In this document: positions 1 to 64,000 of the stretch, piece after piece
Numbering within the stretch: position 1 is the stretch's first letter
Layout of the letters: the number at the start of each line of letters is the position of its first letter
From: Candidatus Nanoarchaeia archaeon
GTDB lineage: Archaea; Nanobdellota; Nanobdellia; Woesearchaeales; DATDTY01
Direction: 5' to 3'
NCBI GenBank assembly: GCA_035290625.1
Contig: DATDTY010000051.1
Location: forward strand, 4,008-68,007
Length of the DNA stretch: 64,000 nt
Made by a program: the position numbers and the translations under genes
The notes under the pieces: generated by a model
Told to the model about the DNA's origin: nothing
Databases searched by the model: none
What the model saw: the letters and a program-made list of their open reading frames with translations, nothing else

Positions 1-1454
1 GAGTTCGTCAGCAGCATCACAAGCCGGTCCATTCCGATGCCGATGCCCGAAGCAGGAGGCATTCCCACCTCTAATGCTTTCAGGAAATCCTTGTCGGTTC
101 TCTGCGCCTCTTCATCTCCTTTTTTGAGGAGCTGCTCCTGCTGTTTCCAGTTTTCTTTCAGGATCCCCGGGTCGTTCAATTCTGTGTAGACATTTGCGAT
201 CTCCCTTCCGTTGATGACTAATTCGAAACGCTCAGTGAAATCAGGATTGGCGGGCTTTGCCTTTGCAAGGGGAGAGACTTCTTTCGGATAATCCAGGATG
301 AAGGTCGGCTGGATCAGTTTTGATTCAACAGTCTCGTCATAGACTGCTGCAAGGATTGCTCCTTTTGTCTCCTTGTTTTCCAGGGGAACCTTGAGCTTCT
401 GGGCTGCTTCTTTTGCCTGGGCTGCGTTCAGGTTTGTGAAGTCAACAGGGGTATGCTTTTTTACCGCTTCCAGCATCGTCATCTTTGCGAATGGAGGCTT
501 GAATGATATTTTTGTTCCCTGGTATCCAATCTCCGTTGTGCCGAGAACAGCTTGGCAAACCGATGCAAGCATCTCCTCGGTAAGCTTCATGCTGTCATTG
601 TAGTCATGATACGCAGTCATCGTCTCCATGAGGGTGAATTCAGGATTGTGCTGAGTATCAATGCCCTCATTCCTGAAATCCTTTGAGAATTCAAAGACTT
701 TTTCAAAGCCGCCTACTAAAAGGCGTTTGAGGTATAATTCATTTGAGATTCTTAGGTAGAGATTCATTCCCAGGGTGTTGTGCTTTGTGGTGAACGGCCT
801 GGCAGCTGCGCCGCCGTAGACGGGTTGCAGGATCGGAGTCTCAACCTCAACATAGCCTTTGCTGAGCAGGAATTCCCGCATCGCCTGAAATATCCTGGAG
901 CGCATCTCAAAGGTCTTTTTGACTTGTGGATTCATGACAAGATCGGTGTAGCGTTCCCGGTAACGCAATTCAGTGTCAACAAGGCCATGGAATTTTTCCG
1001 GAAGCGGCTCTAGGGACTTCGCAAGAAGCGATATGGTCTTTGCCTCAACAGTGAGCTCTCCGGTTTTTGTCCTGAAGATGCTGCCCTCGATGCCCAGGAT
1101 ATCCCCGCGGTCAATGAATTGAAGAAAGCTGTAATGAGAGGTTCTATCCTGGCTCATGAAGATCTGGATTGATCCTGTGGTGTCCAGGAGATGGCCGAAA
1201 GCTGACTTTCCCATTCTTCGCAGGCTCATCAAGCGGCCTGCCACAGCCACCTTTACAGCCGCCCTTCCTGTCTTCTTTTCCCCATTTTTCTTTTCCCCAG
1301 TGTCCCCAAGATCGGCCGTATGAGCGTACTTCTCCTGCAGAGCTCCTGCATCATGTGTTTTCTTGAAAGAAGCAGGATAGGGATCAATTCCCTGCTTCCT
1401 GATGTCCTGGAGCTTTTTTAGGCGCTCCTGCCTGATCCGATCCTCAGTATTCAT
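1..1454 (-). CDS. lysS: Lysyl-tRNA synthetase, class II (C-terminus runs off window edge)
   Basis: Minus-strand translation starts MNTEDRIRQERLKKLQDIRKQGIDPYP (ATG = revcomp of cat 1452-1454). It ends at the window edge with ...GMPPASGIGIGMDRLVMLLTNS, the class II motif 3 region typical of LysRS/AsxRS. The plus-strand ORFs 373-1617 are antisense to it and judged spurious. Confidence 0.8.
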   Translation of the reverse strand, partial: MNTEDRIRQERLKKLQDIRKQGIDPYPASFKKTHDAGALQEKYAHTADLGDTGEKKNGEKKTGRAAVKVAVAGRLMSLRRMGKSAFGHLLDTTGSIQIFMSQDRTSHYSFLQFIDRGDILGIEGSIFRTKTGELTVEAKTISLLAKSLEPLPEKFHGLVDTELRYRERYTDLVMNPQVKKTFEMRSRIFQAMREFLLSKGYVEVETPILQPVYGGAAARPFTTKHNTLGMNLYLRISNELYLKRLLVGGFEKVFEFSKDFRNEGIDTQHNPEFTLMETMTAYHDYNDSMKLTEEMLASVCQAVLGTTEIGYQGTKISFKPPFAKMTMLEAVKKHTPVDFTNLNAAQAKEAAQKLKVPLENKETKGAILAAVYDETVESKLIQPTFILDYPKEVSPLAKAKPANPDFTERFELVINGREIANVYTELNDPGILKENWKQQEQLLKKGDEEAQRTDKDFLKALEVGMPPASGIGIGMDRLVMLLTN

Positions 1455-1884
1455 GCTCTCTGCAAAAGCCTGCTTCCTTTTTATAAGTATCGATTGGCTG
1501 GAAACATTCCTAAACGAAGGTTGCCGTCCTTTCTGCGAGGCTCTTACTGCAAAACATCACGCTGACAAGGGGGGTGTCCCTATGGAGGATATGTCAGCCC
1601 TCAGAGATCCCAGATAAGCCGAGCCTGACGGCAACCCGAGTATACGCGAGACTTAGGACAGAGCCGATTGGCTGCCTGATAAGCAAATATTTTAACGCTA
1701 TATCGCTGACTATGGCGGTGCGACGGTTTTGCTTTGCAAAACCTGCTCGGCATCCCGTAGGGAGCATCCCCTGCCTCGCCGCACGCCACGTCGTGCCTGA
1801 CGAAAAGGGGGTTGTCCTAATCAGTTGAGTAGTTTTCTTTACACTGCCATAATCTTTAAATACTGTGCTTCAATCGAATCATTC

Positions 1885-2217
1885 ATGCGGGTTACCATTG
1901 GGTTGGTTGAGCCTATCACTCTTATCGGAGCCAACGGCAGGCTCACCACGTATGCCAAGGTGGATACAGGCGCGACAAAGTCAAGCCTGGACAGCAGGCT
2001 TGCAAAAGAGCTTAGCCTTGGCCCGGTGCTGAGGCGCAAGATCGTCAAGAGTGCATCCGGAACAAAGGTGAGGCCAGTAATCAAGGTCACGGCAATCCTT
2101 AAAGGAAAGGAGATCACCACACACTTCACCATTGCTGACCGCCAGGACATGAAATACAAGGTCCTGATTGGGCAAAATATCCTTAAACATCATTTCCTTA
2201 TCGATCCAAAAAAATGA
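1885..2217 (+). CDS. Retropepsin-like aspartic protease (RimK-associated, DUF785-like)
   Basis: Has the VDTGA aspartic-protease motif and the size and architecture of the putative zinc/aspartic protease usually encoded next to rimK. The start is probably the internal M (MRVTIGL), not the 1825 ORF start. Confidence 0.55.
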   Translation: MRVTIGLVEPITLIGANGRLTTYAKVDTGATKSSLDSRLAKELSLGPVLRRKIVKSASGTKVRPVIKVTAILKGKEITTHFTIADRQDMKYKVLIGQNILKHHFLIDPKK

Positions 2218-2250
2218 GCCAAATGAATAGAAGATGAAAGCATCAAAAAA

Positions 2251-3324
2251 ATGAAAGCGGCGTTAATCTCCCTGGGAAGCGAAAGCTCGAAGTGGACTCT
2301 TAAAGCGATGAAGAAGTATTTCCAGAAAGTGGACGACTTTGACATCCGCAAGATGGAAGTTGCCATGACAAAGAGAGGGCTTGATGCCCTCTTTGAAGGC
2401 AATCCTCTCGAGGATTATGACTGCGTCTATGCCAAAGGCTCGTTCCGCTACCGGGCATTGCTAAGATCTATCACTGCTGCATTGTATTCAAAGTGCTACA
2501 TGCCTGTGTCTGCCGCTGCATTTTCCACAGGGCACAATAAGCTATCCACCCAGCTTGAGCTGCAGAAGAACAACGTCCCTATGCCGAACACGTATTTTGC
2601 CGCAACGCCGAGGGCTGGCCGCAACATCCTCAAGCGGGTCAGCTATCCGATTGTCATGAAGTTCCCGCAGGGAACACAGGGCAAAGGAGTCATGTTTTCT
2701 GACTCTTTTGCGTCAGCAAGCTCTCTTTTGGATGCCCTGGATGTCATGAACCAGCCATTTATCATCCAGGAGTATATCGAGACAGAAGGCAGCGACATCC
2801 GTGCGATTGTTGTCGGAGAGCAGGTGGTGGCCGCAATGAGGAGGACAGCGCTGAAGGGAGAGGTCCGCTCCAACATTCACGCAGGAGGACATGGCGAGCC
2901 TGTGAGCCTTGATTTCCAGGCCAGGAAGATAGCGGTTCAGGCTGCAAAAGCCATTGGTGCTGAGATATGCGGCGTGGATATCCTGGAGTCTGTGACAGGG
3001 CATTTAGTCATAGAGGTAAACCTGTCTCCTGGCCTGAAAGGAGTGACGAGAGCAACAGGGATAGATGTCGCTGACAAGATCGCTTCGTATCTTCATAGCC
3101 AGACAAAGCAAAGGGTTGATACGTCCAAAAAGAAAGGAGCAACAAAGATCATGAAGCAGATTGAGCCTGAGCAGCTAAAGGAGTTCATCACCACCCTGAG
3201 CTTTAGGGGAAACCGGATTCTATTGCCTGACACAGCCAACAACATTGCAAAGTTTAAGGATGATGAAGAAGTCACGATTCACGCCGAAAGGGGAAAGATT
3301 GAGATCAAGAAAACTGGATTCTGA
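2251..3324 (+). CDS. rimK: RimK-like ATP-grasp ligase with C-terminal extension
   Basis: ATP-grasp signature stretch (PIVMKFPQGTQGKGV...IIQEYIETEGSDIRAIVVG...EVN) adjacent to the retropepsin-like partner, plus about 80 aa of extra C-terminal tail. Confidence 0.7.
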   Translation: MKAALISLGSESSKWTLKAMKKYFQKVDDFDIRKMEVAMTKRGLDALFEGNPLEDYDCVYAKGSFRYRALLRSITAALYSKCYMPVSAAAFSTGHNKLSTQLELQKNNVPMPNTYFAATPRAGRNILKRVSYPIVMKFPQGTQGKGVMFSDSFASASSLLDALDVMNQPFIIQEYIETEGSDIRAIVVGEQVVAAMRRTALKGEVRSNIHAGGHGEPVSLDFQARKIAVQAAKAIGAEICGVDILESVTGHLVIEVNLSPGLKGVTRATGIDVADKIASYLHSQTKQRVDTSKKKGATKIMKQIEPEQLKEFITTLSFRGNRILLPDTANNIAKFKDDEEVTIHAERGKIEIKKTGF

Positions 3325-3475
3325 GTTTTCAGTATAGAAATGTTTTTATAGCTTAGAACGTTTTCTTTAGCATGGGACCTAAGGGTGAGAGTATTGATCT
3401 TGATTCTGTTTTGGCAGGTCATACATTGGTCGATTCCGCAAGCGAGTTTTTTGACGTTTCAGGAGCGATTCCGTA

Positions 3476-5083
3476 ATGATGGGAGGGAGAGGGCCAATGC
3501 CAGACACAAACCAGAATGCATCTGAAAGACCGTATATAAGCCCCAAGATATCTGAAAGCCTGAGCGAATATTTAATTCTTCCCTGGTGGGTCACCGCAAA
3601 ACCCGAAGAGGTCTCCCTGGAATGCAATCTGGGGAATATAAAGCTGCAATACCCGTTTATGACTGCGCGAATGCAGTCCGTTGTAGGGCCGGAGATGGCC
3701 GTAGCTGCAGGAAGGAACGGCATCTTGACGATGGTTCCAAGAAGCCTGAGGGATGAGGATAAACAGGCGATACTCGATGCGAATAATAATGCCCGCCTAA
3801 AGGCAGGAGATATTGAGTATCAAAGTAATTTTGTCTCTGCGCAACCGGAAACGAGATTTGACAATGTGGCAAAACTTGTTGAGACCTTTGGCTACTCAGT
3901 GATCCCTGTGATAGATAGGTTTTCAAAGCTCTATGGTGTATATGTCCATGATCCGAATAATCAACCTTCGGCTCCACCCTATACTCCTATTAAAGAACTC
4001 ATGCTTCCTTTAAGAAAACAAGGGCCGGGCAGGGGAGTTCAGTGTATTACTCATCGTGACGACCAGAAGATTAAAGAGATTGCGGCGAGCGAGGAGAAGA
4101 AGTTTATTCCTATAGTCAACGAAGCAGGCATTCTCCAAGAGATTGCATTCTTGCGCAAGTTTGATACAAATTATGCAGGGATAGCAATAAGTACCAGAGA
4201 TGGCCGTTGGCAGGAAGATCTGGAGAAATGGGGGCCTCAGGTGGACACCCTTTGTATTGACTCGTCAAATGCATGCTTTGATGATGCCCTCAAGATTCTT
4301 AAGGCAGCCAAAGAAAGGTTCCCTGATAAGCCGTTTGGGATAGGCAACATTGTCCACGGCGCACATTATAGACGATTTGCGGAAGATGGAGCAGATTATG
4401 TTATCGGAGGGATGGGTGTTGGTTCTATCTGCCAGACAGGAAGCGAGAGGGGGAATGGCAGGGGCCAGATGACTGTTGCCCATGAACTTGCCGTGGTGCG
4501 GGATGAATTGGAGGAAGAAGGGAAAAAGGTGCCATTTGTTATTGATGGGGCTATAGAGACTGTTAAGGATATGACCATTGCGCTGGCGCTGGCTGATCTC
4601 ATTATGATGGGTAATTTCTTTAACAGATTTTATGAAGCTGCAGGAAGAAAGTTAACAGAGAAAAGAAGCGGCAAAAATATAACTTATATTGAGACCGGCG
4701 ATGAATCTCTTATCAGTCACGTGGAGACTTGGGGGGAGGGCCATCCAACTGCAGGATTGGTTGCGATGTACGGGCTGCGTTTTAGAGAGGCCCTAGCCAA
4801 AGGATCTTCATCAAACAACGCCGAGGTTGCTGAGCGGTACGGACACTCAAATCTTTCAAGTTCTACGATAGAGGGAGTAGTTGGCGTAACGTCATACGCA
4901 GGGAGGCTGAAGCCCGGCATCGAGAAGGCGGGGAGGTATATTACAACAACCATATCCAATTCAGGCGGCCATGATCTGGCGAGCTTCAGAAAGTCTGTCA
5001 GGGAGAACCAGCTCCTTGAGCGAGCATCACAGAGAACAATCGAAGATATGCTTCCTCATGGTATTATAGTTACAGAAAGATAG
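3476..5083 (+). CDS. guaB: IMP dehydrogenase/GMP reductase family protein (CBS-containing, IMPDH-like)
   Basis: N-terminal barrel motif (NIKLQYPFMTARMQSVVGPEMAVAAGRNGILTMV) and a catalytic-Cys loop GGMGVGSICQT. A C-terminal IDGAIETVKDM...MMG stretch and inserted CBS-like segments are present. Longer than canonical IMPDH. Confidence 0.65.
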   Translation: MMGGRGPMPDTNQNASERPYISPKISESLSEYLILPWWVTAKPEEVSLECNLGNIKLQYPFMTARMQSVVGPEMAVAAGRNGILTMVPRSLRDEDKQAILDANNNARLKAGDIEYQSNFVSAQPETRFDNVAKLVETFGYSVIPVIDRFSKLYGVYVHDPNNQPSAPPYTPIKELMLPLRKQGPGRGVQCITHRDDQKIKEIAASEEKKFIPIVNEAGILQEIAFLRKFDTNYAGIAISTRDGRWQEDLEKWGPQVDTLCIDSSNACFDDALKILKAAKERFPDKPFGIGNIVHGAHYRRFAEDGADYVIGGMGVGSICQTGSERGNGRGQMTVAHELAVVRDELEEEGKKVPFVIDGAIETVKDMTIALALADLIMMGNFFNRFYEAAGRKLTEKRSGKNITYIETGDESLISHVETWGEGHPTAGLVAMYGLRFREALAKGSSSNNAEVAERYGHSNLSSSTIEGVVGVTSYAGRLKPGIEKAGRYITTTISNSGGHDLASFRKSVRENQLLERASQRTIEDMLPHGIIVTER

Positions 5084-5095
5084 GGGGTACAACGC

Positions 5096-6550
5096 ATGCT
5101 ATTAGAGTGTCTCCTGGGAAAGGCCCAGGTTGCAGCAGTCGTCTGCAACCAATGGGGGGATACAGGCAAAGGAAAGATCGTTGATTTATTTGCAGCCCAG
5201 TGGGCTGACGTGATTGCAAGGGGAACTGGCGGGAATAACGCAGGCCATACCGTTATTGTGAACGGCAAGCAAAGGATATTCCATCTTCTTCCTTCAGGGA
5301 TTACCTATGATGAGCAGGGAAAGGTAAACTTAATGGGGAATGGAATGGTTATTGATCTTGGAGTTCTTTGCCGCGAGCTTGATGCTTTGGAAAAAGACGG
5401 TGGAACCTACCGGAATCTTATGATCAGCAGGGATGCCCAAGTCACTATGCCTTACCATATACTCAGGGATAAGGAAGATCAGTCTCAGGCAGCCGGAGGC
5501 ATCGGGACTACGGGAAGGGGCATAGGCCCATGCTATGCGGACAAGATAGCCAGGAGAGGGGTGGCAATTCGCGACCTCTATAATAAGGATATCCTTGCAG
5601 AGAAGATCAGGAAAGCTGCTCAATTCTATCCTGAGCAGAAGATTGAGAAAGATCGGATTGAAGAGATTGTTGAGCAGCTTCAGCCTCTCGCAGGCCGCAT
5701 CAAGCCCTATGTTCGGGACACGATTGGTGAAATGCACAGGTTTATCCAACAGGGAAAACATGTCCTTCTTGAGGGAGCGCAAGGATTGCTGCTAAGCATT
5801 GAGTACGGCACCTACCCCCACGTGACTTCATCTGACTGTTCTATCAACGGCACTGCTGCAGGAGTTGGATTGTCTGCGAGGATGGTGGATGCAACATTCG
5901 GGCTTGTTAAATTTCCCTTCATGACCCGTGTAGGAGGTGGGCCCTTTCCGACAGAGATCGGAGGATCTGCATCCGAAGCGGATTGTAGTAAGAAAGAGGT
6001 GACCAAGGAGTATGAATTGATTACATACGGAATTCCCTATACTAAGGGTGATGATGGTCTGATTGTGTATGACTGCAATCACAAGGATATAGGAGGCATG
6101 ATCAACTCTGAAGATCCTTTGATCCAATCAGTTGGGATTCGCCTTGCAGCAGGAGAATATGGAGCAACAACAGGACGGCCAAGAAGAGTCGGGTGGACTG
6201 ATGCGGTTGCCTTAAGATATGCTGTCCAAATCAATGGGCCGCTGCACCTTGTGCTGACAAAGGCGGATAGTCTGCATGCAGCAGGAGAATTCCGTGTATG
6301 CTTCGGTTATCGGCAAAACAATAAGAACGATTGTGTGGTCACAGAATTCGACAGGGATGAGAGATTCCTTAGGGGCATTCATCCCGAATACGCCAAGTAT
6401 GAGGGCTACGGTGGACTTGGAGATATACGGGGTTTTGAAGGTCTCCCAAATACCCTGCGGACAGCGATTGCTGATTTGGAAAGATTCACAGGATCTGATG
6501 CTGCAATCGTTTCTGTCGGGCCAGAGCAGAGCCACACGATAATCAGATAG
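5096..6550 (+). CDS. purA: Adenylosuccinate synthetase
   Basis: QWGDTGKGK P-loop-like motif and GGIGTTGRGIGP (GIGPxY) motif. 484 aa, longer than typical, so it carries insertions. Confidence 0.85.
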   Translation: MLLECLLGKAQVAAVVCNQWGDTGKGKIVDLFAAQWADVIARGTGGNNAGHTVIVNGKQRIFHLLPSGITYDEQGKVNLMGNGMVIDLGVLCRELDALEKDGGTYRNLMISRDAQVTMPYHILRDKEDQSQAAGGIGTTGRGIGPCYADKIARRGVAIRDLYNKDILAEKIRKAAQFYPEQKIEKDRIEEIVEQLQPLAGRIKPYVRDTIGEMHRFIQQGKHVLLEGAQGLLLSIEYGTYPHVTSSDCSINGTAAGVGLSARMVDATFGLVKFPFMTRVGGGPFPTEIGGSASEADCSKKEVTKEYELITYGIPYTKGDDGLIVYDCNHKDIGGMINSEDPLIQSVGIRLAAGEYGATTGRPRRVGWTDAVALRYAVQINGPLHLVLTKADSLHAAGEFRVCFGYRQNNKNDCVVTEFDRDERFLRGIHPEYAKYEGYGGLGDIRGFEGLPNTLRTAIADLERFTGSDAAIVSVGPEQSHTIIR

Positions 6551-6565
6551 GTTAGAGAACTAGAT

Positions 6566-7534
6566 TCACTCCTTCCTCAGCACTTCCCGTGAGATATGAG
6601 CGATTGAAGATATCATGGCCTTGAGATGCTCGAAGATTCGGATCAGGTCTTCAGATTGGTTTGGGATGGTTCGCATGAATTCTGTGATTAGGGGCAGCAT
6701 ATCTTTGGTCTGAAACTCGCTGGAAATCGCAAGCTGCAGGTCCTTGGTGTAGAAGGCATTCATTGCCTGCTCATAGAGCGGCTTTATTCTGGCGTAGAGA
6801 TCCTTCAGCCCTTTTTTCTGCCTTGCGTCAAGCTTTGCTGCTGCCAGAAACCTGCCGATCCTTTTGACATGGTCCCCTATTTCCTCAATCCTGATCACGA
6901 TAAGCCAGCGCGCAAAGAGGTAGGTATCCTTCACCCCGATTGATTTCAGGAAAGATGGATTTTGCTGGGCATAGTTGAGCAGCCGAAAGGAGAGATACGA
7001 GAGCCTGTTGATGTCCTGATCCCGGTGCTTGAGGGTTTCCGGGTTGTAGCCGTCAAGGCATTCAATCACATCTCCGAGCATGACTCTCAGCATCATGTCG
7101 ATGCGCCGGATTGTCGCATCAATAGAGACCTCTTTTAGGTCAATAAGGTCCTTGGCAACAATTTTAGTAGGAGTCTGCTCAATGATCTCCATCCCGACAA
7201 GGCTATACAGAGTCTCCCGGATCTCGGCAAGATGCCGGTCAACAGCCTGTTTGCCCTTGATCTCAATAAAGGTTGAGTTCTTCAGATACGCTGAGATGAT
7301 CTCCAGCTTGAGGTGCTTGATGTCCTTGTTTTCTGCTTCAATGATGATGGACTTGGTCTCCTTTGCAGAATGATCCTTCGGCGCAAGAATAAGATGATCT
7401 CCCTGCTCAAGGTAGTAGACCACGTCCCCCTTATGGAGGTTGTGGGAGTCCATCCACTCCTTGGGAAGCGAAACTACATACGAATTGACTCCAAACTTGA
7501 TGATTTTTCTGAAGTCTATATCCTCCACCCCCAT
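6566..7534 (-). CDS. AbrB/SpoVT-domain plus PhoU-domain regulator (archaeal PhoU homolog)
   Basis: Starts MGVEDIDFRKIIKFGVNSYVVSLPKEWMDSHNLHKGDVV (swapped-hairpin AbrB/MazE-type N-domain) followed by PhoU-like helices (EEIGDHVKRIGR). The 133-aa N-terminal extension of the ORF track reads through the AT-rich promoter region and is rejected. Confidence 0.65.
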   Translation of the reverse strand: MGVEDIDFRKIIKFGVNSYVVSLPKEWMDSHNLHKGDVVYYLEQGDHLILAPKDHSAKETKSIIIEAENKDIKHLKLEIISAYLKNSTFIEIKGKQAVDRHLAEIRETLYSLVGMEIIEQTPTKIVAKDLIDLKEVSIDATIRRIDMMLRVMLGDVIECLDGYNPETLKHRDQDINRLSYLSFRLLNYAQQNPSFLKSIGVKDTYLFARWLIVIRIEEIGDHVKRIGRFLAAAKLDARQKKGLKDLYARIKPLYEQAMNAFYTKDLQLAISSEFQTKDMLPLITEFMRTIPNQSEDLIRIFEHLKAMISSIAHISREVLRKE

Positions 7535-7648
7535 GCCAAAGCTATTGATAGCCTTAAATTCGAGTATATATAAGTTATATTGTATATAAGGTATATGGGC
7601 AATGTATATATAATTTTTGGTCTCATTCTTAGATAAGGAGGTGATAGC
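7535..7648. promoter_or_regulatory. AT-rich divergent promoter region with TATA-like repeats (tatatataagttatattgtatataaggtatat)
   Basis: Intergenic region between the divergent PhoU-like gene and the small acidic ORF. It has multiple TATA-like boxes and a strong SD (AAGGAGGTGA) before the GTG at 7649. Confidence 0.4.
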
Positions 7649-7801
7649 GTGAAAGAACAGGAGTATGCAGGGGCCAAAGAAGAATTTGAGCCAATAGAGG
7701 GAGTGATTTATGACGAGGAGGAGAGGAACGCCCTGCTTGAGAATGACGAGATCGCTCCCTGGGAAGAAGGATTCATGGATGGGTATGACGGGGCAGGGTG
7801 A
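7649..7801 (+). CDS. Small acidic protein (50 aa) with EEGFMDGYD motif
   Basis: GTG start 9 nt after a perfect SD AAGGAGGTGA. Paralogous to the ORF at 11748-11948 (shared EEF..IY..LL..EE[DG]GFM[DQ]GY[DE] pattern). Confidence 0.45.
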   Translation: MKEQEYAGAKEEFEPIEGVIYDEEERNALLENDEIAPWEEGFMDGYDGAG

Positions 7802-7893
7802 GATTTCATCGTCTGCCCTTTTTGCGAGGGTTTTTCCTATAGTTAACAATAGCGATAGGCTTTTAAAATATACAAGGTTACAGTCCATTTCAA

Positions 7894-9198
7894 ATGGTAT
7901 GTAGTGTAAAGATGGCAACCACGTACGAATCACCTTGCCTTGATAGTTCCGGGGACAATTCAGCCGCGGAGCAAGATGGATTAAGACAGGTTGATGAATT
8001 TACGAGACCTAAGATTATCCTTGTTAGTGGACCAAAAGGCGCGGGGAAGCGCGAAATTGCCCAACTCCTAGAGATACAAAAATATGGAGTTGTCATAAAG
8101 AAGCACACTACCCGGAGGCCATCAGATTCACCTCTCCCGTGGGGGATAGATGAGACCTTGTTGTTCACCTTTGTTTCACCTACCGAATTCGAAAGTCTTG
8201 AACAGCAAGGCGAATTCAGGTTTATAACTCAGTCACAAGATCACAGGTATGGCATTCATCAGAAATCATTAGAAGAGGCATTGGGGGACTCATCGTTGCA
8301 TACTCTTTCACTGGCATCAGGATACTCTTCGTTTCAGGATCATTATAAATTTTTTAATAAAGTGGCAAAGAATCATCCGAATAAACCGACCCTTGTATCT
8401 GTTCTAATCTATTCAACCCAAAGAGACCTCCAAGACAGCGTGCTGAAGAGCCAAGAATTGGTAACAAGTCAGATGCTCCACGATTATGCTAAGAAATGCC
8501 AGACGCTCTTGCGACATCAAGATGAATTTGATTATATTATACGTAACCCGCTGCCGTTTGGGTACCTGCTAAGAGACGAAAAAGCACAGATAACCCATTC
8601 TGAATATATCAACCGGACCACCTTGTTATTTGGAAAAATATTAGAATGGGAGAAATCCGAACAACGAAACCCCAATGATTCGATAGCCCACAATCACAAA
8701 AGGTTCGTCAATCATCTCATCAGTACCATTTTTTCAAAGTCTACGGAGGAAGTTTCGTCTTCGTTAGAAAACAACCATTTGGAAATCCGATTTACTGAAG
8801 GAGAGAGGGAGAGCTATGCGCAGTCAAAGCGTTATCCTAAAAGCAGCATCCCACAGGAGGTGAGAATCAGGGCCATGCACAGATCCTATGGTATTTGGAC
8901 TATGTATATCTCAAGCAAGATGGGGGCAGAATCAAGAAACATGACCCTTGATATGATCGCGAGGAGAGCGGGGATGATCTATGCGCAAAGAATACCCCAA
9001 GAGGACTCCACACTCTTGGCGCCTCTGAGCCAAATTACTGAGCTTGGAAGAACAAAAACAAATGCAATGATTCACGAGGGCGGGCTATTCAGTTTACGTG
9101 ATGTCATAGCTAAGCAGCACAATGCGCCGGTCTATGCAGTAAATATCGCTTTCATCTACAATCTGCCTCGGCACCAACAGCTTCAATGTACTCCTTAG
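7894..9198 (+). CDS. Guanylate-kinase-like P-loop domain fused to an uncharacterised C-terminal domain (paralog 1)
   Basis: N-terminal section matches GMP kinase landmarks: SGPKGAGK (P-loop), KKHTTRRP (GK TTR motif), F.FVS..EF, RYG, FDYIIRNP. The C-terminal 230 aa have no recognisable motif but are homologous to the C-terminus of the next gene. Lower GC than flanks. Confidence 0.6.
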   Translation: MVCSVKMATTYESPCLDSSGDNSAAEQDGLRQVDEFTRPKIILVSGPKGAGKREIAQLLEIQKYGVVIKKHTTRRPSDSPLPWGIDETLLFTFVSPTEFESLEQQGEFRFITQSQDHRYGIHQKSLEEALGDSSLHTLSLASGYSSFQDHYKFFNKVAKNHPNKPTLVSVLIYSTQRDLQDSVLKSQELVTSQMLHDYAKKCQTLLRHQDEFDYIIRNPLPFGYLLRDEKAQITHSEYINRTTLLFGKILEWEKSEQRNPNDSIAHNHKRFVNHLISTIFSKSTEEVSSSLENNHLEIRFTEGERESYAQSKRYPKSSIPQEVRIRAMHRSYGIWTMYISSKMGAESRNMTLDMIARRAGMIYAQRIPQEDSTLLAPLSQITELGRTKTNAMIHEGGLFSLRDVIAKQHNAPVYAVNIAFIYNLPRHQQLQCTP

Positions 9199-9307
9199 AG
9201 TTGCGCTCGCCTGAGTCTTAAGTATAATCCCACATAATCCCGGCAAGCGGGATGACCACGGCAGCAGTTAAACGATAGCCTTTTAAACGGCCGGGGGTTA
9301 ACCGATA

Positions 9308-10621
9308 GTGGGGGGAACTATGGAGATACCTTTTAGACATAATTCAAAAAAAGATCCAGATGCCAAGGAAGTGTCTCCCCTCGTGCTTATTTTGACCGGT
9401 CCACGGGCAGTGGGGAAGACAGAAATCAAAGACATCCTTACGGAGCGTAACTATGGATGGAGTCTCCCAAAGATAACTACAAGGGCCCCGCGAGAAGGTG
9501 AAACCCAAGTTAAGGATAAGGAATTTATTGATCAGAAGAGATTTGACACGCTCCAGAAGGAGGGCAAACTCTCAGTTACATGCGCATATAAGGGGTGCGA
9601 TTATGGAGTTCTTCAAGAAGTCGAACAGGAGGCATTAACAAAACAAGAGGATATCATTATCACTGCAACTGGCTTTGGGATATTTAAGGCATTTTCATCT
9701 CATTTTCCTGATGCTGTTTCGGTATTAGTTTATTCCAGTATCGATGAGTTGCTGCAAAGGAAAGTGCTTCGGGATAAGATTGTGACAGAGGCTTCACTTC
9801 TGGAAGAGTTTATCCAGGAAATGAAGAAGTATGAGGAGCACCAGGAGCTCTTTACCTATATCGTAGAGAATCCTTCACCCTTTGGATTTGCAGTCGGCGA
9901 TATTTTTAAGCAGGACCACGTTGCCCAAGTGGCTCGCGCTGCAAATCTTGTTGCGGCTGCACTCGAGTGGGAAAAGATCTATAGAGAAACACCAACATCA
10001 ATGACGCGGAATATGGGGTTTATCAATCATCTTGTGGGGGCCATTTCCGATGGGGGGACAATGAAACAGATTGAGAGACAAATAAAGAAGAAGGGAAGCT
10101 ACCAAATCAATTTTCCCAAAGATCTTCGCGGGAAATATGCACATGATACATCCACTGCTCTTGGGATGATTCCTGAAAGCGTCTCTATAAATCCTACTTG
10201 TCAAACGTATGGTGTAATATCGCTCTTTATCGATAATGGTGCTGGAGAACAGAGATATAACGGATATGAAAGAAAGATTATACTTGACCTGTTTGAGCGG
10301 AAGGCGGTAATCAAGGGCAACATGCATGCCATATATGCCGAGGTTGCTGATCAGGGTTACCCCGAACAAGATCTGTCCAGCTACGGAAAGGTTGCTATAG
10401 GGGGGGCAAATATTCAGGAGGGGGGGCTTATAACGTTGCGAAGGGACTTGGGGGTTCCAACACCGGACCAAGAACTTCATGGCTTAAATCTTGGGTTTGT
10501 TCGCCATGACGCCCAACTGCCGCTTAAACCTCAGGGGATATCACTGCAACGGCTCGCTGAAAAAGCCAGAAATCTCTATTCTCAGGCGCGAAGTTTTATG
10601 ATACCCAGGACCTATCTTTAG
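9308..10621 (+). CDS. Guanylate-kinase-like P-loop domain fused to an uncharacterised C-terminal domain (paralog 2)
   Basis: LTGPRAVGKTEI P-loop, ITTRAPREGE, CAYKGCDYGV, FTYIVENPSPFG. Shares ILEWEK, [RG]FINHL and EGGL[FI][ST]LR blocks with paralog 1. Stop codon overlaps the convergent gene at 10618. Confidence 0.6.
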   Translation: MGGTMEIPFRHNSKKDPDAKEVSPLVLILTGPRAVGKTEIKDILTERNYGWSLPKITTRAPREGETQVKDKEFIDQKRFDTLQKEGKLSVTCAYKGCDYGVLQEVEQEALTKQEDIIITATGFGIFKAFSSHFPDAVSVLVYSSIDELLQRKVLRDKIVTEASLLEEFIQEMKKYEEHQELFTYIVENPSPFGFAVGDIFKQDHVAQVARAANLVAAALEWEKIYRETPTSMTRNMGFINHLVGAISDGGTMKQIERQIKKKGSYQINFPKDLRGKYAHDTSTALGMIPESVSINPTCQTYGVISLFIDNGAGEQRYNGYERKIILDLFERKAVIKGNMHAIYAEVADQGYPEQDLSSYGKVAIGGANIQEGGLITLRRDLGVPTPDQELHGLNLGFVRHDAQLPLKPQGISLQRLAEKARNLYSQARSFMIPRTYL

Positions 10622-11595
10622 TCCTTGAGGGATCTAGGGGCCTTAGCAGGGTATTCCTGAAGGGAAAGGAGAATTTTTGTCAGTTCTACCAGGAATTCCA
10701 GGATCGGCTCCATGCTGGTTAGAATGAGAAGTTCTGCGGGAGGGATTTTCTCCTTCAAATCTTTTATCCTTCTGATATACATATCTCTGTTGTGGTACAT
10801 ATCGGTTACTCTGTTCGGGTCATATTTGTAGAAAATACCATAAAAGAGGTGTAGGTTTTTATAAATTAAGGTGATGTTCGTAATGGAAGAGTCATCCATC
10901 TTCTTTTTGAGCAAGGCAGCCTCACGAGCAGAATATTTTACGGTGTCACGAACTTTATCAAGCATGGCTATGGTGTGGTAGATCACTGTAACCTTTTCAG
11001 GATCAGGCGGATATCCTCTTTTGTTAAGGATTCTTAGGGTATAGCTTGCAAACTTTGTAACAAGCCCATGCTTGTCCTCTATCGTGTGGATTTTATCATT
11101 TTTATGCTGCTTCAGACCTTCGATAAAGGTTTCGAGCATATCCAGCAAAAGCATAAATATCCGGCGGAGAACCACTTCAAAGTCCTTGAACGACGGTTCC
11201 GACAAATCTTTCAACATACAGAAATCATCCTTGAAACTGAGGACTTCAACCCCAATGAGGCGCTCAACCTCAGTCCGAATAATGCTCCGCATGTCCACAA
11301 ATTCCCGTGTTCGGAAGTGATACGCAGAGGGCTTTGAAAAATGAATGCCTATCTCATCGAAACCTCTGATATATAAGCCGCGGATATAGATGATGATGGA
11401 TGTGCGGTCAAGACCAGAAACGTCAATCTCAATCTTTTTAACTTCCGGGATTCTCTCTTTGCTTACAACAATCTGTTGCCCCTTCTCCTCCACCTCGATC
11501 TCATCCCCCTTCCTGATGTTATGGCTAAGGCACCACTTCCTCGGCAATGAGACGAGCTGCGTTGAATGGCCTACCTGGATGATTTTCCGCTTCAT
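10618..11595 (-). CDS. AbrB/SpoVT-domain plus PhoU-domain regulator (second copy)
   Basis: MKRKIIQVGHSTQLVSLPRKWCLSHNIRKGDEIEV (AbrB-type N-domain) followed by a PhoU-like helical region. Same architecture and size (325 aa) as 6566-7534. Confidence 0.65.
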   Translation of the reverse strand: MKRKIIQVGHSTQLVSLPRKWCLSHNIRKGDEIEVEEKGQQIVVSKERIPEVKKIEIDVSGLDRTSIIIYIRGLYIRGFDEIGIHFSKPSAYHFRTREFVDMRSIIRTEVERLIGVEVLSFKDDFCMLKDLSEPSFKDFEVVLRRIFMLLLDMLETFIEGLKQHKNDKIHTIEDKHGLVTKFASYTLRILNKRGYPPDPEKVTVIYHTIAMLDKVRDTVKYSAREAALLKKKMDDSSITNITLIYKNLHLFYGIFYKYDPNRVTDMYHNRDMYIRRIKDLKEKIPPAELLILTSMEPILEFLVELTKILLSLQEYPAKAPRSLKD

Positions 11596-11747
11596 ATTCC
11601 CCCGGAATCCTGGAGATACAACTTTTATATAAATCTTTTGATTCTATATAAAATCTATATAGATTATAAAATATTAGGGATAAGTATATAAAAATAGGGG
11701 AGTTCCCTCTCAACAGGGTAAGTACTACATTGTGAGGGGTGAGGCCG
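11596..11747. promoter_or_regulatory. AT-rich divergent promoter region (ttttatataaatcttttgattctatataaaatctatatagattataaaatattagggataagtatataaaaatag)
   Basis: Multiple TATA-like boxes and short inverted repeats (tatagat/atctata) between divergent genes. SD GGGGTGAGG sits before the ATG at 11748. Confidence 0.4.
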
Positions 11748-11948
11748 ATGAAGGAATTTGAGATGGACGAAGAATTTGATGACCAGAACATCTACGCAGG
11801 GCGCACAAGAGAGCTGCTCGTTGAAGAGGATTCCCTAAGGCCCGAAGAAGATGGCTTTATGCAAGGATATGAAGATGCTGAAAATCCTGATGATATCATA
11901 GAGGCCGCAGAAGAGGAGAGCCTTATGCAGGAGGTGGAATCAGGATGA
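11748..11948 (+). CDS. Small acidic protein (66 aa) with EDGFMQGYED motif
   Basis: Paralog of 7649-7801, placed in the same position divergent from an AbrB-PhoU gene. Acidic, low complexity. A GTG at 11739 could be the alternative start. Confidence 0.45.
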   Translation: MKEFEMDEEFDDQNIYAGRTRELLVEEDSLRPEEDGFMQGYEDAENPDDIIEAAEEESLMQEVESG

Positions 11949-12067
11949 AGCTGAATTATCACTTCTTTTTTGAGAAGGAAATAAATCCGGTATTCGAAGA
12001 GATCGAAAACGACGGAAAGCCTTATCGCATCCTTGAAGCGCTCAAGATGCTCAAGCGGAGATTGTAG
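11945..12067 (+). CDS. Small hypothetical ORF (40 aa)
   Basis: ATGA overlap with the previous ORF (MKLNYHFFFEKEINPVFEEIENDGKPYRILEALKMLKRRL). No homology evidence. Confidence 0.2.
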   Translation: MKLNYHFFFEKEINPVFEEIENDGKPYRILEALKMLKRRL

Positions 12068-12263
12068 GAGCATTGGCGTTCTTTGGAAGCAGTGAACAGA
12101 CATGTCATAAGTCATGATGCTGTGAGTTATGATAAGAATGTTTGTTCATGATTTTGCATAATTTTGTATATATTAAATATACCCCATATATGGCATATAG
12201 AAAATATCTATATACTTCAAGAGCTTCAGAGTATTCATGAGATGCGGACAGGGGGTGATCGGG

Positions 12264-12398
12264 ATGAGGGCAGACAAAAATACCTTCAAGAGGATCGTGG
12301 GGCTTTTAGAGACCTATGAGGACAAGGATATGGAAAGGTATCTGCTTGAGAAGGAGTGGGATGATCTGATTAACGGCAGAGAGGCAGGAGAGCTATAA
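12264..12398 (+). CDS. Small hypothetical ORF (44 aa)
   Basis: ATG follows the SD AGGGGGTGA; MRADKNTFKRIVGLLETYEDKDMERYLLEKEWDDLINGREAGEL. Confidence 0.25.
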   Translation: MRADKNTFKRIVGLLETYEDKDMERYLLEKEWDDLINGREAGEL

Positions 12399-12624
12399 GC
12401 TACGTTACCTGTTGTTAGGAGTATATGCTTGCCGGATCATACGAGTTCTTTCTCTACCAGACTGACAGAAACTTATTCTGCCTTATAACTTTCAGAGGAG
12501 TTCAAATTGATTTGCAACTAGAGTCTACATTGATGCCAAGACGGTATTCGCTTGTGTGCGCTTCCACCACTAATTCTGCCAGGATACGACCTATAACGCT
12601 TGATTTCTATAGAAACATTTATAA

Positions 12625-14583
<1,959 letters not shown>

Positions 14584-14618
14584 GGTGCCAGGTGCTCGAC
14601 ACTGTCATTGAGGATCAA

Positions 14619-15434
14619 ATGGATATACTACTCACCGGAGCAAGCGGGTATGTCGGGGCAGGAATCTATGGCTGCTTAAAAGATAAGCATAACACAACAG
14701 GAACGTATCATTCTAATAGATTATTCGCCCAACTGCATAAATTGGACATCACGAATAAAGAAGGGGTCTTGAAGGTTGTCTCTGAAGTTAATCCCGAAGT
14801 TATAATCCATGCTGCAGCCAATGCAAGCGGCAGTTGGTGTGATCAAAATCCGGATTTAGCGAGGTCTATTAACGAAAAAGGCACAGGGTATATTGTTGAT
14901 GCAGCAAATAAGGTAAATGCGAAGATCATCTACATTTCATCGTTTGCTGCTCTTGGCACAACCGTATATGGCAAAACAAAATTATCCGGAGAGGATTTTG
15001 TCAGGAAAACAAATGCAGGATTTATTATCTTACGGCCCTCCTTAATTGTGGGATACAGCCCAAATACAGAAAATGACAGGCCGTTTAATAGATTACTTAA
15101 GAATTTAAGGGAACGAACTCCTGCAAGGTATGATACTTCCTGGAAATTTCAGCCAACCTACCTCAGGCACATCTCAGAGGTAATTTTGAAGCTCATTGAA
15201 TCAGACATCTCAAATGAGATTATCCCAGTTGCAGTTCCTGAATTAAAATCCCGGTTTGATTTAGCTTACGACATTCTTTCGCCTTTCGGCATTGAGGTTG
15301 CGGGAGAAGATAGGAATGAGGGATCTCCGGTATTTTCCCAGGATTTGAGCAAATTGGGGGAATTGTGCTTGCCGCAATACTCGTATTCTGAAATGATTGA
15401 AGCTATCCGGCAGGAGATAAGAGACAAGGCATAA
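14619..15434 (+). CDS. NAD(P)-dependent epimerase/reductase-like (RmlD-like) protein
   Basis: Rossmann motif LLTGASGYVGAGI near the N-terminus (start likely MDILLTG, not the 14580 ORF start). AT-rich composition relative to neighbours. Confidence 0.5.
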   Translation: MDILLTGASGYVGAGIYGCLKDKHNTTGTYHSNRLFAQLHKLDITNKEGVLKVVSEVNPEVIIHAAANASGSWCDQNPDLARSINEKGTGYIVDAANKVNAKIIYISSFAALGTTVYGKTKLSGEDFVRKTNAGFIILRPSLIVGYSPNTENDRPFNRLLKNLRERTPARYDTSWKFQPTYLRHISEVILKLIESDISNEIIPVAVPELKSRFDLAYDILSPFGIEVAGEDRNEGSPVFSQDLSKLGELCLPQYSYSEMIEAIRQEIRDKA

Positions 15435-15643
15435 TTGCCCCCTTGCTATTGAATCGTGCTTTGGCTGTTTTTTAAAGAATTAGAAAGTAAACTGCATATT
15501 CGCCCGGGTTGCCAGTATTTTTCTCAGCGCTTGGCTTGGCATTCCTTCTCCTGCCCCCGGGGTAGTAGTGAGCATCATACATAAAGTGTTTATCAAGTCG
15601 TGCGAAGAAACCTTTATAAACCAACCCCATTCCCTCAAATCCC

Positions 15644-16363
15644 ATGCAGCAGCTCAAAGCAAAGAAACGATGGGTAAGGCTGATTGCGCCAAAGCTCTTT
15701 AATGAGCAGACCCTGGGGGAAACGCTTGTTTCTGATCCTGAAGAGGTCCTTGGAAGGAAACTGCAGGTCAATCTCACAGTTCTAACAAACGATCCAAAAA
15801 CCCAGAATGTGAAGGTAGGATTCATTGCAAAGGAGGCGAAGCAGGGCGCTGCTGAGACCGAGCTTGTGAGCTATTACATGATGCCCTCTGCCATAAAGCG
15901 GATGGTGAGGAGAGGGGGGCGCAGGATAGACGATTCTTTTGCCTGCCTTACTGCAGACAAGATCAGTGTCCGGGTCAAGCCCCTGGCGATTAGTAGGCAT
16001 ATGGTAAAGGGTTCTATCAGCGCAGCACTTGGGAAGCAGCTCAAAAAGGCCATCACAGAAGAAGCAGGAAAGCTGTCATACATTGATTTTGCTTCAGAGC
16101 TGATCCAGAATAAATTCCAGACCCGAATCAAGCAGGCCATTTCCAAGATTTATCCGTTGCGTACACTGGTGATACGCTTTATGGGCATTGAGCAGAACGC
16201 GAGCTCTCAGGAAAAGCAGGCTCAAAAGGCCCCTCAGGAAGAGCCGCAGACAACAACTGCTCAGGAAAATGTTGAGGAAACTGCTTCTCAGGAAACTCCG
16301 GAGATGGCGCAAAAGAAGTCTCAGGACACGCCAGAAAGGTTGCAAAAGGAGCCAGAGAAATAA
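15644..16363 (+). CDS. rps3ae: 30S ribosomal protein S3Ae (eS1)
   Basis: N-terminus KAKKRWVRLIAPKLFNEQ is typical of S3Ae. A K/E-rich C-terminal tail is present. Confidence 0.75.
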   Translation: MQQLKAKKRWVRLIAPKLFNEQTLGETLVSDPEEVLGRKLQVNLTVLTNDPKTQNVKVGFIAKEAKQGAAETELVSYYMMPSAIKRMVRRGGRRIDDSFACLTADKISVRVKPLAISRHMVKGSISAALGKQLKKAITEEAGKLSYIDFASELIQNKFQTRIKQAISKIYPLRTLVIRFMGIEQNASSQEKQAQKAPQEEPQTTTAQENVEETASQETPEMAQKKSQDTPERLQKEPEK

Positions 16364-16396
16364 ATTTATATAGCACACCTGTTTTCTAAAAAGTGC

Positions 16397-16490
16397 AGCC
16401 CCATGGTGTAGCGGTCAAATTCCTGTGAAGGAAGACGAAGCATCTTTGGTTCTGGGCCAAAGGACCTCGGTTCGAATCCGGGTGGGGCTA
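16397..16490 (+). tRNA. tRNA-Gln (anticodon CUG) with an about 20-nt insertion in the D-arm region (non-canonical intron)
   Basis: Acceptor AGCCCCA/TGGGGCT with discriminator A. Anticodon stem CTTTGG/CCAAAG with loop TTCTGGG (U33, CUG). T-arm CTCGG-TTCGAAT-CCGGG. 94 nt in total, so about 20 extra nt lie between the D-loop (GTGTAGCGGTCAA) and position 26. Confidence 0.6.
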
Positions 16491-16617
16491 TGGGTTTATT
16501 ATTGAAAATTGGGCTTTGTTAGAACTCATGCGCCAGTGTGCGATTGCCGTATATCCAATCATCACATGGCAAAGAGGTGGAAGGGATAAGGATTTATAAG
16601 CACGATGCAATTCTTGA

Positions 16618-17133
16618 TTGTTGATGAAAATCGAGACTGTATCAATTGACTGGCTTTTGCCAACACGGTGGGCTATTAAACAACGCCGTTACAAGAGAGC
16701 TGAAGATCTGGCTGAAGCCCATAAGTGGTTTTATGAAAAAGCAAAAGAGGCCGGACTATACCATCCTGAAACCAAGATATCAGTTGTCCGAAGAAAGATA
16801 GGAAACGAAGATCTTCTGGCTTTTGAAGCAGAATTTCCTGATCTGGAACTTCTTACCGATCCCATCGATCCGGTTAAAGAAGCGCTTGCTGATGATACAA
16901 GACATGAGGCATATAGATACTTGGATAGGGTATGCGCAGACGATGCTAATCCTAAAAGATTCATTAATTATGCTGCTTTGGATAATTATGCCGAATCAAT
17001 GGGATTTGATCCAGGCAGCAGTAAAGTTTATCTTACAACTTTGTTATTGATACAACCGAAGTATCCTGCGATGCCAATCTTGCTTAGGCACAAGGAAGAA
17101 ACCGGAATTGATTTAACGGGGCTTCTGCGTTGA
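16618..17133 (+). CDS. Hypothetical protein (171 aa)
   Basis: Intact ORF with no recognisable motif. Confidence 0.35.
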   Translation: MLMKIETVSIDWLLPTRWAIKQRRYKRAEDLAEAHKWFYEKAKEAGLYHPETKISVVRRKIGNEDLLAFEAEFPDLELLTDPIDPVKEALADDTRHEAYRYLDRVCADDANPKRFINYAALDNYAESMGFDPGSSKVYLTTLLLIQPKYPAMPILLRHKEETGIDLTGLLR

Positions 17134-17368
17134 GAAACCTCCGGCTGGGCTTAGTCTGGGAATGCCTCAGTCAAATCAGGATTTGAAAAGGGTATGATGG
17201 ATGACCCCCCCCTCAGGGAATAATCCTTCGGGATGGCCAAAGTAGAGCACCTCAGCAACTGGTTTTGACCCGATGCTACCCGAACAAAGTGAGCAACCTT
17301 TCAATGAGCCGGATAAGCGAAGTCTTTATATAGCACCATACTATATCATACTATAAGGTGATGTAAAA

Positions 17369-17614
17369 ATGGTCATGGTGACTCTGGACATACCGAAAGA
17401 CATAAACAAAAAGATTGAGCATTTTAAAATAGACAATAACCTCAAAGACAAGAGGGATGCAATTCTGCTTGCGCTTAGGAAGAGCATGGATCAGGAGGAT
17501 GATGCCCCCTCCATGGAGGAGATGTTTCGGATAGCAGACTCAATAAAACAAAAGAGAAGATATTCAACGAAGGAAGCGATCGCCCTCAGCCATGCATTGA
17601 GAAGGAAGAGATGA
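17369..17614 (+). CDS. Putative antitoxin (small, basic C-terminus) paired with a PIN toxin
   Basis: 81 aa, ending in an ATGA overlap with the downstream PIN-domain gene. Typical VapB-VapC arrangement. Confidence 0.45.
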   Translation: MVMVTLDIPKDINKKIEHFKIDNNLKDKRDAILLALRKSMDQEDDAPSMEEMFRIADSIKQKRRYSTKEAIALSHALRRKR

Positions 17615-17982
17615 CGCAGTTCATTGATGCAAATGTTATAATAAAAGCATTCACAGAGGGCGAGGATAAGGAGGAATGCAGGCTGGCCCTCTCAAGATAT
17701 TTTGTTACAGATGCCTTATGCCTTGTTGAAGCGATGAATGGTATCGTTAAGATTAAATGCGATCCAGCCATGGCATGCCAATGCGTCAAGTCACTCTACA
17801 GGCAGGATTGCACAATTGTACCTGTTGACAAGAACCTTCTTTTTACAGCGTGCAAAAAGATGGGGAATTTGAACATCTTTGATGCAGCTCATTATGCAGC
17901 AGCGCGCCTTAAAGGCTGCTCCTCAATCCTCAGCTACGATAAGCACTTTGACGGCTTAGAGATACCGAGAGAAGAGCCATGA
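17611..17982 (+). CDS. vapC: PIN-domain ribonuclease (VapC-like toxin)
   Basis: N-terminal FIDANVIIK (first acidic residue), DAAHYAAAR and a C-terminal SYDKHFD motif. 123 aa. Confidence 0.7.
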   Translation: MTQFIDANVIIKAFTEGEDKEECRLALSRYFVTDALCLVEAMNGIVKIKCDPAMACQCVKSLYRQDCTIVPVDKNLLFTACKKMGNLNIFDAAHYAAARLKGCSSILSYDKHFDGLEIPREEP

Positions 17983-18066
17983 ACTGGCTGAGAGTCATTG
18001 AGCAGATCGTCTGATGCTGTGCGGGATTCACCAGGAATCGGTAAGCATAAATAGGCTCGAAATTCC

Positions 18067-18852
18067 TTGACCCTCATGCAGATAACCTTAGACTACACCA
18101 AGACCCTTGAGCAAAATGCAGCCATGCTGTACGAGAAGGCAAAGAAGGCCAGAAAGAAGCGGCAGGGCGCTGAGGCAAGCCTCAAGAGGACTGAAGAGCA
18201 GCTGGAAAAGGGCGTTGCCCTGCAGAAGAAGACTGAGCTGGCAAAAGAGCGAAAACGCCCATGGTATGATCACTTTCACTGGTTTATTTCGTCAGAGGAT
18301 TTCCTTGTTATCGGTGGGAGGGATGCAACCACAAACGAGATTATTGTGAAGAAGCAAACTGCTCAAGGCGATCTTGTGTTCCATTCAGAGCTGGCAGGCA
18401 GCCCTTTTTTTGTGGTAAAGGCTGAAGGAAAAAAGATAGGCGAGATAACCAAGACAGAGGCAGCTATAGCAACTGCATCCTATTCACGTGCATGGAGGCA
18501 GGGCCTTACAACCATGGAGGTATTTGCTGTGGCTCCAGACCAGCTCTCAAAGACCCCCCAATCAGGAGAGTACATTTCAAAGGGCTCTTTCATCGTCCGG
18601 GGAAGGAAAGAAAGGTTTATGGTTTCATTGCAGCTTGCCCTGGGAGTATATCGGGAGGGTATCATGGCAGGCCCGCTTTCGGCAGTCAGCCGCCATTGCA
18701 GCAGGCTTATCGAGATTGCGCCTGGGAAGGAAAAATCAGGCAAGGCTGCAAAGCTGATCCAGAAGAGGATCGGCGGAGAGCTGGATGATATCATCCGTGG
18801 CATCCCTGCAGGAGGCGTTCAGGTCAAGGGAGTGCGGTTGCGAGAGATTTAG
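18067..18852 (+). CDS. NFACT-R (DUF814) domain protein, Rqc2/NEMF/FbpA family
   Basis: Coiled-coil N-terminal region then WYDHFHWFISSEDFLVIGGRDATTNEIIVKK...GDLVFHSELAGSPFFVV, matching the DUF814/NFACT-R signature. Confidence 0.55.
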   Translation: MTLMQITLDYTKTLEQNAAMLYEKAKKARKKRQGAEASLKRTEEQLEKGVALQKKTELAKERKRPWYDHFHWFISSEDFLVIGGRDATTNEIIVKKQTAQGDLVFHSELAGSPFFVVKAEGKKIGEITKTEAAIATASYSRAWRQGLTTMEVFAVAPDQLSKTPQSGEYISKGSFIVRGRKERFMVSLQLALGVYREGIMAGPLSAVSRHCSRLIEIAPGKEKSGKAAKLIQKRIGGELDDIIRGIPAGGVQVKGVRLREI

Positions 18853-18856
18853 GATC

Positions 18857-19315
18857 CTAGCAGGTGGATTTGGTTTCAATGACTCCCCTGCACTTCCTGC
18901 TTCCGCATTTGCAATCCATTCTCAGATCAGGGAGCGCGGTCTCTGCATAGTCTGATGTGATCTCCTCGCCTTTCTTGATATCCCTTTTCGCAACATCGCA
19001 GAGATTCTGGACAGTAGTGTTTGGATCGCAGGAATGGTTCACATATCGCTCCGGAGGCTGCTCGAGAAGGTACTTTCCATCGAGGAATGAGACATAGGGC
19101 TTTTCTTTTTCAGACACCTGCTCAACCTGCTCTTTGGTTAATTCCTTTGGCTTCCATCTCAGTACAATCTCGCCTTTCTTAAAAGACCGAAAGGCAAACA
19201 CCCCTTTTCCGTGGATTTTTGAGGTTTTCACAACAACATCCATGGTTCTCCGGAAGAACATGGGGTTTATTAAGATTAGCCCTTTCTCCAGCGGACTGGG
19301 CTGCTTTCCTGCCAA
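18857..19315 (-). CDS. SET-domain protein (putative lysine methyltransferase)
   Basis: GKGVFA, NHSCDPN (the SET NHSCxPN motif), ITSDYA (the SET C-terminal Tyr-containing motif) and a C-terminal Cys cluster CKCGSRKC (post-SET-like). The true start may be the internal MDVVVKT (19243). Confidence 0.75.
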   Translation of the reverse strand: MAGKQPSPLEKGLILINPMFFRRTMDVVVKTSKIHGKGVFAFRSFKKGEIVLRWKPKELTKEQVEQVSEKEKPYVSFLDGKYLLEQPPERYVNHSCDPNTTVQNLCDVAKRDIKKGEEITSDYAETALPDLRMDCKCGSRKCRGVIETKSTC

Positions 19316-19318
19316 GAT

Positions 19319-19624
19319 TTAATTTGAGGGAAGCCGCAGTGTGCCAAACCATGTATGGCTTTGGGCTTTTCTATAACAGGCCGGATCAAGAAAATACTGA
19401 GAGGTCAATGGATGCTGCGAATCTGTGTTCTCATCAATAAGCACGACCATGGTTCCTGTGATCTTCCTAGCGCAGAAATAGCACGCATGTGCTTCTGCCT
19501 CTGCCTCCAGCACGCTTAGTTCTCCGGTGCGTATCCTTTCGGCAAGGTCTCCTCGCTTTGCATCATATGCTGCTCCGATACGTATTGCCATAGGCATCGA
19601 GATTTGATTTATGTTTAAAAACAT
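19319..19624 (-). CDS. Hypothetical protein (about 100 aa), immediately upstream of the SET gene
   Basis: ORF 4 nt from the SET gene on the same strand. No motif recognised. Confidence 0.3.
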   Translation of the reverse strand: MFLNINQISMPMAIRIGAAYDAKRGDLAERIRTGELSVLEAEAEAHACYFCARKITGTMVVLIDENTDSQHPLTSQYFLDPACYRKAQSHTWFGTLRLPSN

Positions 19625-19759
19625 TTCAGTTCCTGTAACTCTTGGTGAGATTCGGAAATGCCAGGAGTGTTACGCCGAATAGAAAGCCTTATATATCTTA
19701 TTACACATCTGTAATGATTATGAGATAAAATGTTTAATAATTGTTACATATTTGTAATT

Positions 19760-19918
19760 ATGGCAAGACGCATCGCAATATCAGTAGACAAGGAGCAGGA
19801 GCAGCTTCTCCAGAGTGTCAAGGGCTTTGGAAAGAAAGAGGCAGAGAAGGTGAAGAGCATCCTGATGGCATACCTATCAGAAAAAGGATATATCGAGCTG
19901 TTCAACAAGAGGAGATGA
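19760..19918 (+). CDS. Small hypothetical protein (possible ribbon-helix-helix)
   Basis: MARRIAISVDKEQEQLLQSVKGF... has an RHH-like beta-strand at the N-terminus. The ORF-track start at 19730 lies in an AT-rich promoter, so 19760 is preferred. Confidence 0.3.
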   Translation: MARRIAISVDKEQEQLLQSVKGFGKKEAEKVKSILMAYLSEKGYIELFNKRR

Positions 19919-19941
19919 AGAAGTATGGGAGATGAAGCAGC

Positions 19942-21654
19942 ATGAATATGGTGTTTTTTGAGCTGAGCATCGTCATTATCGTTGCGACAGTGCTTGGAGG
20001 CCTGCTGAAGGCACTAAAGCAGCCCCTGATTCCGGCATATGTGATCGCAGGCCTGATTATAGGGCCTATTCTGGGATATGTAACTGATTCAGAGCTTATC
20101 AGCTCGCTTTCAGAGGTAGGCATCGCATTCCTTCTGTTCATTGTTGGGCTGGAGCTTGACTTCAAGAAGATCAGGAGCGTTGCCGGAGTTGCATTTGCTG
20201 CAGGGCTCATCAAGTCGTTGATCCTGTTTGCTGGAGGGGCATTCCTCGGAACGTGGTTCGGGTTTACAGGAACTGAAAGCTCCTACCTTGGCATAGTACT
20301 TGCTTTCTCCTCAACTGTTGTCGTAGTGAAGATGTACGCTGATACCAGGGAATTGGACACTCTGCATGGCAGGACTGTTATCGGGATTCTTCTTGCCGAA
20401 GACTTTCTGGCAATCCTTGCGCTCAGTGTGCTTTCAACAGGATCCGTATCTGTTGGAGATGCATCATTCATGCTTGCGAAGCTTGCAGGATTGCTGCTGG
20501 GCGCCATACTCTTTTCAAGATTTATTTTGGGCCCGCTGTACAAGTTTGCTGCCAAGAGCCAGGAGGTCTTCTTCCTGGTTTCCATCTCAATCGCCTTTCT
20601 TTTTGCCCTGGTTGCCAGCGGGTTGGGATTGAGCATCGTGATTGGGGCGTTTATTGCAGGAGTGGCGTTGGCAAACCTTCCTTATGCCTATGAGATTATC
20701 GGAAAGATAGTGCCGCTGAAGGATTTTTTTGCAACCATCTTTTTTGTCAGCCTGGGGCTTGTGCTGCCGCTCAACGAGATTCCTGCCATTGCCCTTCCCT
20801 TTGCAGTGTTGTTTGGTGTAGTCATCATCTTCAAGCCGCTGCTCGCCATGCTCATCAGTTCATTGCAGGGATTCACCAAGAGGCCGAGCTTCCTGGGAAG
20901 CATTTCAATAAGCCAGGTCTCTGAATTCTCCCTGATCATCGTTGCCCAGGCGATGGCGGTTGGAGCAGCAACAGGCCAGGAGCTCATAGGCCAGGATGTA
21001 TTTACCCTTACCGTGCTTCTTGCCATCTCCACGATGGCTGTGTCCTCCTACCTCATTGCCTATAAGGAGGCTATCTACGAGCAGCTCTCCCCCCTCCTGG
21101 GGATTTTCGAGCATCTGAGGGCAGGGAAACAGAGAGCTGAGTCAAAAAGAGTGAAGATCAAGCCGGAGATTATCCTTTTTGGCTACAACCGGATCGGGTA
21201 TAGCATTGTGCGAAAAGCAAAAGAGTTAAAAAAGAGAATCCTTATCATCGACTACGACCCGGAGGTTATCAGGCATTTGATTAAGAGGAAGACGCCATGC
21301 ATCTATGGGGACGTCACTGATCCGGAGATCCTCGATCGGGTGGATTTTGACACGTGCAAGATCCTCATCTCCACAGTTCCGGAATCGCATAATAACCTGC
21401 TGGTGCTGAGGAAGCTGCGAAAGATTTATCCGAAGATGATCATTTTTGTGACTGCAAATCATCTGCACGAAGCATTGGAGCTGTACGAGGAGGGCGCTGA
21501 TTACGTAATCCTGCCGCATTTCCTCGGCGGCGAGCACGTCGGCGTATTGATCGGGCAGCTTAGCATAGACCTGAACAGGATACTCAAGCACCGGAAGATG
21601 CATATCAAGGAGCTGCATCAGAGGAAAAAAGTGGGGCACATCATCAGGCAATGA
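19942..21654 (+). CDS. Kef-type K+/H+ (CPA2) antiporter with C-terminal RCK/TrkA-N domain
   Basis: About 12 predicted TM helices followed by ILFGYNRIGYSIVRKAKELKKRILIIDYDPEV...IYGDVTDPEIL, a Rossmann RCK domain. Confidence 0.8.
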   Translation: MNMVFFELSIVIIVATVLGGLLKALKQPLIPAYVIAGLIIGPILGYVTDSELISSLSEVGIAFLLFIVGLELDFKKIRSVAGVAFAAGLIKSLILFAGGAFLGTWFGFTGTESSYLGIVLAFSSTVVVVKMYADTRELDTLHGRTVIGILLAEDFLAILALSVLSTGSVSVGDASFMLAKLAGLLLGAILFSRFILGPLYKFAAKSQEVFFLVSISIAFLFALVASGLGLSIVIGAFIAGVALANLPYAYEIIGKIVPLKDFFATIFFVSLGLVLPLNEIPAIALPFAVLFGVVIIFKPLLAMLISSLQGFTKRPSFLGSISISQVSEFSLIIVAQAMAVGAATGQELIGQDVFTLTVLLAISTMAVSSYLIAYKEAIYEQLSPLLGIFEHLRAGKQRAESKRVKIKPEIILFGYNRIGYSIVRKAKELKKRILIIDYDPEVIRHLIKRKTPCIYGDVTDPEILDRVDFDTCKILISTVPESHNNLLVLRKLRKIYPKMIIFVTANHLHEALELYEEGADYVILPHFLGGEHVGVLIGQLSIDLNRILKHRKMHIKELHQRKKVGHIIRQ

Positions 21655-23162
21655 CAGACGACAGCGTTTATAGGCTCGTGAAAGCAGGCTTCATAAAATC
21701 GAAGTACAAGCCGCTGTATGCAGGGCTTGATGCATCAGCAAGAGCTAGGCTTGCAAAGAGCTTCCCCGGCAAGGAGGTAGAAGAGCATGCTGACGTGGAT
21801 ATCATAGAGATCGCAAAGGACCAGATGATCTCCACAGAGTACCCGGCCTCAAAGAGGAAATGGAGGCTTATCTTCGAAAGCACAAGGAACATTGAAGAGA
21901 CCTATTTCTGGATCCTGGACTACGCAAGAGATATGGGATTCTCAGAGTTTATCAAGACAACAGACAGCTTCACAGCAAGTGAGCATAGCTCATTTTTTGG
22001 AACAGCCCAGCAGCGCCTGGGATTGCAGCAGGACAGGGTATCGCAGTATCTTGCTACGATTGGCAAGATGGTCAAGGAGCTTTTCCAGCTGGTTCGGGAG
22101 CTGCGCATCCTGGATGAAAGGCTCGCGTACTACAGCGACAGCTATGACTATTTAAGCAGGAGCAGGGAAAGCGCAGAAATCACACTCAAAGGAACATTCA
22201 TCGACCAGGTCGAAGGAGGCGCAAAGAACCCTGCTTCGGTCTATGGAATGTCCAGGGAGCTTCAGTTTACTGTTCTCCCTGACCTTTTCTTTACTGTGCA
22301 CCCCAAGACAAGCAGGGATGTTGATGAGGCAGTGGACAGGCTTGAGTTTAACAGAAAGGTGAAGGAGGTGCTCAAGAGAAAGCTAAGGAGCTACATGGAG
22401 TGGAAGGAGCACACCTTTGACGAGCTTAAGAACAGGAGACGGTTTACGCTGAAGTACCTCAAGCAGCACTATGATGTGATCAAGATGTACATGACCTGGG
22501 TGAGGCCGTATTTGAGGAACATCCGCAGGCTGCAGTCAGAGGCAATGGATATCAAAAAAGCGAGCAGCGTGGACAGCATCTCTGCGTTTGAGGGATCGCT
22601 TATCGATATTGAGTTTATGGCTCTTGCCCTTCCTCAAGGCAATAAGGATGTGTACGCAGTTTCCCTGATCACCTTTGAGTACAGGACGATTCCTGCGATG
22701 AGCTTCCAGCAGGAGGGCTTTCAGCGAGGGCCGCTCCATTCAGGCGAGATCAAGATGAATTTCCGGTGTTATGCATGGACACGGGAGCAGATCAACAGCT
22801 ATAAGCAGATGAAAGAGGAGGAAGACATGGCTCTGCTCGGAGTCATTGATGGCTCAGTCCGGGCTGCGATGGAGGCATTGGGGACAGAGCTGGAGACCTA
22901 CTTGAAAGAAGCAGGGGAAGAGACATTCCAGAAAGGCGCTGTGAATGCGCCGGTAAGGGAGCCGGGTGTTGCTGAGCCGTTTATCGGAATTCTGAAGGGA
23001 TTTAAAGAGCTGTTTGGCGTGAAATCCGCGCCTGGCAAGAAGCCCAAGGTGGATGCCTTTAAGAGGGAGAAGGAAACGGACAATGCGTTTAAGACTGTAA
23101 AATCATTGACCTGGGCGATCTATAAGAATTACAAGAAGGCCCATAAGATGGTATCGTGGTAG
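21651..23162 (+). CDS. Hypothetical protein (503 aa), translationally coupled to the antiporter
   Basis: ATGA overlap with the upstream gene. Largely helical and charged; no recognisable motif. Confidence 0.45.
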   Translation: MTDDSVYRLVKAGFIKSKYKPLYAGLDASARARLAKSFPGKEVEEHADVDIIEIAKDQMISTEYPASKRKWRLIFESTRNIEETYFWILDYARDMGFSEFIKTTDSFTASEHSSFFGTAQQRLGLQQDRVSQYLATIGKMVKELFQLVRELRILDERLAYYSDSYDYLSRSRESAEITLKGTFIDQVEGGAKNPASVYGMSRELQFTVLPDLFFTVHPKTSRDVDEAVDRLEFNRKVKEVLKRKLRSYMEWKEHTFDELKNRRRFTLKYLKQHYDVIKMYMTWVRPYLRNIRRLQSEAMDIKKASSVDSISAFEGSLIDIEFMALALPQGNKDVYAVSLITFEYRTIPAMSFQQEGFQRGPLHSGEIKMNFRCYAWTREQINSYKQMKEEEDMALLGVIDGSVRAAMEALGTELETYLKEAGEETFQKGAVNAPVREPGVAEPFIGILKGFKELFGVKSAPGKKPKVDAFKREKETDNAFKTVKSLTWAIYKNYKKAHKMVSW

Positions 23163-23364
23163 GATTGCCTTGAGGCTCTGCTGAAACCGCATGCAGTGCC
23201 ATTTTTGCGAGGCGCAGGAATTGAAACAGCACACCGAGAGGAGGGTTGGCTCCTTCGGAGGATGTCGGTTTTCTGTAAGGCGTATCGAGCCGAGCGAAGC
23301 GAGAAGGATTTCAGCAGAGCCTAATTCAGAAACCTTTTTATAATCGCCTGCAATAAAAATCACT

Positions 23365-24639
23365 ATGCTGGATATCAAGATTATCCGAGAAAAGCCGGAT
23401 CTCATCAGAAAAGACCTGAAGAAGCGCAGAGACTCTGAAAAGCTCTCATGGCTTGACGGCCTCCTGCAAAAAGACAGGGAGTATCTCCTGACATTGCAGA
23501 AGGTTGAGGAACTCAGGGCAAGGCGAAACAAGGCAACAGAGGAGATACGGGAGCTGAAGAAGGAGGGAAAAGACATCAGCCAGAAGGTATCAGAGATCAA
23601 AGGGCTCGGAAACATTCAGGAACAGGAATCAAGGCTTAATGAATTGCTGGAAAAAATCCACTGGTACCTGCTCCGGCTGCCGAACCTTATGCATCCGTCT
23701 GTTCCTTATGGCAAGGATGAATCTGGCAATGTCCAGGTCAGGAAATGGGGCAGGCAGAAAAAGCCAGCATTCGAGCTTATCCCCCACGGAGAGCTTGCAG
23801 AAAAGCTGGGAGGCGCAGACTTTGAAGCAGCTGCCCAAGCCTCAGGAAGGGGGTTCTACTACCTTAAAGGCCATCTTGCCCTGCTCAATCGGGCATTAAT
23901 CAATCTTGCAATTACTCATCTCGTGAAAAAAGGATTTACATTTATTGAGCCCCCCTTGCTGATTAATAAAAAGGTTGTTGAGGGAGTGACTGACTACGAA
24001 TTCTTTGAGAATATGATCTACAAGATAGAGAATGAGGACCTTCATCTCATTGGAACGTCTGAGCACCCCTTGATGGGAATGTTTATGAACACGACAGTGA
24101 AGGAGGAAGATCTTCCGCTAAAGCTTGTCAGCTATTCTCCTTGTTTCAGGAAAGAAATCGGCAGCCATGGCATTGATGAGCGGGGGTTTTTCAGGGTGCA
24201 TCAGTTCCATAAGGTTGAGCAGGTTGTGCTTTGCACACCACAGCAGTCTGAAAAGCTGCATGAGGAGATCACAAAAAATGCAGAAGAGCTGATGAAGATA
24301 CTCAAACTCCCTTACCGGATCGTGAATATCTGCACAGGAGACCTTGGCATTGTTGCATCAAAGAAATACGACCTGGAGCTCTGGATGCCAAGGCAGAAGA
24401 AATACAAGGAGGCCGGCTCATCCTCAAACTGCACAGACTATCAGGCAAGAAGGCTGAACATCAGGTATGGGATTCCGGGGGCTCCAAAAAATCCCCTTGT
24501 CCATTCATTGAACAACACAGCAATTGCGACAAGCAGAGTGATAATTGCCATTTTGGAGAATTACCAGAAGAAGGACGGATCAGTTGAGGTTCCTGCTGCT
24601 TTACAGCCGTATATGGGAAGAATAAAAACCCTTAAATAA
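23365..24639 (+). CDS. serS: Seryl-tRNA synthetase (bacterial type)
   Basis: N-terminal coiled-coil arm, then class II motifs (FRKEIGSHGIDERGFFRVHQFHKVEQ, GSSSNCTDYQARRL). Confidence 0.9.
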   Translation: MLDIKIIREKPDLIRKDLKKRRDSEKLSWLDGLLQKDREYLLTLQKVEELRARRNKATEEIRELKKEGKDISQKVSEIKGLGNIQEQESRLNELLEKIHWYLLRLPNLMHPSVPYGKDESGNVQVRKWGRQKKPAFELIPHGELAEKLGGADFEAAAQASGRGFYYLKGHLALLNRALINLAITHLVKKGFTFIEPPLLINKKVVEGVTDYEFFENMIYKIENEDLHLIGTSEHPLMGMFMNTTVKEEDLPLKLVSYSPCFRKEIGSHGIDERGFFRVHQFHKVEQVVLCTPQQSEKLHEEITKNAEELMKILKLPYRIVNICTGDLGIVASKKYDLELWMPRQKKYKEAGSSSNCTDYQARRLNIRYGIPGAPKNPLVHSLNNTAIATSRVIIAILENYQKKDGSVEVPAALQPYMGRIKTLK

Positions 24640-24660
24640 CCATTCTGCCTCCTCAGGGCT

Positions 24661-25734
24661 ATGGCCCTCTTCGACAAGATGCTTTCTTCAAATGAGTCGT
24701 TGTTCAAGGATGAGATTGCCCTTTCCTTTGATTATATCCCCAAGATTGTTCCCTATCGCGAAGCCCAGCAGAGGCATATTGCATCGTGCATCGCCCCTCT
24801 CTTCAGCAAGAGGAACGGAAAGAGCCTGTTTATTTCAGGCAGGCCAGGGATTGGGAAGACTGTTGCGGTCCGCCATGTGCTTGGAGAGGTGGAAGAAAAG
24901 ACCGATGATATCATACCGCTCTATATCAACTGCTGGCAAAAAAATACCTCATTTAAGATTGCCATTGAGCTCTGCGAACAGCTCGGCTACAAGCTGACCA
25001 TGAACAAGCGGACTGATGAGCTGTTTAGCATTGCAAAGCAGATGCTCAATAAGAAGGAATGCGTGCTTGTGTTTGATGAAGTGGACAAGCTTGAGGAGTT
25101 TGACATCCTCTACCATATCCTTGAGGAGGTTTACAGGAGAGCAGTCATCATCATAACCAATGGAAAAGAATGGCTCGGCAACCTTGACGAAAGGTTGCGA
25201 TCAAGGCTTTCTACCGAGGTGCTTGAGTTCAGGCCGTACACCCAGTCTGAGACTGACGGGATCCTCCGGCAGCGGATCCAGTATGCGTTTGTTGCGGGCA
25301 TCTGGGAGCCTGAGGCGATTAGCCTTGTCAGCGAGAGAACAAGCCAGCTCCAGGATATCCGTTCAGGCCTCTTCCTCCTCAAAGAGGCAGGGGAGATCGC
25401 CGAGGCAAAGGCATCCAGAAAGATAACATTGGATCATGCCAGGGAAGCAATCACCAAACTCGCTGATTTCGAGATTAACAGCTCCCAGGACCTTGACACC
25501 GATGCGAAGAAGGTCTTGGACATCATCAAGGGAGAGCAGTCAGAGATCAAGAGCGGAGACCTCTTCCGGAAATACCAGGAGGCAGGAGGCACTGCTTCCT
25601 ACAAGACCATGCACCGCACCATCAAAAAACTCGAGCAGGGGAAATTCATCACTCTCCGCAAGGTCGAGGGCGGGAAAGAAGGAACGACATCATTGATACG
25701 GCTCAACACCGTGAAGAAGCTTACTGAGTTCTAG
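24661..25734 (+). CDS. cdc6: Orc1/Cdc6 replication initiator
   Basis: Walker A ISGRPGIGKT, Walker B VLVFDEVD, and a C-terminal winged-helix region. Confidence 0.85.
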   Translation: MALFDKMLSSNESLFKDEIALSFDYIPKIVPYREAQQRHIASCIAPLFSKRNGKSLFISGRPGIGKTVAVRHVLGEVEEKTDDIIPLYINCWQKNTSFKIAIELCEQLGYKLTMNKRTDELFSIAKQMLNKKECVLVFDEVDKLEEFDILYHILEEVYRRAVIIITNGKEWLGNLDERLRSRLSTEVLEFRPYTQSETDGILRQRIQYAFVAGIWEPEAISLVSERTSQLQDIRSGLFLLKEAGEIAEAKASRKITLDHAREAITKLADFEINSSQDLDTDAKKVLDIIKGEQSEIKSGDLFRKYQEAGGTASYKTMHRTIKKLEQGKFITLRKVEGGKEGTTSLIRLNTVKKLTEF

Positions 25735-25823
25735 CTGCCGGTTTCACCAGCTCTGAAAAGAATCCTCTAACTCATCGCTTCAACTGTCCAAGAACTCTTT
25801 TAATTTAGCCGGAGCCCAAAAAC

Positions 25824-26162
25824 CTAATATTTGAATCTTCGCGCATATGCTTTATGATCGAACCATTCAAGGATTACATTCAGAATCATAATCTCATTTG
25901 TTTGAATGGTATAGACGATTCTCCAACCATCAGGTAAATCATACTTCCATAAGTTCGTCACTGCATACTTTTTAATATACTCTTTAGGCCATAATCGTTT
26001 TTCAATTTTTGCTCCACAAGTAGGGTTCTTTTTCAAATCTTCTCTGGCCCGACTAATAAAACCATATAACTGCTTATCCTCAAACTTGCCTTCTTTCAAT
26101 GATTCAAAGTCGTTCTCCAGCTTTTTGTTGCCAAACGAAACATAGATAGGCTTATCATTCAT
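25824..26162 (-). CDS. RelE/ParE-superfamily toxin-like protein
   Basis: 112 aa. The C-terminal LPDGWRIVYTIQTNEIMILNVILEWFDHKAYARRF resembles the RelE/YoeB core. Its start overlaps the stop of the upstream small gene (ATGA). Confidence 0.5.
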   Translation of the reverse strand: MNDKPIYVSFGNKKLENDFESLKEGKFEDKQLYGFISRAREDLKKNPTCGAKIEKRLWPKEYIKKYAVTNLWKYDLPDGWRIVYTIQTNEIMILNVILEWFDHKAYARRFKY

Positions 26163-26425
26163 TTCAAAGTAACTCCTTCTGATAGTATCTTTTTTATCAT
26201 TTGAGGATTATAAGTCCAAATAATACAGCCATCTTTATCGATCATTATTTTTCCTGATTGTTCTAAATAACCCAAGATTATCTGAAATGTCTGGTACATC
26301 ATTTTTTTAGGTAACTTATTCCATAGCTGGTATTTGCCGCACTCTTGGCTGTATTTTTGTATCGTTTTCTCTACCATGAGCACAGATTCTAGTGTTGGGC
26401 TGTGCAAAATTGTTGTTTGTTTCAT
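26159..26425 (-). CDS. Putative antitoxin partner (88 aa)
   Basis: Only the C-terminal 88 codons of the 26159-26821 ORF are kept (start MKQTTILH). The rest overlaps the MraZ-like gene. Confidence 0.35.
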   Translation of the reverse strand: MKQTTILHSPTLESVLMVEKTIQKYSQECGKYQLWNKLPKKMMYQTFQIILGYLEQSGKIMIDKDGCIIWTYNPQMIKKILSEGVTLK

Positions 26426-26597
26426 CTTATATAAGTGTATATAATAGCTAATATTTATACTTTTCGGTTTTGGGGCTCTGAAGCGATGAGAATTCTTGGG
26501 CCCTCTCAGACAATTCCGAGCTCCCATGGTCAGCTGGCGCTTGGAAGACCGCAGGCAAGAAGCCTTGTGGAGCTGGATGGCCCGAGGGAGAGAAGAG

Positions 26598-27059
26598 CTA
26601 CGGTGAGCCCTCTTCCTTTGCAAGGAGCGCGAACAGCGTATCCTCCAGCGAGTAGATTGAGTCACCTGCGCCAAGGTCTTCGGTGTTTGATTCAAGCAGT
26701 TCCTGAAGCTTTGGAGTTGTAACATAGAATGAGTCGCCATTGCCAACAACAACTGCTGCTCCTGTCGGAAAGCCAGGAATGTTGACCCTTCCATCTTTGT
26801 CCACTGTCCTTGCATGCGCAACCATCAAGGCATAAAACTGTAACCGGTAAGGGTTGCCGATCGGGAATGCCCTATACTTTGATTGGAGCTGAGAGTATGT
26901 CTCAGGCGGAAAAACAATCGCCAGCGGGAGGTCTGGAACAACACGTATATAGAGATAGGGATCTGGGTCTGTGTTGATGATTGCCCTTATTTCAGCAGGG
27001 AGCAGCAGGCGCGACTTCGAATCCACTTTTTTCTTATATTTTCCAACAAGATAGCTCAT
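26598..27059 (-). CDS. mraZ: MraZ-like protein (tandem AbrB/SpoVT swapped-hairpin domains)
   Basis: MSYLVGKYKKKVDSKSRLLLPAEIR and ARTVDKDGRVNIPGFP match the two MraZ DxxxR repeats. Confidence 0.6.
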   Translation of the reverse strand: MSYLVGKYKKKVDSKSRLLLPAEIRAIINTDPDPYLYIRVVPDLPLAIVFPPETYSQLQSKYRAFPIGNPYRLQFYALMVAHARTVDKDGRVNIPGFPTGAAVVVGNGDSFYVTTPKLQELLESNTEDLGAGDSIYSLEDTLFALLAKEEGSP

Positions 27060-27114
27060 AAATATCTGGAGTTGCGCGCCTCTTTAAAAAACATGCGGCG
27101 CACAGCAAAAAAAC

Positions 27115-27215
27115 GGCTTCGGTGAAAATCAGTGCTGCCGCCTCTTTGCGAGGCTCTTAAGGGATAGTATGAGCTGAGTTGAGGGGGTTGCCCCATACGG
27201 GGCTTCACCGAAGCC
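27115..27215 (-). mobile_element. Internally deleted (101 bp) copy of the MITE family B element
   Basis: Termini GGCTTCGGTGAA...TTCACCGAAGCC (12-bp TIR). Its reverse complement matches the 3' third of the 60306-60510 copy (gaagccccgtatggg..caaccccctcaactcag..gagcctcgcaaagaggcggcagcactgattttcacc). Confidence 0.6.
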
Positions 27216-27261
27216 CAAAAACAAAACATATAAAAACAGGAGCAATCAGCCAGCTCAAGAG

Positions 27262-27795
27262 GTGGCTTTTATGAAACAGAATATCGCAGTCATGGTGTTT
27301 TTCTCAATTATGGCCTTGGCTATTGCTGGGTGCAGCGAGCCTGCAGCAGTCATGCAGCCGCCAAGCGTAGGCCCAATGCCAGGAAATGCTCCATCAGGAG
27401 AAGATGATGGAACTCCGGTATCCTCAAACATGCCTGCGATTCCCGGGGATGATGTTCCTGAGATGATTGTTGTGCCAGATGGAGAGGCTATGCAGGATTT
27501 GCAGGACATGCCTCAAGCCCCACTTAAAGAGTTCACAATGACTGCGCGCCAATGGGAATTCAGCCCAAGTGAAATTCGCGTGAATAAAGGCGATCGCGTG
27601 CGCATCAGCCTTACGAGCGAAGATGTGACCCACGGATTCAGGCTTTCTGAGTTCGGTGTTGATGAAAGGCTTCCTCCTGGACAAGAGATTATTGTTGAGT
27701 TCGTGGCAGACAAAGCAGGGACATTTCCATTCTCCTGCTCAGTGCCCTGCGGCTCAGGCCATGGAAGCATGACAGGAACGCTCATCGTTGAATAG
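27262..27795 (+). CDS. Cupredoxin-fold lipoprotein with CuA-type (COX2-like) copper site
   Basis: Signal peptide with lipobox-like LAIAGC, then the H-x(n)-C-x3-C-G-x-G-H-x2-M pattern (HGF...FSCSVPCGSGHGSM), as in CuA centres. Confidence 0.6.
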   Translation: MAFMKQNIAVMVFFSIMALAIAGCSEPAAVMQPPSVGPMPGNAPSGEDDGTPVSSNMPAIPGDDVPEMIVVPDGEAMQDLQDMPQAPLKEFTMTARQWEFSPSEIRVNKGDRVRISLTSEDVTHGFRLSEFGVDERLPPGQEIIVEFVADKAGTFPFSCSVPCGSGHGSMTGTLIVE

Positions 27796-27840
27796 AACCC
27801 TGATTTTGGTTGATTTCCGAGTTGTTTTCACCAGAGCCCG

Positions 27841-29019
27841 CTACCCGATCCATCTTGCCTTGAGTTCTGCATACTTCTTTTTCTTTATTGCAACCCGTAT
27901 CTCAGCGGTGAGGTTAAGAAAGAAGGAGACATTATGGTGGCTGAGAAGCGTAAATGCCAGCAGCTCTTTTGCATTGAAGAGATGGTTGATATATGCCCGT
28001 GAATAGAGCTTGCAGACACGGCATGGGCAATCAGAATCAATAGGGGCGGGGTCTTTCTTGAACGCTGCTGCCTTGAGCCTGACCCTGAATTTATTTCTCA
28101 TAGTGCCAAGGGGCGGCCGGACATAGGCATACCCGCATCTGGCTAGCCTTGTAGGGCTTACACAGTCAAAGAGGTCTATCCCCCGATCTACTGCCTCAAA
28201 GATGTCTTCAACAACACCTATGCCAAGGAGATGCCTCGGCTTTTCTTCCGGCAGCTCCTCCACAACCCAGTCAAGGATGTTATGCATGTCCTTCTTCGTC
28301 TTTCCCAGAGAGCCCCCTATGGCAATTGCGTCAAATGGCTGTGATGCGATGAATCTTGCAGACTGTTTCCTGAGGTCTTTCCAGTGGGAGCCCTGAACAA
28401 TGCCGGCCAAAGCCTGGCCAGAGGTATGGGCTGCAAGGGATTCCAAGGCCCACCTGTTGGTCCGTTCAAGGCTTTTCTTCACATAGGCTTTATCGCTGAG
28501 AGGAGACGTGCATTCATCCAGGGCAAGGATCATGTCTGCTCCCAGTTTTTCCTGCACCTCAATAGACTTCTTCGGAGTAAGAAACTGCCTTGAATTATCA
28601 TAGATTGACCGGAAATGGACGCCTTTCTCAGCTACCACTGCCAGCGGCTTTCCGGGCTTGAGCTGCTCATTCTTCCTTGGCTTGTACATCTTTGTTGTGC
28701 CATGCTCTTTTCCCAAGCCAAGAGAGAATGCCTGGAAGCCTCCGCTGTCTGTCACCAGGGGCTTTTTCCAGTTCATGAACTTGTTTAGCCCACCCAGCTC
28801 CTCAATGACATCTGCTCCTGGCTTCAGCATGAGATGGTACGTATTGCAGATCAGCATTTGGGCCTGAAGGCGGTCCAAAGGCACAGCCTTGACGGTTGCA
28901 TTGGTTGCAACAGGCATCAGTTCAGGAGTCTGCACGTTTCCATGCTTGAGCCTGAGGATTCCTATTCTCGCCATCCCGTCTTTGGCAAGCACCCGGAATT
29001 GCAATCTTCCCATTTGCAA
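27841..29019 (-). CDS. tgt: tRNA-guanine transglycosylase (queuine/archaeosine TGT family, short form without PUA)
   Basis: N-terminal LQFRVLAKDGMARIG..GNVQTPELMPVAT, and a zinc site DSDCPCRVC...H near the C-terminus. Confidence 0.85.
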   Translation of the reverse strand: MQMGRLQFRVLAKDGMARIGILRLKHGNVQTPELMPVATNATVKAVPLDRLQAQMLICNTYHLMLKPGADVIEELGGLNKFMNWKKPLVTDSGGFQAFSLGLGKEHGTTKMYKPRKNEQLKPGKPLAVVAEKGVHFRSIYDNSRQFLTPKKSIEVQEKLGADMILALDECTSPLSDKAYVKKSLERTNRWALESLAAHTSGQALAGIVQGSHWKDLRKQSARFIASQPFDAIAIGGSLGKTKKDMHNILDWVVEELPEEKPRHLLGIGVVEDIFEAVDRGIDLFDCVSPTRLARCGYAYVRPPLGTMRNKFRVRLKAAAFKKDPAPIDSDCPCRVCKLYSRAYINHLFNAKELLAFTLLSHHNVSFFLNLTAEIRVAIKKKKYAELKARWIG

Positions 29020-29058
29020 CAGAAAGAGTTAAGAATCATATAATACTTTGGAATTTCC

Positions 29059-30318
29059 TTGGAATCTATCGAGATCAGTCCAGGCTTCCGCAGGGCGCTC
29101 AGCCTTATTGAAGAGGGCAGCTCAGTGTTCATCACCGGAAAGGCGGGCACCGGGAAATCAACCCTGCTTGGGCATTTCAGGGACACGACAAGGAAGAAGA
29201 TTGCTGTCCTGGCTCCTACAGGAGTAGCTGCAGTCAATGTTGCAGGCCAGACCATCCATTCTTTCTTCAGATTCCCGCCCAGAATCCTGAATCCTGCTGA
29301 TATCAAGCTGCGCTCAGGCAGGATATTCAAACAGCTTGAGGCCCTCGTGATTGATGAGGTTTCCATGGTAAGCGCAAACCTGATGGATGCCATTGATGCT
29401 GCATTGCGGAAGGCAAGGCACAGCAGGGAACTCTTCGGAGGCGTGCAGCTCATCCTTTTCGGAGACCTGTACCAGCTCCCCCCGATAGTCCCGATGACAG
29501 AGAAAAGATATGGCTCTCCCTATTTTTTCAGCTCTGAGGCCATACGCAGGCTTCCTTTGCAGATCGTTGAATTAACCAAGGTTTATCGGCAGAAGGATCA
29601 CCAGTTCATTTCGTTTCTTGATGCAGTCAGGAAAGGAGCGGTTGATAATGCCCATATGGATATGATCAATGCGAGAGTCACGGAGCAGATTCCTGAGGGA
29701 AGCATCATGCTTACGACAACAAATGCTTCTGCCCATGCAAGAAACCAGGCAGAGCTGAGAAAGCTGCCTGGGCCGGAAGCCAGCTATGAGGCAGAGCTTG
29801 ATGGCAATATCTCACCCAGTGATCTGCCTGTGGACTTTGTTCTGCAGTTGAAGAAAGGAAGCAGGGTGATGTTTCTGAAGAATGATCCTGGGAAGAGGTG
29901 GTACAATGGGACGCTTGGCACAGTTGCTGATCTTGGCAAGGATTGGGTTGATGTGAAGACTGACGATGGAATAGCGACAGTTGGAAAAGAGACGTGGGAG
30001 AAGATCCACTACCAGTACGATGCAAAAGAGGACAGGATAACTGCTGCTGTGACAGGGAAGCTCCTCCAGATACCCTTGCGGCTTGCCTGGGCAGTGACCA
30101 TCCATAAGAGCCAGAGCCAGACACTTGACAATGTCTATCTTGATTTTTCTCCGGGAGTCTGGGAATACGGCCAGGCCTATGTTGCGTTGAGCAGATGTCG
30201 GACGCTTGAGGGAATCTCCCTTGGGCATAAGCTGTATGCCTCGCACATCAAAACCGATCCTCGGATCAGGCAGTTCATGGCGAGGCAAAGCGGGCTCACA
30301 GAGTTCTGGGGGGAGTAG
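29059..30318 (+). CDS. PIF1/RecD-like SF1 helicase (short form)
   Basis: Walker A GKAGTGKST, DEVSMV (Walker B), LFGDLYQLPPI, and C-terminal AVTIHKSQSQTLD (SF1 motifs V and VI). Confidence 0.7.
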   Translation: MESIEISPGFRRALSLIEEGSSVFITGKAGTGKSTLLGHFRDTTRKKIAVLAPTGVAAVNVAGQTIHSFFRFPPRILNPADIKLRSGRIFKQLEALVIDEVSMVSANLMDAIDAALRKARHSRELFGGVQLILFGDLYQLPPIVPMTEKRYGSPYFFSSEAIRRLPLQIVELTKVYRQKDHQFISFLDAVRKGAVDNAHMDMINARVTEQIPEGSIMLTTTNASAHARNQAELRKLPGPEASYEAELDGNISPSDLPVDFVLQLKKGSRVMFLKNDPGKRWYNGTLGTVADLGKDWVDVKTDDGIATVGKETWEKIHYQYDAKEDRITAAVTGKLLQIPLRLAWAVTIHKSQSQTLDNVYLDFSPGVWEYGQAYVALSRCRTLEGISLGHKLYASHIKTDPRIRQFMARQSGLTEFWGE

Positions 30319-30371
30319 GCGTAGAGGGGGTTTAAAGCAAGGTAAGCTCAATGCCGCTCCGCCGCCAACCC

Positions 30372-30824
30372 CTAGTTTGATTGATTGGCTAAGTACCCTT
30401 TCCAGCGGGCTTCCAATTGGACGCATTCCCTTTTAAACGCAGCCAGTTTTTGCCCTTTAAAGAGCAGGCTGGACCTCCTGATGTCCTCCCTGACTCTTCC
30501 TAAATGAGGAAGTTCCCCATCCCATCTGTAGAATTCCTCGATTGCCTGAACCAGCTTGCTTGGATCTTCTGCTTCCTTTGGCCCATCATAATCACTTTGA
30601 GTAGGAGTGAAGCTAAAGTAACCTTCATGAGCCCAGGCATAAATCTGCCCTCCAGATACCAGTCCTCTGTCGGTTTCATAGCTCCATCCAAAGATCGGGA
30701 CAGCCTGGATGCCGTCCTCAAACTGCATAGGCATTCCTGTGATATAGGGCTTCCAATGAGCTTTTCCCATGGCCGAGAGGTGCCAGTAAGCCATATAAAG
30801 ATTTGTTTCTGCTTCGGCGAAAAC
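30372..30824 (-). CDS. Hypothetical protein (about 150 aa)
   Basis: The ORF 30372-30995 overlaps the polB 3' end. An internal Met start is preferred. No motif recognised. Confidence 0.3.
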   Translation of the reverse strand, partial: VFAEAETNLYMAYWHLSAMGKAHWKPYITGMPMQFEDGIQAVPIFGWSYETDRGLVSGGQIYAWAHEGYFSFTPTQSDYDGPKEAEDPSKLVQAIEEFYRWDGELPHLGRVREDIRRSSLLFKGQKLAAFKRECVQLEARWKGYLANQSN

Positions 30825-30843
30825 CATCTGTCCAACAGCGGAT

Positions 30844-33285
30844 TCACACAAACCACGCATCCAGTTTCTTCTGGTCTTTTGGAGCAACAAGGTTTTCTCT
30901 GGAATAGCCGAGGACTTCAAAGATCTTGTCCACAGCAGGGACGACCTGGTTATGAATATAGTAATCTGCATCGTACTCGCCTTCCTGCACTTCATCAGGA
31001 AGCTTGACCCTTTCCCTCACCTTTTCAGAGCCTGGCGTGATGATAAATTTTATCAGGGATCCCAGCGCTATTGTCTGGCCGCGCTGCTGCATGCGCCTTG
31101 CTGCTGCGACATGAGGGCCAATTGCCTCATAGCTAGCCATCTCCTTCTGGAGCCTGGTGTACATAATGACTTTTTCACAAGGAACCTTCCTTTCCCTGAG
31201 CTGCCTGATGACAGCCTGGGCGCAATTGAAAGCCTTTTCAGGATTCTGCTCCTTGAGGATGATATTCAGGACCTCAATCTGCGTTTCTTTTGCGACTGCA
31301 GACCAGTTTCTCCGCACAGTCTCAAAACCCCTGATCTTGATCTCTCTTTTTTCAGACAGGAGCGCGTACTTCTTCTTTGCCCCATACGGGCCAAGTTTTG
31401 CAGACACAAAGATGCCTGCAGGGTAATGGCCTTCATACTCGAGCTCCATCAGGCCAGGCAGGTCCCGGTTGATTTCAGCAACAAAGTCAGTTGCTTTTTT
31501 GAGCGGATTTTCTTTGAGAAGGAAGAATACGCTATCAGTGTCTGAATAGATCACCTCAAAGCCTTTTGCCTGCGCTCCATCAATAACCTTATGGATGTAG
31601 AATCTGGCAAGCGCGGTTGTTGAAGAGGCTGACTCCAAGCTGTACCATCTGCTCATGTAGAACCCTAAATAACCGTAGAAGGAGTTTCCTAACAATTTTA
31701 AGGCGTTGGAGCGCGCTTTCAAGAATTCGTCCTGGGATTCCCTGAGGATCTCCTTGATGCGCATCCTCCGTGTGATCAGCTCTTCGATCAGAAGCGGAAT
31801 AAATCCCTTCTGCTTTTCGCAGAACCACCACTCTTTGCCCTCTAACGGAACTTTCTTTGCAGACAAGGAGCAGCAGGTGCAGTTGAATGTCGCAGGAGAG
31901 ATGTTATGCGAGGAGATAATGGAAGGATACAGGCTGCGGTAGTCATACACCATGATGTCCTTGTAGAGCCCGGGCTTTGGCTGGAAGACAAACGCGCCTT
32001 GGTAGGATTTCGCGAGGCGCTCCTTTGATTGCTGGGAAGAAGGCTTGTTGGGAGCAAGCTGGTTATGAGCTTTTGCTTCCTTCAGGAGATACCATTCAAC
32101 GAGCTGGGAGAAGCCCATCCTGTTGACTTCGTATAAGGTCAGGCCAACAATCTTGACCATCTCGACAATTGTTGGAAGGTTTTTTACTGCTAACTGGTAG
32201 GTGAGGAAGGCATCATGAAGGTTGTAGGTGCAGAAGCGCTCCAGCTCTTCGGGGTTATTGTCCCATATGGCATAGAGATTGTCAAGATCCACTTCCTGCT
32301 TCCTGATGCCAAGCATCTCCTCTGCAATCGCATCAAGGCCATAGGTTTCTGTGTCAAGGCTTCTTCCGATGATTTTGCTTATGAATCTGAAGACGTCGAA
32401 ATGAGGGATTCCAGCGATGTATGCTTTGATTGTCATGCCTGAAGAAATCTTGAGAGGGCTATTGTCCATTCCAATATCCAGATTCACCTTATTGATTTCA
32501 GCCCTTGTTTTTATGTATGGAAGGTCAAAGCCGTCTGAGTAATAGCCTGTGAGGATGTCAGGATTCTGCTCTTTTATAATCTGGACAAACCTCTCGAGCA
32601 AGGATTTCTCTGAGTCAAGGAATTCGATATACGTATTCTGGGTGGAGAATCTCTTCCAGGTCAGCACTTTCTTGTACTCCTTTCCGTGAAGCGCGATCAT
32701 CAGGATAGGATTCTTGTTCATGTCCATCTGCTTGCCTTCAGGATTATACGTTTCTATGTCCAGGCTGAGGATGTTCGGGTCAGCTAAGGTCTGTGGGTCT
32801 TCAGAAGGCTTAATCTTTTCTGCTTTGAAGATGTTGTTTTCCGTCTTTCCTTCAGCAGTGCAGGCAGTCATAGGAACAAGAGAGGTATCGATCATGTAGC
32901 GGTTTACAAAGAGGATATCATATTCATGTATTGATTCAATGATATCCCATACCTTGACTGCCTCTCTCAGGACAGGAACATCCCTGGGAAGGTTTGTGTA
33001 TGCTTTAATTGCCTCAACCTCTTTTCCATTGAGATTTTTCTTACGGATCTCAGTACGGCTTATCTCTGAGACTTCTGCGTTGTTCTGGATCTTCAGTTTT
33101 GTCAGCTTTTCCTGTACATTGTCAAGCTGGCCTGGCTTGGGGATAATCCAGAAATAAGGCCGGAAGGTGTCGTCTTCAATGATAAGTCTCTTTCCATCCA
33201 ATGTTCTTGCAAACAGAACGATAATAGGCTTGTTCTCTGCCACTCGGTAGGTGATGTCCAGGAGGTAGAAATCTATGGCTGGCAT
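30844..33285 (-). CDS. polB: DNA polymerase, family B (with 3'-5' exonuclease)
   Basis: Exo I LSLDIETYN, Pol A DYRSLYPSII, Pol C IYSDTDSVFF, KxxxNSFYG. 813 aa. Confidence 0.9.
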   Translation of the reverse strand: MPAIDFYLLDITYRVAENKPIIVLFARTLDGKRLIIEDDTFRPYFWIIPKPGQLDNVQEKLTKLKIQNNAEVSEISRTEIRKKNLNGKEVEAIKAYTNLPRDVPVLREAVKVWDIIESIHEYDILFVNRYMIDTSLVPMTACTAEGKTENNIFKAEKIKPSEDPQTLADPNILSLDIETYNPEGKQMDMNKNPILMIALHGKEYKKVLTWKRFSTQNTYIEFLDSEKSLLERFVQIIKEQNPDILTGYYSDGFDLPYIKTRAEINKVNLDIGMDNSPLKISSGMTIKAYIAGIPHFDVFRFISKIIGRSLDTETYGLDAIAEEMLGIRKQEVDLDNLYAIWDNNPEELERFCTYNLHDAFLTYQLAVKNLPTIVEMVKIVGLTLYEVNRMGFSQLVEWYLLKEAKAHNQLAPNKPSSQQSKERLAKSYQGAFVFQPKPGLYKDIMVYDYRSLYPSIISSHNISPATFNCTCCSLSAKKVPLEGKEWWFCEKQKGFIPLLIEELITRRMRIKEILRESQDEFLKARSNALKLLGNSFYGYLGFYMSRWYSLESASSTTALARFYIHKVIDGAQAKGFEVIYSDTDSVFFLLKENPLKKATDFVAEINRDLPGLMELEYEGHYPAGIFVSAKLGPYGAKKKYALLSEKREIKIRGFETVRRNWSAVAKETQIEVLNIILKEQNPEKAFNCAQAVIRQLRERKVPCEKVIMYTRLQKEMASYEAIGPHVAAARRMQQRGQTIALGSLIKFIITPGSEKVRERVKLPDEVQEGEYDADYYIHNQVVPAVDKIFEVLGYSRENLVAPKDQKKLDAWFV

Positions 33286-33501
33286 AGAACCTAGAAAGGG
33301 AAGTTTGTTTATAAATGTAAAGGTAAATTATTTATAGTTTAAATGAATGGAAGTATCGTATATGGAAGAATGGGAGCATGGACTGGAAGGCGTGCATCAG
33401 TCACGCAAGAGAAAATGCCCTGCATGCTCTTCTTTCAATGTCATTATTGATTCCAGGCTTGGCAGGATTCACTGCGTAGAATGCAGCTATGAGGGGAGGA
33501 G

Positions 33502-34479
33502 CTAGGCAATCTTATAGAGGTCTTCGTTTCCTTCCCTAAGAGGAAACTTTTTTGTATGTGTTGCATTCACAATAAGAGCTACGGTTTCGAGAGGAAGGAC
33601 AGCTGTAGCCTTCTCTACAGAGGCATTCGGATAGCTTGGCTGGCCTTTGCCGTACATTTTGAATTCAAAGAGGAGAGGCGCATCTACTTTTTCAGGAATG
33701 CTTACTTTATTTTTGCCCATCGATGTTCCAGAATAAATTCCCTTTAAAACATTTTCAACGATGCTCTGAGGTATTGTGCCTCCTTTTCCTTTCTTGTAGA
33801 TGTTTCCTGGGTCAATAGCCCTGTTCGGGATATTTTCCAGTGTAGGTGAAGCTAAGAATCGTTTAAGGGTCTTGGAAACCTCCTCAGATTCGCCAGGGTT
33901 GTTTGGATTCCAGCGCTTTCCTGCTTCCATGATGTAGGTTACGAGATTGTTATTCTTAGCCGCAGAAGGGGAGAGCTTAAAATCAATGCTCTTCTGCGAT
34001 TTGGATGCATCCTCTCCTGCATTCCACAGTGGTCCGTATGCCCCCAGCATCGCATACCATAGTATTTCCTCGACAGGGCCCTGAAGTTTAAAGGAAGAGG
34101 AATTTGCTGTTTTAATGCCTTCCAGCCAGTTGAGATAATCTATGACCTTTTGCTCTACAGTCATGCGCTTAATGAGAGGACCAGAGTTATTTTGCAAATA
34201 GGTCTGGAGATCAATTAGCAAAGGCATAGGGTCATCCTTGTTTTGAGCGAGCAGAGGAGAAGGCATTCGGCCTGTTAAACGAGTGAAGAGCTGAGCCACC
34301 AGAGTATTGTTCTTCGGATTGATGAGATCCTGCGCAACAGAGTCTTGGCCTTTTTGGATTCTTTTCTTCGGGCTCAACTCATGCTGCAAAACCTGGTGGA
34401 TATTGTACAAGTCTGCAGCCTTAGTGGAGTCCACTAAAGCCGTCTGATAAGGTAAGAGCCCCGTCATTTTGTCTGCCAT
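33502..34479 (-). CDS. Hypothetical protein (325 aa, N/K-rich)
   Basis: Intact ORF downstream of an AT-rich region. No motif recognised. Confidence 0.4.
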   Translation of the reverse strand: MADKMTGLLPYQTALVDSTKAADLYNIHQVLQHELSPKKRIQKGQDSVAQDLINPKNNTLVAQLFTRLTGRMPSPLLAQNKDDPMPLLIDLQTYLQNNSGPLIKRMTVEQKVIDYLNWLEGIKTANSSSFKLQGPVEEILWYAMLGAYGPLWNAGEDASKSQKSIDFKLSPSAAKNNNLVTYIMEAGKRWNPNNPGESEEVSKTLKRFLASPTLENIPNRAIDPGNIYKKGKGGTIPQSIVENVLKGIYSGTSMGKNKVSIPEKVDAPLLFEFKMYGKGQPSYPNASVEKATAVLPLETVALIVNATHTKKFPLREGNEDLYKIA

Positions 34480-34722
34480 TTTTGTGTTCTTTTTGTTGAT
34501 TATGTATATATTAGTATACCTTTTGGTATATTAATTTTTGGTTTGTTATATTTTGGTTTGTTATAATTACCTTTGATATATCCTCTGAGGGTATGTAAAC
34601 ATAGCTCCTTTATTAATCTTTTGTTTTTAGTATCACTATACAGGGACTATAAGTTATCGGAACATTTTTATAGGAAGAGCAAGAGACATACCCATTGGGG
34701 GAAATTGTAAAGAGGTGATAGT

Positions 34723-35022
34723 ATGGTGGAATGTATGCCTGTTATCGATTTGTCTGACAAAATCCAGGATGGCTCTTTAGAGAAGAGCATAGTAAGGATG
34801 GCTCCAAAGCCGGATTCACCAAGATTCAAAACTGAGGTGGATTACTTTCTTGCTGCTCTTGAGTCCTATAAAACCATGGCTGAAAGCCAAGGGGTGAGAG
34901 GGATAGGAGACCGGCTGCTTGAACTCTCAAATTTCTACAGGCAACATCATAAGTATGATGGGGCGAAACAGGTTGAAGAGAAGATTGCGTACTGGATTAT
35001 CCAGGACATCCTGGCAGCTTGA
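34723..35022 (+). CDS. Small hypothetical protein (99 aa)
   Basis: ORF preceded by the SD-like sequence AAAGAGGTGA. No homology evidence. Confidence 0.3.
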   Translation: MVECMPVIDLSDKIQDGSLEKSIVRMAPKPDSPRFKTEVDYFLAALESYKTMAESQGVRGIGDRLLELSNFYRQHHKYDGAKQVEEKIAYWIIQDILAA

Positions 35023-35142
35023 TCTAGGGGGTTGATCAAAATTATGTTTTTTCTGATCATCACATCAGAATAGCATAAAGAATACCATAAGCAATTGTTT
35101 TTTCAGCTACTGCAAAAACATAAATTATATTAATCAGTTGGA

Positions 35143-35892
35143 GTGCTAAAGTTAACGATGGTGAAGCAATGGAGCATATTCCTCAACAGTGTCTTTTTTG
35201 TGCTTGGATTTAGTGTGATTTTCTCGTTGGTTGGAGTGCTGCTGCAGAGCATATTAAGCGATGTTTCGTATGAAGCACAGATCTGGCTTGGCAGGGTTGG
35301 CGGGCTGCTGATTATTTTCTTTGGGCTCTATCTTTTGGGCTTAATCAGGATCCCTTTTTTGGAGAGGGAGCACAAACTCCATGTCAAGAAGAGATTCAGA
35401 AGCTCGTATATCACCTCATTTGTATTCGGGGCTGCCTTTGCAGTGGGCTGGACTCCTTGCGTCGGAGCTGTTCTAGGAGCAATACTGTCTTTTGCTGCAA
35501 CCAACCCGTCAATAGCATTTTTTTTGCTTTTAGCGTACAGCCTTGGGTTGGGAATTCCTTTTTTGGTTGTTGGCCTGTTTACGACGCAGATTTCAGTCTG
35601 GCTGCAGAAGGAGCATTCCTGGCTGAAATGGGTGAATATGGTGTTTGGGGTTATCCTTATTTTATTGGGGATACTGGTGTTTACAAATCAGCTCAGCAGG
35701 ATTGCTTCCCTGCAGTTTGCAAGCGATATCCTGATCAGATTTAATCAGGCAGGGATTGGGTTTAGCGGAGAAGGTGTTGGAATCGGGATTGCTTTCTTGG
35801 CAGGCCTTGTTTCGTTTTTAAGCCCATGCATCCTTCCCCTGATTCCTGCATTCCTGGCGTATCTGGGAAGCACGGTAAAGAGGGAAGGATGA
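35143..35892 (+). CDS. ccdA: CcdA/DsbD-family transmembrane thiol-disulfide electron transporter
   Basis: Six TM helices. Conserved Cys in GWTPCVGAVLG and FLSPCILPLIPA. Confidence 0.75.
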   Translation: MLKLTMVKQWSIFLNSVFFVLGFSVIFSLVGVLLQSILSDVSYEAQIWLGRVGGLLIIFFGLYLLGLIRIPFLEREHKLHVKKRFRSSYITSFVFGAAFAVGWTPCVGAVLGAILSFAATNPSIAFFLLLAYSLGLGIPFLVVGLFTTQISVWLQKEHSWLKWVNMVFGVILILLGILVFTNQLSRIASLQFASDILIRFNQAGIGFSGEGVGIGIAFLAGLVSFLSPCILPLIPAFLAYLGSTVKREG

Positions 35893-37013
35893 AAAAGAAC
35901 CATGTCCTGGTTATCGTGGTAATCCTTATCATAGCTGCCATCGCCTATCTGGAGAGCGCCAGCCCAAAGATCCAGGAGGTTGAGGTTAAGGCAGCCCCTC
36001 GTGAGTATAAGGTATTAGAAGAGGTGTTGGCTGAAAAATCACAGGCATACAAAGCTGCGCCTGAATTAGCAGGCATTTCCGGGCATATCAACACAGACGG
36101 GAATATCAGCATCGGAGGCCTGAAGGGAAAAGTCGTTCTGGTCGATTTCTGGACCTATACCTGCATCAACTGCATCAGGACGCTTCCGTATCTCAAGATG
36201 TGGGATGAGAAATACAGGAATGAGGGGCTCGTCATTATCGGTGTTCATACGCCTGAGTTTGAGTTTGAGAAAGAATACGGAAATGTGTTAAATGCCGTTG
36301 AGGAGCATGGGATTCAGTATCCTGTTGTCCAGGATAATGATTATGCAACCTGGAGGGCATTCCAGAACAGGTTTTGGCCAAGAAAATACCTGATTGACAT
36401 TGACGGGTTTATTGTATATGACCACATTGGAGAAGGAGCCTATAAAGAAACTGAGGAAAAGATCCAGGATCTTCTTAAAGAGAGGATGGAAAAAGAGGGT
36501 GTTGCGAAGGAGCTTCCTGAATCTGCAGGAGAGCTTCCAGAAGCTGTTAAGGTAACAGGGAGGGTTGGAACTCCTGAGATTTATTTAGGCTCTGGCTTTT
36601 ACAGGGGAAACTTCGGAAACAAGGAAGGACTGGCTGTCTCTGGGCCTGTCGAGTATACACTGCCTGAGGAGCTGCAGCACAATACCGCCTATTTTGAGGG
36701 AACTTGGGTTACAGAAAATGATGCATCAAGGCTTGTGAGCGAAACTGGAAAGATTGTGCTTCCCTATGATGCAAAGGTGGTTAATATTGTCGCAGGAGCG
36801 ATGAATGAGAGCGAGATTGCCGTATTTGTGGATGGCAGGCCTGAGGATAAGGAATCAAAAGGAGCAGACATAGAGCTTGTTAATGGCAAGCCAATTGGCA
36901 GGATACAGGATCACCGCTTGTACAGCCTTGTGGAGTATCAGTATGGGCAGCATGTTGTCGAGATTGAGGTGAAAGGAAAAGGATTTATGATTTACACCTT
37001 CACGTTCGGATAG
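35889..37013 (+). CDS. TlpA/ResA-like thioredoxin-fold oxidoreductase (CINC active site) with extra C-terminal domain
   Basis: ATGA overlap with ccdA. N-terminal TM anchor, then WTYTCINCIRTLPYL (CxxC thioredoxin motif), then an approximately 180-aa domain of unknown function. Confidence 0.7.
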   Translation: MKKNHVLVIVVILIIAAIAYLESASPKIQEVEVKAAPREYKVLEEVLAEKSQAYKAAPELAGISGHINTDGNISIGGLKGKVVLVDFWTYTCINCIRTLPYLKMWDEKYRNEGLVIIGVHTPEFEFEKEYGNVLNAVEEHGIQYPVVQDNDYATWRAFQNRFWPRKYLIDIDGFIVYDHIGEGAYKETEEKIQDLLKERMEKEGVAKELPESAGELPEAVKVTGRVGTPEIYLGSGFYRGNFGNKEGLAVSGPVEYTLPEELQHNTAYFEGTWVTENDASRLVSETGKIVLPYDAKVVNIVAGAMNESEIAVFVDGRPEDKESKGADIELVNGKPIGRIQDHRLYSLVEYQYGQHVVEIEVKGKGFMIYTFTFG

Positions 37014-37292
37014 CTCTGTAGAAAATCTCGTTTTGCTCGGGCAGCATCAGGTTCGCCTCGCATAGCCTTAAGTTCAAAGCGACATATCCCCGCAACCTTT
37101 TTCCGCTCGCTACGCTTGCGCAAAAAGCTTGACCAGAAAAGAGTGGGTTACTGCGTAACCCACAAAGGGCGGTTCGGAGGGCTTCATGCCCTCCTTAAGC
37201 ACTTTTGGTCGAACTTTTGGTAAAAGGTCGTGGGACACCCCCCTTGTCGCTGCTAACTTCTTTGTTTCCAAGGCTCACATAGGATGCTGCCC

Positions 37293-37937
37293 TTATTTTC
37301 CACAGAGCCCGTTCGGATAGGATTGATAGAATTCTGAGCAGAGCTTTATCGCAAGGCTGCTCTCCCTGGACTGGAGGCACAAAAGCCTGAGATTCCTGAG
37401 CAATGCGATTCTCTGGACAAAATAGATCAGTTCCCGCCGTGTCAGGCCTGCTCCGCCAGCAACTCTCTCATGGATGAAGACAGCAGCATGAGCATACTTG
37501 TTTGTGGCAGCAAGGATATTGTCTGAAACCTCCTGCACCCCTTCAACAGAAATCTCTTTCATCGCATAATTCTTAAGCCTGTTTTCCCTGAAGAAATTGT
37601 ATCCGAGGAGGTCATAGGAATGGCTGCCAGCATACACAACTGCCTCCTTCTGGATCCCTCCCTGTTTTATTGCCTGGAGGAGGCAGGGGAACAAGGACTC
37701 CTTTGCTGCAAGGTTGGAGTCAAACACAATCACAGCGCAATTCCCAAGGCCTGCGCAGAGATCAAGGATTTCTGCAATGCTGTCATCGTCTCCCAGAAGC
37801 ACAGCACAACGACGGCCTGAGGCAAGTTCCTGGCTGATGTGATCGCTGTTGAGATCCTCGATTTCCAGGGAAACAGAACAGCCTGATTCGTTGAGTATCG
37901 TTTTTGCAGGCAGAGGATTCTCAGTAAAGATTTTCAT
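37293..37937 (-). CDS. Hypothetical protein (214 aa)
   Basis: Intact ORF. The C-terminal codons run into the structured G-rich intergenic repeat. No family assigned. Confidence 0.35.
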   Translation of the reverse strand: MKIFTENPLPAKTILNESGCSVSLEIEDLNSDHISQELASGRRCAVLLGDDDSIAEILDLCAGLGNCAVIVFDSNLAAKESLFPCLLQAIKQGGIQKEAVVYAGSHSYDLLGYNFFRENRLKNYAMKEISVEGVQEVSDNILAATNKYAHAAVFIHERVAGGAGLTRRELIYFVQRIALLRNLRLLCLQSRESSLAIKLCSEFYQSYPNGLCGK

Positions 37938-38066
37938 AAAGTCGTAGGGCGCATGCCTCCAGACGCCCTATTTGCCATCTCGTGTATTGAGGTTAGTAAT
38001 TGGTTCTGCAATCTCTCTCTTTATCTCTTTTTCTTGGGTTGCTGGGTTGCTAATTCGGAAATCCTA

Positions 38067-38486
38067 TTAATCAGAGTCCTGCCTACCTGATTTTTTATGT
38101 TCTATCGTATCCGCGTCCTTCATTGCGGCAATCATCTGCTGAATGGCAATATAAGCTCCTGCTCCAAACATTTCTTCAGCTAAATCCTTTTTTGACATTG
38201 CTTTAAGCTCTTCTTTTCGTTCACTCCAAATATCCGGAAAAGCCTCTTCCATCAAAGAATTAGTCATGTTTTCAGGGATAATCTCTTCCATCTTGTCCAT
38301 AGGGATATCAACGTGGATTTCTCCTAAGTCTTCCCCTTTCGCCAATTCCCCTGCGTTCTGAAAGCAATCATAGCACATGTGCTTCTTTGATTTTTGCAGC
38401 ATATCCTTGGGGCATTCAATTTCCTTGCCGCAAAAAGTGCAGTTGACTTTTACTGATTCTTTCTTGTCTTCCCTGATATCCCTCAC
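38067..38486 (-). CDS. Zinc-ribbon protein (CxxC...CxxC)
   Basis: CTFCGKEIECP...CYDCF pair of CxxC knuckles near the N-terminus; acidic C-terminus. Confidence 0.4.
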   Translation of the reverse strand: MRDIREDKKESVKVNCTFCGKEIECPKDMLQKSKKHMCYDCFQNAGELAKGEDLGEIHVDIPMDKMEEIIPENMTNSLMEEAFPDIWSERKEELKAMSKKDLAEEMFGAGAYIAIQQMIAAMKDADTIEHKKSGRQDSD

Positions 38487-38537
38487 CCCTTACACAGCAA
38501 TTTCAGACCATAATGAACGGTTTTTTCTTTTTTCATT

Positions 38538-39761
38538 TCAGAGCTTATGATTCATCTTCAGTTTTTTTGTCTCAAGGTATTTCTGGTTGATCTCATTCGG
38601 CTTGGTTCTTAGAGGGATTGCCTTTTCAACCTCAATCCCGTATCCCTTAAGCTGCTCCTCTTTTTCCGGGTTGTTTGTGAGCAGCCGGATGCTTTTCACC
38701 TTGAGGTGCTTGAGCAGTGCGGCTGCAGGCAGATAGTCCCTGCTATCCGCCTCAAAGCCAAGCTCGATATTTGCGTCATGCGTATCCTTTCCCTTGTCCT
38801 GGAGGCTATAGGCTTTGATTTTCTGCACAAGGCCAATCCCCCTCCCTTCCTGGTTCAGATAGATGAGAAGCCCTGCAGGCTCTCTCTGGATCATCTTCAG
38901 CGCCTTCATCAGCTGCTCCCTGCAATCGCACCGCAGCGAGTAGAGGGTCTCTGAGGTAAAACAGCTCGAATGAACCCGTACAAGGACGTTGGAATCATCC
39001 ACCTTCCCTTTAGAGAGCACAACGATCTCCTGGCCTGCAACAGAAAAGACGCTGATCTCAAAATCCCCGTACAGCGTTGGAAGCTTGGATGATGCCTCAC
39101 GCACAACTGAGAGCTCAGACTGCCTGTCAGCAAAGTATTCCTTAAGCCCTGTGACTGAGGGGAGTATTCCGTCTGCGTTCCCAAAATGCTCTTCTTTGTG
39201 CCATCCGGTCAGGACTCCAATAAATGGGATCTCAGCATTCTTTGCAGTTTCCAGATCATGGACGCTGTCTCCAACATAGACGACCTGATCAGGCCTCAGC
39301 CCATACCTCTCAAGAAAAACCTGAAAGATCATCTTGCTGGGCTTTTCATATCCCAGATCTTCTGATCCCTGGATGCTGCTAAAATACTCCTTGGGGATCC
39401 CTGTCTGGCTCAGCAGGGTAATAAGGCTTTCTCTGGATCTTGAGGAAATGATGTGGAGAGCATACCCTGCTTGCTTGAGGAATTTGAGGGTCTCTGAAGC
39501 GCCTTCAATCTGCCTCCTCGGAAATTCCTTTGCTATCTCCAGATAGGTCTGCTTGAAAAGCTCAGGATGCGCCCTTGGCCAGAGCTTCCGGATGATGACT
39601 TCCCAGGGCTTGCCGAACTGGGATGCAATCTCCTCATCTGTTGGAATGCGAAGATCAAGCTTCTCTGCTGCCTTTTTATGGCTTTCTAACCCTATCTCTT
39701 TGTATTGGATAAGAGTATCATCAAAATCAAAGACGATCGCCTTGATGGTGTTCTTGTTCAT
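38538..39761 (-). CDS. ribA: Fusion protein: HAD-superfamily phosphatase domain plus GTP cyclohydrolase II (RibA)
   Basis: N-terminal FDFDDTL (HAD motif I) and GDSVHD (motif IV). The C-terminus has the RibA zinc motif CFTSE...RCDCREQ, YLNQEGRGIGL and LLTNNPEK. Confidence 0.75.
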   Translation of the reverse strand: MNKNTIKAIVFDFDDTLIQYKEIGLESHKKAAEKLDLRIPTDEEIASQFGKPWEVIIRKLWPRAHPELFKQTYLEIAKEFPRRQIEGASETLKFLKQAGYALHIISSRSRESLITLLSQTGIPKEYFSSIQGSEDLGYEKPSKMIFQVFLERYGLRPDQVVYVGDSVHDLETAKNAEIPFIGVLTGWHKEEHFGNADGILPSVTGLKEYFADRQSELSVVREASSKLPTLYGDFEISVFSVAGQEIVVLSKGKVDDSNVLVRVHSSCFTSETLYSLRCDCREQLMKALKMIQREPAGLLIYLNQEGRGIGLVQKIKAYSLQDKGKDTHDANIELGFEADSRDYLPAAALLKHLKVKSIRLLTNNPEKEEQLKGYGIEVEKAIPLRTKPNEINQKYLETKKLKMNHKL

Positions 39762-39874
39762 GGTAGCTGTTCCAGTCCTATCTCAGTCCTATCTCCTGTC
39801 TATCTGTTGTCCTTTACTTAATATCTTCTATTTGCTGTCTTCTCGTATTTGGTATCTTCTAGGTACTGTCTCTT

Positions 39875-40951
39875 TTATTTGCCGTCCTGCCTGTAGCGTG
39901 CAGTAATGAGGAGATCTGGCCCAAAGCGCTGGACATCCTGAAATTCAAGGCCAATTGCATTGCTGATTTCAGGGATCCTGCCCCCCATCACCGATATGCC
40001 GTCTCCCAGGAGCTTTGGGACAACGATGAAGTAAAAAGCATCCACATGCCTTCCCTTGATGAAGGATGTGAAGACCTTTGAGCCGCCCTCAACAAAGAGG
40101 TGGCTGATGTTCCTTTGCCCAAGCTTCTCCAAAAGATCCGTAATGTCTATGCCAGTTCCGCTGCGTTTGCACAGCAGAACCTCTGCCCTTGCCGTAAGGA
40201 GCTCTTGTTTCTCTTTTTTTAAATCTTCCGGAACTGCGATGATGGTCCTGCCAGGCTGGCTGAAGATTCTTGCCTCAGGGAAAATATCCCCTGAATGTGA
40301 CAATACGATCCGGGTTGGATAGTATACCATTTCAGTTCTCGCGCTAAGCTGAGGATTGTCCTCCCTGACAGTGCTGGCTCCAACAAGGATGCCATCAATA
40401 GTATTCCGAAAATCATGAACCCAGAGCCGCGACTGCTCTGAGCTTATCCACTGGGAACTATGAGAAACTGTTGCAATCTTGCCATCAAGTGTTATGGCTG
40501 CCTTTAATGAGACATACGGAAGCCCTGTGGTTATCCATTTGAAGAACGGAGCATTGAGAGCCTTGGCTTGCTCCTCTGCAATGCCGCATACCACCTCTAT
40601 TCCTGCATCCCTGAGTTTCTGCAGTGATTTTCCATTGGTTTTGGGATTTGGGTCTTTTGTTGCAACAATGACTTTTTTGATGCCTGAATCTATGATCCTG
40701 TCAACACAAGGAGGAGTTCTCCCATAGTGAAAACAGGGCTCAAGATTGACGATCATGGTTGCGCCTTCTACTGATTCTGTGCAGGCGTTCAGACAATTGA
40801 TCTCTGCATGAGGCTCTCCAGCTTTTTGGTGGTGTCCTTTCCCGATTATCCTTCCATTTTTGACAATCAGGCAGCCGACATAGGGATTAGGATGGGGGAA
40901 ACCTTGCCTAGCAAGCTCCAGAGCCTGCTCCATGAGTTGGGTGATATCCAT
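39875..40951 (-). CDS. ribD: Riboflavin biosynthesis deaminase-reductase (RibD)
   Basis: Deaminase zinc motif HAEINCL...LEPCFHYGRTPPC, then a DHFR-like reductase half. The probable start is MDITQLMEQALELA. The ORF-track start at 41029 would overlap the upstream gene by about 120 nt. Confidence 0.75.
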   Translation of the reverse strand: MDITQLMEQALELARQGFPHPNPYVGCLIVKNGRIIGKGHHQKAGEPHAEINCLNACTESVEGATMIVNLEPCFHYGRTPPCVDRIIDSGIKKVIVATKDPNPKTNGKSLQKLRDAGIEVVCGIAEEQAKALNAPFFKWITTGLPYVSLKAAITLDGKIATVSHSSQWISSEQSRLWVHDFRNTIDGILVGASTVREDNPQLSARTEMVYYPTRIVLSHSGDIFPEARIFSQPGRTIIAVPEDLKKEKQELLTARAEVLLCKRSGTGIDITDLLEKLGQRNISHLFVEGGSKVFTSFIKGRHVDAFYFIVVPKLLGDGISVMGGRIPEISNAIGLEFQDVQRFGPDLLITARYRQDGK

Positions 40952-41825
40952 GAGTGCTATGATCTCCAAGCATGATGAGCACAGCCTCAGCAGCGCGCTG
41001 TGCATACTCCTTGTGGCGCTGCACTGCAAGCTCCCATGTAATTCTTGGGCCTACGATTCCGAGGCCGATTGGCTTCCCATATGCAATCGCAAGGTCTGCA
41101 ATCTTTCTGGCAGCATTCTCTCCAACAATTCTGTCATGATCTGTCTTTCCTTGGATGACAACTGCGAGCGTGACAATTCCATCAACCTGCTTGACAAGCC
41201 TCTGGCAGGCAAGCGGAACCTCAAATGCTCCAGGAACGTGAACAGCCTGAATACGGCAACCATGGTTTTTCAGGACATTGGCTGCAACCTCAAGCATTGC
41301 GTGGGTCAACTCGCTGTTGAAGTCAGAGACAACAATGCCTATGCTGAGCTGCCCCCCTTCTTTATCCAATGGCCCGGCATGCTCCCTGCCCTGCCTCCTT
41401 CCTTTGCCTGCAAAAGGGGTTAACGCGGTTTTTCCCTTCAGCAGCTCGAGAGCATTCAATGCGTGCTTGATCGTCCTGTCTTCAAAAATACTGATGAGGT
41501 CTTTGGCGTCCCTGCCCTCTTCCTCATGAACAACAACTTCCAGGATATGGGTATTCGTGAGGAGCTGAACTTGCTGGATTCCGAGAGAGGCTTCATGGCT
41601 GCACTGTTTGTCAATCTGCTCCTTTCCAGCCATGCCCAAACAAAGCACAAGAGTGCACTTTTCCTCCTCAATCAGCTTCTTTGCGGCAACAGGCAGGTCC
41701 TTGATTCCAGGGACGGTGGTGCGCTCAATCTCGATGCCAGGAGCCTGCTCTCGGATAGTCTTGATCGCCAGGCCCCCCATGTCATACCTGCTGAACGTGG
41801 TGTCTGCAATGCCGATCTTTGCCAT
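40908..41825 (-). CDS. Fusion of archaeal-type riboflavin synthase (RibC, MJ1184-like) and 6,7-dimethyl-8-ribityllumazine synthase (RibH)
   Basis: N-half MAKIGIADTTFSRYDMGGLAIKTI...VPGIKDLPVAAKKL...LTPFAGKGRRQG closely parallels archaeal RibC. C-half IGIVVSDFNSELTHAML...VHVPGAFEVPLA...VVIQGKTDHD is a lumazine synthase. Confidence 0.75.
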   Translation of the reverse strand: MAKIGIADTTFSRYDMGGLAIKTIREQAPGIEIERTTVPGIKDLPVAAKKLIEEEKCTLVLCLGMAGKEQIDKQCSHEASLGIQQVQLLTNTHILEVVVHEEEGRDAKDLISIFEDRTIKHALNALELLKGKTALTPFAGKGRRQGREHAGPLDKEGGQLSIGIVVSDFNSELTHAMLEVAANVLKNHGCRIQAVHVPGAFEVPLACQRLVKQVDGIVTLAVVIQGKTDHDRIVGENAARKIADLAIAYGKPIGLGIVGPRITWELAVQRHKEYAQRAAEAVLIMLGDHSTHGYHPTHGAGSGAC

Positions 41826-41915
41826 AGCCTCATGAGAACTCGTTCTACTTAAAAATGTTTGTGTACTCAGGAATGAGTAGAAATGATGCACGCAACCTCT
41901 CCTGCGTTACAAGAT

Positions 41916-42275
41916 TCACTCTTGGTAATACTCCGTCCCTAACGCCAGGCTAATCTCTGCCTTCTTCAGCTCTTTTCCGATGTAGGCTATGTGGTCCTTG
42001 GCAGTAAACCACTTGAGGTTATGCTTTTTCTCATATTCAAACAGTTTTGTATAGATGCCCTGGGCCTTGCTTCCGATCACTTCAAGGAGGATCTCATGCT
42101 TGTAGTTGCAGACCGCCAGATGGATTTTCAGCGTATCGAATTTCGGCTTGATCAGGACATAGCAGCCAGGATCTGCCTTGAAGTCCTTATAAGGATCATA
42201 AGGAGCGCATTCTATCTTTTCAAAAGAATCTGCTACGGTCTTGTCCTTGACCCAGGTCGGGCGTTCATCTGCCAT
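41916..42275 (-). CDS. Hypothetical protein (119 aa), last gene of the nrdJ-cobA operon
   Basis: Same strand, 85 nt after cobA. No motif recognised. Confidence 0.35.
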   Translation of the reverse strand: MADERPTWVKDKTVADSFEKIECAPYDPYKDFKADPGCYVLIKPKFDTLKIHLAVCNYKHEILLEVIGSKAQGIYTKLFEYEKKHNLKWFTAKDHIAYIGKELKKAEISLALGTEYYQE

Positions 42276-42360
42276 AGAGGATAAGTGGTCGAGGGGGGTT
42301 TTTAAATGTTATGGACGAAAACTCTTCCCTAAATGCCCGAAGTACGAGGAACCACTATTT

Positions 42361-42894
42361 CTAAAACTCAATCCCTTTCCTGCCAGTCTCTCCCTTATCG
42401 AAGTAGTGCTTCAAAGGCTTCATTTCAGTGACAAGGTCTGCCATCTCGCAGAGCTGCTGAGGCGCCCCTCTTCCTGTGAGGATAATATTCAGCCTTTCCG
42501 GCTTTTGCTTGAGGAGCTCAACAACATCCTCGACCCTGATCAGATTGAGGGTGATGGCCACATTCACCTCATCAAGGACAAGGAGATGAAGCTCAGGATC
42601 CTGCATCTGCTCACGCGCAAGGTGAAGCGCTTTGTACGCCTCCCTCTGATGCGTCTCGAGAGGGTATTTGTCATCCAGAATTCCCACAAAGCCCTTTCCC
42701 GACGCATAGATCGTCACATGAGGATTCAGGAGGACAGGGATGGAATCCCTCTCTCCTGTATGCCAGGTTCCTTTTACAAACTGGATAACACAGGATTTCA
42801 GGCCATACCCTGCAGCCCTCAGGCAGACCCCGAGGGAGGCTGTTGTCTTTCCCTTGCCGTCTCCTGTGTAGATGTGGACGACTCCTTTTTTCAT
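42361..42894 (-). CDS. cobA: Cob(I)alamin adenosyltransferase (CobA/CobO/BtuR family)
   Basis: IYTGDGKGKTTASLG P-loop near the N-terminus, the size and pattern of ATP:corrinoid adenosyltransferase. ATGA overlap with nrdJ. Confidence 0.8.
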   Translation of the reverse strand: MKKGVVHIYTGDGKGKTTASLGVCLRAAGYGLKSCVIQFVKGTWHTGERDSIPVLLNPHVTIYASGKGFVGILDDKYPLETHQREAYKALHLAREQMQDPELHLLVLDEVNVAITLNLIRVEDVVELLKQKPERLNIILTGRGAPQQLCEMADLVTEMKPLKHYFDKGETGRKGIEF

Positions 42895-44894
42895 GGTGCT
42901 CCTGAAGTGTATACCTGATCTGACCTGCTTCCATCACGGTATACAGTAATCCCCTTGCAGCCGGATTTATAGGCAAGAAGGAATGCGTTTTCGATATCTT
43001 CGATGGATGCACCGTTGGGGATATTGATGGTCTTTGAAATAGAATTATCCACATATTCCTGGAAGGCTGCCTGCATCCTGATATGCCACTCAGCTGGGAT
43101 TTCCATTGCTGTGACAAAGACCTTCTTCATCTCAATGGTAAGGTTCTTGGTTTCCTTGATGTTGCCTGTCTGGCAGACTTGGCTGATGAGCTCCTCTGAA
43201 TACAGATCCTTCTCCCTGAGCGCCTGTAGGAAATATTTATTTACGATCACTGCTTCCTGGTCTCCCATCAGCTTCCGCTTGTAGGCCAATGCATAGACCG
43301 GCTCTATCCCAAAGCTGGTTCCTGCCAGGAGGCTGCGGGAACCTGTGGGGGAAATTGTTGTTATGGTTGCATTGCGTATCTTTTTGCTCCGATAGCTGGA
43401 GGTCTCCCATAACGGAAATGGCCCTTTCTCTTCTGCAAGCTCTTCAGAAGCAGTCCGGGCTCCCTTGCGTATGGTCTGCATAACCTTCTTGCCAGTTTCC
43501 AGGCCAAGCTGGCTGTTGTAGGGAATCCTCATCTGATAGAGCATATCTGCAAAGCCGAGAATCCCAAACCCGATCCTCCTCAGCTCCTTTGTCCGTGTGG
43601 TCACAGCATTGAGCGGAAGCTTGCACGCATCAACCGCATTATCAAGGAAACGGACTGCGATAGGCACAGCTTCCTCCAGCCTGTCATAATCAACCTCCTT
43701 GTCCTTGACAAATTTGCTCAGGTTGAGCGCTCCAAGCGGCACCCCTTCATAGGGAAACAGGGGCTGGTCTCCGCACGGGTCTGTGGTCTCAATCCTCCCT
43801 ATCTTTTTTAGCGGATTGTCTTTATTGATCGTGTCAATGAAGAGTATCCCCGGCTCGCCATTCTTCCATGCCATCGTTGCAAGCAGATTAAAGGTCTGCC
43901 GGGCTGAGTTTCTTCCCACAACTTTCCCTGTTGCCGGGCTCATCAGGTCATATTGCTCATCCTTCTCCAGCGCCTTCATGAACGCATCAGTGATCTCAAC
44001 GCTGAGGTTGAAATTTGTGAGCTTATTTTCTCCCTCCTTCGCTGTGATGAAGTGGATGATGTCAGGGTGATGGACACTGAGGCTCCCCATGTTTGCGCTT
44101 TTCCTGTTTCCCGGCAATTTTGTCAGCTCAGTTGCATGGTCAAAAAGCTCAAGGAAATCAAGCGGGCCATGCGCATAGCCCTTCATGGTGGAAAGGATTC
44201 CTCTTGGCCGTATTTTTGAGAATGAAAATCCAATCCCTCCCCCAACCCTCTGGATCAGCGCCTTTTCATAGAGCGTCTTGAAGATGTTCTTCATCGAGTC
44301 TTCAAGCGGCAGGACAAAGCAGCTGAAGAGCTGAGAGCTTTCTGTGCCTGCCTCAGCAAGGATCCTCCCCCCAGGGATGAATTCAAGCGAATTCAGAACT
44401 GAAAAGAATTTTTCTTCTATCGGCTTTGCATCATTGCCATATCTCCGCTCAACTATCGCCATTGCTTTGGCAACCCGCCGGAACATTTCAACAGGGGTCT
44501 CAATCGTGTTGCCCTCCTCGTCTTTCAAGAGGTACTTCTCCCTTGCGATCCGAAGCCCGTCGTTGTCAAAGGGAGCATCGTCCTCCTTCAGGCCCTTGCG
44601 GAGCTCTGCGTGCTTCTGCCTGTAGAGGATATACGCCTTTGCCGTTTTTGGAAATCCCTTCTCCATCAAAGCCTCTTCTACAGTATCCTGGATCTCCTCT
44701 ACTGCAGGGATAGAATTCTTGTGGAACTTCTTATTGATCCTTTCCGTAACTGCATCAGTCACTGCCCAGGCCTGTTGCTCCGAACCCTCATCCGTTGCCT
44801 CAAAGGCCTTGTCCAGAGCCTTTGCTATTCGCGCCTTGTCAAAGTCAGCGATAGAGCCGTCCCGCTTGCGTATTTTTGAGATTCCCTCTGCCAT
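42891..44894 (-). CDS. nrdJ: Adenosylcobalamin-dependent (class II) ribonucleotide reductase
   Basis: N-terminal ATP-cone-like region and the active-site TDPCGDQPL (C-G-[ED]-Q loop). 667 aa, no separate small subunit. Confidence 0.85.
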
Positions 44895-44925
44895 GTTTCC
44901 CCTATGTGCAGGAGGTGATGGCTGT

Positions 44926-46053
44926 TTAAAAATGTTTTGAACAGAAGGGCTCAGGTGAAAGCCGAATCTGGATGAGGGGGGCTTCCTGCTTATATCTCTT
45001 ATAGAGGTTTGTTATTCTTCTCGACCTCTCTTTAATGATTTGCGAAGAAAGCTGCATCAGAGTTGCTGCTTTTGTCCCTGGCCTTGAGGAAAAGGTTGAG
45101 ATATTGAGCACTTCCGGTCTGATTTCCTTGATGAGGCTGCACGTTTCCTGGAAATCCTCCTCGGTCTCTGTGGGATATCCAACAATGACGTCGGTTGCAA
45201 CAGTAATGCCTGGAAATTCTGACCTGAATTTTTTCACAGCCTCCCTAAAGCTCTCCACAGTATGGATCCTCTTCATGTCCCGCAGCACTTTTTCTGAGCC
45301 TGACTGCACGGGGATATGGAGGAACTTCATTATTTTTTCTGACCGGTATGCTTCCAGCAATGGTTCCGCAATTCTCCGCAAATGCCATGGATTCATCATG
45401 CCTACTCGGATCTTGTAGTCTCCCTCAACAGTTACCAGCTCGTTGAGCAGCTCAGGCAATGAAGTGTTTATATCAAAACCGTAGCATCCATTGTCCTGGG
45501 AAGTGATGTAGATGGCTGCGCGGCCTTGTCTCACCGCAATTTCAAGTTCCCGCTTAATGTCTCCGATCCTATAGCTCTGCAGCATGCCCCTTGCCAGCTT
45601 TGTTGCGCAGAATGCGCAGGTGTTGAGGCAGCCTTGGGATGTTTGGATGATTGCAATGCCGTTTTTCTTTCTGAGTGCCGGCACGTTGATCCTTTCTTCC
45701 TTTTTGCCTGAAAAAACATCATGAGGATTTTCAACAATGTCATTGATTTTTAGTATTGAATTAGTGTCAAAGACAGCAGAGAGGTCAGGTATTTTTTTCC
45801 GGAGATTGAGCGTTTTGGTGAGGCATCCGCCGATGATTATTTTTTTGGGTTTTTCATTTTTTAAGTGGGTATTGAGATAATTCAATATCTTTGACTGGGT
45901 TGCGTTCTTGACTGAGCATGAGTTTACGATAATGGCATCTGCATCAGATTCGTTGGCAACAAGGGTATGGTTATTGGCTTTAAGAAGGCCTGCCATCTGC
46001 TCGGAATCTGCAATGTTTGCCTGGCAGCCATACGTTTTGATGAAGATGTTCAT
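44926..46053 (-). CDS. Radical-SAM methylthiotransferase (MiaB/MtaB-like)
   Basis: MTTase N-domain KTYGCQAN, the radical SAM motif CLNTCAFCATK and a C-terminal TRAM-like region. Confidence 0.8.
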   Translation of the reverse strand: MNIFIKTYGCQANIADSEQMAGLLKANNHTLVANESDADAIIVNSCSVKNATQSKILNYLNTHLKNEKPKKIIIGGCLTKTLNLRKKIPDLSAVFDTNSILKINDIVENPHDVFSGKKEERINVPALRKKNGIAIIQTSQGCLNTCAFCATKLARGMLQSYRIGDIKRELEIAVRQGRAAIYITSQDNGCYGFDINTSLPELLNELVTVEGDYKIRVGMMNPWHLRRIAEPLLEAYRSEKIMKFLHIPVQSGSEKVLRDMKRIHTVESFREAVKKFRSEFPGITVATDVIVGYPTETEEDFQETCSLIKEIRPEVLNISTFSSRPGTKAATLMQLSSQIIKERSRRITNLYKRYKQEAPLIQIRLSPEPFCSKHF

Positions 46054-46085
46054 AAGAGGTAAAGATAGCTGTCAATTTAAAAATT

Positions 46086-46424
46086 TTATTGGTCTCTTCT
46101 GGCCTTAGGAGCATACTCTGAGATCATTTGTGCTATCCCAACAGCTCCAATCGCGCCTATAATCGCAGCTGTTCCATACAATACTGCCTCATTCGAGTAG
46201 AGTTCCCAGGGGATGCCGGTTTCTTCAGGATGGTAGATGCTTCTCTCGAAGAGGTACTGTTGCTGCTGTCCCTGTCTCGCCTGAGTGGCGTAGGTGCCAA
46301 GAAGGCAGGCCATTCCAGAACCAACACAACACGCTTTGATGAGTAATGCATCAAGCAAGGCTTTTTTGAGCTCTCCGGAATTCCAGGAGGAGTTTATTCT
46401 CTCTAACAGATTCAAAATGGTCAC
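46086..46424 (-). CDS. Small membrane protein (hypothetical)
   Basis: 112 aa with two hydrophobic segments, 4-nt overlap with gltX. Confidence 0.3.
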   Translation of the reverse strand: MTILNLLERINSSWNSGELKKALLDALLIKACCVGSGMACLLGTYATQARQGQQQQYLFERSIYHPEETGIPWELYSNEAVLYGTAAIIGAIGAVGIAQMISEYAPKARRDQ

Positions 46425-48079
46425 CTGTGCAAATACCAGAACGAGAGCTTGTTTTTATCTTTTTTGTCTAATGTGCAGAAGCCGAAGCGCTCGAACTGGA
46501 TAATATCTCTTTCTTTCAAGGCAGTTACTCCTTTCTCAGCCAGTCCCTTTCGCCGCGACCCGTCAGGCATGACCACCTCTGCCAGAGGCAGGCCTTTCTC
46601 AACAGGCAGGTAATGAAGCATGCCGTCTCCCTTATATTTTTCATGCTCCCTGCTGTGGAAATTGAATCCTTTCTTCTTGACAAAATTCAGGCAGCCCATC
46701 AGGCGGTAGATCTTGCCTCTCTTAAGGCTCTTGTAATCGCCCGGAGTGATATAAAAGGCATCCTTTGTAGTGAAGACCCTGCCTCCCTTCTTATTGGTAG
46801 GATGCAGGTCAAGCTCCCTGCTGAACACTGGCGCTCCCTCAACGACAATCTTTTTTGGCGCCTCAACAAAGAAATACCGGTGGGCAAGGGGATCGATGAT
46901 GTCTTTGTTGAATGCATTGAGTGTTTTCATAAATTCTTCCAGCGAAACCGTCTTGTCATGGCTGGTGACTCCCATCTCCACTGCATATTTTATGATTGCG
47001 TCAGCCTGGTAGCCTCTTCTCCTGAGCGCCTGCAGGAACGGCAGCCTGATATCATCCCAGCCGGTGTATTTCTTCTTGCGTATCAGCTCCGCAGTAGTCC
47101 TTGTCGAAAGCTTGAGGTTAGTAAAATTAATCTTTCCGATATACAAGTGCTCAGGCATCATCCAGCCCATCGAGTTGAATATCCATTCCTGCTTCTTCTC
47201 ATTGTCTGCATGGTCCTTTGCCCGGATGGTGTGCGTGATTCCTTCATCATGGTCATCAACAGCAACTGCCAGATTGAGGAGGGGCCAGACCCTGAATTTC
47301 TTCCCGGTCCGTGGATGCTTTGCTGTCTTGATGCGTGCTAAAGGAAAATCCCTGAGCGAGGGATTAGGATGCGTGAGATCTGCCTTCATCCTGACAACAA
47401 AAGAACCTTCCTTTGCATTGCTCAGCATCTTTTCCCAGCGTGCCAGGCTTTCCTCGCCATATCTGCAGGGGCATGCCTGCTGGTTATCAAGGAGCTTCTT
47501 GAACTTTGCAGGCTTGCATCCGCACACATAGGCATGGCTGCTGCTCAGGAGCGTTTCTATAACCTCATAATACCGCTGCAGATTATCGGACTGGATGATA
47601 AGCTCTTTGATATTGCCTTTTGTGATCCAGTTCGCATCCTCAGGGATGAGCTTGTATGCCTCCTCCCGGATCGCTTCAGGGTTTGTGTCCGCTATCCTCA
47701 GGATGAGCTTGCCATTGTATTTTCGGCAGTACTCGGAATTAAGAGTGAGTGTATATGCATGGCCGATGTGGAGCGGTCCTGAAGGCGAGGGCTCAAAGCG
47801 CATAATTACCTCTCCAGGCTTGGCATTGATGAGCTGACCGATCCCTTTAGGCTCCTCCAATCGCTCCTTTTGCGGAATCTGCACAGCCTCCAGCTTTGCT
47901 TTTGAGAGGCCATTGACCTTGTGGATGGCTGAGTGTATCTGCTTCAGCAGCCCCGGGATGTCCTTCTTGAGCTCAGGATGCTCTGCCAGGATCTTTCCGA
48001 GAACAGCCTCAGGCCTTGCTTTGCCGAATTTGGCAGCATTCACCAATGCATGCTGCTCGATTTCCTTGATAAGAGACAT
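46421..48079 (-). CDS. gltX: Glutamyl-tRNA synthetase (archaeal/eukaryal GlxRS type)
   Basis: HIGH motif PSGPLHIGHA and a KMSKS-like LKLSTR. 552 aa. Confidence 0.85.
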   Translation of the reverse strand: MSLIKEIEQHALVNAAKFGKARPEAVLGKILAEHPELKKDIPGLLKQIHSAIHKVNGLSKAKLEAVQIPQKERLEEPKGIGQLINAKPGEVIMRFEPSPSGPLHIGHAYTLTLNSEYCRKYNGKLILRIADTNPEAIREEAYKLIPEDANWITKGNIKELIIQSDNLQRYYEVIETLLSSSHAYVCGCKPAKFKKLLDNQQACPCRYGEESLARWEKMLSNAKEGSFVVRMKADLTHPNPSLRDFPLARIKTAKHPRTGKKFRVWPLLNLAVAVDDHDEGITHTIRAKDHADNEKKQEWIFNSMGWMMPEHLYIGKINFTNLKLSTRTTAELIRKKKYTGWDDIRLPFLQALRRRGYQADAIIKYAVEMGVTSHDKTVSLEEFMKTLNAFNKDIIDPLAHRYFFVEAPKKIVVEGAPVFSRELDLHPTNKKGGRVFTTKDAFYITPGDYKSLKRGKIYRLMGCLNFVKKKGFNFHSREHEKYKGDGMLHYLPVEKGLPLAEVVMPDGSRRKGLAEKGVTALKERDIIQFERFGFCTLDKKDKNKLSFWYLHR

Positions 48080-48166
48080 GGGCGGTTTGATATGATTTCG
48101 GTATTTAAATTTTGGTATTTTGCTGTTCTAGAAAGATATTAAAATGACACGGATGCTCCGCTTTCT

Positions 48167-48442
48167 ATGAAGTATTCCCTCTTTGTGTATGAAGAAACAC
48201 AGCACAAAGTGTATTTTGCCATAGAGGGAAGCAATCAGAAAAAGGTTCAGGGAAATACTCTGGAACAATTAGCAGCCGAAGCGGCAATTCGCCAAATTGA
48301 GGCGAGGGATATTGAAGACTCAGTTGAGGAGGGGTTGCTCAAGCATGTGCAGAAAATGTATAGGATTACAGATTCTATCCGGGCAGCCACTCCAAAAGAG
48401 ATCATTGCTTTGAAGAAGGCGATGGGCAATCAAAAGATTTAA
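48167..48442 (+). CDS. Hypothetical protein (91 aa)
   Basis: Intact ORF, no motif recognised. Confidence 0.3.
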   Translation: MKYSLFVYEETQHKVYFAIEGSNQKKVQGNTLEQLAAEAAIRQIEARDIEDSVEEGLLKHVQKMYRITDSIRAATPKEIIALKKAMGNQKI

Positions 48443-48521
48443 ATAGCCGTCCTGTTCAGGACATGCTACACAAAAACCAGGGGTTTTCTTCTTCGTGAAG
48501 AAAGCCCCGGTTTCTTTATAG

Positions 48522-48728
48522 ATGGTTCGCCTTATCATTCCACGAGCAGCAGCAACAAGGATATTGATGGATTGCGGCGCAAAGAGGGTATCTTCAAAGG
48601 GAGCTGCTGCGTTTTCTGAACTCATTGAGAAATGCGGCATCAGCCTTGCAGGCCGCGCAGTTGAGCTTGCCAGGCACGCAGGCAGGAAAACCGTGGATGC
48701 TGCAGATATGAAGATGAGCAGGCGATGA
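48522..48728 (+). CDS. Archaeal histone (HMf-like histone fold)
   Basis: 68 aa. IPRAAATRIL..GAKRVS..A...L.E......AGRAVELARHAGRKTVDAADMK parallels the HMfB residue pattern, including the ...HAGRKT... loop. Confidence 0.7.
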   Translation: MVRLIIPRAAATRILMDCGAKRVSSKGAAAFSELIEKCGISLAGRAVELARHAGRKTVDAADMKMSRR

Positions 48729-48761
48729 GCATAAAAAGCCTCGCTTATTTCTCAGTCAAAA

Positions 48762-48835
48762 GGGCCAATAGCTCAACCTGGTAGAGTGCCGCATTGGCTA
48801 TGCGGAGGTTTCGGGTTCGAATCCCGATTGGTCCA
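48762..48835 (+). tRNA. tRNA-Ala (anticodon GGC)
   Basis: Acceptor GGGCCAA/TTGGTCC has the G3:U70 Ala identity pair, with discriminator A. D-arm GCTC-AACCTGGTA-GAGT. Anticodon stem CCGCA/TGCGG, loop TTGGCTA. T-arm TCGGG-TTCGAAT-CCCGA. No encoded CCA. Confidence 0.7.
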
Positions 48836-48839
48836 TACC

Positions 48840-49044
48840 GGCTGCGGTGAAAATCTCGCGGTGGCTTGCGAGTGAGCTCGTTCTCACTCGCTCACCAGCC
48901 ACCGGCTGCCGCCAAGTTCGCAATTTGCGTTCTTTGTCCTCATAATCGACATTCGTCCCCGATGGGGCATCCCCCTCGAAGTCGATGCCCTGATTCCAGT
49001 TGTGCTGCTCACAAAGGGCGGCAGCATTGATTTTCACCGCAGCC
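48840..49044 (+). mobile_element. MITE-like non-coding element, family B (205 bp, perfect 16-bp TIR GGCTGCGGTGAAAATC)
   Basis: Termini ggctgcggtgaaaatc...gattttcaccgcagcc. An internal 9-bp-stem hairpin gcgagtgag-ctcgtt-ctcactcgc. A second full copy lies at 60306-60510 and a deleted copy at 27115-27215. It sits 4 bp after tRNA-Ala and 3 bp before the ATG of the HD gene. Confidence 0.7.
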
Positions 49045-49047
49045 TCC

Positions 49048-50076
49048 ATGACCGCAACAGTTAAAAAACATGGAAGAATCCCTTTTTTAATGGATCCGCT
49101 GCTTATTGAAGACCCAGTCTACGGAAAAAAGGAATTGCGGAATGAAACCGTTCTTGCCATTATCAAAACCCCTGAATTCCAGAGGCTGAAGGGCATCAAC
49201 CAGTACGGAACCGGGAACTATATGACCCCCAAGATGCCTACTACGAGGTATGAGCACAGCATTGGGGTGTATCTGCTCCTGCAGAAACTCGGGGCATCCT
49301 TCGAGGAGCAGATTGCAGGGCTACTGCATGACATCAGCCATACAGCTTTCTCCCATGTCGTTGATTTCCTGAGGAATGAGAGTATGAAGCAGGACTTCCA
49401 TGAGCTGCATTTGAAACGGGTTCTGGAGAGTTCAGAGATCAAGGAGATTCTGGGAAAAGAGGGATTCCGCATCGACAGGATTACTGATCATTCCGGATAC
49501 AGCCTCCTGGATTCGGATGACCAGAGCCTGAATGCAGACCGGCTTGACTATGGGATGCGGGACGGGCTGTTGTTCGGCACCTTTCGGAAGGATAGGATTG
49601 ATAAGGTCCTAGGTTCTCTCTTGGTTAAGGATGGGCAGATTGTGCTGGCAGATGAGGAAGCTGCTTCTGCCGCTGCATGGGGCTATTTTCACACCTCAAC
49701 GCAGTTCTGGAGCAATCCGCTGTTCGGAGGAAGCTATATGGCTTTGGTTGCTGCTTTGAGGGCAGCGCTGGATAAAGGAGTTATCAGGGAAGAGGACCTT
49801 TTTGGGACTGATGAGGAAGTGATGGGGAAGCTGAAGGCTTCAGAGGATGCCAGGATCATGCATTATCTCGGTTTCATAGACTGGGTCAACCTTAGCGAGC
49901 AGGAACACGGAGAGTTTATGATCAAGACCAAGGCAAGGTATATTGACCCGCTTTTTTGGAAGAAGGGCAAGCTCATCAGGTATTCAGAGGCTGACGAGGT
50001 GTTTAAGGAAAGGGTTGAGGCCTGGGTAAGGGAGATGAAAAACGGCCATCGGGTCGGCATAAATACAAAACTTTAA
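49048..50076 (+). CDS. HD-domain phosphohydrolase
   Basis: YEHSIGVY...LLHDISHTAFSH (H...HD...H metal ligands), DRLDYGMRD. The start is MTATVKK immediately after the MITE; the ORF-track start at 49000 lies inside the MITE. Confidence 0.7.
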   Translation: MTATVKKHGRIPFLMDPLLIEDPVYGKKELRNETVLAIIKTPEFQRLKGINQYGTGNYMTPKMPTTRYEHSIGVYLLLQKLGASFEEQIAGLLHDISHTAFSHVVDFLRNESMKQDFHELHLKRVLESSEIKEILGKEGFRIDRITDHSGYSLLDSDDQSLNADRLDYGMRDGLLFGTFRKDRIDKVLGSLLVKDGQIVLADEEAASAAAWGYFHTSTQFWSNPLFGGSYMALVAALRAALDKGVIREEDLFGTDEEVMGKLKASEDARIMHYLGFIDWVNLSEQEHGEFMIKTKARYIDPLFWKKGKLIRYSEADEVFKERVEAWVREMKNGHRVGINTKL

Positions 50077-50101
50077 ATGAGGGTGAGGATTCCGGATTCG
50101 C

Positions 50102-50737
50102 ATGAAAGCCATACTATTTGATTCCTGGGGCACTCTGATCGAGAACGGCGTCAAGCCAAGCCCGCTGAGGCAGGTTCAGGAGATCTTGAGGGTCAGGCTT
50201 CCCTTTTCAGAATTTGTCCAGCAGTTTGAGAAGTCATTCATGACCAGGAAATACACAGACCTAGGAGAAGCATTTTACGCAGCTATTGATGATCTTGGGA
50301 TCCGTGTTGCTCCTTTTGTAGTCGAGAAGCTCATCGGGCTCTGGAATAAGAACATGCTGTTTGCGAAGCCGTTTGAGGATATCACTGAGCTCACAAAGCT
50401 TAAGCAGAAGTACAAAATCGGGCTGATTTCAAACACGGATCCGTTTTCGCTCACTCCGGTGCTGGAGAAGCACGATCTTACCAAGTATTTTGATGCCGTA
50501 GTGCTGTCATGCGACGCAGGCGTTCTGAAGACTGACCCAAAGATGTATGAGCTCTGCCTGCAGCAGCTGGGGGTTTCCAAGGATGAATGCGTGATGGTAG
50601 GGGATTCTATGCAGACTGATATCGAGGGCGCAAAACGCGCAGGGATCAGAGCCATACTGATGGACCGCAAGGACAGAAGGGAGTATGATGAAAAGGTAAC
50701 GAGCCTGAAGCAGCTTGCTGAGGTGCTTGGTGGGTGA
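50102..50737 (+). CDS. HAD-superfamily hydrolase (variant motif I: DSWGT)
   Basis: AILFDSWGTLIEN (motif I with Trp in place of the second Asp), LISNTD (motif II) and GDSMQTDIEGAKRAG (motif IV). Confidence 0.65.
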   Translation: MKAILFDSWGTLIENGVKPSPLRQVQEILRVRLPFSEFVQQFEKSFMTRKYTDLGEAFYAAIDDLGIRVAPFVVEKLIGLWNKNMLFAKPFEDITELTKLKQKYKIGLISNTDPFSLTPVLEKHDLTKYFDAVVLSCDAGVLKTDPKMYELCLQQLGVSKDECVMVGDSMQTDIEGAKRAGIRAILMDRKDRREYDEKVTSLKQLAEVLGG

Positions 50738-51137
50738 CTGCGCCTTCTGCAGCATTGCGCAGGCAAGGATTCCTGCAAGAAGGGTCTATGAAGATAAGAT
50801 GTTCCTGGCGTTCCTTGATATTGCTCCATCGAACCCGGGCCATATACTGGTGATTCCGAAAGAGCATCATGAGACCCTGCTTGACCTTCCTGATGCGATT
50901 TCAGCCAGGATTCTGGGAGTGGTTAAGAAAATCGCTGCAGCTGCAACCCAAGCCACAGGAGCTCAGGGGTTCAATGTGCTGATCAACAACCAGAGTGCAG
51001 CAGGACAGGTCGTGTTCCATAGCCATTTCCATATTATCCCAAGGTTTAAGGGAGATGGGTTAAAGCATTGGGCCAAGAAGGAGATTCCCGGGCAGGAGAT
51101 GGATGCTATCTGCAGGAAAATCGTTAGTTTTATATAA
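50715..51137 (+). CDS. HIT-family (histidine triad) nucleotide hydrolase
   Basis: CAFCSIAQARIPA...GHILVIPKEHH...QVVFHSHFHIIPR (HxHxHxx triad). Confidence 0.75.
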   Translation: MLRCLVGDCAFCSIAQARIPARRVYEDKMFLAFLDIAPSNPGHILVIPKEHHETLLDLPDAISARILGVVKKIAAAATQATGAQGFNVLINNQSAAGQVVFHSHFHIIPRFKGDGLKHWAKKEIPGQEMDAICRKIVSFI

Positions 51138-51159
51138 CAAGTTTAGGTTTTTCTGTCCA

Positions 51160-51312
51160 TGCCGCTGTAGCTCAGCCTGGTTAGAGCGCTACATGCTTGT
51201 TTTCGCAAGTCAGCGAGGCTCATATGTTTGAGCGATGATCCGAAAGGAGATGACATACTCAGGCGATAACTGGGTGACGTAGAGGTCAGGGGCTCAAATC
51301 CCCTCAGCGGCA
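51160..51312 (+). tRNA. Intron-containing tRNA (about 153 nt; roughly 78-nt insertion in the anticodon region; anticodon unresolved, CUU/Lys possible)
   Basis: Acceptor GCCGCTG/CAGCGGC with discriminator A. Canonical D-arm TAGCTCAGCCTGGTTAGAGCG (A14, G18G19, A21). T-arm AGGGG-CTCAAAT-CCCCT with C48, G53:C61. Between position 26 and CGTAG (39-43) lies a structured insert containing the CTTG-TTTTCG-CAAG hairpin. A31/C39 would mispair if the intron sits at 37/38. Confidence 0.6.
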
Positions 51313-51429
51313 TTTCAGCTCATCAAACGAAACGTGGATGAATTCAGGGTTTTGGATGTTCGGTTCTTTCGTGATGATCTCAGAGGTCACCGATTTGACT
51401 TCAACCTTTTATTGGAGGGCTACTGCAAC

Positions 51430-51672
51430 TGGCTCTGTAGAAAGTCCGGCATCAGTTCTGCGAGCTTCTTCGGCCACATAAGCAGTGCTGACGGAGGGTT
51501 GCCCCAATCAAAACGCCGTCTGGCGTTTTGGTGTGCCAAAAGAGCGTAGCTCTTTTTAGCACCTTCGGGGGTGTCAGCATGCACCGATAGAGTCACAAGC
51601 GAGCCGGCGGCTAGCGAGCAAGCTCACCTTGCTCGCTTGCAAGCCACTGCCGACTGACTTTCTACAGAGCCA
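51430..51672 (+). mobile_element. MITE-like non-coding element, family A (243 bp, 17-bp TIR TGGCTCTGTAGAAAGTC)
   Basis: Termini tggctctgtagaaagtc...gactttctacagagcca. About 90% identical across its length to 61356-61602, including the hairpins caaaacgcc-gtct-ggcgttttg and gcgagcaag-ctcacc-ttgctcgc. No ORF of likely significance. Confidence 0.65.
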
Positions 51673-51746
51673 CTACGACCATTCACGTATAGAATGAATG
51701 CGTCGGCCGGTAGTGAGACTTTGGTCTCGGACCGGCCTAACATGAA

Positions 51747-51829
51747 TGCGTCGGCCGGGATTTGAACCCGGATCAACGGCTTTCTCCGATCCATGGAAGG
51801 CCGCAATCATGCCATTAGACCACCGACGC
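51747..51829 (-). tRNA. tRNA-Gly (anticodon UCC) with 12-nt intron at canonical 37/38 position
   Basis: Minus-strand read GCGTCGG-TG-GTCT-AATGGCA-TGAT-T-GCGGC-CTTCCA[TGGATCGGAGAA]A-GCCGT-TGAT-CCGGG-TTCAAAT-CCCGG-CCGACGC-A. Canonical T-arm, U33, A37, anticodon TCC. The 13:22 pair is mismatched. Confidence 0.55.
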
Positions 51830-51928
51830 ATACTCTCAATTGTTCTGGCATTGTTTATAAAGATTATGATGACGGAATCGCATCCATGCTCCACAAACTT
51901 TTTAAACACTCAAACATTCCTTCAGATC

Positions 51929-52477
51929 ATGACTTGGAAGATTCTTTCAGACACGCCCGACCTCAAGCTGTTGGAAAAAAAGAAGGGAGACCTGAACATC
52001 CGCATCGAGGCAAGGCTCACACGAGAGAAGAAGTGGGACATCTACAAGATTTACGTTGGGAAATCCATGCCGAACCTTGTTGAGGAATACCATGCGCAGA
52101 CAGGCAGCGAGGCAGAGCAGCTTATCAGCTCACTAAAGAAGAAAGAGCTCACGCTGGAGCAGATCAGGGAGATGCAGAAGACACAGATTGTTCTGCGCCG
52201 GGAGTTCAATGAGGTCAATGTCGAGAAATGGGTTGTTTCAGTCAGCCGGCTACCTGCCGGAGCAGTCTTCGTACGCTACTATGATCCCATCACGGTGGAC
52301 ATCATCCTGGATGAGCGCTACGCCTCTATCGAGTCCTCAATCCTCAGGGAAGCTTATACCACCCTTGGCATCGAAGATGAAGGAAAAGACCAGACAATCT
52401 ATTACTATACACGGAAGTCAAGAGCCGAGAAGAAGCCCACGATTGTCGGGAAGATAGAGTTTGGCATCGCGCGTTAG
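51929..52477 (+). CDS. Hypothetical protein (182 aa)
   Basis: The ORF-track start at 51746 overlaps the tRNA-Gly gene. An internal Met (MTWKILS), downstream of a TATA-like tttataaa at 51855, is preferred. No motif recognised. Confidence 0.4.
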   Translation: MTWKILSDTPDLKLLEKKKGDLNIRIEARLTREKKWDIYKIYVGKSMPNLVEEYHAQTGSEAEQLISSLKKKELTLEQIREMQKTQIVLRREFNEVNVEKWVVSVSRLPAGAVFVRYYDPITVDIILDERYASIESSILREAYTTLGIEDEGKDQTIYYYTRKSRAEKKPTIVGKIEFGIAR

Positions 52478-53505
52478 ATCTGCCCGCGAATTCTTCGGAT
52501 GAATTCATCGAAGTTGTGCGTCTTCACCACAGCACCGCACGCATGCTCATGGCCGCCTCCATAGCCCTCAAGGCCAGCCAGGCTTTGCTGCACAAGAGGA
52601 GGCAGGAGCAGTGCCGCAGAGCGGAGCGAGCACTTCATCTCCCCTGATTTTTCTCTGCAGACAATGATTGTCTTTTCAGGGAACCTATGGAGCAGCTCAT
52701 TGCTCAGGTCAGAGGTGAGTGAGATGGTGTCATCAGTGTAGCTGAAAAGGAGCAGGGGATCCTGCTTTTTTGCTGCAGCACAGCCGGATTTCAGAAGGCT
52801 CTGGTACTCCCTATTGACCTCTTTGAATCGCTTGGTGAGGTACTTTGCCTGGGGAGTTTTCTGCTCAACAAGCTCGCGGATATCGCCAACACGCGTCAGA
52901 ATCTTCACGCAGCCCATCGCTACCCTCGTGTCTCCCTTGAGGATAAAGGAGAAGAGCCTCACAATCTCTCCGAGAGGGGTCTCAAACAGGCCAACCTGCG
53001 GATCGGTTATCCCAGGAGGAAGCAGTTCAGGATACTGCCTTGAGAATGCGTCATAAATGTCCTTTTTGTACACCCAGTCAGCCACAACGCCAACTGCGGC
53101 AATCCATAAATCGCTCTCCACAATCTGATGGCAAAGATAGGATGTTGGAACATTCGCCTCCTTCCGGAGCCGGGGGTTGAAATACATAACCCCTTTCCTT
53201 TCCTGCGGCTCATGATGGTCAATCCATACGATCTTCCGGTTCGCCTGATCAATGAATTCCTGCGACACCTTTGGCTTGTCAAGGACAAAGATAACGTCAG
53301 GGTTGTAGTCCTCAACCTTTCTGACAAACTGCTCTCTCAGCTCAGGCAGGGATTTCACCACAACGCCATGGCCTTTCTTGGCATACCTGTAGAGCAGCAG
53401 AAATGAGCACAATCCATCAGGATCGTCATCGAAAAAGAAGAGAGGGTTCCTGGAAGAGTCCAAAAGCTTCCGGATTTCCTTGACCTCCTTTTGTGTAAGC
53501 CCCAT
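52474..53505 (-). CDS. DHH-family phosphoesterase (archaeal RecJ/NrnA-like)
   Basis: DHH motif IWIDHHEP, DHHA1-like GGGHEHACG at the C-terminus, and N-terminal FFFDDDPDGLCS (motif I). Confidence 0.75.
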   Translation of the reverse strand: MGLTQKEVKEIRKLLDSSRNPLFFFDDDPDGLCSFLLLYRYAKKGHGVVVKSLPELREQFVRKVEDYNPDVIFVLDKPKVSQEFIDQANRKIVWIDHHEPQERKGVMYFNPRLRKEANVPTSYLCHQIVESDLWIAAVGVVADWVYKKDIYDAFSRQYPELLPPGITDPQVGLFETPLGEIVRLFSFILKGDTRVAMGCVKILTRVGDIRELVEQKTPQAKYLTKRFKEVNREYQSLLKSGCAAAKKQDPLLLFSYTDDTISLTSDLSNELLHRFPEKTIIVCREKSGEMKCSLRSAALLLPPLVQQSLAGLEGYGGGHEHACGAVVKTHNFDEFIRRIRGQI

Positions 53506-53681
53506 AGGATAGCGAGAAAGAGCGTGCTTTATATGGATTGCGGATAAAAGAATGCGCGCCGTTAAATAATTTGAGAGTATGAGAACAAGGGCCGGTTTAA
53601 TATTATTTTAGGGTTCAGCGTTTTTTTGTTATTAACTATTAGATAGTAACGTTTATATAATTACCCGGTTCTTGGCAGGAT

Positions 53682-54890
53682 ATGGACTATTATTTGCAGG
53701 ATATATCGAGATTAGAAGGACAGCCCAAAAGAACAATCGCAGATTATGCGGAGCAGAATGGGATTTTGGTTCCTCGCAGATTTGATTCTTTGGCAGAAGC
53801 CAGAAGGTCTCATAAAGGCATTTTTCTAAGGAGCGAACACCCTCAAGAGTATAATGGGATTTCTGGCTTGTTAAATAGTTTCAGCCTGTCTTCATTAACT
53901 TTTCCAGTTAGAGGTTCTCGGAGCTTAGAAGAGGTTAAACAAAGATATTTTACGCAGGGAGAAATGCAGCCAGATGCGTATAAAGAATATTGTAAACAGC
54001 TAGGATTAAGTGAAGATGAATTCATAAAACAAGCCTCTTTTTCAATATGGGAAAAATTGGGCGGATTAAACAGGACCGTAATTGCCGATTCCTCGATTGC
54101 TGGCAGGTATCACATTATGAGTCTTTGTTATGAGAAAAATAACAAGCTGACTAATTATGCCATTGTAGAGGAAGGAAGATTAGCACATGAGTTTATCAAA
54201 CCTCTTCCAGATGAGTTGAGGGGTGGTTTAGGAGCTCTAATAGAAACCTATGAGCAGGTAAGAAATTTAGGAAGATTTGACCCTAATAATTGCCCAATAA
54301 TGGAATTTCGAACGCATAACGGCAAGAATTATTTTCTTCAGTACCATAGAACAAGAGATTTTTCACCAGCAGGATTTATGTTAGATAGAGGTCTAGAGGA
54401 TGGGGAAATTGAAGTGCCATGGGTGCGTGGAGCAACATCGAAAGAGGGAGGGGCGTTTAAGATTACGGTTTATTATGCAGGAGGAAAGTTTGATCCTGAA
54501 GATGAAGACGGCTCTTTTGATTTGCACTGGAATTGGATTTTTTCAGAGCTGCAATTCAAGAGAAGGAGATTACAAAGTATAGACAGCACGGTAGACGGCG
54601 GAAGCTTTGCAAATTTGGTTGGAAATCATGAGCATAGGTCAAAAATGTTCAAACCTGAGATTTCTGCAGTTTTTCCAATTGAATCGGTAATGAGGGACAA
54701 TGAAGTTTTGTGGGGAAACGAAAATTGGGATCTTGGCGACGGCAAGAAATATTCCCCAAGAGACCCAATTCTCAAAGATGGTGAAACTATTTTTAGTTTT
54801 GGGGAAGAAACAAAGAAAGGACACAATTCATATATGAATCTTCATTTTGTTTCTGATGGAAGAAGGGCGTTTGTAAGGAGGATAGGATAA
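53682..54890 (+). CDS. Hypothetical protein (402 aa), low-GC gene
   Basis: Intact ORF with markedly AT-richer codon usage than flanking genes. No recognisable motif. Confidence 0.45.
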   Translation: MDYYLQDISRLEGQPKRTIADYAEQNGILVPRRFDSLAEARRSHKGIFLRSEHPQEYNGISGLLNSFSLSSLTFPVRGSRSLEEVKQRYFTQGEMQPDAYKEYCKQLGLSEDEFIKQASFSIWEKLGGLNRTVIADSSIAGRYHIMSLCYEKNNKLTNYAIVEEGRLAHEFIKPLPDELRGGLGALIETYEQVRNLGRFDPNNCPIMEFRTHNGKNYFLQYHRTRDFSPAGFMLDRGLEDGEIEVPWVRGATSKEGGAFKITVYYAGGKFDPEDEDGSFDLHWNWIFSELQFKRRRLQSIDSTVDGGSFANLVGNHEHRSKMFKPEISAVFPIESVMRDNEVLWGNENWDLGDGKKYSPRDPILKDGETIFSFGEETKKGHNSYMNLHFVSDGRRAFVRRIG

Positions 54891-55056
54891 TCGAGCCACA
54901 AAGTTGCAGGTCAGGAAGTTTACGATAAGCTGCAATCTCAGAGAGGGATCAAGTATCCTCCAAGCCTTGGGTAAATCTCCAAATCCAAAAAAAACCGAAA
55001 GCCTTATAAATATAATATTCATTAGCAATTACAGGGATTCTGAAGGTTTCAAGAAG

Positions 55057-55704
55057 ATGGATGAAAACGAAGCTCACATGTTGAAGACAGGAACAACAAC
55101 AGTCGGTATTCTCTGCAAAGACGGTGTTGTGCTGGCAGCAGACCGCAGGGCCACGTCAGGCTATCTTGTCTCAAGCAAGAGGATCGACAAGGTCCACCAG
55201 CTTACAGAGAACTTAGTGGTCACCATGGCAGGAACAGCCTCAGACGCGCAGCTTCTTGTCAAGATAACCCAGGTCGAGCTCAAGCTCCGCAAGATACGGA
55301 TAGGAAGGGAAACCACAGGAAAAGAGGCGGCAAATTTCATTTCACGGATGGTATATTCAAATATCCGCAAGATGAGCATTATTCCGGGAATCAGCCATTT
55401 TATTCTCGGCGCAAAGGACGAGTCAGGGTTCTCGATATGGGATCTCTATGCAGACGGCTCAATCACCCAGGTTGATGATTATATCTCCTCAGGATCAGGA
55501 AGCGTGATGGCGTTTGGTGTCCTTGAGACGCTCTACAGGAAAGATATGGGCATAGACGAAGGGATTAAGCTTGCGGTGAAGTGCATCAACGCAGCAATCC
55601 AGCGGGACATCGCCTCTGGGAATGGCATCGACATTGTCACCATCACGAAAGACGGCGTTAAGAAGGCCCTCCAAGAGGAGATTGATATGCACATTAAGGT
55701 ATAA
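55057..55704 (+). CDS. psmB: Proteasome subunit beta (with short propeptide)
   Basis: MDENEAHMLKTG-TTTVGI, with Thr1 after the propeptide, and GSG...DG family motifs. The ORF-track start at 54904 is an upstream extension. Confidence 0.85.
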   Translation: MDENEAHMLKTGTTTVGILCKDGVVLAADRRATSGYLVSSKRIDKVHQLTENLVVTMAGTASDAQLLVKITQVELKLRKIRIGRETTGKEAANFISRMVYSNIRKMSIIPGISHFILGAKDESGFSIWDLYADGSITQVDDYISSGSGSVMAFGVLETLYRKDMGIDEGIKLAVKCINAAIQRDIASGNGIDIVTITKDGVKKALQEEIDMHIKV

Positions 55705-55728
55705 ATCATTCTGGAACCAGGTTATTCA

Positions 55729-57630
55729 ATGGCAGAAATCATAAAGGAGATTCTCAAGCATCTCCCCGATGGCAAGATTAGCTCCGCAGAATTCGAGGGA
55801 GCGAACATTGTCCTCTACACCAAAGACAAGGAGTTCTTCTTAGATAATAATGGCGTGATTAAGAAGATTGTGAATGATATCAAGAAGCGGGTTGAGCTCC
55901 GGCCAGACCCCAGCATCGCCATGGACCAGGAGCAGGCAGAACAGGAGATCCGAAAGAGCATCCCCAAGGAGGCCGGAGTCGGCAGCATCATTTTTGATCC
56001 CCAGCGGAGCATCGTTATTGTTGAGACTGAGAAGCCTGGCCTCGCCATCGGGAAGCAGGGCAGCATCCTGAGGGAGATAAGGGAAAAGACAATGTGGATA
56101 CCCTTAATCAGGAGGACTCCTGCGATTAAATCCCAGCTCATTGAGAATATCAGGGCGGTCCTCTACCAGAACTCAGACTATAGGAGAAAATTCCTTGACA
56201 GGATCGGCCATAGAGTCTATGATGGATGGATGCGCGGAAAAAAACAGGAATGGGTGCGCTTTTCAACGCTGGGCGCAGGCCGCCAGGTTGGCAGGTCATG
56301 CTTTCTGCTCCAGACGCCTGAATCCCGGATTATGATCGATTGCGGCATCGATCCTGCAAAGGAGTACGGATCAGAGGAAGCCTATCCTCATCTCGAAGCG
56401 CCTGAGTTCAAATTAGATGAGATTGATGCGATTATCATCAGCCATGCCCACTTGGACCATTGCGGCCTTTTGCCCTACCTCTTCAAGCTTGGCTACAAAG
56501 GCCCGGTATACTGCACTCCCCCCACAAGGGATATCATGGCCTTGCTGCAGCTCGATATGGTCAAAATTGCAAAGAACGATGGCAAGGACCCCTTATTCAC
56601 CTCAGAAGAGATTAAGGAGATGGTCAAGCATACGATTACTGTAGAGTTTGATGAAGTGACAGATATCACGCCAGATGTGCGCCTGACACTCTATAACTCG
56701 GGCCACATCCTGGGAAGCGCAATGGTCCATCTCCATATCGGCAATGGGCTTCACAACTTCCTCTACACAGGCGACATGAAGTATGGCCACACGGATCTCC
56801 TTGACCCTGCGGTTACAATTTTCCCCCGCCTGGAAACCCTCATGATCGAATCAACCTATGGAGGGAAAGACAATATTCCTGCCAGCAAGGAACAGTCAGA
56901 TGAGGAGCTGGTCACAATCATCAAGAGCACAATTGGCCAGGGAGGAAAACTTCTGATCCCTGTCTTGGGTGTGGGAAGGGCGCAGGAGGTGCTCCTGATT
57001 ATCGAACGGCTTGTTCGGGAAGGCCAGCTCGAGAAGATTCCAGTCTATGTGGACGGCATGGTCTGGGACGTAACTGCGATTCACACTGCCTATCCTGAAT
57101 ATCTCAATAACAACATCAGAAAGCTTATCTTCCATAAGGATGCCAATCCGTTCCTGGCAGAAATCTTCCATAGGGTGGGATCGCAGAAGGAGAGGGCACA
57201 GGTGATTGAAGAGCAGGGAGCATGCGTCATCCTTGCAACCTCAGGTATGCTCACCGGCGGCCCATCAGTGGAATACTTGAGGAGGCTGGGGGACAACCCA
57301 AAGAACGCTTTGGTGTTTGTCTCGTATCAGGGAGAGGGCTCTCTCGGCAGGCGCATCCAGAGAGGCGAGCGCGAGATCGTCTTCTCAAACGGAATGAAGA
57401 AAGAGATCCTGCCTGTAAGGCTAAGCATCTACACCATTGAAGGGTTCTCAGGCCATTCCAACAGGAGGGAGCTCATGAACTTCATCTATAAGTGCACGCC
57501 CAGGCCAAAGAAGATCCTGGTGAACCATGGTGAGGCAAGCAGATGCCTTGACTTGGCAAGCTCTATCCACAAGCAATACCGTGTTGAGACCGCTGCTCCG
57601 AAGAATCTGGAGATTATCAGGCTGAAGTAA
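55729..57630 (+). CDS. aCPSF1 (KH-KH plus metallo-beta-lactamase/beta-CASP RNase)
   Basis: Two N-terminal KH-like segments, then HAHLDHCG (HxHxDH), the beta-CASP region and a C-terminal RMBL motif HGE. 633 aa. Confidence 0.85.
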   Translation: MAEIIKEILKHLPDGKISSAEFEGANIVLYTKDKEFFLDNNGVIKKIVNDIKKRVELRPDPSIAMDQEQAEQEIRKSIPKEAGVGSIIFDPQRSIVIVETEKPGLAIGKQGSILREIREKTMWIPLIRRTPAIKSQLIENIRAVLYQNSDYRRKFLDRIGHRVYDGWMRGKKQEWVRFSTLGAGRQVGRSCFLLQTPESRIMIDCGIDPAKEYGSEEAYPHLEAPEFKLDEIDAIIISHAHLDHCGLLPYLFKLGYKGPVYCTPPTRDIMALLQLDMVKIAKNDGKDPLFTSEEIKEMVKHTITVEFDEVTDITPDVRLTLYNSGHILGSAMVHLHIGNGLHNFLYTGDMKYGHTDLLDPAVTIFPRLETLMIESTYGGKDNIPASKEQSDEELVTIIKSTIGQGGKLLIPVLGVGRAQEVLLIIERLVREGQLEKIPVYVDGMVWDVTAIHTAYPEYLNNNIRKLIFHKDANPFLAEIFHRVGSQKERAQVIEEQGACVILATSGMLTGGPSVEYLRRLGDNPKNALVFVSYQGEGSLGRRIQRGEREIVFSNGMKKEILPVRLSIYTIEGFSGHSNRRELMNFIYKCTPRPKKILVNHGEASRCLDLASSIHKQYRVETAAPKNLEIIRLK

Positions 57631-57671
57631 GAGTATACACCAAATAAGGTCTGATTTTTTCTTTCAAAATT

Positions 57672-59033
57672 TCACTTTCTCATCATAAAAAGCTTCAGCA
57701 CGAGAAGCCCGGCAGCTGTAAGAATGACGAGATTTGCAAGGATAAGAAGAGCCACCTTAATGCCAGGGCTAATGCTAGAGATTTCCTCAGCTGCTGGCTC
57801 TGCAGGCTCTAGAGGTTCTCCGGGCTCTGGGAAGAGTTCTTCTTCAGGTTGTGCCTCAGGCTGTTCAGGTTCAGCCACTGGCTGCACCTCTGGCGCTGCA
57901 GGCGCGCACATCACCTCAAGGAACACACGCCCCAGGTTTGACAGCTGGTCAGTATCATAATAAGATCTGACCTCAATGTTGTGATTGCCAGCAGGAGCAT
58001 TGGCAGGCAGGGCAATCCTCCGCGTGATATGGCTGGAATAATCCTCAGTTTCAGGATCATCAAGGTATATCGGCCCCTCACTGAGCACGATCCCCAAGGC
58101 CGGATTTTGGATTGTGTAGGCTGCGCTCTCCTCCTCTCCCTGGCCGTAATTCAATAAATCAAAGCTAAGGGTTACAGATTCTCCGCATGAGGCTTTGACA
58201 GGATCGATCTGCAGATTCTGGACAAGGATATCATGATTCTCCCTGCGTATATCAAGTTCAAGCTCGAGTTCAGCAGAGTGGATCCTCCCATTCTCATCCT
58301 CGCCTTCTGCCTCAATATGCACAACATAGGTATCTTCATCAATAAGGCCTGGAAGCGTGAACCTGAAGGTTTCAAGCCTGGTCCTGTCTGCAGGAAGCTC
58401 AAAGGTGTTGGACTCCTTTTCCAAGTCCTCTCCATCATTGATACCCTCAAGTCTGACAGTGATGAATGCGTCCTCCAGCTTCGTCTTTTCAATAGTTGTA
58501 AAAGTGTTCTTGACCCGAACATCAAAGGTTATCGTTGAGCCCGGCTTTGCAGTCTTCGGGATCGCTGTTGCATTCTGCAGGTCTTTGTTTTCCTCATTGT
58601 CGATCGTAACATCCAGATCATCAAGAATGAGCCTTCCGATGATCGTGGCTTTAAGGGCGAATGTTGAGCTTATTTGAGTGCCGTCTGTCTGGTTTGCTGT
58701 TACGATGACATTTCCCAGCGTCCTTGGGCCCTGCACCTGGCTGAACGGAATTGTTGCATTTACAGCTATTGTTGCAGAAGCTCCTGCAGCCAATGAGCTG
58801 AGATTTGCCGGGCTGAAAGTAACGGAAAAAGGAGCATCACTCGATAAGGAAAGATTCACAAGCTGCTGATCCCCGGAATTCCGAATCTCGAATTGGGCTG
58901 ACCCTGTCGTATTAATCCCGATAGCCCCAAAATTCACCTCAGAAGGAACAGCAAGCTGCCCTGCTGCGCTAACCATACCTGCAAGCAAGACAAACCAAAG
59001 CAGGTGCATAAGGTGCTTCATGAGGCTAACCAC
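57672..59033 (-). CDS. Cell-surface protein with signal peptide, low-complexity PE-rich linker and C-terminal TM anchor
   Basis: N-terminal hydrophobic signal, Ig-like repetitive body, PEQPEAQPEEELFPEPGEPLEPAEP linker, then SPGIKVALLILANLVILTAAGLLVLKLFMMRK (PGF-CTERM-like anchor with PGI). Confidence 0.5.
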   Translation of the reverse strand: MVSLMKHLMHLLWFVLLAGMVSAAGQLAVPSEVNFGAIGINTTGSAQFEIRNSGDQQLVNLSLSSDAPFSVTFSPANLSSLAAGASATIAVNATIPFSQVQGPRTLGNVIVTANQTDGTQISSTFALKATIIGRLILDDLDVTIDNEENKDLQNATAIPKTAKPGSTITFDVRVKNTFTTIEKTKLEDAFITVRLEGINDGEDLEKESNTFELPADRTRLETFRFTLPGLIDEDTYVVHIEAEGEDENGRIHSAELELELDIRRENHDILVQNLQIDPVKASCGESVTLSFDLLNYGQGEEESAAYTIQNPALGIVLSEGPIYLDDPETEDYSSHITRRIALPANAPAGNHNIEVRSYYDTDQLSNLGRVFLEVMCAPAAPEVQPVAEPEQPEAQPEEELFPEPGEPLEPAEPAAEEISSISPGIKVALLILANLVILTAAGLLVLKLFMMRK

Positions 59034-59081
59034 AGAGGAGAGATGTGCCTATTTTTATTTAAATGTATCGGTGAATCTGCA

Positions 59082-60260
59082 TCAAAATCGGGGCTGCAGA
59101 CTTGCCAGGCTCTCCCTCAACTCAGAGTGCTTCAGGCCGTAGACCTGAAGAGGGATATGATGCAGATGGCTGTCTAAAGCCTGCCTGCACGCCATTGCCC
59201 CTTTTCTGACACCATGGCTATGGCCGGAAACAGCATCTGTAAACTGGATCACGAGGTCATTGCCAAGCCTCTGAACAAGACCGGGGATGTGAGAAGCTCC
59301 TACCCTGCAAGCAAGGCCCATGGAGCTCTTAACCCCGTGCCAGGGCTTGGCAAGGCTGCGTTCCTCAATAAGCCTCTTGTCAATCACGTCATGGACATGG
59401 ACAGAAGCATCAGCATTCATTGGTCCCGGCAGGGAGCCGATATGAACGATGTCTGCTCCCGCCAGCCTGCAGAGTTTTGCGCAGGCATGCGAGGACATAT
59501 GGGGCATCCTGACGCTTCGCTGCAGCTGGATAGCAACGGGAACATCAGCCTCACGAAGGTTCTGGAGTGAAGAAAAACCTGAAAGGTTGAGTACAACTGC
59601 CTCACAGCCAAGAGTATGGGCAAAATCTGCCCTCTTCACTGTCTCCGAACCCGTCACATTTGGCATATACATCTTATGCCCTCCGTTCAGCTGCTCAGCT
59701 TTTTTCTTTCTCCGATGCGTCTGAAAGACGCGTTCCTTGAAACGATTCGATGGAAGGTTTGTGAGGGAAGGGGCATCAGCAACGATATCCATCCCTGTCC
59801 ATGCCTCATAGGCATTCATGGAAAACTCATACGAAGACCCCTGCAGCAATGAAGCCTCAAGCAGGGCCTGGTTGGTCCCAATCAGTTTTCGGATTCCCTT
59901 CACGCCAAATCTTGGGCCCGGAAAGGATTTCACTAAAGTCCGCGGAAATTGCATATCAAGAAGCGTTGCCCTCTTTACAGAAGGAAGCTGCAGATGGCCA
60001 GTAAGGCTATGGCTGATCTGATCTGCGTTCCCCGGCTCAAAGAGATCAGCAGGATAGCGTATCAACGCAACCTGTCCCCCCTTGTCAAGGGATACCACCG
60101 CGGGAGCGTCTCCTCTAACAAATGCCTCCGGAGATACGCCAATGCTTGCAGCAGCAACATGCCTGCAGGCATCCTGGAATGAAACTGCCTGAGCAGGCTC
60201 GATTGCATACTCGGCAATGACGTCAGACTTGCTGAAACGTGTTGACAGGAACTGGAACAT
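59082..60260 (-). CDS. RuBisCO large-subunit-like protein (RLP) with substituted carbamylation-site lysine
   Basis: C-terminal blocks MPHMSSHACAKLCRLAGADIVHIG, WHGVKSSMGLACRVGASHIPGLV and QFTDAVSGHSHG parallel the RuBisCO H294/R295, H327/K334 and GGG loops. The segment aligning to GGLDFTKDDE reads GMDIVADAPS, so K201 and E204 appear replaced. Confidence 0.65.
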   Translation of the reverse strand: MFQFLSTRFSKSDVIAEYAIEPAQAVSFQDACRHVAAASIGVSPEAFVRGDAPAVVSLDKGGQVALIRYPADLFEPGNADQISHSLTGHLQLPSVKRATLLDMQFPRTLVKSFPGPRFGVKGIRKLIGTNQALLEASLLQGSSYEFSMNAYEAWTGMDIVADAPSLTNLPSNRFKERVFQTHRRKKKAEQLNGGHKMYMPNVTGSETVKRADFAHTLGCEAVVLNLSGFSSLQNLREADVPVAIQLQRSVRMPHMSSHACAKLCRLAGADIVHIGSLPGPMNADASVHVHDVIDKRLIEERSLAKPWHGVKSSMGLACRVGASHIPGLVQRLGNDLVIQFTDAVSGHSHGVRKGAMACRQALDSHLHHIPLQVYGLKHSELRESLASLQPRF

Positions 60261-60305
60261 GCATCCACTGATGCTGAGACGCTATTTAAAGGTTTTGGAA
60301 GCCGG

Positions 60306-60510
60306 GGCTGCGGTGAAAATCTTGCTTCGCAGCTGCCGCCAGTACTCAAAAATGCTGTTCATTTTTGGTCGCTCCTGCGGAGCATCTCGGCTTGTGTCGC
60401 CCTTCTGTATGCATCGTTGAAGCCCCGTATGGGACAACCCCCTCAACTCAGTCTATGGCAATCCTCAAGAGCCTCGCAAAGAGGCGGCAGCACTGATTTT
60501 CACCGCAGCC
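60306..60510 (+). mobile_element. MITE-like non-coding element, family B (205 bp, perfect 16-bp TIR GGCTGCGGTGAAAATC)
   Basis: Same termini and length as 48840-49044. The internal sequence is only partly shared (ggctgccgcc and gcagcac tgattttcaccgcagcc ends). Intergenic between two minus-strand genes. Confidence 0.7.
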
Positions 60511-60528
60511 AGAAGCAAGAGACAGGAG

Positions 60529-61314
60529 TCATCTGCTGTATTTATCATGCCGGTATTCTGATATCAGATAAAACGCAGTTATTGTGTATATCCAAAAGAA
60601 GAGGTACGGCAGAACATAGATCCGGAATCCGAAGATCGAAAGAGGAAAAAGGTACTTCTGAAAAAAGTAGGGCATGATCAAAAGCTCGGGAAGGATAATC
60701 CAGGTGGATGCGAACCCAGTAACCCTGATGACCCGGGTAAACTTTACATGCAGCCTCATCAGCTTTGCAAGGAAGTATCCAAGAAGGATAGACACTGCCC
60801 ACACCATCGTGTATTTTATCGAATACCCTATAAAAAGGACGAACAGCAGCACAGGAAGGCTTGCCAGAAAGCCTACGCTTAGGATGTCCTTAAGAAACTC
60901 TCTTTTTTCCAGCAAATCCCCGAAAGATGACCATTTGTAATTCTTCGTAGCAAAGAAAGAATGCACTGCAAAGCCGTCAGCGTCTGCAAACACAAACTCA
61001 GAGGTCCTGTTAACCTTGCCTTCAGTGTCGATCGTGATATAAGGGTTTCCCGAAGGGATGAGGATGGGAGAGGTGGTCTCCATCTTCACAGTCAGATTGA
61101 GCACAGAGAATTTTGACAGCGCCTCATCAACACGCGACGCAGATTGGGTATACGCCGGGGCAGCAATAAGCAGGGAGAGGAACAGGGAGAAAAATATCAG
61201 AGAATAGAAATAGGCAATCACATACCTCTTCTTCCGCGAAGCGATAATCTTATAGTGATGGGGGCTTAAGGTCTCGATAATTGTCTTGAAGAAATGGATA
61301 TAATGGTCAAACAT
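60529..61314 (-). CDS. Hypothetical integral membrane protein (261 aa)
   Basis: Several hydrophobic helices. No motif recognised. Confidence 0.4.
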   Translation of the reverse strand: MFDHYIHFFKTIIETLSPHHYKIIASRKKRYVIAYFYSLIFFSLFLSLLIAAPAYTQSASRVDEALSKFSVLNLTVKMETTSPILIPSGNPYITIDTEGKVNRTSEFVFADADGFAVHSFFATKNYKWSSFGDLLEKREFLKDILSVGFLASLPVLLFVLFIGYSIKYTMVWAVSILLGYFLAKLMRLHVKFTRVIRVTGFASTWIILPELLIMPYFFQKYLFPLSIFGFRIYVLPYLFFWIYTITAFYLISEYRHDKYSR

Positions 61315-61355
61315 AGAGTTCCCAAGGGACGAGAAGTATAAAAAGGTTACTCAGA

Positions 61356-61602
61356 TGGGGCTCAGCAGAAAGTCCGGTATCCCTTCTGCGAGCTTCTTCG
61401 CAGTCATAACCGCCGCTGACAGAGGGTTGCCCCAATCAAAACGCCCTCTGGCGTTTTGGTGTGCCAAAAGAGCGTAGCTCTTTTTAGCACCTTCGGGGGT
61501 GTCAGCAATCGCAGGGGCAAGCGCAAGCGAGCCGGTGGCTAGCGAGCAAGCTCGCCTTGCTCGCTTGCAAGCCACTGCCGATTGACTTTCTACTGAGCCC
61601 CA
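61356..61602 (+). mobile_element. MITE-like non-coding element, family A (247 bp, 18-19 bp TIR TGGGGCTCAGCAGAAAGTC)
   Basis: Termini tggggctcagcagaaagtc...gactttctactgagcccca (1 mismatch). A near-identical copy lies at 51430-51672. Confidence 0.65.
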
Positions 61603-61738
61603 ATGCCGAATAGTGTAGTATGCAGGCTCTCCAGCAGTAAGACACAACCACACCTGCTCTTGGTACAATGAGTATAATGATTACTATATAGTGGTTAAAA
61701 TAACAAGATTTAAATAGGGATTTGGGCTCCACAGCAGT

Positions 61739-62509
61739 ATGAGCAGTGTAAGTCGCATAGGCGCGCATCCTGCATACGGCTACCAGCCGTACAGCCGCAG
61801 CAATGGGTATAAGCCGTTAGTGCCTCCAATCGCAAAGATCGTGCATGATGCAGCAAGTCTCTACAGCCAGGGCAGAGTCCAAGCTGCTCATCAGGCAATC
61901 AGCCAGATCCCTCTGAAAACCACGCACAATCCGATCTTGCAAGCCATCAGGCTAGAGGCTGAGTCAGTCCAATCAGCACGTGGCAGATTACGCAGCCAGG
62001 AAACACTGGAGGAACTCAGCAGCCACTACAACAGGATTCCAGCCATAGGCCAAGGAGTTGAGCAGGTTGTAAGAGCAGCAATCCCGAACAGGCAGTATCC
62101 GGCCAGAGAGAAAACAGGATATACTCCCCCGGTGGTTCCAACCGAAATCGCGGTTCAGACGCAAGGCCATGGGCTTGAGGCGCAGCTTGCTCTTGGCCAT
62201 GATAGCAGGCTGAGAGGGGCGCTTCCTGTTGATCTCATCGCACGCGGAGCAGCTCACGATTATCTGGACAATAAAGTGCTTAAAGTGATAGAAGAGAACC
62301 AGAAAGGAAAGAAGGCTGCAGCGCAAGCAGATGTGCCAAACCAGATTGTGGATCACGTTATCCACGGCAAGGGCCTTGCCAGCTCCAATCAGATCTATGG
62401 GATTGTAAATGAGATGGTTGCAACTGCTGTTCCGATCTTCGGAAACCACATTGACGTATTGCCCGTAGACAGAAATGCAACGATAGAGCCAACCATAATC
62501 ACCCAGTGA
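61739..62509 (+). CDS. Hypothetical protein (256 aa)
   Basis: GC-rich ORF with Ala/Gln-rich low complexity. Could be non-coding; no motif. Confidence 0.3.
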   Translation: MSSVSRIGAHPAYGYQPYSRSNGYKPLVPPIAKIVHDAASLYSQGRVQAAHQAISQIPLKTTHNPILQAIRLEAESVQSARGRLRSQETLEELSSHYNRIPAIGQGVEQVVRAAIPNRQYPAREKTGYTPPVVPTEIAVQTQGHGLEAQLALGHDSRLRGALPVDLIARGAAHDYLDNKVLKVIEENQKGKKAAAQADVPNQIVDHVIHGKGLASSNQIYGIVNEMVATAVPIFGNHIDVLPVDRNATIEPTIITQ

Positions 62510-62550
62510 AGAAATAGAAAATAAAAAAATAGAAAGAGGATCCAGATGCC

Positions 62551-63618
62551 CTATCCGACAAACTGGATGCCTAGTTCCCGAGAAAGCCCGCGCGCCTCGC
62601 GAGCTTTCTGCTGCTGATCTACTTTTCCAAGGATCCAAGGAGATTTAACGCCAGTCATGATTGTCATGACAGCAATCTTTCCCTTCATATCATTGTTTAT
62701 CCTTGCTCCCCAGATTACATTGGCATCGTCATCGAGGCTTTCAGTGACAAGATCGCCTGCCCTGCTTACCTCATCAAGGGTCATATCGGGGCCGCCTTCG
62801 ATGTGGATCAGCGCGCCTGTAGCTCCCTTGTAGCTGATATCCAGCAAAGGATTGGAAAGGGCGCCTTTGACAGCCTCTTCAACCCGATTGGTAGTATCCG
62901 AATACCCAACACCAATCGCTGCTACTCCTCCATTTGTCATGATTGCCTTTACATCCGCATAGTCCAGGTTGACCAAGGAAGGGACTGCAATTGTCTCCAC
63001 AATCCCGCGGATCATCGTGGAGATAAGCTCATTGGCAACTGCAAATGCCTGTTGTACTGGCAAATTGCCTGCGATGCTGACAAGTCGATTATTGTCAATG
63101 ACGATGACAGTATCAGATACTTGGCGAAGCTGATTCAGCCCAAACTCTGCCTTGTCAATTCGAGCGCGTTCGATGTTGAACGGCATTGTCACAGTGCCAA
63201 TAACAATCGCTCCCATGTCCTTGGCTACCTGAGCTATGATGGGCGCAGAACCGGTACCAGTACCGCCTCCCATTCCTGCACATACAAAGACCATGTCAGA
63301 ACCCTGAAGCATCTCACGAATCTGCTGCAGTGTTTCCTTTGCAGCAGCAGCTCCCTTTTCAGGGTAGCCTCCGCATCCCAGGCCCCTCGTGACATCCCGT
63401 CCGATAAGGAGTTTTTTATCGCATTCAGTAATATCCAGATGCTGCTTGTCAGTATTGCATGCCAGAATCTCTGCTCCACGGATTCCTTTCTTATACAGCC
63501 AGTTGACCATATTCGAGCCTGCTCCTCCGCAGCCAAAAACCCGAATGTTTGCCTTCCCAAACGTAGCAGCAGCAGCCTGCGTCTGCCCCTTGAGGGCATT
63601 CTCAATAATCATATCCAT
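62551..63618 (-). CDS. ftsZ: Cell division GTPase FtsZ
   Basis: Tubulin signature GGGTGTGSAP, N-terminal NIRVFGCGGAGSN and a T7 loop region. The start is taken at MDMIIENALK rather than the longer 63678 ORF. Confidence 0.85.
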   Translation of the reverse strand: MDMIIENALKGQTQAAAATFGKANIRVFGCGGAGSNMVNWLYKKGIRGAEILACNTDKQHLDITECDKKLLIGRDVTRGLGCGGYPEKGAAAAKETLQQIREMLQGSDMVFVCAGMGGGTGTGSAPIIAQVAKDMGAIVIGTVTMPFNIERARIDKAEFGLNQLRQVSDTVIVIDNNRLVSIAGNLPVQQAFAVANELISTMIRGIVETIAVPSLVNLDYADVKAIMTNGGVAAIGVGYSDTTNRVEEAVKGALSNPLLDISYKGATGALIHIEGGPDMTLDEVSRAGDLVTESLDDDANVIWGARINNDMKGKIAVMTIMTGVKSPWILGKVDQQQKAREARGLSRELGIQFVG

Positions 63619-64000
63619 GGTGTCACCTCGAAAAGTTGGGCCCCCAAAAGGACGCATTAAGAGCCTGATTCCCTGCATCTGGCTTGTGCCAGACCCGATG
63701 GAAATCTCCTTTGCTCACGCATCCTTTTTGGCGGGCGCTTTTTTTAATTCTTATGGTGGAGCTAATATATAAATGTTACGTTTTTGTATACTGGGATAGA
63801 GAAGTAATGAAAATGGGAACTAGGAAATGATTTGTTTTCAATATGGAAAAGATTGAAGCGTAAGATACTAAAGCAAGACCAGAGCCTTTTTAAATTCCCC
63901 CCCCCGCTTAGTAACGAGCATGCCAAAGCAGCCAACCTTAGACAAAGTCCAGGCATTCCTTGCCAACATCCTGCGATTGACATTAGTAATCGCAGTTGCC

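What the first reader, a model, noticed from the sequence alone, without database searches (positions are those of the whole stretch)
6566..11948. Low-GC cassette: two tandem guanylate-kinase-like fusion proteins bracketed by duplicated AbrB-PhoU regulator plus small acidic protein modules
Two adjacent paralogs (7894-9198, 9308-10621) each have an unmistakable guanylate-kinase-type P-loop domain (GxxGxGK, TTR, RYG, FDYII.NP landmarks). Each is fused to a roughly 230-aa C-terminal domain with no recognisable motif. That domain is shared only between the two paralogs (ILEWEK, FINHL, EGGL[FI][ST]LR blocks). The pair is flanked on both sides by near-identical-architecture AbrB/SpoVT-PhoU regulators on the opposite strand. 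Each regulator is divergently paired, across an AT-rich TATA-repeat promoter, with a small acidic protein. The cassette is about 10% lower in GC than its surroundings, which suggests acquisition. PhoU-family regulators normally partner with Pst transporters; here they bracket nucleotide-kinase-like genes, which looks like a self-contained regulated module of unknown function. It may involve nucleotide signalling or modification, or a defence/toxin role.
Basis: partly seen in the sequence, partly recalled or inferred. Interest (0 to 1): 0.75.

Follow-up and report, generated by a model that had tools for sequence, protein, structure and literature searches.

The report
Guanylate-kinase-like regulatory module in DPANN archaea
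The region is a real, undescribed gene module of tiny symbiotic (DPANN/Woesearchaeota-type) archaea: kinase-like proteins carrying an unknown extra domain sit next to an AbrB-PhoU-type gene regulator and a very acidic mini-protein, most likely forming a signalling and regulation unit rather than an ordinary nucleotide kinase or a recently imported cassette.

Summary

The window comes from a 'Candidatus Nanoarchaeia' (DPANN) MAG. The order GK-fusion -> <- AbrB-PhoU <-> acidic protein recurs in all 4 independent loci found through the C-terminal domain. It also recurs in 14 of about 27 close AbrB-PhoU loci in Woesearchaeota genomes. Relatives often carry N-terminal receiver domains.

GK2 keeps the P-loop and phosphate-binding arginines but lacks the guanine-specifying residues. 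GK1 is a pseudokinase. A housekeeping Gmk is therefore unlikely.

Horizontal acquisition is not supported: the GC dip is 3.3 points and synteny with gyrB is conserved. However, a related strain is 97.6% identical up to position 7866 and then diverges abruptly (GK proteins 30-34% identical).

Best reading (confidence about 0.4): a lineage-specific signalling module controlling an AbrB-PhoU transcription factor.

The parts
6566..7534 (-). AP1: transcription-factor-like protein, 322 aa, with an N-terminal AbrB/MazE/SpoVT swapped-hairpin domain and a PhoU-like helical C-terminal part. A divergent paralog of AP2.
   Evidence: Pfam MazE_antitoxin E 1.2e-8; PhoU E 3e-4 (21.5 bits, below the gathering score). 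NCBIfam phoU_full E 7e-4. NCBI names the identical protein HLD43240.1 'phosphate uptake regulator PhoU'.
7535..7648 (.). Bidirectional AT-rich promoter region between AP1 and SA1, with repeated GTATATATAA / TATA-like elements.
   Evidence: Sequence. Upstream regions of 55 AP genes show the same BRE-like purine run plus TTTATATA, together with further TATA-like elements.
7649..7801 (+). SA1: 50-aa strongly acidic protein (pI 4.05) with the conserved motif IY..E.R..LLENDE[IL].P.EE[GA]FM.GY..A.
   Evidence: Homologous to SA2 and to small ORFs divergent from AP genes in other loci (local HMM E 1e-10 to 1e-26). Annotated as hypothetical protein HLD43241.1. No Pfam, NCBIfam or PADLOC match.
7802..7893 (.). 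SA1-GK1 spacer with a TATA-like element (TTTAAAATATAC, 7861-7872) about 25 bp before the GK1 ATG. A sharp homology breakpoint at 7866/7867 separates it from a related strain.
   Evidence: L003 and L004 come from two different assemblies. L004 is 97.6% identical over window 7613-7866 and L003 is 98% identical over the 50 bp it covers (7817-7866); both then become unalignable.
7894..9198 (+). GK1: 434 aa. Residues about 39-218 (nt 8008-8547) have a guanylate-kinase fold with degenerate catalytic residues (GKR instead of GK[ST]; the second GMP-phosphate Arg and both LID Arg are lost), making it a pseudokinase. Residues 219-434 (nt 8548-9195) form the novel C-terminal domain (CTD).
   Evidence: The ortholog P0003 is even more degenerate (GKA; TTR changed to TIG). 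NCBI names it 'hypothetical protein' HLD43242.1.
9308..10621 (+). GK2: 437 aa (433 aa if it starts at the ATG at 9320). Residues about 24-189 (nt 9377-9874) have a guanylate-kinase fold with an intact P-loop (GPRAVGKT), TTRAPREGE, YG and LID R..LR, but without the guanine-specifying Glu, Ser and Asp. Residues 190-437 (nt 9875-10618) form the CTD.
10618..11595 (-). AP2: 325-aa AbrB/MazE-domain regulator of the type conserved next to GK-fusions. Convergent with GK2; the two stop codons overlap by 4 nt.
   Evidence: Pfam MazE_antitoxin E 2.9e-6. Orthologs are 60%, 47% and 34% identical in L004, L005 and L006. 39 of 40 family members match MazE_antitoxin and 12 of 40 match PhoU (best E 4.8e-7). 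NCBI: HLD43244.1, 'AbrB/MazE/SpoVT family DNA-binding domain-containing protein'.
11596..11738 (.). Bidirectional AT-rich promoter region between AP2 and SA2. It holds a BRE/TATA (AAAAGATTTATATAAAAG) about 40 bp before the AP2 ATG, further TATA-like elements, and a TATA-N-CCCTAA-N-TATA arrangement seen in other loci.
   Evidence: The post hoc pattern occurs in 9 of 55 upstream regions, against 0.24 expected from shuffles.
11739..11948 (+). SA2: acidic mini-protein, 69 aa from the GTG or 66 aa from the ATG at 11748, pI 4.05, with the same motif as SA1 plus an acidic tail.

Best explanation
This is a signalling and regulation module specific to a lineage of DPANN archaea (Woesearchaeota / 'Nanoarchaeia'). 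Its conserved core is three genes in a fixed arrangement. The first is a guanylate-kinase-fold P-loop protein fused to a novel roughly 230-aa alpha/beta domain (GK-CTD). The second is a convergent, abutting gene for an AbrB-fold DNA-binding protein with a PhoU-like helical domain (AP). The third is a 44-70-aa very acidic protein (SA), transcribed divergently from AP across a shared BRE/TATA-rich promoter. In this genome the core (GK2 -> <- AP2 <-> SA2) is expanded by a pseudokinase paralog (GK1) and a second AP/SA pair (AP1 <-> SA1).

Proposed mechanism (inferred). AP binds the bidirectional promoter through its AbrB domain and controls itself and SA. In the window, AP1 may also control the co-directional SA1-GK1-GK2 genes. 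SA antagonises AP, either as an acidic DNA mimic or anti-repressor, or as a ligand of the PhoU-like domain. GK2-type proteins bind ATP and a phosphorylated ligand that is not specifically GMP. Through the CTD, possibly as a GK1/GK2 heterodimer, they pass nucleotide or phosphate status to AP, much as bacterial PhoU communicates with the PstB ATPase. In relatives the same protein carries an N-terminal receiver domain, so phosphorylation by a two-component kinase is an alternative input.

Shown here: domain identities, catalytic-residue patterns, conserved gene order, promoter architecture and taxonomic range. Inferred: every interaction and the direction of control.
For: Fold and domains. Family and rarity: an exhaustive HMMER scan of 1.84 billion representative proteins with the CTD profile gave only 6 hits, and all of them are GK+CTD proteins. 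Linkage: all 4 independent loci found through the CTD have the convergent AP gene and an SA gene. Of the 66 GTDB loci found through AP, 14 have a GK-like gene ending within about 20 bp of, or overlapping, the AP stop. These 14 fall among the roughly 27 loci with the closest AP proteins. Flanking genes differ between loci (aaRS, PolB, V4R, KaiC-like), so it is the adjacency itself that is conserved. Signalling character: Pfam Response_reg sits N-terminal to the GK domain in L024 (E 4e-16) and L032 (E 1e-8), and a REC-PAS protein lies next to the GK gene in L022. Where the GK gene is absent, the convergent partner is a His_Phos_1 phosphatase (L012, E 7e-22), which is again phosphoryl-transfer chemistry. 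Residues: GK2-type proteins keep GxxGxGK[ST], TTRxPR and the LID arginines but not the guanine-binding Glu, Ser and Asp; GK1-type proteins lose the catalytic set. SpoVT/AbrB-PhoU proteins are established as an abundant archaeal transcription-factor family and as chromatin-associated proteins (PMC6316755, PMC7325993). From my own knowledge, not tested here: B. subtilis AbrB is antagonised by the small acidic protein AbbA, and E. coli PhoU interacts with PstB and PhoR.
Against: No interaction, DNA binding or enzyme activity has been tested. Convergent orientation is not an operon, so co-regulation is not implied by the gene order. About half of the closest AP genes lack a GK partner, and many AP/SA pairs exist without one, so AP/SA can work without GK-CTD. 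AP2 itself gives no PhoU match; only 12 of 40 family members do. The CTD model is of moderate confidence when modelled alone (pLDDT 65), and its fold is unassigned. Very fast divergence of the GK genes between strains that share a 97.6%-identical SA1 is more typical of conflict genes than of regulators.
Confidence: 0.4

Rival explanations
1. It is a conflict system: a toxin-antitoxin, anti-virus or host-interaction module. A P-loop kinase toxin or effector (GK-CTD) would be held in check by a MazE/AbrB-fold antitoxin-regulator (AP), possibly with the acidic SA protein. It would be kept polymorphic by diversifying selection.
For: The AP N-terminal domain matches MazE_antitoxin and 'doc_partner' addiction-module antidote models. 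GK1 gives a weak Zeta_toxin P-loop match (E 0.005, below the cut-off). A related strain is 97.6% identical through SA1 and then switches abruptly to GK genes only 30-34% identical in protein. The family is tiny and patchily distributed. One copy is frameshifted (L010). The stretch has the lowest GC in the window.
Against: There is no PADLOC match above noise. The genes are convergent, not a co-transcribed toxin-antitoxin pair. Receiver-domain fusions point to signalling. The module sits among housekeeping genes with conserved synteny (gyrB, RimK, aaRS). It has no flanking repeats or mobility genes. The AbrB fold is a general DNA-binding fold, and AbrB-PhoU proteins are ordinary archaeal regulators.
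Confidence: 0.2
2. It is the lineage's nucleotide-salvage kinase. GK2 would be a real (d)NMP/GMP kinase supplying GDP in an organism that scavenges nucleotides, the CTD would be an accessory or regulatory domain, and the neighbouring regulators would be incidental or would control purine metabolism. IMPDH and purA lie just upstream.
Against: Scores are far below the Gmk equivalog cut-offs (53 against 160 bits). Residues that read the guanine base are not conserved anywhere in the family. GK1 is catalytically dead. Relatives carry receiver domains. The purA/IMPDH neighbourhood is not conserved in other loci. The family is rare (6 hits in 1.84 billion representatives) and absent next to about half of the closest AP genes, which does not fit an essential enzyme. 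Protein identity between near relatives is only 30-34%.
Confidence: 0.15
3. There is no functional unit. AbrB-PhoU regulators are numerous in these genomes, and the adjacency to GK-CTD genes is inherited synteny without functional meaning.
For: AP homologs occur in 66 loci with many different neighbours. AbrB-PhoU is a multi-copy family in archaea. The orientation is convergent.
Against: The adjacency survives where all other neighbours have changed, and across AP identities down to 34% and GK identities down to 21%. The stop-to-stop abutment is maintained. The partner switches to another phosphoryl-transfer enzyme (His_Phos_1) in several loci.
Confidence: 0.15

Closest known systems
Guanylate kinase (Gmk; Pfam PF00625, TIGR03263)
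   Different: The score is far below the equivalog cut-off. The guanine-specifying Glu, Ser and Asp are absent. A roughly 230-aa C-terminal domain is added, and in relatives so are N-terminal receiver domains. GK1 is a pseudokinase.
MAGUK guanylate-kinase-like domains (CASK, PSD-95, DLG1, ZO-1)
   Different: MAGUKs are eukaryotic, are fused to PDZ/SH3 domains and lack a functional P-loop. GK2 keeps its P-loop. No phosphopeptide binding was tested.
Archaeal SpoVT/AbrB-PhoU transcription regulators (e.g. T. kodakarensis TK2245; the 'PhoU family' TFs of P. furiosus)
   Same: Same two-part architecture: an AbrB/MazE N-terminal domain and a PhoU-like helical C-terminal part. Named this way in NCBI and UniProt annotation.
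   Different: AP2-type proteins are a DPANN-specific subfamily with a fixed convergent GK-CTD partner and a divergent acidic mini-protein. No such partners are described in the papers found.
Bacillus subtilis AbrB with its anti-repressor AbbA (recalled from memory, not tested here)
   Same: An AbrB-fold DNA-binding regulator paired with a small, very acidic protein.
   Different: No sequence similarity was shown. SA is encoded divergently next to its putative target. The SA-AP interaction is purely inferred.
Bacterial PhoU-PstB/PhoR signalling (recalled from memory)
   Same: A PhoU-type helical domain working with a P-loop ATPase to report phosphate or nucleotide status.
   Different: There is no Pst transporter or PhoR here. 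PhoU is fused to a DNA-binding domain. The P-loop partner has a GK fold, not an ABC ATPase fold.
Pol-beta-type nucleotidyltransferase fold (DZF domain of NF45/NF90, CD-NTases CdnB/DncV/CdnC, OAS, TdT, TENT5C), as a possible relative of the CTD
   Different: No hit is significant (TM about 0.2). The G[GS]...[DE]x[DE] catalytic motif is absent and no acidic triad is conserved. The order of secondary-structure elements does not obviously fit.
Epsilon/zeta (PezAT) kinase toxin-antitoxin systems
   Same: A P-loop kinase next to a small-domain regulator. GK1 gives a weak Zeta_toxin P-loop hit.
   Different: The hit is below threshold and covers the P-loop only. The genes are convergent. The AP protein is 320 aa with a PhoU-like domain. 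There are no defence-database matches.

Membership tests
Guanylate kinase (Gmk, EC 2.7.4.8) | Guanylate-kinase fold / Pfam PF00625 above the gathering score | tested here: met
Guanylate kinase (Gmk, EC 2.7.4.8) | Score above the NCBIfam equivalog cut-off (TIGR03263, 160.45 bits) | tested here: not met
   32.1 bits (GK1) and 53 bits (GK2).
Guanylate kinase (Gmk, EC 2.7.4.8) | Catalytic P-loop GxxGxGK[ST], GMP-phosphate arginines (TTRxPR) and LID arginines | tested here: inconclusive
   Present in GK2 and most relatives. Absent in GK1 (GKR; R changed to S; LID Arg lost) and in P0003. The third Arg (yeast R146) appears to be lost in GK2/P0002, but the alignment is uncertain there.
Guanylate kinase (Gmk, EC 2.7.4.8) | Guanine-recognising residues (yeast Guk1 Glu69, Ser80, Asp100; reference sequences and numbering recalled from memory) | tested here: not met
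   The aligned positions are Ser/Asp/Ala, Val/Leu/Ile and Thr/Ser/Ala respectively, and none is conserved across the family.
Guanylate kinase (Gmk, EC 2.7.4.8) | GMP + ATP -> GDP + ADP activity | not testable with these tools
   Needs an enzyme assay.
SpoVT/AbrB-PhoU archaeal transcription regulators | N-terminal AbrB/MazE/SpoVT swapped-hairpin domain | tested here: met
   AP1 E 1.2e-8 and AP2 E 2.9e-6, both above the gathering score. 39 of 40 family members match.
SpoVT/AbrB-PhoU archaeal transcription regulators | C-terminal PhoU domain(s) | tested here: inconclusive
   AP1 scores 21.5 bits, below the 23.5 cut-off. AP2 gives no hit. 12 of 40 homologs match PhoU, best E 4.8e-7. A profile search against PDB sequences found nothing.
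SpoVT/AbrB-PhoU archaeal transcription regulators | Sequence-specific DNA binding / transcriptional control | not testable with these tools
   Only promoter architecture was seen.
Type II toxin-antitoxin (MazE-type antitoxin with a kinase toxin) / anti-phage defence | Co-directional two-gene operon of antitoxin and toxin | tested here: not met
   GK and AP are convergent in all 18 loci.
Type II toxin-antitoxin (MazE-type antitoxin with a kinase toxin) / anti-phage defence | Match to known defence-system protein models | tested here: not met
   PADLOC gave only noise-level hits (E 0.0085 and 0.0004 over partial stretches).
Type II toxin-antitoxin (MazE-type antitoxin with a kinase toxin) / anti-phage defence | Toxicity of the kinase and neutralisation by the partner | not testable with these tools
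   Needs expression experiments.
Two-component response regulators | Receiver (REC) domain with a phospho-acceptor Asp | tested here: not met
   The window's GK1 and GK2 have only 25-40-aa N-terminal tails. Homologs in L024 and L032 do have Response_reg (E 4e-16, 1e-8), with the Asp visible in the sequence.
Pol-beta-type nucleotidyltransferases (as a home for the CTD) | hG[GS]x9-13[DE]h[DE]h motif and a third carboxylate | tested here: not met
   There is no such motif. The invariant or near-invariant CTD residues are E(WE), Y, G, L, G, (E/D)GG, L and F.
Pol-beta-type nucleotidyltransferases (as a home for the CTD) | Significant structural similarity | tested here: inconclusive

The most novel reading that the evidence does not exclude
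GK-CTD proteins are a new class of archaeal signal-transduction effector. Their architecture would be (receiver)-guanylate-kinase-like kinase-novel, possibly degenerate nucleotidyltransferase-like, domain. They would make or sense a phosphorylated nucleotide-type signal and control an AbrB-PhoU transcription factor together with a dedicated acidic anti-repressor. The kinase genes would be swapped as a cassette between closely related DPANN strains, suggesting a role in host-symbiont or virus conflict.
Probability: 0.25. Interest if true: 0.75.

Novelty: new variant of a known kind. Interest (0 to 1): 0.55.

Why it matters
DPANN archaea have very small genomes and almost no characterised regulation. 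A conserved module that occupies 5 kb of such a genome is likely to matter for their symbiotic lifestyle. It would add three things. The first is a new output architecture for archaeal signalling: a guanylate-kinase fold reused outside metazoan MAGUKs, sometimes under receiver-domain control. The second is two protein families with no known relatives, the roughly 230-aa CTD and the acidic SA mini-protein. The third is a first functional partner set for the abundant but uncharacterised archaeal AbrB-PhoU regulators. The abrupt strain-level replacement of the kinase genes offers a natural experiment on what these proteins recognise.

Tried and rejected
1. Word-seeded homolog searches were nearly empty. 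GK2 gave no hits, GK1 gave only itself, and the CTD alignment gave only a truncated GK2.
2. The first genome-contig scan, with GK2+P0002, chose uninformative peptide patterns and found nothing.
3. The metagenome-contig scan used only the P-loop pattern. It returned 20 matches restricted to the GK-domain region of the query, probably ordinary guanylate kinases. They were not examined further and add no information on linkage.
The afdb50 library was unavailable.
5. Rfam found only tRNAs and nothing in the cassette.
6. The small ORFs after SA2 (11945-12067, 12237-12398) and after SA in L005 and L006 are not conserved between loci.
7. The repeat search found no flanking direct or inverted repeats that would mark a mobile element.
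8. Literature searches for archaeal GMP kinase gaps, Woesearchaeota guanylate kinase and receiver-guanylate-kinase fusions found nothing relevant.
10. Rejected idea: the TENT5C sequence match (E 0.3) as evidence for an NTase. It covers one helix and strand only, and the catalytic strands that precede this segment in TENT5C have no counterpart in the CTD.


Full report
**Observation.** The ORF map shows the following genes, from left to right.
- AP1, 6566-7534 (-). The listed 455-aa ORF is over-extended; the conserved start is MGVEDIDFRKII, and NCBI holds the identical 322-aa protein.
- SA1, 7649-7801 (+).
- GK1, 7894-9198 (+).
- GK2, 9308-10621 (+), with an alternative ATG at 9320.
- AP2, 10618-11595 (-).
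- SA2, 11739-11948 (+).

Pfam places a Guanylate_kin domain in the N-terminal halves of GK1 and GK2, just above the gathering score. It places a MazE/AbrB domain at the N-terminus of both AP proteins, with a sub-threshold PhoU match in AP1. GK1 and GK2 are 27% identical over their whole length (E 2e-35). AP1 and AP2 are 26% identical. SA1 and SA2 share a C-terminal motif and are extremely acidic (pI 4.05, 30-38% D+E). A BLAST of all window ORFs finds no further paralogs in the 64 kb. The description is therefore correct. The GC dip is real but small: 44.8% against 48.1%, about 2 SD for 5.4-kb windows. GC3 of GK1 and GK2 is like that of neighbouring housekeeping genes.

**Where it comes from.** The window proteins are identical to HLD43238-HLD43248 of a 'Candidatus Nanoarchaeia archaeon' TPA MAG, on a 72,967-bp contig. 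There AP1 is called 'phosphate uptake regulator PhoU', AP2 is called 'AbrB/MazE/SpoVT family DNA-binding domain-containing protein', and SA1 and GK1 are 'hypothetical protein'. Ribosomal protein S3Ae, Cdc6/Orc1 and GyrB in the window agree with an archaeon. Relatives of AP2 in GTDB genomes are almost all Woesearchaeota or Nanoarchaeota (DPANN) MAGs.

**The GK-fusion family.** Word-seeded searches found nothing beyond self. An exhaustive HMMER scan of 1.84 billion cluster representatives with the C-terminal-domain (CTD) profile gave six hits, and all are proteins with a GK domain followed by the CTD. They are GK1 itself, a truncated GK2, P0003 (GK1-type), P0002 (GK2-type), P0005, and P0006 (676 aa, with a 270-aa N-terminal extension).

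Local iterative searches in loci fetched through AP2 added members in L007, L008, L010 (frameshifted), L011 and L025 with a recognisable CTD. They also added GK-like partners with more divergent or missing C-terminal parts in L015, L019, L022, L024, L026, L030, L032 and L034. Pfam detects Response_reg receiver domains N-terminal to the GK domain in L024 and L032. Other long forms have REC-like N-termini by eye.

**Conserved linkage.** In every locus reached through the GK-CTD protein itself, the gene is followed by a convergent MazE/AbrB-domain gene of 313-327 aa. These loci are L003/L004, L005 and L006, plus the window.
- In L005 and L006 the regulator is in turn divergent from an SA homolog. 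The one in L006 was not called by the gene finder.
- In L004 an SA1 ortholog precedes the GK pair.
- Among 66 GTDB loci found through AP2-type proteins, 14 have a GK-like gene whose end lies within about 20 bp of, or overlaps, the AP stop. All 14 fall among the roughly 27 loci with the most AP2-like regulators.
- SA homologs lie divergently upstream of AP in at least 12 loci, including three tandem copies in L039.
- Neighbouring genes otherwise differ: aminoacyl-tRNA synthetases, PolB, inositol monophosphatase, V4R, KaiC-like.
- Where no GK gene is present, the convergent partner is a histidine-phosphatase-superfamily protein in L012 (Pfam), and by sequence inspection also in L014, L017 and L033. 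In other loci it is an unrelated gene.

- GK2-type proteins keep GxxGxGK[ST], TTRxPR, the YG motif and the LID R..R.
- The positions of the guanine-recognising Glu69, Ser80 and Asp100 are not conserved in any member.
- GK1 and its ortholog P0003 have GKR/GKA, have lost the second phosphate-binding Arg (P0003 has also lost TTR), and have lost both LID arginines.
- NCBIfam guanylate-kinase equivalog scores are 32 and 53 bits against a cut-off of 160.

Hence GK2 is probably an active ATP-dependent enzyme or ATP-binding switch that binds a phosphorylated ligand which is not specifically GMP. GK1 is a pseudokinase.

**The regulators and promoters.** Of 40 AP-family proteins, 39 match MazE_antitoxin and 12 match PhoU (best E 4.8e-7), so the PhoU relationship holds at family level but not for AP2 alone. 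SpoVT/AbrB-PhoU proteins are a common archaeal transcription-factor family, with seven PhoU-family TFs in P. furiosus (PMC6316755). TK2245 is chromosome-associated in T. kodakarensis (PMC7325993). The absence of a Pst transporter is therefore not anomalous.

Upstream regions of 55 AP genes show a purine-rich BRE-like run plus TTTATATA about 35-45 bp before the ATG, together with further TATA-like elements that serve the divergent SA gene. A post hoc pattern, TATA-N-CCTTAA-N-TATA, occurs in 9 of 55 regions against 0.24 in shuffles, and it is present before AP2. This is only a lead for an operator.

**Acquisition.**
- There are no flanking repeats.
- No mobility genes lie nearby.
- gyrB lies next to the AP-SA pair in L012 and L070 as in the window, and RimK lies within 3-5 kb in L006, L010, L020 and L025.

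This argues for vertical inheritance in the lineage. There is, however, a striking mosaic. Contigs L004 and L003 come from two other assemblies. L004 is 97.6% identical in DNA to window 7613-7866 (SA1 plus 65 bp), and L003 is 98% identical over the 50 bp it covers (7817-7866). Both then lose all similarity at 7866/7867, 27 bp before the GK1 start. Beyond the breakpoint, GK1 against P0003 is 30% identical, GK2 against P0002 is 34% identical, and AP2 is 60% identical in protein (72% in DNA, and only over its N-terminal two-thirds). One possibility is that the GK1-GK2(-AP2) block is replaced as a cassette between close strains. The other is that SA1 was recently exchanged between more distant ones. 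The contigs are too short to tell.

**Mechanism.** I commit to a signalling and regulation module, with confidence about 0.4.
- AP controls the shared AP/SA promoter through its AbrB domain.
- SA acts as an acidic antagonist of AP. The analogy is B. subtilis AbrB-AbbA, which I recall from memory.
- GK-CTD proteins are the nucleotide- or phosphorylation-responsive component that talks to the PhoU-like domain. The analogy is PhoU-PstB, also from memory. GK1 would serve as a non-catalytic partner of GK2.

Domain identities, residue patterns, gene order and distribution are shown. All interactions are inferred. The rivals are:
- a conflict or toxin-type system (0.2), favoured by the MazE-like domain and the strain-level hypervariability, and disfavoured by the orientation, the receiver fusions, the housekeeping context and the lack of defence-model matches;
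- a salvage NMP/GMP kinase (0.15), disfavoured by the residue pattern, rarity, the pseudokinase and the receiver fusions;
- mere synteny (0.15).

**Novelty and score.** The parts with known folds belong to known kinds: a GK-fold kinase and an AbrB-PhoU regulator. The GK-CTD architecture, the CTD itself, the SA mini-protein family and their fixed three-gene arrangement were not found in any model library or paper searched. I rate it a new variant of a known kind, with interest 0.55. It is a solid, lineage-wide, uncharacterised module in a poorly understood group. At present it has no experimental handle and no link to a long-standing open question.

Noticed in passing
window 7866/7867 (compare L004:1-254, L003:1-50): Abrupt homology breakpoint. 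Two contigs from other assemblies match the window almost exactly up to 7866 (L004 97.6% over 7613-7866; L003 98% over 7817-7866) and are unalignable from 7867, just upstream of GK1. The GK genes beyond it are only 30-34% identical in protein, and AP2 is 60% identical.
   Followed up: partly
L012:10963-11529 (-); also L014, L017, L033 downstream of the AP gene: In Woesearchaeota loci where the AP2-type regulator has no GK-fusion partner, the convergent abutting gene is a histidine-phosphatase-superfamily protein (His_Phos_1, E 7e-22 in L012).
   Followed up: partly
L024:3289-5082 (-), L032:997-2379 (-), L022:12685-14619 (-): GK-like partners of AP carry bona fide receiver domains (two in L024 by eye). 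In L022 the next gene is a REC-PAS-TrmB-like protein.
   Followed up: partly
L010:5372-6190, L011:10007-10720, L025:11270-12136 (+): A further conserved protein of about 240-290 aa with no Pfam match lies divergent from the long (receiver-like) GK-CTD genes in three loci (32% identity between L010 and L011). It is absent from the window.
   Followed up: partly
window 2251-3324; L006:4461-5549, L010:8022-9167, L020:12570-13658, L025:13994-15055: A RimK-type ATP-grasp ligase lies within 3-5 kb of the module in five loci (50-57% identical). In L006 it is preceded by a RimB-like protease. This may be synteny only.
   Followed up: no
L039:8768-9892 (-): Three tandem SA paralogs lie upstream of one AP gene.
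   Followed up: no
window 11945-12067 (+) and 12237-12398 (+); palindrome 12160-12217: Two small ORFs (40 and 53 aa) lie between SA2 and gyrB, the second behind an AT-rich palindromic TATA-like region (CCATATATGG). Neither is conserved in the other loci.
   Followed up: yes
window 16397-16490 (+) and 51161-51312 (+): Likely intron-containing tRNA genes. ARAGORN reports a 94-nt tRNA with a 4-base anticodon loop call. Rfam finds a 152-nt tRNA match that ARAGORN misses.
   Followed up: no
window 3476-5083 (+): The 'IMP dehydrogenase' is 535 aa, but its Pfam IMPDH match covers only profile positions 5-253 of 345 across residues 30-396. It may be a divergent IMPDH/GMP-reductase-like protein rather than a standard GuaB.
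   Followed up: no
L010:3227-5336 (-); L001:313-3109: The GK-CTD gene in L010 is split by a frameshift (pseudogene or assembly error). Contig L001 of the window's own strain has frameshifts in purA and AP1.
   Followed up: no
L012, L016, L027, L037 and other TPA bins: Several bins titled 'uncultured Methanosarcinales archaeon' carry AP-type loci like those of the Woesearchaeota MAGs, so the taxonomic labels look doubtful.
   Followed up: no

Follow-up and report, generated by a model that had tools for sequence, protein, structure and literature searches.

The stretch of DNA analyzed here, a 64,000-nt window of the chromosome of an uncultured Woesearchaeote (a DPANN archaeon) from Rifle groundwater, contains short repeats with inverted ends, and the question it raises is what these repeats are and how they came to lie where they do. 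Genomes of DPANN archaea are very small and densely packed with genes, which makes it notable that nearly 3% of 64 kb is given over to repeats. A first-pass annotation had described a family B as MITE-like and compared it with a family A. Our analysis supports the reading of the repeats as MITEs (small non-coding transposons), copies of which have spread through a compact genome, and the whole is very probably best explained by one superfamily of non-autonomous DNA transposons.

The window holds 8 to 9 copies of 101 to 298 bp, which make up about 2.8% of the sequence (Table 1). Profile searches recovered 8 copies in the window, 13 in Rifle contigs and 2 more within 7.7 kb left of the window. 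When A, B, C, D and E are aligned, a common backbone of ~95 nt emerges, comprising a GGCT-tipped terminal inverted repeat (TIR), a second inverted pair (P2), the block TTTGCGAGGCTC and a G5/C4/G4 core; families A and B are thus subfamilies of a single superfamily, to which C, D, E and, probably, F are newly added. Each TIR is a 16-bp inverted terminal repeat whose GGCT tip is invariant in the architecture and retained in 95% of sequences. At one end, 3 nt lie between P2 (9 bp, GYTGCCGCC / GGCGGCARC) and the TIR; at the other, the gap is filled by a hairpin, either a small one (GCGAAGC) or one of 44 nt. The interior blocks, TTTGCGAGGCTC and GGGGG-TTG-CCCC-loop-GGGG, are conserved at 0.82-0.84, versus 0.78 for TIR positions 5-16. 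The modules added to this backbone are optional and are all hairpins, and the multiple alignment proposed in the first-pass annotation places them, present or absent, at fixed points. Indels among elements are not multiples of three, and only one open reading frame was called in the elements (B1, 83 aa), with itself as its sole homologue.

Table 1. Elements of the superfamily in the window and their parts. Positions are counted from the first nucleotide of the window; strands listed for elements give the orientation in which the G-rich core reads forward.
Feature	Position	Strand	Length	Description
MITE B1	48840-49044	-	205 bp	perfect 16-bp TIRs
B1 P2	48905-48913 / 49017-49025			second inverted pair
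B1 hairpin module	48860-48903		44 nt	
B1 core	48957-48975			CCCCGATGGGGCATCCCCC
MITE B2	60306-60510	-	205 bp	perfect 16-bp TIRs; also has a double-hairpin module
B2 P2	60332-60340 / 60483-60491			second inverted pair
B2 mini-hairpin	60324-60330			GCTTCGC
B2 core	60423-60442			
MITE B3	27115-27215	+	101 bp	deletion derivative; one end complete (TIR, P2 and core), other TIR shortened to 12 nt
B3 P2, complete end	27134-27142			
B3 core	27183-27202			
MITE A1	51431-51671	+	241 bp	TIR GGCTCTGTAGAAAGTC
MITE A2	61359-61599	+	241 bp	TIR GGCTCAGYAGAAAGTC; 88% identity to A1
MITE C	37012-37309	-	298 bp	TIRs AGCTCTGTAGAAAATC / GGCTCTGTGGAAAATA
MITE D	1501-1665	+	165 bp	right end GGCTCTGTCCTAAGTC (reverse complement)
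MITE E	23174-23321	+	148 bp	TIR GGCTCTGCTGAAA; profile E = 6.6e-07
Candidate F	17143-17310 (approximate)	-		diverged or hybrid copy; boundaries uncertain

All positions and sequences given in the first-pass annotation proved correct. Four exact matches to the family B TIR, GGCTGCGGTGAAAATC, are found at 48840, 49029 (-), 60306 and 60495 (-), and a fifth, at 27115, differs at one position; these 5 matches (at ≤3 mismatches) compare with 0.63 expected at random, and 0/100 shuffles reached 5. B1 and B2 do have identical perfect TIRs, the same 205-nt length and partly shared interiors, as had been noticed, the common parts being only the ends (left 16 nt plus GCTGCCGCC; right ~37 nt at 92%). Their equal length is coincidental because the optional modules differ. 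A hairpin module had been attributed to family B interiors in general, and this holds for B1 but not for B2. The B1 module recurs in element L013b and, at 86%, in L008b, an element with family-A ends. Together with the common ~95-nt backbone and the other hairpin modules, its presence within A-type ends bears out the suggestion of mosaics built from shared structured modules; A1 likewise has the superfamily backbone, with a hairpin module toward its 3' end. B3, the best profile match (E = 8.5e-24), is indeed a shortened relative of B2, since 27115-27214 is the reverse complement of 60411-60510 at 87% over 100 nt, but the match covers the 3' half of B2 rather than the third first described. At the B3 junction, GGCTTCGGTGAA meets GCCCCG, as would be expected if the DNA between a GGTGAA of the TIR and an interior GTTGAA had been lost, in agreement with the description of B3 as a deletion derivative. 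A short-microhomology deletion would thus have generated B3, and more widely, subfamilies A-E may have arisen by joint changes at both TIRs, with palindromic modules gained and lost as the family diversified.

Three G-rich fragments had been interpreted as degraded copies, an interpretation that survives for only one of them. The 17-mer GGGACACCCCCCTTGTC lies at 37232-37248 within C, and its reverse complement at 1564-1580 within D; both are intact elements with perfect duplications. D is a profile match at E = 2.4e-14, though the first 7 nt of its left end are degenerate. The remaining G/C-rich stretch, at ~17200 ('cccccctcag'), falls inside F, which ends at 17310 and is probably a diverged or hybrid copy of the superfamily; its reverse complement reads GGCTCATTGAAAGGTTGCTCAC...GAGGGGGGGTCATCC, with GGCTGGGCTTAGTC at the other end, an assignment made by eye only, F being absent from profile matches at E ≤ 1. 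Strains L103/L104 lack an 807-bp segment (16503-17309), and F lies at its right edge. In E, the backbone is represented by TTTTTGCGAGGC, GAGGAGGGTTGGCTCCTTCGGAGG and GCGAAGC (23294-23300).

Perfect 9-bp target-site duplications flank five elements, namely C, D and, outside the window, L008a, L008b and L013b (TTAACCTGC, CATGGCTGC and ATGCAGAAA). At C, the duplicated sequence is CGTTCGGAT (37003-37011 and 37310-37318) and at D it is GATTGGCTG (1492-1500 and 1666-1674). Four additional elements have flanks matching at 6-7/9 positions. Within the window, the flanks of B2 and A1 match at 6/9 and those of B3 (CAAAAAAAC / CAAAAACAA) at 7/9, while the flanks of B1 (GTCCATACC / TCCATGACC) resemble a 9-bp duplication with a 1-nt indel; the flanks of A2 and E match at 3/9 each, the duplication being decayed or missing at A2 and not preserved at E. 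Control positions matched at a mean of 2.2/9, reaching ≥6/9 in 1.4% and 9/9 in 0/216. In a relative whose neighbouring protein is 87% identical (L173/L174), the B2 site is empty and the target 9-mer single-copy, and the A2 site holds a diverged element. From the duplications and the empty B2 site it follows that the elements are DNA transposons, in line with the MITE-like label of the first-pass annotation: a staggered cut of 9 bp was made in the target, and movement was either cut-and-paste or copy-and-paste. Within the sampled population, no presence/absence polymorphism was seen.

An alternative hypothesis denies that the repeats are mobile DNA and attributes them to assembly artefacts, RNA gene duplication or palindromes formed by chance. 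Assemblies do frequently break or mis-join at the repeats: many have contigs that end at 61360, in A2, L102 contains a scaffold N-gap chimera and L099 diverges at 51671. But more than 20 independent assemblies, B2 being found in each, have identical elements in identical contexts, the TIR count was matched in no shuffle and no Rfam family matches. The duplications and the empty site refute this hypothesis, which we regard as extremely improbable.

The host genome is compact, with promoters near the start codon, and the transposons have settled in what little room it leaves. Element ends lie 37-48 nt from an ATG in 16 of 20 flanks, a TATA-like box lies 3-8 nt beyond the duplicated 9-mer in 13 of 15 reconstructed targets, and an element lies no more than about 120 nt from the 3' end of each of the window's four tRNA genes. 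The flanks of B1 overlap the 3' end of tRNA-Ala (48762-48835), with the ATG of an HD gene (49090) 45 nt downstream of its right end, and A1 sits between convergent tRNA genes (51161-51312, +; 51746-51830, -). B2 lies 18 nt from the stop codon of a DUF1189 gene and 45 nt from the start codon of RuBisCO, while the left end of A2 is 44 nt upstream of the DUF1189 start codon. The left end of D is 46 nt upstream of the start of a minus-strand gene ending at 1454; E begins 11 nt past the stop codon of 21651-23162, with the SerRS start codon ~42 nt beyond its other end; and C provides the stop codons of two convergent genes (35826-37013, +; 37293-37937, -). Copies thus persist only in a few dispensable nucleotides, at the upstream edge of BRE/TATA (~45 nt before start codons) and in tRNA 3' flanks.

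These positions could also reflect more than the residue of purifying selection, if insertion were actively targeted to such 'safe havens', the upstream edge of TBP/TFB-bound promoters and tRNA 3' flanks. The spacing to TATA-like boxes and ATGs and the four of four tRNA genes would fit targeting, as would the placement of A2 and D at a promoter edge despite about 85 nt or more of free spacer, and larger spacers without elements exist. Against this, pre-insertion spacers were mostly of 44-95 nt only, and the position of insertion was therefore forced; unforced cases number only 2-5, gene starts were crudely called and C, flanked by the ends of convergent genes, has no promoter close by. We consider active targeting unlikely, if worth keeping in view.

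A second hypothesis is that the function of the elements lies in single-stranded structure, transposition being merely the means of spread. Selection would act on a rod-like fold (closing stem, side hairpin, second stem and core G/C switch), either as RNA that punctuates or stabilizes transcripts between packed genes, as for Correia, ERIC and BOX, or as a DNA hairpin for mobilization. Fold z-scores range from -3.5 to -9.3 (B1, -9.3; E, -4.1), and both strands fold significantly. The ends of different subfamilies differ in sequence, yet both ends of each element remain complementary: pairing is ≥14/16 in 13 of 17 tabulated elements (3 of the remaining 4 being tabulated out of register), B1, B2, A1 and L011b have perfect 16-bp ends, those of L012, L013a and L007b pair in full, and P2 pairs 9/9 in 11 of 17. 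Compensatory changes, found at 8 of 35 consensus pairs, keep the closing stem (P1) and P2 paired across subfamilies. Where modules share a position, their sequences vary while the hairpin is retained, the side position being always a hairpin, GCGAAGC or the 44-nt module, and the interior blocks are as conserved as the TIR. But inverted repeats are complementary by construction, matched ends are expected from subfamily descent alone, and palindromic modules were possibly born as perfect palindromes. In an Rfam scan, only tRNAs passed the gathering score, and sensitive Rfam scans of the elements gave a best E of 0.014, below half the gathering score, so that the elements have no relative in Rfam. 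Orientation relative to flanking transcription units is unbiased (6 same, 4 opposite), and this, with the Rfam result, means that the elements are not a strand-specific RNA gene. A selected structure seems to us doubtful as the main explanation.

The two hypotheses may also be joined. What defines the family would then be structure and not end sequence: a rod with a three-way junction would be conserved, made up of a closing stem, a side hairpin (GCGAAGC or a large one), a second stem and a G5/C4/G4 switch core, while its ends drift by paired changes, and the family would insert deliberately at promoter edges and tRNA flanks by a transposase that the host does not encode. This would amount to a 'safe-haven' strategy of the sort seen with Ty and TRE elements, in this case within a DPANN genome of ~1 Mb, and the combination as a whole is improbable.

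A DDE transposase supplied in trans would recognize the bipartite ends. The TIR comes in no fewer than five variants, with matched changes at both ends, and this variety, together with the conserved interior blocks, exceeds the binding needs of one transposase. A duplication of 9 bp and a TIR with a GGC tip (GGCTnTGTnGAA) would make the IS903 group (IS5 family) the best-fitting, though unproven, source. IS903 is 1057 bp long, with 18-bp ends (GGCTTTGTTGAATAAATC, taken from a plasmid record) and a 9-bp duplication, as is also described for IS903B (PMC13618097). Like IS903, the elements have a 9-bp duplication, a GGC(T) tip and G at positions 7 and 10, and an A/C-type end agrees with that of IS903 at 11 of the first 14 TIR positions or, with a 2-nt gap, at 14 of 16 aligned positions. 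Unlike IS903, they reside in a DPANN archaeon, have bipartite ends (16 bp + 9 bp, with an asymmetric hairpin bulge) in at least five variants and yielded no IS903-like transposase by tblastn with the IS903 enzyme as query (best E = 0.78). The sole element-adjacent tblastn match (L008, E = 3.7) lies within a ribosomal protein S15 gene. No transposase Pfam match was found in the window plus 10 kb on each side (~84 kb), and the transposase-encoding insertion sequence with matching ends that the first-pass annotation had suggested looking for did not appear as an autonomous relative in the window, its 10-kb flanks, ~100 kb of Rifle contigs or 1.16 Mb of Woesearchaeota loci.

The IS903 assignment is weak: its basis is the length of the duplication and a resemblance over a short TIR, and the ends of IS6100/IS6 (GGCTCTGTTGCAAA) are equally similar (PMC10470526, PMC6807381). 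The chance is nearly even that the elements are MITEs but this assignment is wrong, the enzyme being an archaeal IS6-, IS256- or IS1595-like one, or carried by a virus, a plasmid or a host cell; the organism is probably an episymbiont. Between the IS6100 and A/C-type ends, 11-12 of 14 positions agree (PMC10470526), the IS6/IS26 TIR consensus GGTTCTGTTGCAAA has a terminal sequence very like that of the elements, and ~84 kb without a transposase fits as well. G1, G2, G7 and G10 of the IS6 consensus also occur in A-, B-, C- and E-type ends, and the archaeal ISPfu5 is given with a 9-bp duplication, but these four bases occur in other IS families too (PMC6807381). IS6 members, moreover, make 8-bp duplications and cointegrates (PMC6807381), whereas the perfect duplications here are all of 9 bp (5/5).

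The MITE superfamily matters first for where its copies lie: beside the promoter of form III RuBisCO, beside every tRNA gene of the window and, in one case, supplying the stop codons of two genes. It accounts for assembly breaks and mis-joins in this organism, and its copies can serve as markers of strain and lineage history because both shared and lineage-specific insertions occur. It offers a clean data set on whether prokaryotic transposons can target promoter edges and a possible test of selection on a MITE fold. Should none of this hold, it is still an ordinary selfish DNA family.

Among known systems, the Correia elements of Neisseria and ERIC of enterobacteria are alike in being short (100-250 bp), intergenic and promoter-adjacent, with TIRs, long stem-loop folds and both full-length and internally deleted size classes (PMC10969869). 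Correia duplicates TA, so that its duplication length differs from that of the elements here, and it features bacterial promoters, IHF sites and transcripts cut by RNase III. BIMEs of E. coli, like the elements here, combine a fixed frame with a variable number of short structured modules. The same is true of pneumococcal BOX (PMC10969869). Clear duplications and transposon ends, both of which the elements here possess, are lacking in BOX and BIMEs. The kind of element is ordinary, but the family is previously undescribed and its structure unusual; our literature search found no description of the superfamily's anatomy, duplication length or subfamilies. Described archaeal MITE families bear no sequence relationship to it, but those of Sulfolobus (SM1-SM4), Halobacterium and Haloquadratum are likewise intergenic, non-autonomous IS derivatives, and a MITE census lists 'a Woesearchaea genome' at 105 MITEs/Mb (PMC10969869, PMC11602168). 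The density here, 8-9 per 64 kb or about 125-140 per Mb, is consistent with that figure.

Three segments that the first-pass annotation had called a MITE-like family (B1, B2, and B3) were as described when the sequence was reinspected. Their 16-bp terminal inverted repeat (TIR), GGCTGCGGTGAAAATC, has four exact matches in the window, forming two inverted pairs 205 nt apart, and occurs once with one mismatch, at 27115. A search of the window allowing ≤3 mismatches gave five matches against 0.63 expected, a count that none of 100 shuffles reached. B1 and B2 agree at their ends and in a second inverted pair (GCTGCCGCC ... GGCGGCAGC), with little interior sequence in common, while B3 is the reverse complement of the final 100 nt of B2 (87% identity) and can be explained by a deletion between GGTGAA in the TIR and GTTGAA in the interior. 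A degenerate terminus search combined with a profile of the conserved half identified eight elements in the window (B1, B2, B3, A1, A2, C, D, and E), and F is a probable ninth.

Repeat elements and neighboring variable features (positions refer to the window unless a locus outside it, L, is named)
Feature	Location	End	Duplication
B1	48840-49044		
B2	60306-60510		
B3	27115-27215		
A1	51431-51671		
A2	61359-61599		
C	37012-37309		CGTTCGGAT
D	1501-1665		GATTGGCTG
E	23174-23321		
F	~17143-17310		
L008a	L008:3585-3788		TTAACCTGC
L008b (A-type ends)	L008:6626-6826		CATGGCTGC
L013b	L013:2796-2994		ATGCAGAAA
L007b		GGCTCCATCCAAAAAA	
Subfamily A		GGCTCWGTAGAAAGTC	
Subfamily B		GGCTNCGGTGAAAATC	
Subfamily C		GGCTCTGTRGAAAAT	
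Subfamily D		GGCTCTGTCCTAAGTC	
Subfamily E		GGCTCTGCTGAAA	
L095 elements	L095:6592-6725; ~8380-8479	AGCTCTGTAGAAAATG / GGCTGTGCAGAAAAAG	
L167 backbone matches	L167:1593-1674; 4628-4696		
tRNA gene, 94 nt	16397-16490		
tRNA gene, 152 nt	51161-51312		
tRNA-Trp gene, 85 nt	51746-51830 (-)		
807-bp variable segment	16503-17309		
171-aa ORF	16618-17133		
48-nt tandem repeat	51694-51758		
MJ0043_C-domain gene, 814 aa	L170:912-3356		
MJ0043_C-domain gene, 422 aa	L171:1412-2680		

All window elements align over ~95 nt along a common backbone, which runs from the TIR through 3 nt, GYTGCCGCC, (T)TTTGCGAGGCTC, and ~25 variable nt to a GGGGG-TTG-CCCC-loop-GGGG core; the opposite end reads AGCCGAGC, GGCGGCARC, a hairpin, and the TIR. 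Judged by this alignment, the two families of the first-pass annotation, A and B, are one superfamily. The hairpin beside the TIR at the opposite end is either a 7-nt GCGAAGC or a 44-nt module, the latter carried by B1, L013b, L008b, A1, and A2; an additional double-hairpin module is found in B2, L011a, L014b, and L007b, and another module in L008a. The earlier description of a mosaic of structured modules was right, the B1 module recurring at 86% identity inside an element with A-type ends. G-rich fragments had also been put forward as degraded copies, of which two form the cores of elements D and C, both intact, and the third falls in F. Two small elements flank SOD and dUTPase genes in a distant Woesearchaeote (L095; 62% aCPSF1 identity), with core CCCCGCAGGGGCCAACCCCC, and this end type and G/C core therefore reach beyond the Rifle lineage. 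Two more backbone matches lie within the 7.7 kb left of the window start (L167), so that a density of about one element per 6 to 8 kb continues outside the window.

While end sequences differ among subfamilies, the two ends of each element match one another. At position 5 of B-type ends all four bases occur, and in 5 of 8 copies the two ends match there, which is only suggestive (p ~0.05 for independent ends). The second pair covaries as well (GCTGCC/GGCAGC, GTTGCC/GGCAAC, and GGGCAGCAT/ATGCTGCCC), and the RNAalifold consensus of seven diverse copies shows compensatory changes at 8 of its 35 pairs. Both 205-bp copies fold as RNA far better than shuffled sequences (B1, z = -9.3; B2, z = -4.4), and as DNA the elements are predicted to form a rod with a three-way junction. 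Conservation is 0.82 to 0.84 in the interior blocks compared to 0.78 at TIR positions 5 to 16, and 0.95 at the tip. A strand-specific RNA function is argued against by the unbiased orientation of the elements relative to neighboring transcription (6:4), and no Rfam family matched them.

Five elements (L008a, L008b, L013b, C, and D) are flanked by perfect 9-bp direct repeats, and the flanks of B2, B3, A1, and L013a match at 6 or 7 of 9 positions; control 9-mers matched at a mean of 2.2 positions, with ≥6 in 1.4% and all nine in 0 of 216. The flanks of B1, GTCCATACC and TCCATGACC, are compatible with a duplication carrying a 1-nt indel and overlap the final bases of tRNA-Ala, so the duplication kept the 3' end of the tRNA intact. 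In a lineage whose neighboring DUF1189 protein is 87% identical, the B2 site is empty: the DUF1189 stop lies 81 nt from the RuBisCO start, compared to 268 nt in the window, and a single CTGGTTTCC stands in place of CTTGCTTCT-[B2]-CCGGCTTCC. The A2 site of this relative is filled by a diverged element ending ...CTACTGAGCC; the A2 insertion is therefore old and shared, and B2 inserted later. Among GTDB relatives no empty orthologous sites were found, synteny being gone beyond proteasome-aCPSF1, and in the nearest relative by HD gene (66%) the upstream context differs. Scanning JGI metagenomes for exact matches to the B right end recovered 11 loci, 8 of them new sites, while exact matching against 185,579 species genomes, a set without the source genome, gave none. 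Viral contigs yielded no paired ends, their 17-mer and 16-mer matches being rejected as chance seeds from which similarity does not extend. We are highly confident that these repeats are MITEs.

The repeats are not assembly artifacts, since Rifle groundwater metagenomes contain more than 20 contigs that encode identical proteins and carry the elements unchanged. The window encodes a proteasome, aCPSF1, Cbf5, FtsZ, a family B DNA polymerase, a form III-like RuBisCO, and intron-bearing tRNAs, and the species genomes with the most similar aCPSF1 belong to Woesearchaeota (≤72% identity). The repeats do break contigs at 61360 and produced a scaffold chimera in L102, where an apparent 118-nt variant of B1 was rejected as an N-gap chimera with another copy. 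Contig L099 (1-3223) is 99.98% identical to the window as far as the last base of A1 (51671) and then continues into unrelated genes (a glycoside hydrolase and a glycosyltransferase), either because family A copies recombined or because the assembly jumped across the repeat.

In 16 of 20 flanks the element ends 37 to 48 nt upstream of a start codon, with a TATA-like box 3 to 8 nt after the duplicated 9-mer and ~25 to 31 nt before the ATG. TATA-like boxes (TTTAAATA and TTTTTATA) preceded by AAACC-like BRE sequences occur window-wide (e.g., 60261-60305, 61315-61358, and 49045-49089), which points to promoters lying close to the start codon and perhaps to mRNAs without leaders. Because pre-insertion spacers were mostly just 44 to 95 nt, selection alone would force placement at the promoter edge. 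A2 and D sit there despite spare room, and all four tRNA genes in the window have an element directly 3'; targeted insertion at promoter edges and tRNA flanks is possible. Element C (37003-37318 with its duplications) lies where two convergent genes overlap at their 3' ends and provides the stop codon of each: gene 35826-37013 ends in a TAG that combines the final T of the duplication with the AG tip of C (GG in other copies), and 37293-37937 (-) now terminates ...GLCGK* within the right TIR.

Among the four tRNA genes, three exceed the usual length, in keeping with intron-bearing tRNAs of archaea; only Rfam detected the one of 152 nt, and ARAGORN, which missed it, gave the 94-nt gene a four-base anticodon. 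The 807-bp segment directly after the 94-nt gene contains the 171-aa ORF and diverged element F; the window and L106 have this segment, but strains L103 and L104 lack it, and their site reads ...GGGTTTATTAT|CGGATAAGC. The 48-nt tandem repeat (ATGAATGCGTCGGCCGG at 51694 and 51742) contains a second copy of the final 12 nt of tRNA-Trp plus 5 nt, with additional copies or N-gaps in scaffolds L003 and L102, and resembles a variable repeat or the scar of an attachment site. Just past the right end of the window, the MJ0043_C-domain gene of one sample has an intein/LAGLIDADG insert that other samples lack, an intein presence/absence polymorphism.

No transposase was found by Pfam among the window ORFs, among the genes called on contigs that overlap the window (with 7.7 kb beyond its left end and ~6 kb beyond its right end included), or by tblastn with the IS903 transposase against Rifle loci and 1.16 Mb of Woesearchaeota loci, where a match in L008 was rejected as ribosomal protein S15. 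A protein search with an 83-aa ORF within B1, aimed at further copies or a transposase terminus, returned only itself. The only TIR pair 0.6 to 3 kb apart (1,888 bp, in L095) was rejected as one element, being the two separate small elements around SOD/dUTPase, and the 807-bp segment was rejected as an autonomous IS, having neither duplication nor matching ends and an ORF without a Pfam match. Mobilization in trans by an IS903-like enzyme is tentatively favored, as plausible but somewhat short of probable, because IS903B makes 9-bp duplications (PMC13618097) and the end of IS903 is similar (GGCTTTGTTGAATAAATC, from a plasmid record). The IS6100/IS6 ends (GGCTCTGTTGCAAA) are as similar to those of these elements as the IS903 end is, but the IS6 family makes 8-bp rather than 9-bp duplications (PMC10470526, PMC6807381).

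No description of this MITE family was found in the literature, where searches by TIR strings returned primers and IS6100 only. Its structure-preserving diversification, hairpin modules, and promoter-edge placement would make it notable for a genome-wide study. Bacteria and several archaea have well-known MITEs (PMC10969869). In a survey covering 8,220 archaeal genomes, "a Woesearchaea genome" was among the densest, and its 105 MITEs/Mb is approximately the density in the window (PMC11602168).

Follow-up and report, generated by a model that had tools for sequence, protein, structure and literature searches.

A HAD phosphatase domain fused to GTP cyclohydrolase II in archaeal riboflavin operons as a candidate for the missing ARPP phosphatase

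The HAD-RibA gene and its riboflavin operon

The window, a 64-kb stretch of archaeal DNA, harbored a group of riboflavin biosynthesis genes in which a fused ribC-ribH gene and ribD were followed by a gene for a fusion protein, composed of a HAD-IA phosphatase domain at aa 1 to 210, a linker of 10 residues, and a full GTP cyclohydrolase II (RibA) at aa 221 to 407. The phosphatase domain is proposed here to act on 5-amino-6-ribitylaminouracil 5'-phosphate (ARPP). The features of the locus are as follows.

38538..39761, minus strand: HAD phosphatase/GTP cyclohydrolase II bifunctional gene, a single ORF with an ATG start, 407 aa plus stop
39132..39761, minus strand: HAD-IA (C1-cap) phosphatase domain, aa 1 to 210, proposed ARPP phosphatase (HAD_2, 1e-35)
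39714..39728, minus strand: HAD motif I DFDDT with the nucleophile Asp12, the general acid/base Asp14, and Thr16 (from the translation)
39441..39446, minus strand: HAD motif II region, Ser106-Ser107 at the end of strand IIS (from the translation)
39342..39344, minus strand: HAD motif III Lys140 (K140-P141 invariant in the HAD alignments)
39255..39272, minus strand: HAD motif IV GDSVHD with Asp165 and Asp169 as Mg2+ ligands (from the translation)
39102..39131, minus strand: interdomain linker ADRQSELSVV, aa 211 to 220, the sole low-confidence block of the AF2 model (pLDDT 67)
38538..39101, minus strand: GTP cyclohydrolase II (RibA) domain, aa 221 to 407, plus the stop codon (TIGR00505)
38922..38963, minus strand: RibA zinc-binding motif Cys267-X10-Cys278-X-Cys280, CFTSETLYSLRCDC (from the translation)
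39875..40951, minus strand: ribD, bacterial-type bifunctional deaminase/reductase, 358 aa from Met27 of the ORF (TIGR00326, 344.5 bits)
40908..41825, minus strand: fused archaeal-type riboflavin synthase (RibC) and lumazine synthase (RibH), 305 aa (TIGR01506, TIGR00114)

An earlier note on this DNA had described an ORF with a complete HAD domain carrying the motifs FDFDDTL and GDSVHD, followed in frame by a bacterial-type RibA with its zinc-binding cysteines. Translation and the Pfam search confirmed the former, and the latter was borne out by a TIGR00505 score above the cutoff and by the alignment of the cysteine triad to that of Escherichia coli RibA. An assembly or frameshift artefact is not the source of the fusion. 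Several independent samples and assemblers yielded the identical protein, on at least 22 contigs in all, and the search for other HAD-RibA fusions, which had been proposed in the earlier note, found a continuous two-domain ORF again in four further clusters with 42 to 49% identity. The AF2 model of the fusion in the window had a mean pLDDT of 91.2. Alignment of the fusions showed that P0005 and P0006 have a linker shortened by 10 residues. In P0137, a whole RibB domain occupied the linker position. The host of the fusion is a tiny groundwater archaeon. The GC content around the HAD-RibA locus was unremarkable, and neither an FMN riboswitch nor another regulatory RNA was found by Rfam near the riboflavin operon of the window.

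The gene callers also gave a length of 358 aa for RibD, whereas RibC-RibH was called as a protein of 305 or 327 aa on other contigs; in the 327-aa ORF, TIGR01506 covered aa 25 to 175 and TIGR00114 aa 183 to 308. The lack of an obvious ribB in this cluster of ribD and ribC-ribH, as described before, held for the 64-kb window: RibB (DHBP synthase) was found neither by tblastn with the RibB of a related operon (L003, see below) nor by Pfam in about 45 main ORFs. Within the same 64 kb, rbkR was not found by tblastn with the L003 RbkR or in the Pfam survey of about 45 ORFs.

The RibA domain matched Pfam GTP_cyclohydro2 at aa 222 to 383 with 195.4 bits (cutoff, 23.3), NCBIfam TIGR00505 ribA with 227 bits (cutoff, 205.85), and NF001591 with 226.5 bits (cutoff, 148). 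It was aligned to 2bz0 by phmmer (4e-47) and to 2bz0_B by Foldseek with a TM score (target) of 0.90, an rmsd of 1.7 Å, and 48% identity. C267, C278, and C280 align to the triad C54/C65/C67 of E. coli RibA and are invariant in the fusions, and the conserved catalytic Tyr and Arg positions fall in KAYSLQD and DSRDY, the counterparts of KIRAYALQD and DERDF in the E. coli alignment, with the residue roles being those established for 2BZ0. Identity of the RibA domain was about 57% to many bacterial RibBA proteins and about 50 to 61% to the fellow fusions. Overall, the identities leveled off at about 55 to 57%, which neither grouped the fused RibA domains together nor pointed to a donor lineage. A lateral acquisition of the HAD-RibA gene is plausible; some archaeal RbkR regulons include RibA and RibD (PMC5397151 Table 1).

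The HAD domain matched Pfam HAD_2 at aa 9 to 183 with 123.8 bits (cutoff, 23.8) and the HAD-IA model TIGR01549 with 56.6 bits (cutoff, 23.3), which assigns it to subfamily IA. D12, D14, and T16 were invariant in alignments of 5, 10, and 11 HAD sequences that included relatives not linked to riboflavin genes, as were G164, D165, and D169 of motif IV across the HAD-domain alignments, and the motif II position was Ser or Thr in all fusions (Thr in P0006). The loss of catalytic HAD residues, raised in the earlier note as evidence that would speak against a phosphatase, is therefore not the case. A helical cap (aa 21 to 77) was located in the AF2 model between the strands 8 to 11 and 101 to 105, that is, between motifs I and II. 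The cap region (aa 17 to 100) contains a conserved segment, G50-x-P52 ... W61-P62. The best structural and also the best sequence neighbor was 3d6j, with a Foldseek TM score of 0.85. Phosphoglycolate phosphatases, CbbY, and a pyrophosphatase were neighbors with similar scores, so that the comparison confirmed the folds and did not separate the activities. The specific NCBIfam models all scored below their own cutoffs on this domain. The specificity of HAD enzymes is not readable from their sequence.

Distribution of the HAD clade

The HAD-RibA architecture is rare. Five 90%-identity clusters out of 5.8 billion had it, without exception on archaeal contigs, and wherever the surroundings were available, the fusion closed a riboflavin operon. 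Seven loci, the window and the six listed below, combined rib genes in differing orders with a HAD of one and the same clade, and its presence at all of them is partly by construction because the loci were found by searches for the HAD or the fusion.

L001: ribC-ribH-ribD-HAD/ribA
L003: rbkR-ribC-ribH-ribB-ribD-HAD/ribA
L004: ribD-HAD/ribA
L016: ribC-ribH-ribD and a single HAD-RibB-RibA protein of 606 aa, whose HAD is orthologous
L019 (Woesearchaeota MAG): rbkR-ribC-ribH-ribD-ribB-HAD, with a stand-alone HAD as the last gene and without ribA
L179: rbkR-ribC-ribH-ribB-HAD, with a stand-alone HAD as the last gene and without ribA

If the HAD is the phosphatase, L003 covers all steps from GTP plus Ru5P to FMN. 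The relative P0137 carries the HAD, RibB, and RibA domains in one protein. The HAD domain had been described in the earlier note as taking the position of RibB, which is true of the protein in the window but misleading as a general statement, since the relatives retain RibB, either between the two domains or separately; the HAD is thus an addition and not a replacement of RibB. Other HAD lineages were joined to RibA or RibBA in other orders, as RibA-HAD in P0163 and as RibB-RibA-HAD in P0190, and these two are independent fusion events. That HADs of at least three lineages were independently fused to RibA or RibBA suggests selection tying a phosphatase to the entry of the pathway.

When 137 HAD domains were placed in a neighbor-joining tree, the archaeal HADs linked to riboflavin genes fell into one clade of 13 members. 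Eight of the nine members with known context were linked to riboflavin genes; L018 (41% identity) had no riboflavin genes within 8.7 kb. Among the matches listed from the genome and metagenome scans, which are samples, none of the about 160 more distant HAD loci (37% identity or less) was linked to a riboflavin operon, with the exception of two Nocardia loci, where a RibA paralogue encoded on its own lay at a distance of about 3 kb. The metagenome scan missed the contigs of the window itself, and its 80 listed loci serve as a negative control only. Word-index protein searches with the HAD domain likewise missed the known fusions and give no measure of family size. No riboflavin genes were nearby in the case of the stand-alone HAD relatives P0121 to P0124 and P0296, which, like L018, help to mark the limits of the clade and add no support. 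The clade to which the HAD domain of the window belongs is small, archaeal (DPANN), and almost constant in riboflavin operons, fused or separate.

Proposed function and competing explanations

The N-terminal HAD domain probably removes the 5'-phosphate of ARPP as part of a bifunctional enzyme of the riboflavin pathway, with the genomic context, not homology, pointing to this substrate. In the proposed sequence of reactions, the C-terminal GTP cyclohydrolase II would convert GTP to 2,5-diamino-6-ribosylamino-4(3H)-pyrimidinone 5'-phosphate, and the neighboring RibD would deaminate and reduce this product, yielding ARPP. The HAD-IA domain would then remove the 5'-phosphate (EC 3.1.3.104), with Asp12 forming the aspartyl-phosphate intermediate, Asp14 acting as general acid/base, and Mg2+ being bound by Asp165 and Asp169. 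The resulting ARP should be the dephosphorylated product needed by the fused RibH-RibC, in which it would be consumed by RibH. The RibA and HAD activities, albeit fused, are non-consecutive steps of the pathway. Substrate channeling is not implied, because the RibD step intervenes between both; the fusion ties the synthesis of the phosphatase to that of RibA, the first and rate-limiting enzyme. Since L019 and L179 are without ribA, the HAD moves with the late steps flanking the phosphatase reaction and not with RibA as such.

The earlier note had put the HAD domain forward as an ARPP phosphatase candidate, and this proposal gained support from the conserved fusions, the triple fusion, the stand-alone HADs within operons, and the independent fusions. 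No report of a HAD-RibA fusion with another demonstrated substrate was found in the literature. All known ARPP phosphatases outside Aquifex are HAD enzymes, and the archaeal step is an acknowledged gap (PMC13151069, PMC7017516, PMC8305020). Its retention by relatives within their riboflavin operons makes the HAD domain the strongest candidate so far for an enzyme dedicated to the long-unassigned dephosphorylation step. Because the HAD clade is almost constant in riboflavin operons, it is read as committed to the pathway and not as a promiscuous housekeeping enzyme. There is about an even chance that this archaeal clade, situated in or often fused into the riboflavin operon, represents the first ARPP phosphatase that is truly committed to the pathway.

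It is unlikely that the HAD is instead a broad-specificity housekeeping phosphatase for sugar phosphates, phosphoglycolate, or nucleotides and the fusion a neutral accident of gene order without a dedicated role. The best family matches were indeed generic (CTE7, REG-2-like, phosphoglycolate phosphatase, and YjjG nucleotidase), none of them reaching its cutoff. CPR bacteria and DPANN archaea have hundreds of stand-alone relatives (30 to 38% identity) that carry a PGP-like annotation and no link to riboflavin genes, a link that is also missing in the 41%-identical clade member L018. Such an accident, however, would not last at 42 to 49% identity in five or more clusters while every catalytic residue stays invariant, nor would it appear again in a triple fusion, in a separate gene of the operon, or in fusions of other HAD lineages. 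Somewhat less credence still is given to an FMN hydrolase, a phosphatase of flavin homeostasis that sets the balance between FMN and riboflavin and is not biosynthetic. In plants, a HAD-type FMN hydrolase is fused to riboflavin kinase. Rfk_a/HAD fusions also occur in 2 of 983 prokaryotes (PMC4921024 Table S2A), and FMN is cleaved by most ARPP-active HADs and by about 30% of HADs (PMC13151069, PMC7017516). The partner here is nevertheless RibA or RibBA, or the neighbor is ribB, and not the kinase; FMN hydrolysis would be futile if the gene is cotranscribed with rbkR (L003, L019, and L179), and the operons would be left without any candidate for the obligatory ARPP step.

As an accessory enzyme of RibA, the HAD would be a PpaX- or BT2127-like pyrophosphatase for the GTP-derived PPi or a nucleotidase clearing GMP as a side product. 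This would explain why RibA specifically is the physical fusion partner, and RibA gives off some PPi and 7 to 10% GMP (PMC13151069). There was also a weak match to PpaX (NF009804), with 71 bits against a cutoff of 218, and the BT2127 pyrophosphatase was among the structural neighbors found by Foldseek, but its sequence match (3qub) was marginal with an E value of 9.6e-4, the weakest of 41 PDB hits and far weaker than the matches to PGP-like HADs. Moreover, stand-alone members of the clade reside in operons without ribA (L019 and L179), and recent work indicates that PPi is hydrolyzed by RibA itself within a single turnover (PMC13151069). An accessory role is accordingly very improbable, and an inorganic pyrophosphatase was largely rejected on the basis of the PpaX score below the cutoff, the PPi hydrolysis by RibA itself, and the ribA-less operons. 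The least probable explanation is an enzyme of damage control or directed overflow, which would dephosphorylate reactive early intermediates (DARPP or the deaminated product) for disposal. Riboflavin intermediates are reactive, and a part in damage control has been documented for fusions of the COG3236 N-glycosidase to RibA (PMC4921024 Table 4 and Table S2A), the fusion of this glycosidase to RibA or RibD following an analogous logic. Nothing positive was found in favor of it for the HAD, and it would leave the biosynthetic phosphatase step unfilled in operons that otherwise look complete (L003 and L016).

Dephosphorylation of ARPP is the sole step of riboflavin synthesis without a generally accepted dedicated enzyme, and the archaeal gap at this step is listed as open (PMC8305020). 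As a fusion partner of RibA or RibBA, or else a constant gene of compact riboflavin operons, the HAD is a concrete candidate and easily expressed. The clade can be used to annotate DPANN genomes, in which the protein is now named only "GTP cyclohydrolase II." Some genome-reduced DPANN archaea retain a compact set of riboflavin genes, with all steps in four to six genes in the complete sets (L003 and L016). If the ARPP phosphatase assignment is true, the HAD clade would close the archaeal gap at EC 3.1.3.104, contradicting the prevailing view that redundant and promiscuous phosphatases of the housekeeping type take care of this step, and the fusions would be a general handle for the "missing" riboflavin phosphatase in other genomes.

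Comparison with known systems

The window HAD shares with YigB the HAD-IA assignment, the C1 cap, the DxDxT motif, and the proposed reaction, and both proteins scored about 85 bits with the generic model TIGR02253 (CTE7). The alignment to YigB suggested in the earlier note nevertheless revealed similarity at the level of motifs only: BLASTP aligned just segments of 26 and 68 residues around motif I and motif IV (E values of 5e-4 and 0.05), and the YigB model NF008018, with which YigB itself scored 495 bits, was absent from the best 25 of 64 family matches. The HAD domain is therefore not a YigB orthologue. YigB stands alone, is scattered and non-essential, and acts promiscuously, whereas the window HAD is fused to or in an operon with riboflavin genes. 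The Cof-type enzymes YbjI, YcsE, YwtE, and YitU are also members of the HAD superfamily and demonstrated or proposed ARPP/FMN phosphatases (PMC7017516), but they belong to another subclass (IIB, with a large C2 cap). For YbjI, orthology was rejected since there was no Hydrolase_3 match and the alignment was confined to motif IV (E value of 0.009); YcsE, YwtE, and YitU were set apart by description.

The C-terminal domain of the window protein is a typical GTP cyclohydrolase II of the RibBA type, aligning from the domain boundary onward (NF006803, 198 to 404), and both RibBA and the fusion are two-domain proteins that link non-consecutive steps. At the N terminus, in contrast, there is a HAD where RibBA has its DHBP synthase: PF00926 gave no match, and the RibBA equivalog models remained far under the cutoff (230 versus 569), so that the protein is not a RibBA.

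The ARPP step has been assigned to HADs also in the case of Arabidopsis PyrP1/AtcpFHy1, PyrP2, and PyrP3 and of a Bacteroides thetaiotaomicron HAD (EFI-501083), the latter assigned partly by genomic context (PMC7017516, PMC13151069). None of these, which were compared with the window HAD by description, is reported to be fused to RibA. AaHFP of Aquifex aeolicus resembles the HAD clade in being proposed as a specific, pathway-relevant ARPP phosphatase that is not promiscuous (PMC12051542, PMC13151069); it is, however, a member of the histidine phosphatase superfamily with an unrelated fold and is neither fused to nor clustered with riboflavin genes.

Recruitment of a HAD into a fusion protein of a vitamin pathway, exposing a missing phosphatase, has parallels in Rfk_a/HAD, the thiamin HAD-IA/IB fusions, and TenA-HAD (PMC4921024 Table 4), but the partner enzymes and pathways differ. 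HAD/RibA is not in the curated list of riboflavin fusions from 983 prokaryotes (PMC4921024). Because HAD-type ARPP phosphatases were already known, the advance in enzymology is incremental and sharpens a long-standing question: HAD-RibA is a new, pathway-committed variant of an already known enzyme class.

Structure and operon of the HAD-RibA gene

HAD-RibA was encoded by a single open reading frame of 407 aa with an ATG start, which contained both domains that an earlier note had described as fused in one frame: an N-terminal HAD domain (HAD_2 in Pfam, aa 9-183, 1e-35) and a C-terminal GTP cyclohydrolase II (GTP_cyclohydro2, aa 222-383, 6.5e-58). The motifs quoted in that note were also present in the translated sub-ranges. 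The genes and motifs are as follows.

42891-44894 (-): class II-like RNR, first in the direction of transcription
42361-42894 (-): CobA/CobO adenosyltransferase
41916-42275 (-): PterinBD-DUF4346 protein
40908-41825 (-): fused archaeal riboflavin synthase (RibC) and lumazine synthase (RibH), 305 aa, or 327 aa from an upstream GTG
39875-40951 (-): bacterial-type bifunctional RibD, followed by a gap of 113 nt
38538..39761 (-): HAD-RibA
39714-39728 (-): HAD motif I, DFDDT (sub-range translation)
Lys140 (-): HAD motif III (sub-range translation)
39255-39272 (-): HAD motif IV, GDSVHD (sub-range translation)
38922-38963 (-): RibA zinc triad, C267-X10-C278-X-C280 (sub-range translation)
38067-38486 (-): Cys-rich, family-less protein of 139 aa, directly downstream of HAD-RibA

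The protein scored 227 bits with the RibA equivalog-domain model TIGR00505 of NCBIfam, above the trusted cutoff of 205.85, and no specific HAD model of NCBIfam reached its own cutoff on the HAD domain. The alignment of the RibA half with E. coli RibA (PDB 2bz0) ran end to end (4e-47) and covered the Cys triad as well as the conserved segments with Tyr and Arg. An AlphaFold2 model had a mean pLDDT of 91.2, with a 10-residue linker (aa 211-220) as the sole weak block, and its pTM of 0.58 means that the model does not define how the domains are oriented to each other. Foldseek matched the C-domain to 2bz0 (TM 0.90) and the N-domain to C1-capped HAD-IA structures (3d6j with TM 0.85, then phosphoglycolate phosphatases, CbbY, AlnB, and BT2127). 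Both domains have standard chemistry.

Neither RibB, ArfA, nor a CTP-dependent riboflavin kinase was found within the 64-kb window, so that the earlier statement of a missing ribB is true for the window only. An FMN riboswitch was not found in the window either, and the GC content near the operon (0.465-0.497) was inside the window's own range. RibC and RibH, fused here, were separate adjacent genes in all five related loci having them (L001, L003, L016, L019, and L179), and an archaeal RibC/RibH fusion is absent from a curated list of riboflavin fusions (PMC4921024). RibC-RibH is a second lineage-specific fusion within the same operon.

Upstream of the riboflavin genes (41916-44894 (-)), the class II-type RNR possessed an ATP-cone and CobA/CobO was a corrinoid adenosyltransferase; an RNR and a B12-activation gene were thus paired beside flavin synthesis, in the same order on all contigs of this species. 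The downstream 139-aa protein had two CxxC pairs, an acidic C-terminal half, and no Pfam or NCBIfam match. A small CxxC protein was also located downstream of the fusion in the related locus L003, and tblastn revealed no similarity between the two. A second HAD-family protein in the window (50102-50737 (+), stand-alone, 211 aa) shared 28% identity with the fused domain. It has DSWGT as motif I and hence no Asp at +2, as in dehalogenase-like or atypical HADs, so that no canonical DxDxT phosphatase other than the fused domain was seen in the window.

Gene calls in JGI, ENA, Logan, and NCBI assemblies of several samples gave the identical 407-aa protein on 22 or more contigs, each time with the same neighborhood, which shows that the fusion is no artefact. 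Its NCBI label (HLD43278.1) is merely "GTP cyclohydrolase II [Candidatus Nanoarchaeia archaeon]." The window is archaeal, with a family-B DNA polymerase, Cdc6/Orc1, ribosomal protein S3Ae, FttA/aCPSF1, a proteasome subunit, form III-like RuBisCO, and intron-containing tRNAs; Candidatus Nanoarchaeia is placed in Nanobdellota, which belongs to DPANN. The RuBisCO large-subunit homologue (59082-60260 (-), 392 aa) is of a form common in nucleotide-salvage pathways of DPANN. Two over-long tRNA matches at 16397-16490 (94 nt) and 51161-51312 (+) (152 nt) probably both contain introns; ARAGORN gave a 4-base anticodon call without assignment for the former and missed the latter. Tandem proteins of about 435 aa with weak guanylate-kinase domains (7894-9198 and 9308-10621) were flanked on the opposite strand by proteins with MazE/AbrB-type domains (6566-7933 and 10618-11595), and this group (6566-11595) adjoined IMPDH-like and adenylosuccinate synthetase genes.

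Related fusions and riboflavin loci

The earlier note had proposed a search for more HAD-RibA fusions. With the full-length query, a collection of 5.8 billion protein clusters yielded only four other full-length clusters (P0003 to P0006, 42-49% identity) plus one fragment, and the remaining matches were bacterial RibBA or RibA proteins that aligned with the C-half only. When 1.84 billion representatives at 50% identity were scanned exhaustively with HMMER, only P0004, P0006, and the fragment P0002 matched the whole profile in one stretch. All HAD catalytic residues and the RibA zinc site were kept in the alignment of the five fusions (5/5). Among 983 prokaryotes, the listed fusion partners of RibA are RibB, an uncharacterised domain, RibDr_f, COG3236, and ACAD; the sole HAD fusion in that list is with archaeal riboflavin kinase, and HAD/RibA does not appear there (PMC4921024 Table S2A). 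Full-text literature searches gave no description of such a fusion. Other domain orders were read by Pfam among the multi-stretch matches of the HMMER scan.

Loci and proteins related to HAD-RibA
L001 (source P0003): divergent rbkR; ribC-ribH-ribD-HAD/ribA
L003 (source P0006): rbkR-ribC-ribH-ribB-ribD-HAD/ribA; contig with Spt4, Rpb7, and S24e
L004 (source P0005): ribD-HAD/ribA
P0137: 606 aa, HAD-RibB-RibA
P0163: 451 aa, RibA-HAD
P0190: 675 aa, RibB-RibA-HAD
L016 (P0137/P0288): ribC-ribH-ribD-[HAD-RibB-RibA]; archaeal contig with A-type ATPase and deoxyhypusine synthase
L019 (P0295): rbkR-ribC-ribH-ribD-ribB-HAD; Candidatus Woesearchaeota MAG, found by a genome scan with the HAD-domain alignment
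L179 (P0298, closest relative of the L019 HAD): rbkR-ribC-ribH-ribB-HAD, then an unrelated Lon-like gene

Provided that the HAD is an ARPP phosphatase, the one operon in L003 covers all steps from GTP and Ru5P to FMN. RibB in L003 is encoded by a separate, bacterial-like gene besides HAD/ribA. This indicates that the HAD is an addition to the pathway and no surrogate for RibB, and the earlier placing of the HAD in the position of RibB was misleading. L016 has the whole pathway in four genes. The L019 HAD, a stand-alone protein of 210 aa, was 45% identical to the window domain and its start overlapped the ribB stop; no ribA was present in the 12.4 kb of L019, and neither ribA nor ribD in the L179 operon.

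A separate HAD_2 protein of 215 aa (L016, 4807-5454 (+)), three genes upstream of ribC, shared only 27% identity with the fused HAD and carried an extra cap insertion, which assigns it to a different clade. Tandem GTP cyclohydrolase II domains, two or three, occurred in some database proteins: P0138 (600 aa), P0141 (545 aa), which combines RibB with two RibA stretches, and P0159 and P0187, each of about 990 aa with three stretches. In P0306 (367 aa), a TsaE domain (PF02367) was joined to a HAD from this broad group.

Probable assignment of the HAD domain to the ARPP step

Simple distance-based neighbor joining of 137 HAD domains, with no support values on the tree, gave one 13-member clade that comprised the window domain, P0003/4, P0005/6, P0137, P0295, P0298, P0299 (from locus L018), and four more members whose gene context is unknown. 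Riboflavin genes were fused or operonic in eight of the nine members with known context, the riboflavin-linked loci having been ascertained via the HAD itself. No riboflavin genes were present in the 8.7 kb of L018 (HAD 41% identity), and P0121 to P0124 and P0296 (30-39% identity) had no riboflavin linkage. Among the matches listed for 78 other genome and 80 metagenome loci with HADs of ≤37% identity, no riboflavin-operon genes occurred, except for two Nocardia loci in which a RibA paralogue lay at a distance of about 3 kb. In these (L030, 5277-8639 (+), and L038), the HAD came last, at the C-terminus, in a STAND-type protein of 1120 aa with the domain order alpha/beta-hydrolase, NB-ARC, TPR, and HAD. 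A stand-alone GTP cyclohydrolase II paralogue (L030, 4341-4985 (-)) was divergently adjacent, with an AMP-binding enzyme and dihydroorotate dehydrogenase nearby. The HADs of P0163 and P0190 branched outside the 13-member clade, indicating independent fusion events.

The substrate of the HAD domain is probably ARPP (EC 3.1.3.104), since this is the only pathway step without another candidate in the otherwise complete operons of L003 and L016, and since all known ARPP phosphatases outside Aquifex are HADs (PMC13151069, PMC7017516). Moreover, the clade accompanies the late genes ribB, ribH, ribC, and rbkR even without ribA in L019 and L179, and independent HAD lineages were captured in RibA or RibBA fusions. 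The ARPP phosphatase proposed in the earlier note was thereby supported and extended by operon context, stand-alone clade members, and independent fusions. The retention with late genes where ribA is absent argues against a HAD that is accessory to RibA chemistry. A function as pyrophosphatase is further weakened because there is evidence of PPi cleavage by RibA itself within a turnover (PMC13151069) and the similarity to PpaX and BT2127 was only marginal.

A role as FMN hydrolase is conceivable though less probable: many HADs have both the ARPP phosphatase and the FMN hydrolase activity, but an FMN hydrolase beside rbkR would be futile. A generic housekeeping phosphatase is hard to reconcile with a linkage conserved across 42-49% identity and several architectures. 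For an ARPP phosphatase, the fusion would presumably help by keeping it co-expressed, at a fixed stoichiometry, with the first enzyme, which is slow and controls flux; substrate channelling is unlikely because RibD acts between the RibA and HAD steps.

Relation to known phosphatases and RibA proteins

The RibA domain was RibBA-like, about 57% identical to proteins of CPR, Brevinematales, Ignavibacteria, and Nitrospira. Its identities were saturated and thus give neither the origin nor the direction of a transfer, which leaves the lateral acquisition suggested in the earlier note as a possibility. Some archaeal RbkR regulons include RibA and RibD (PMC5397151 Table 1). The broader HAD group was abundant as stand-alone proteins of about 215 aa in CPR bacteria and DPANN archaea.

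The HAD lineage and the architectures are new, and the reaction class was already known. It is plausible that the clade supplies the first ARPP phosphatase committed to an operon and, for archaea, the first candidate for the reaction. The enzymology is unsurprising, and the long-standing question of a step with no dedicated enzyme becomes simply testable. E. coli YigB and YbjI had motif-level similarity only to the window HAD domain, the YigB equivalog model was absent among its listed family matches, and the generic model TIGR02253 gave about 85 bits for both the window HAD and YigB. Judged from the comparison with the sequences of YigB and YbjI, HAD-RibA is predicted to work like YigB, PyrP, or YcsE and to be no member of those families.
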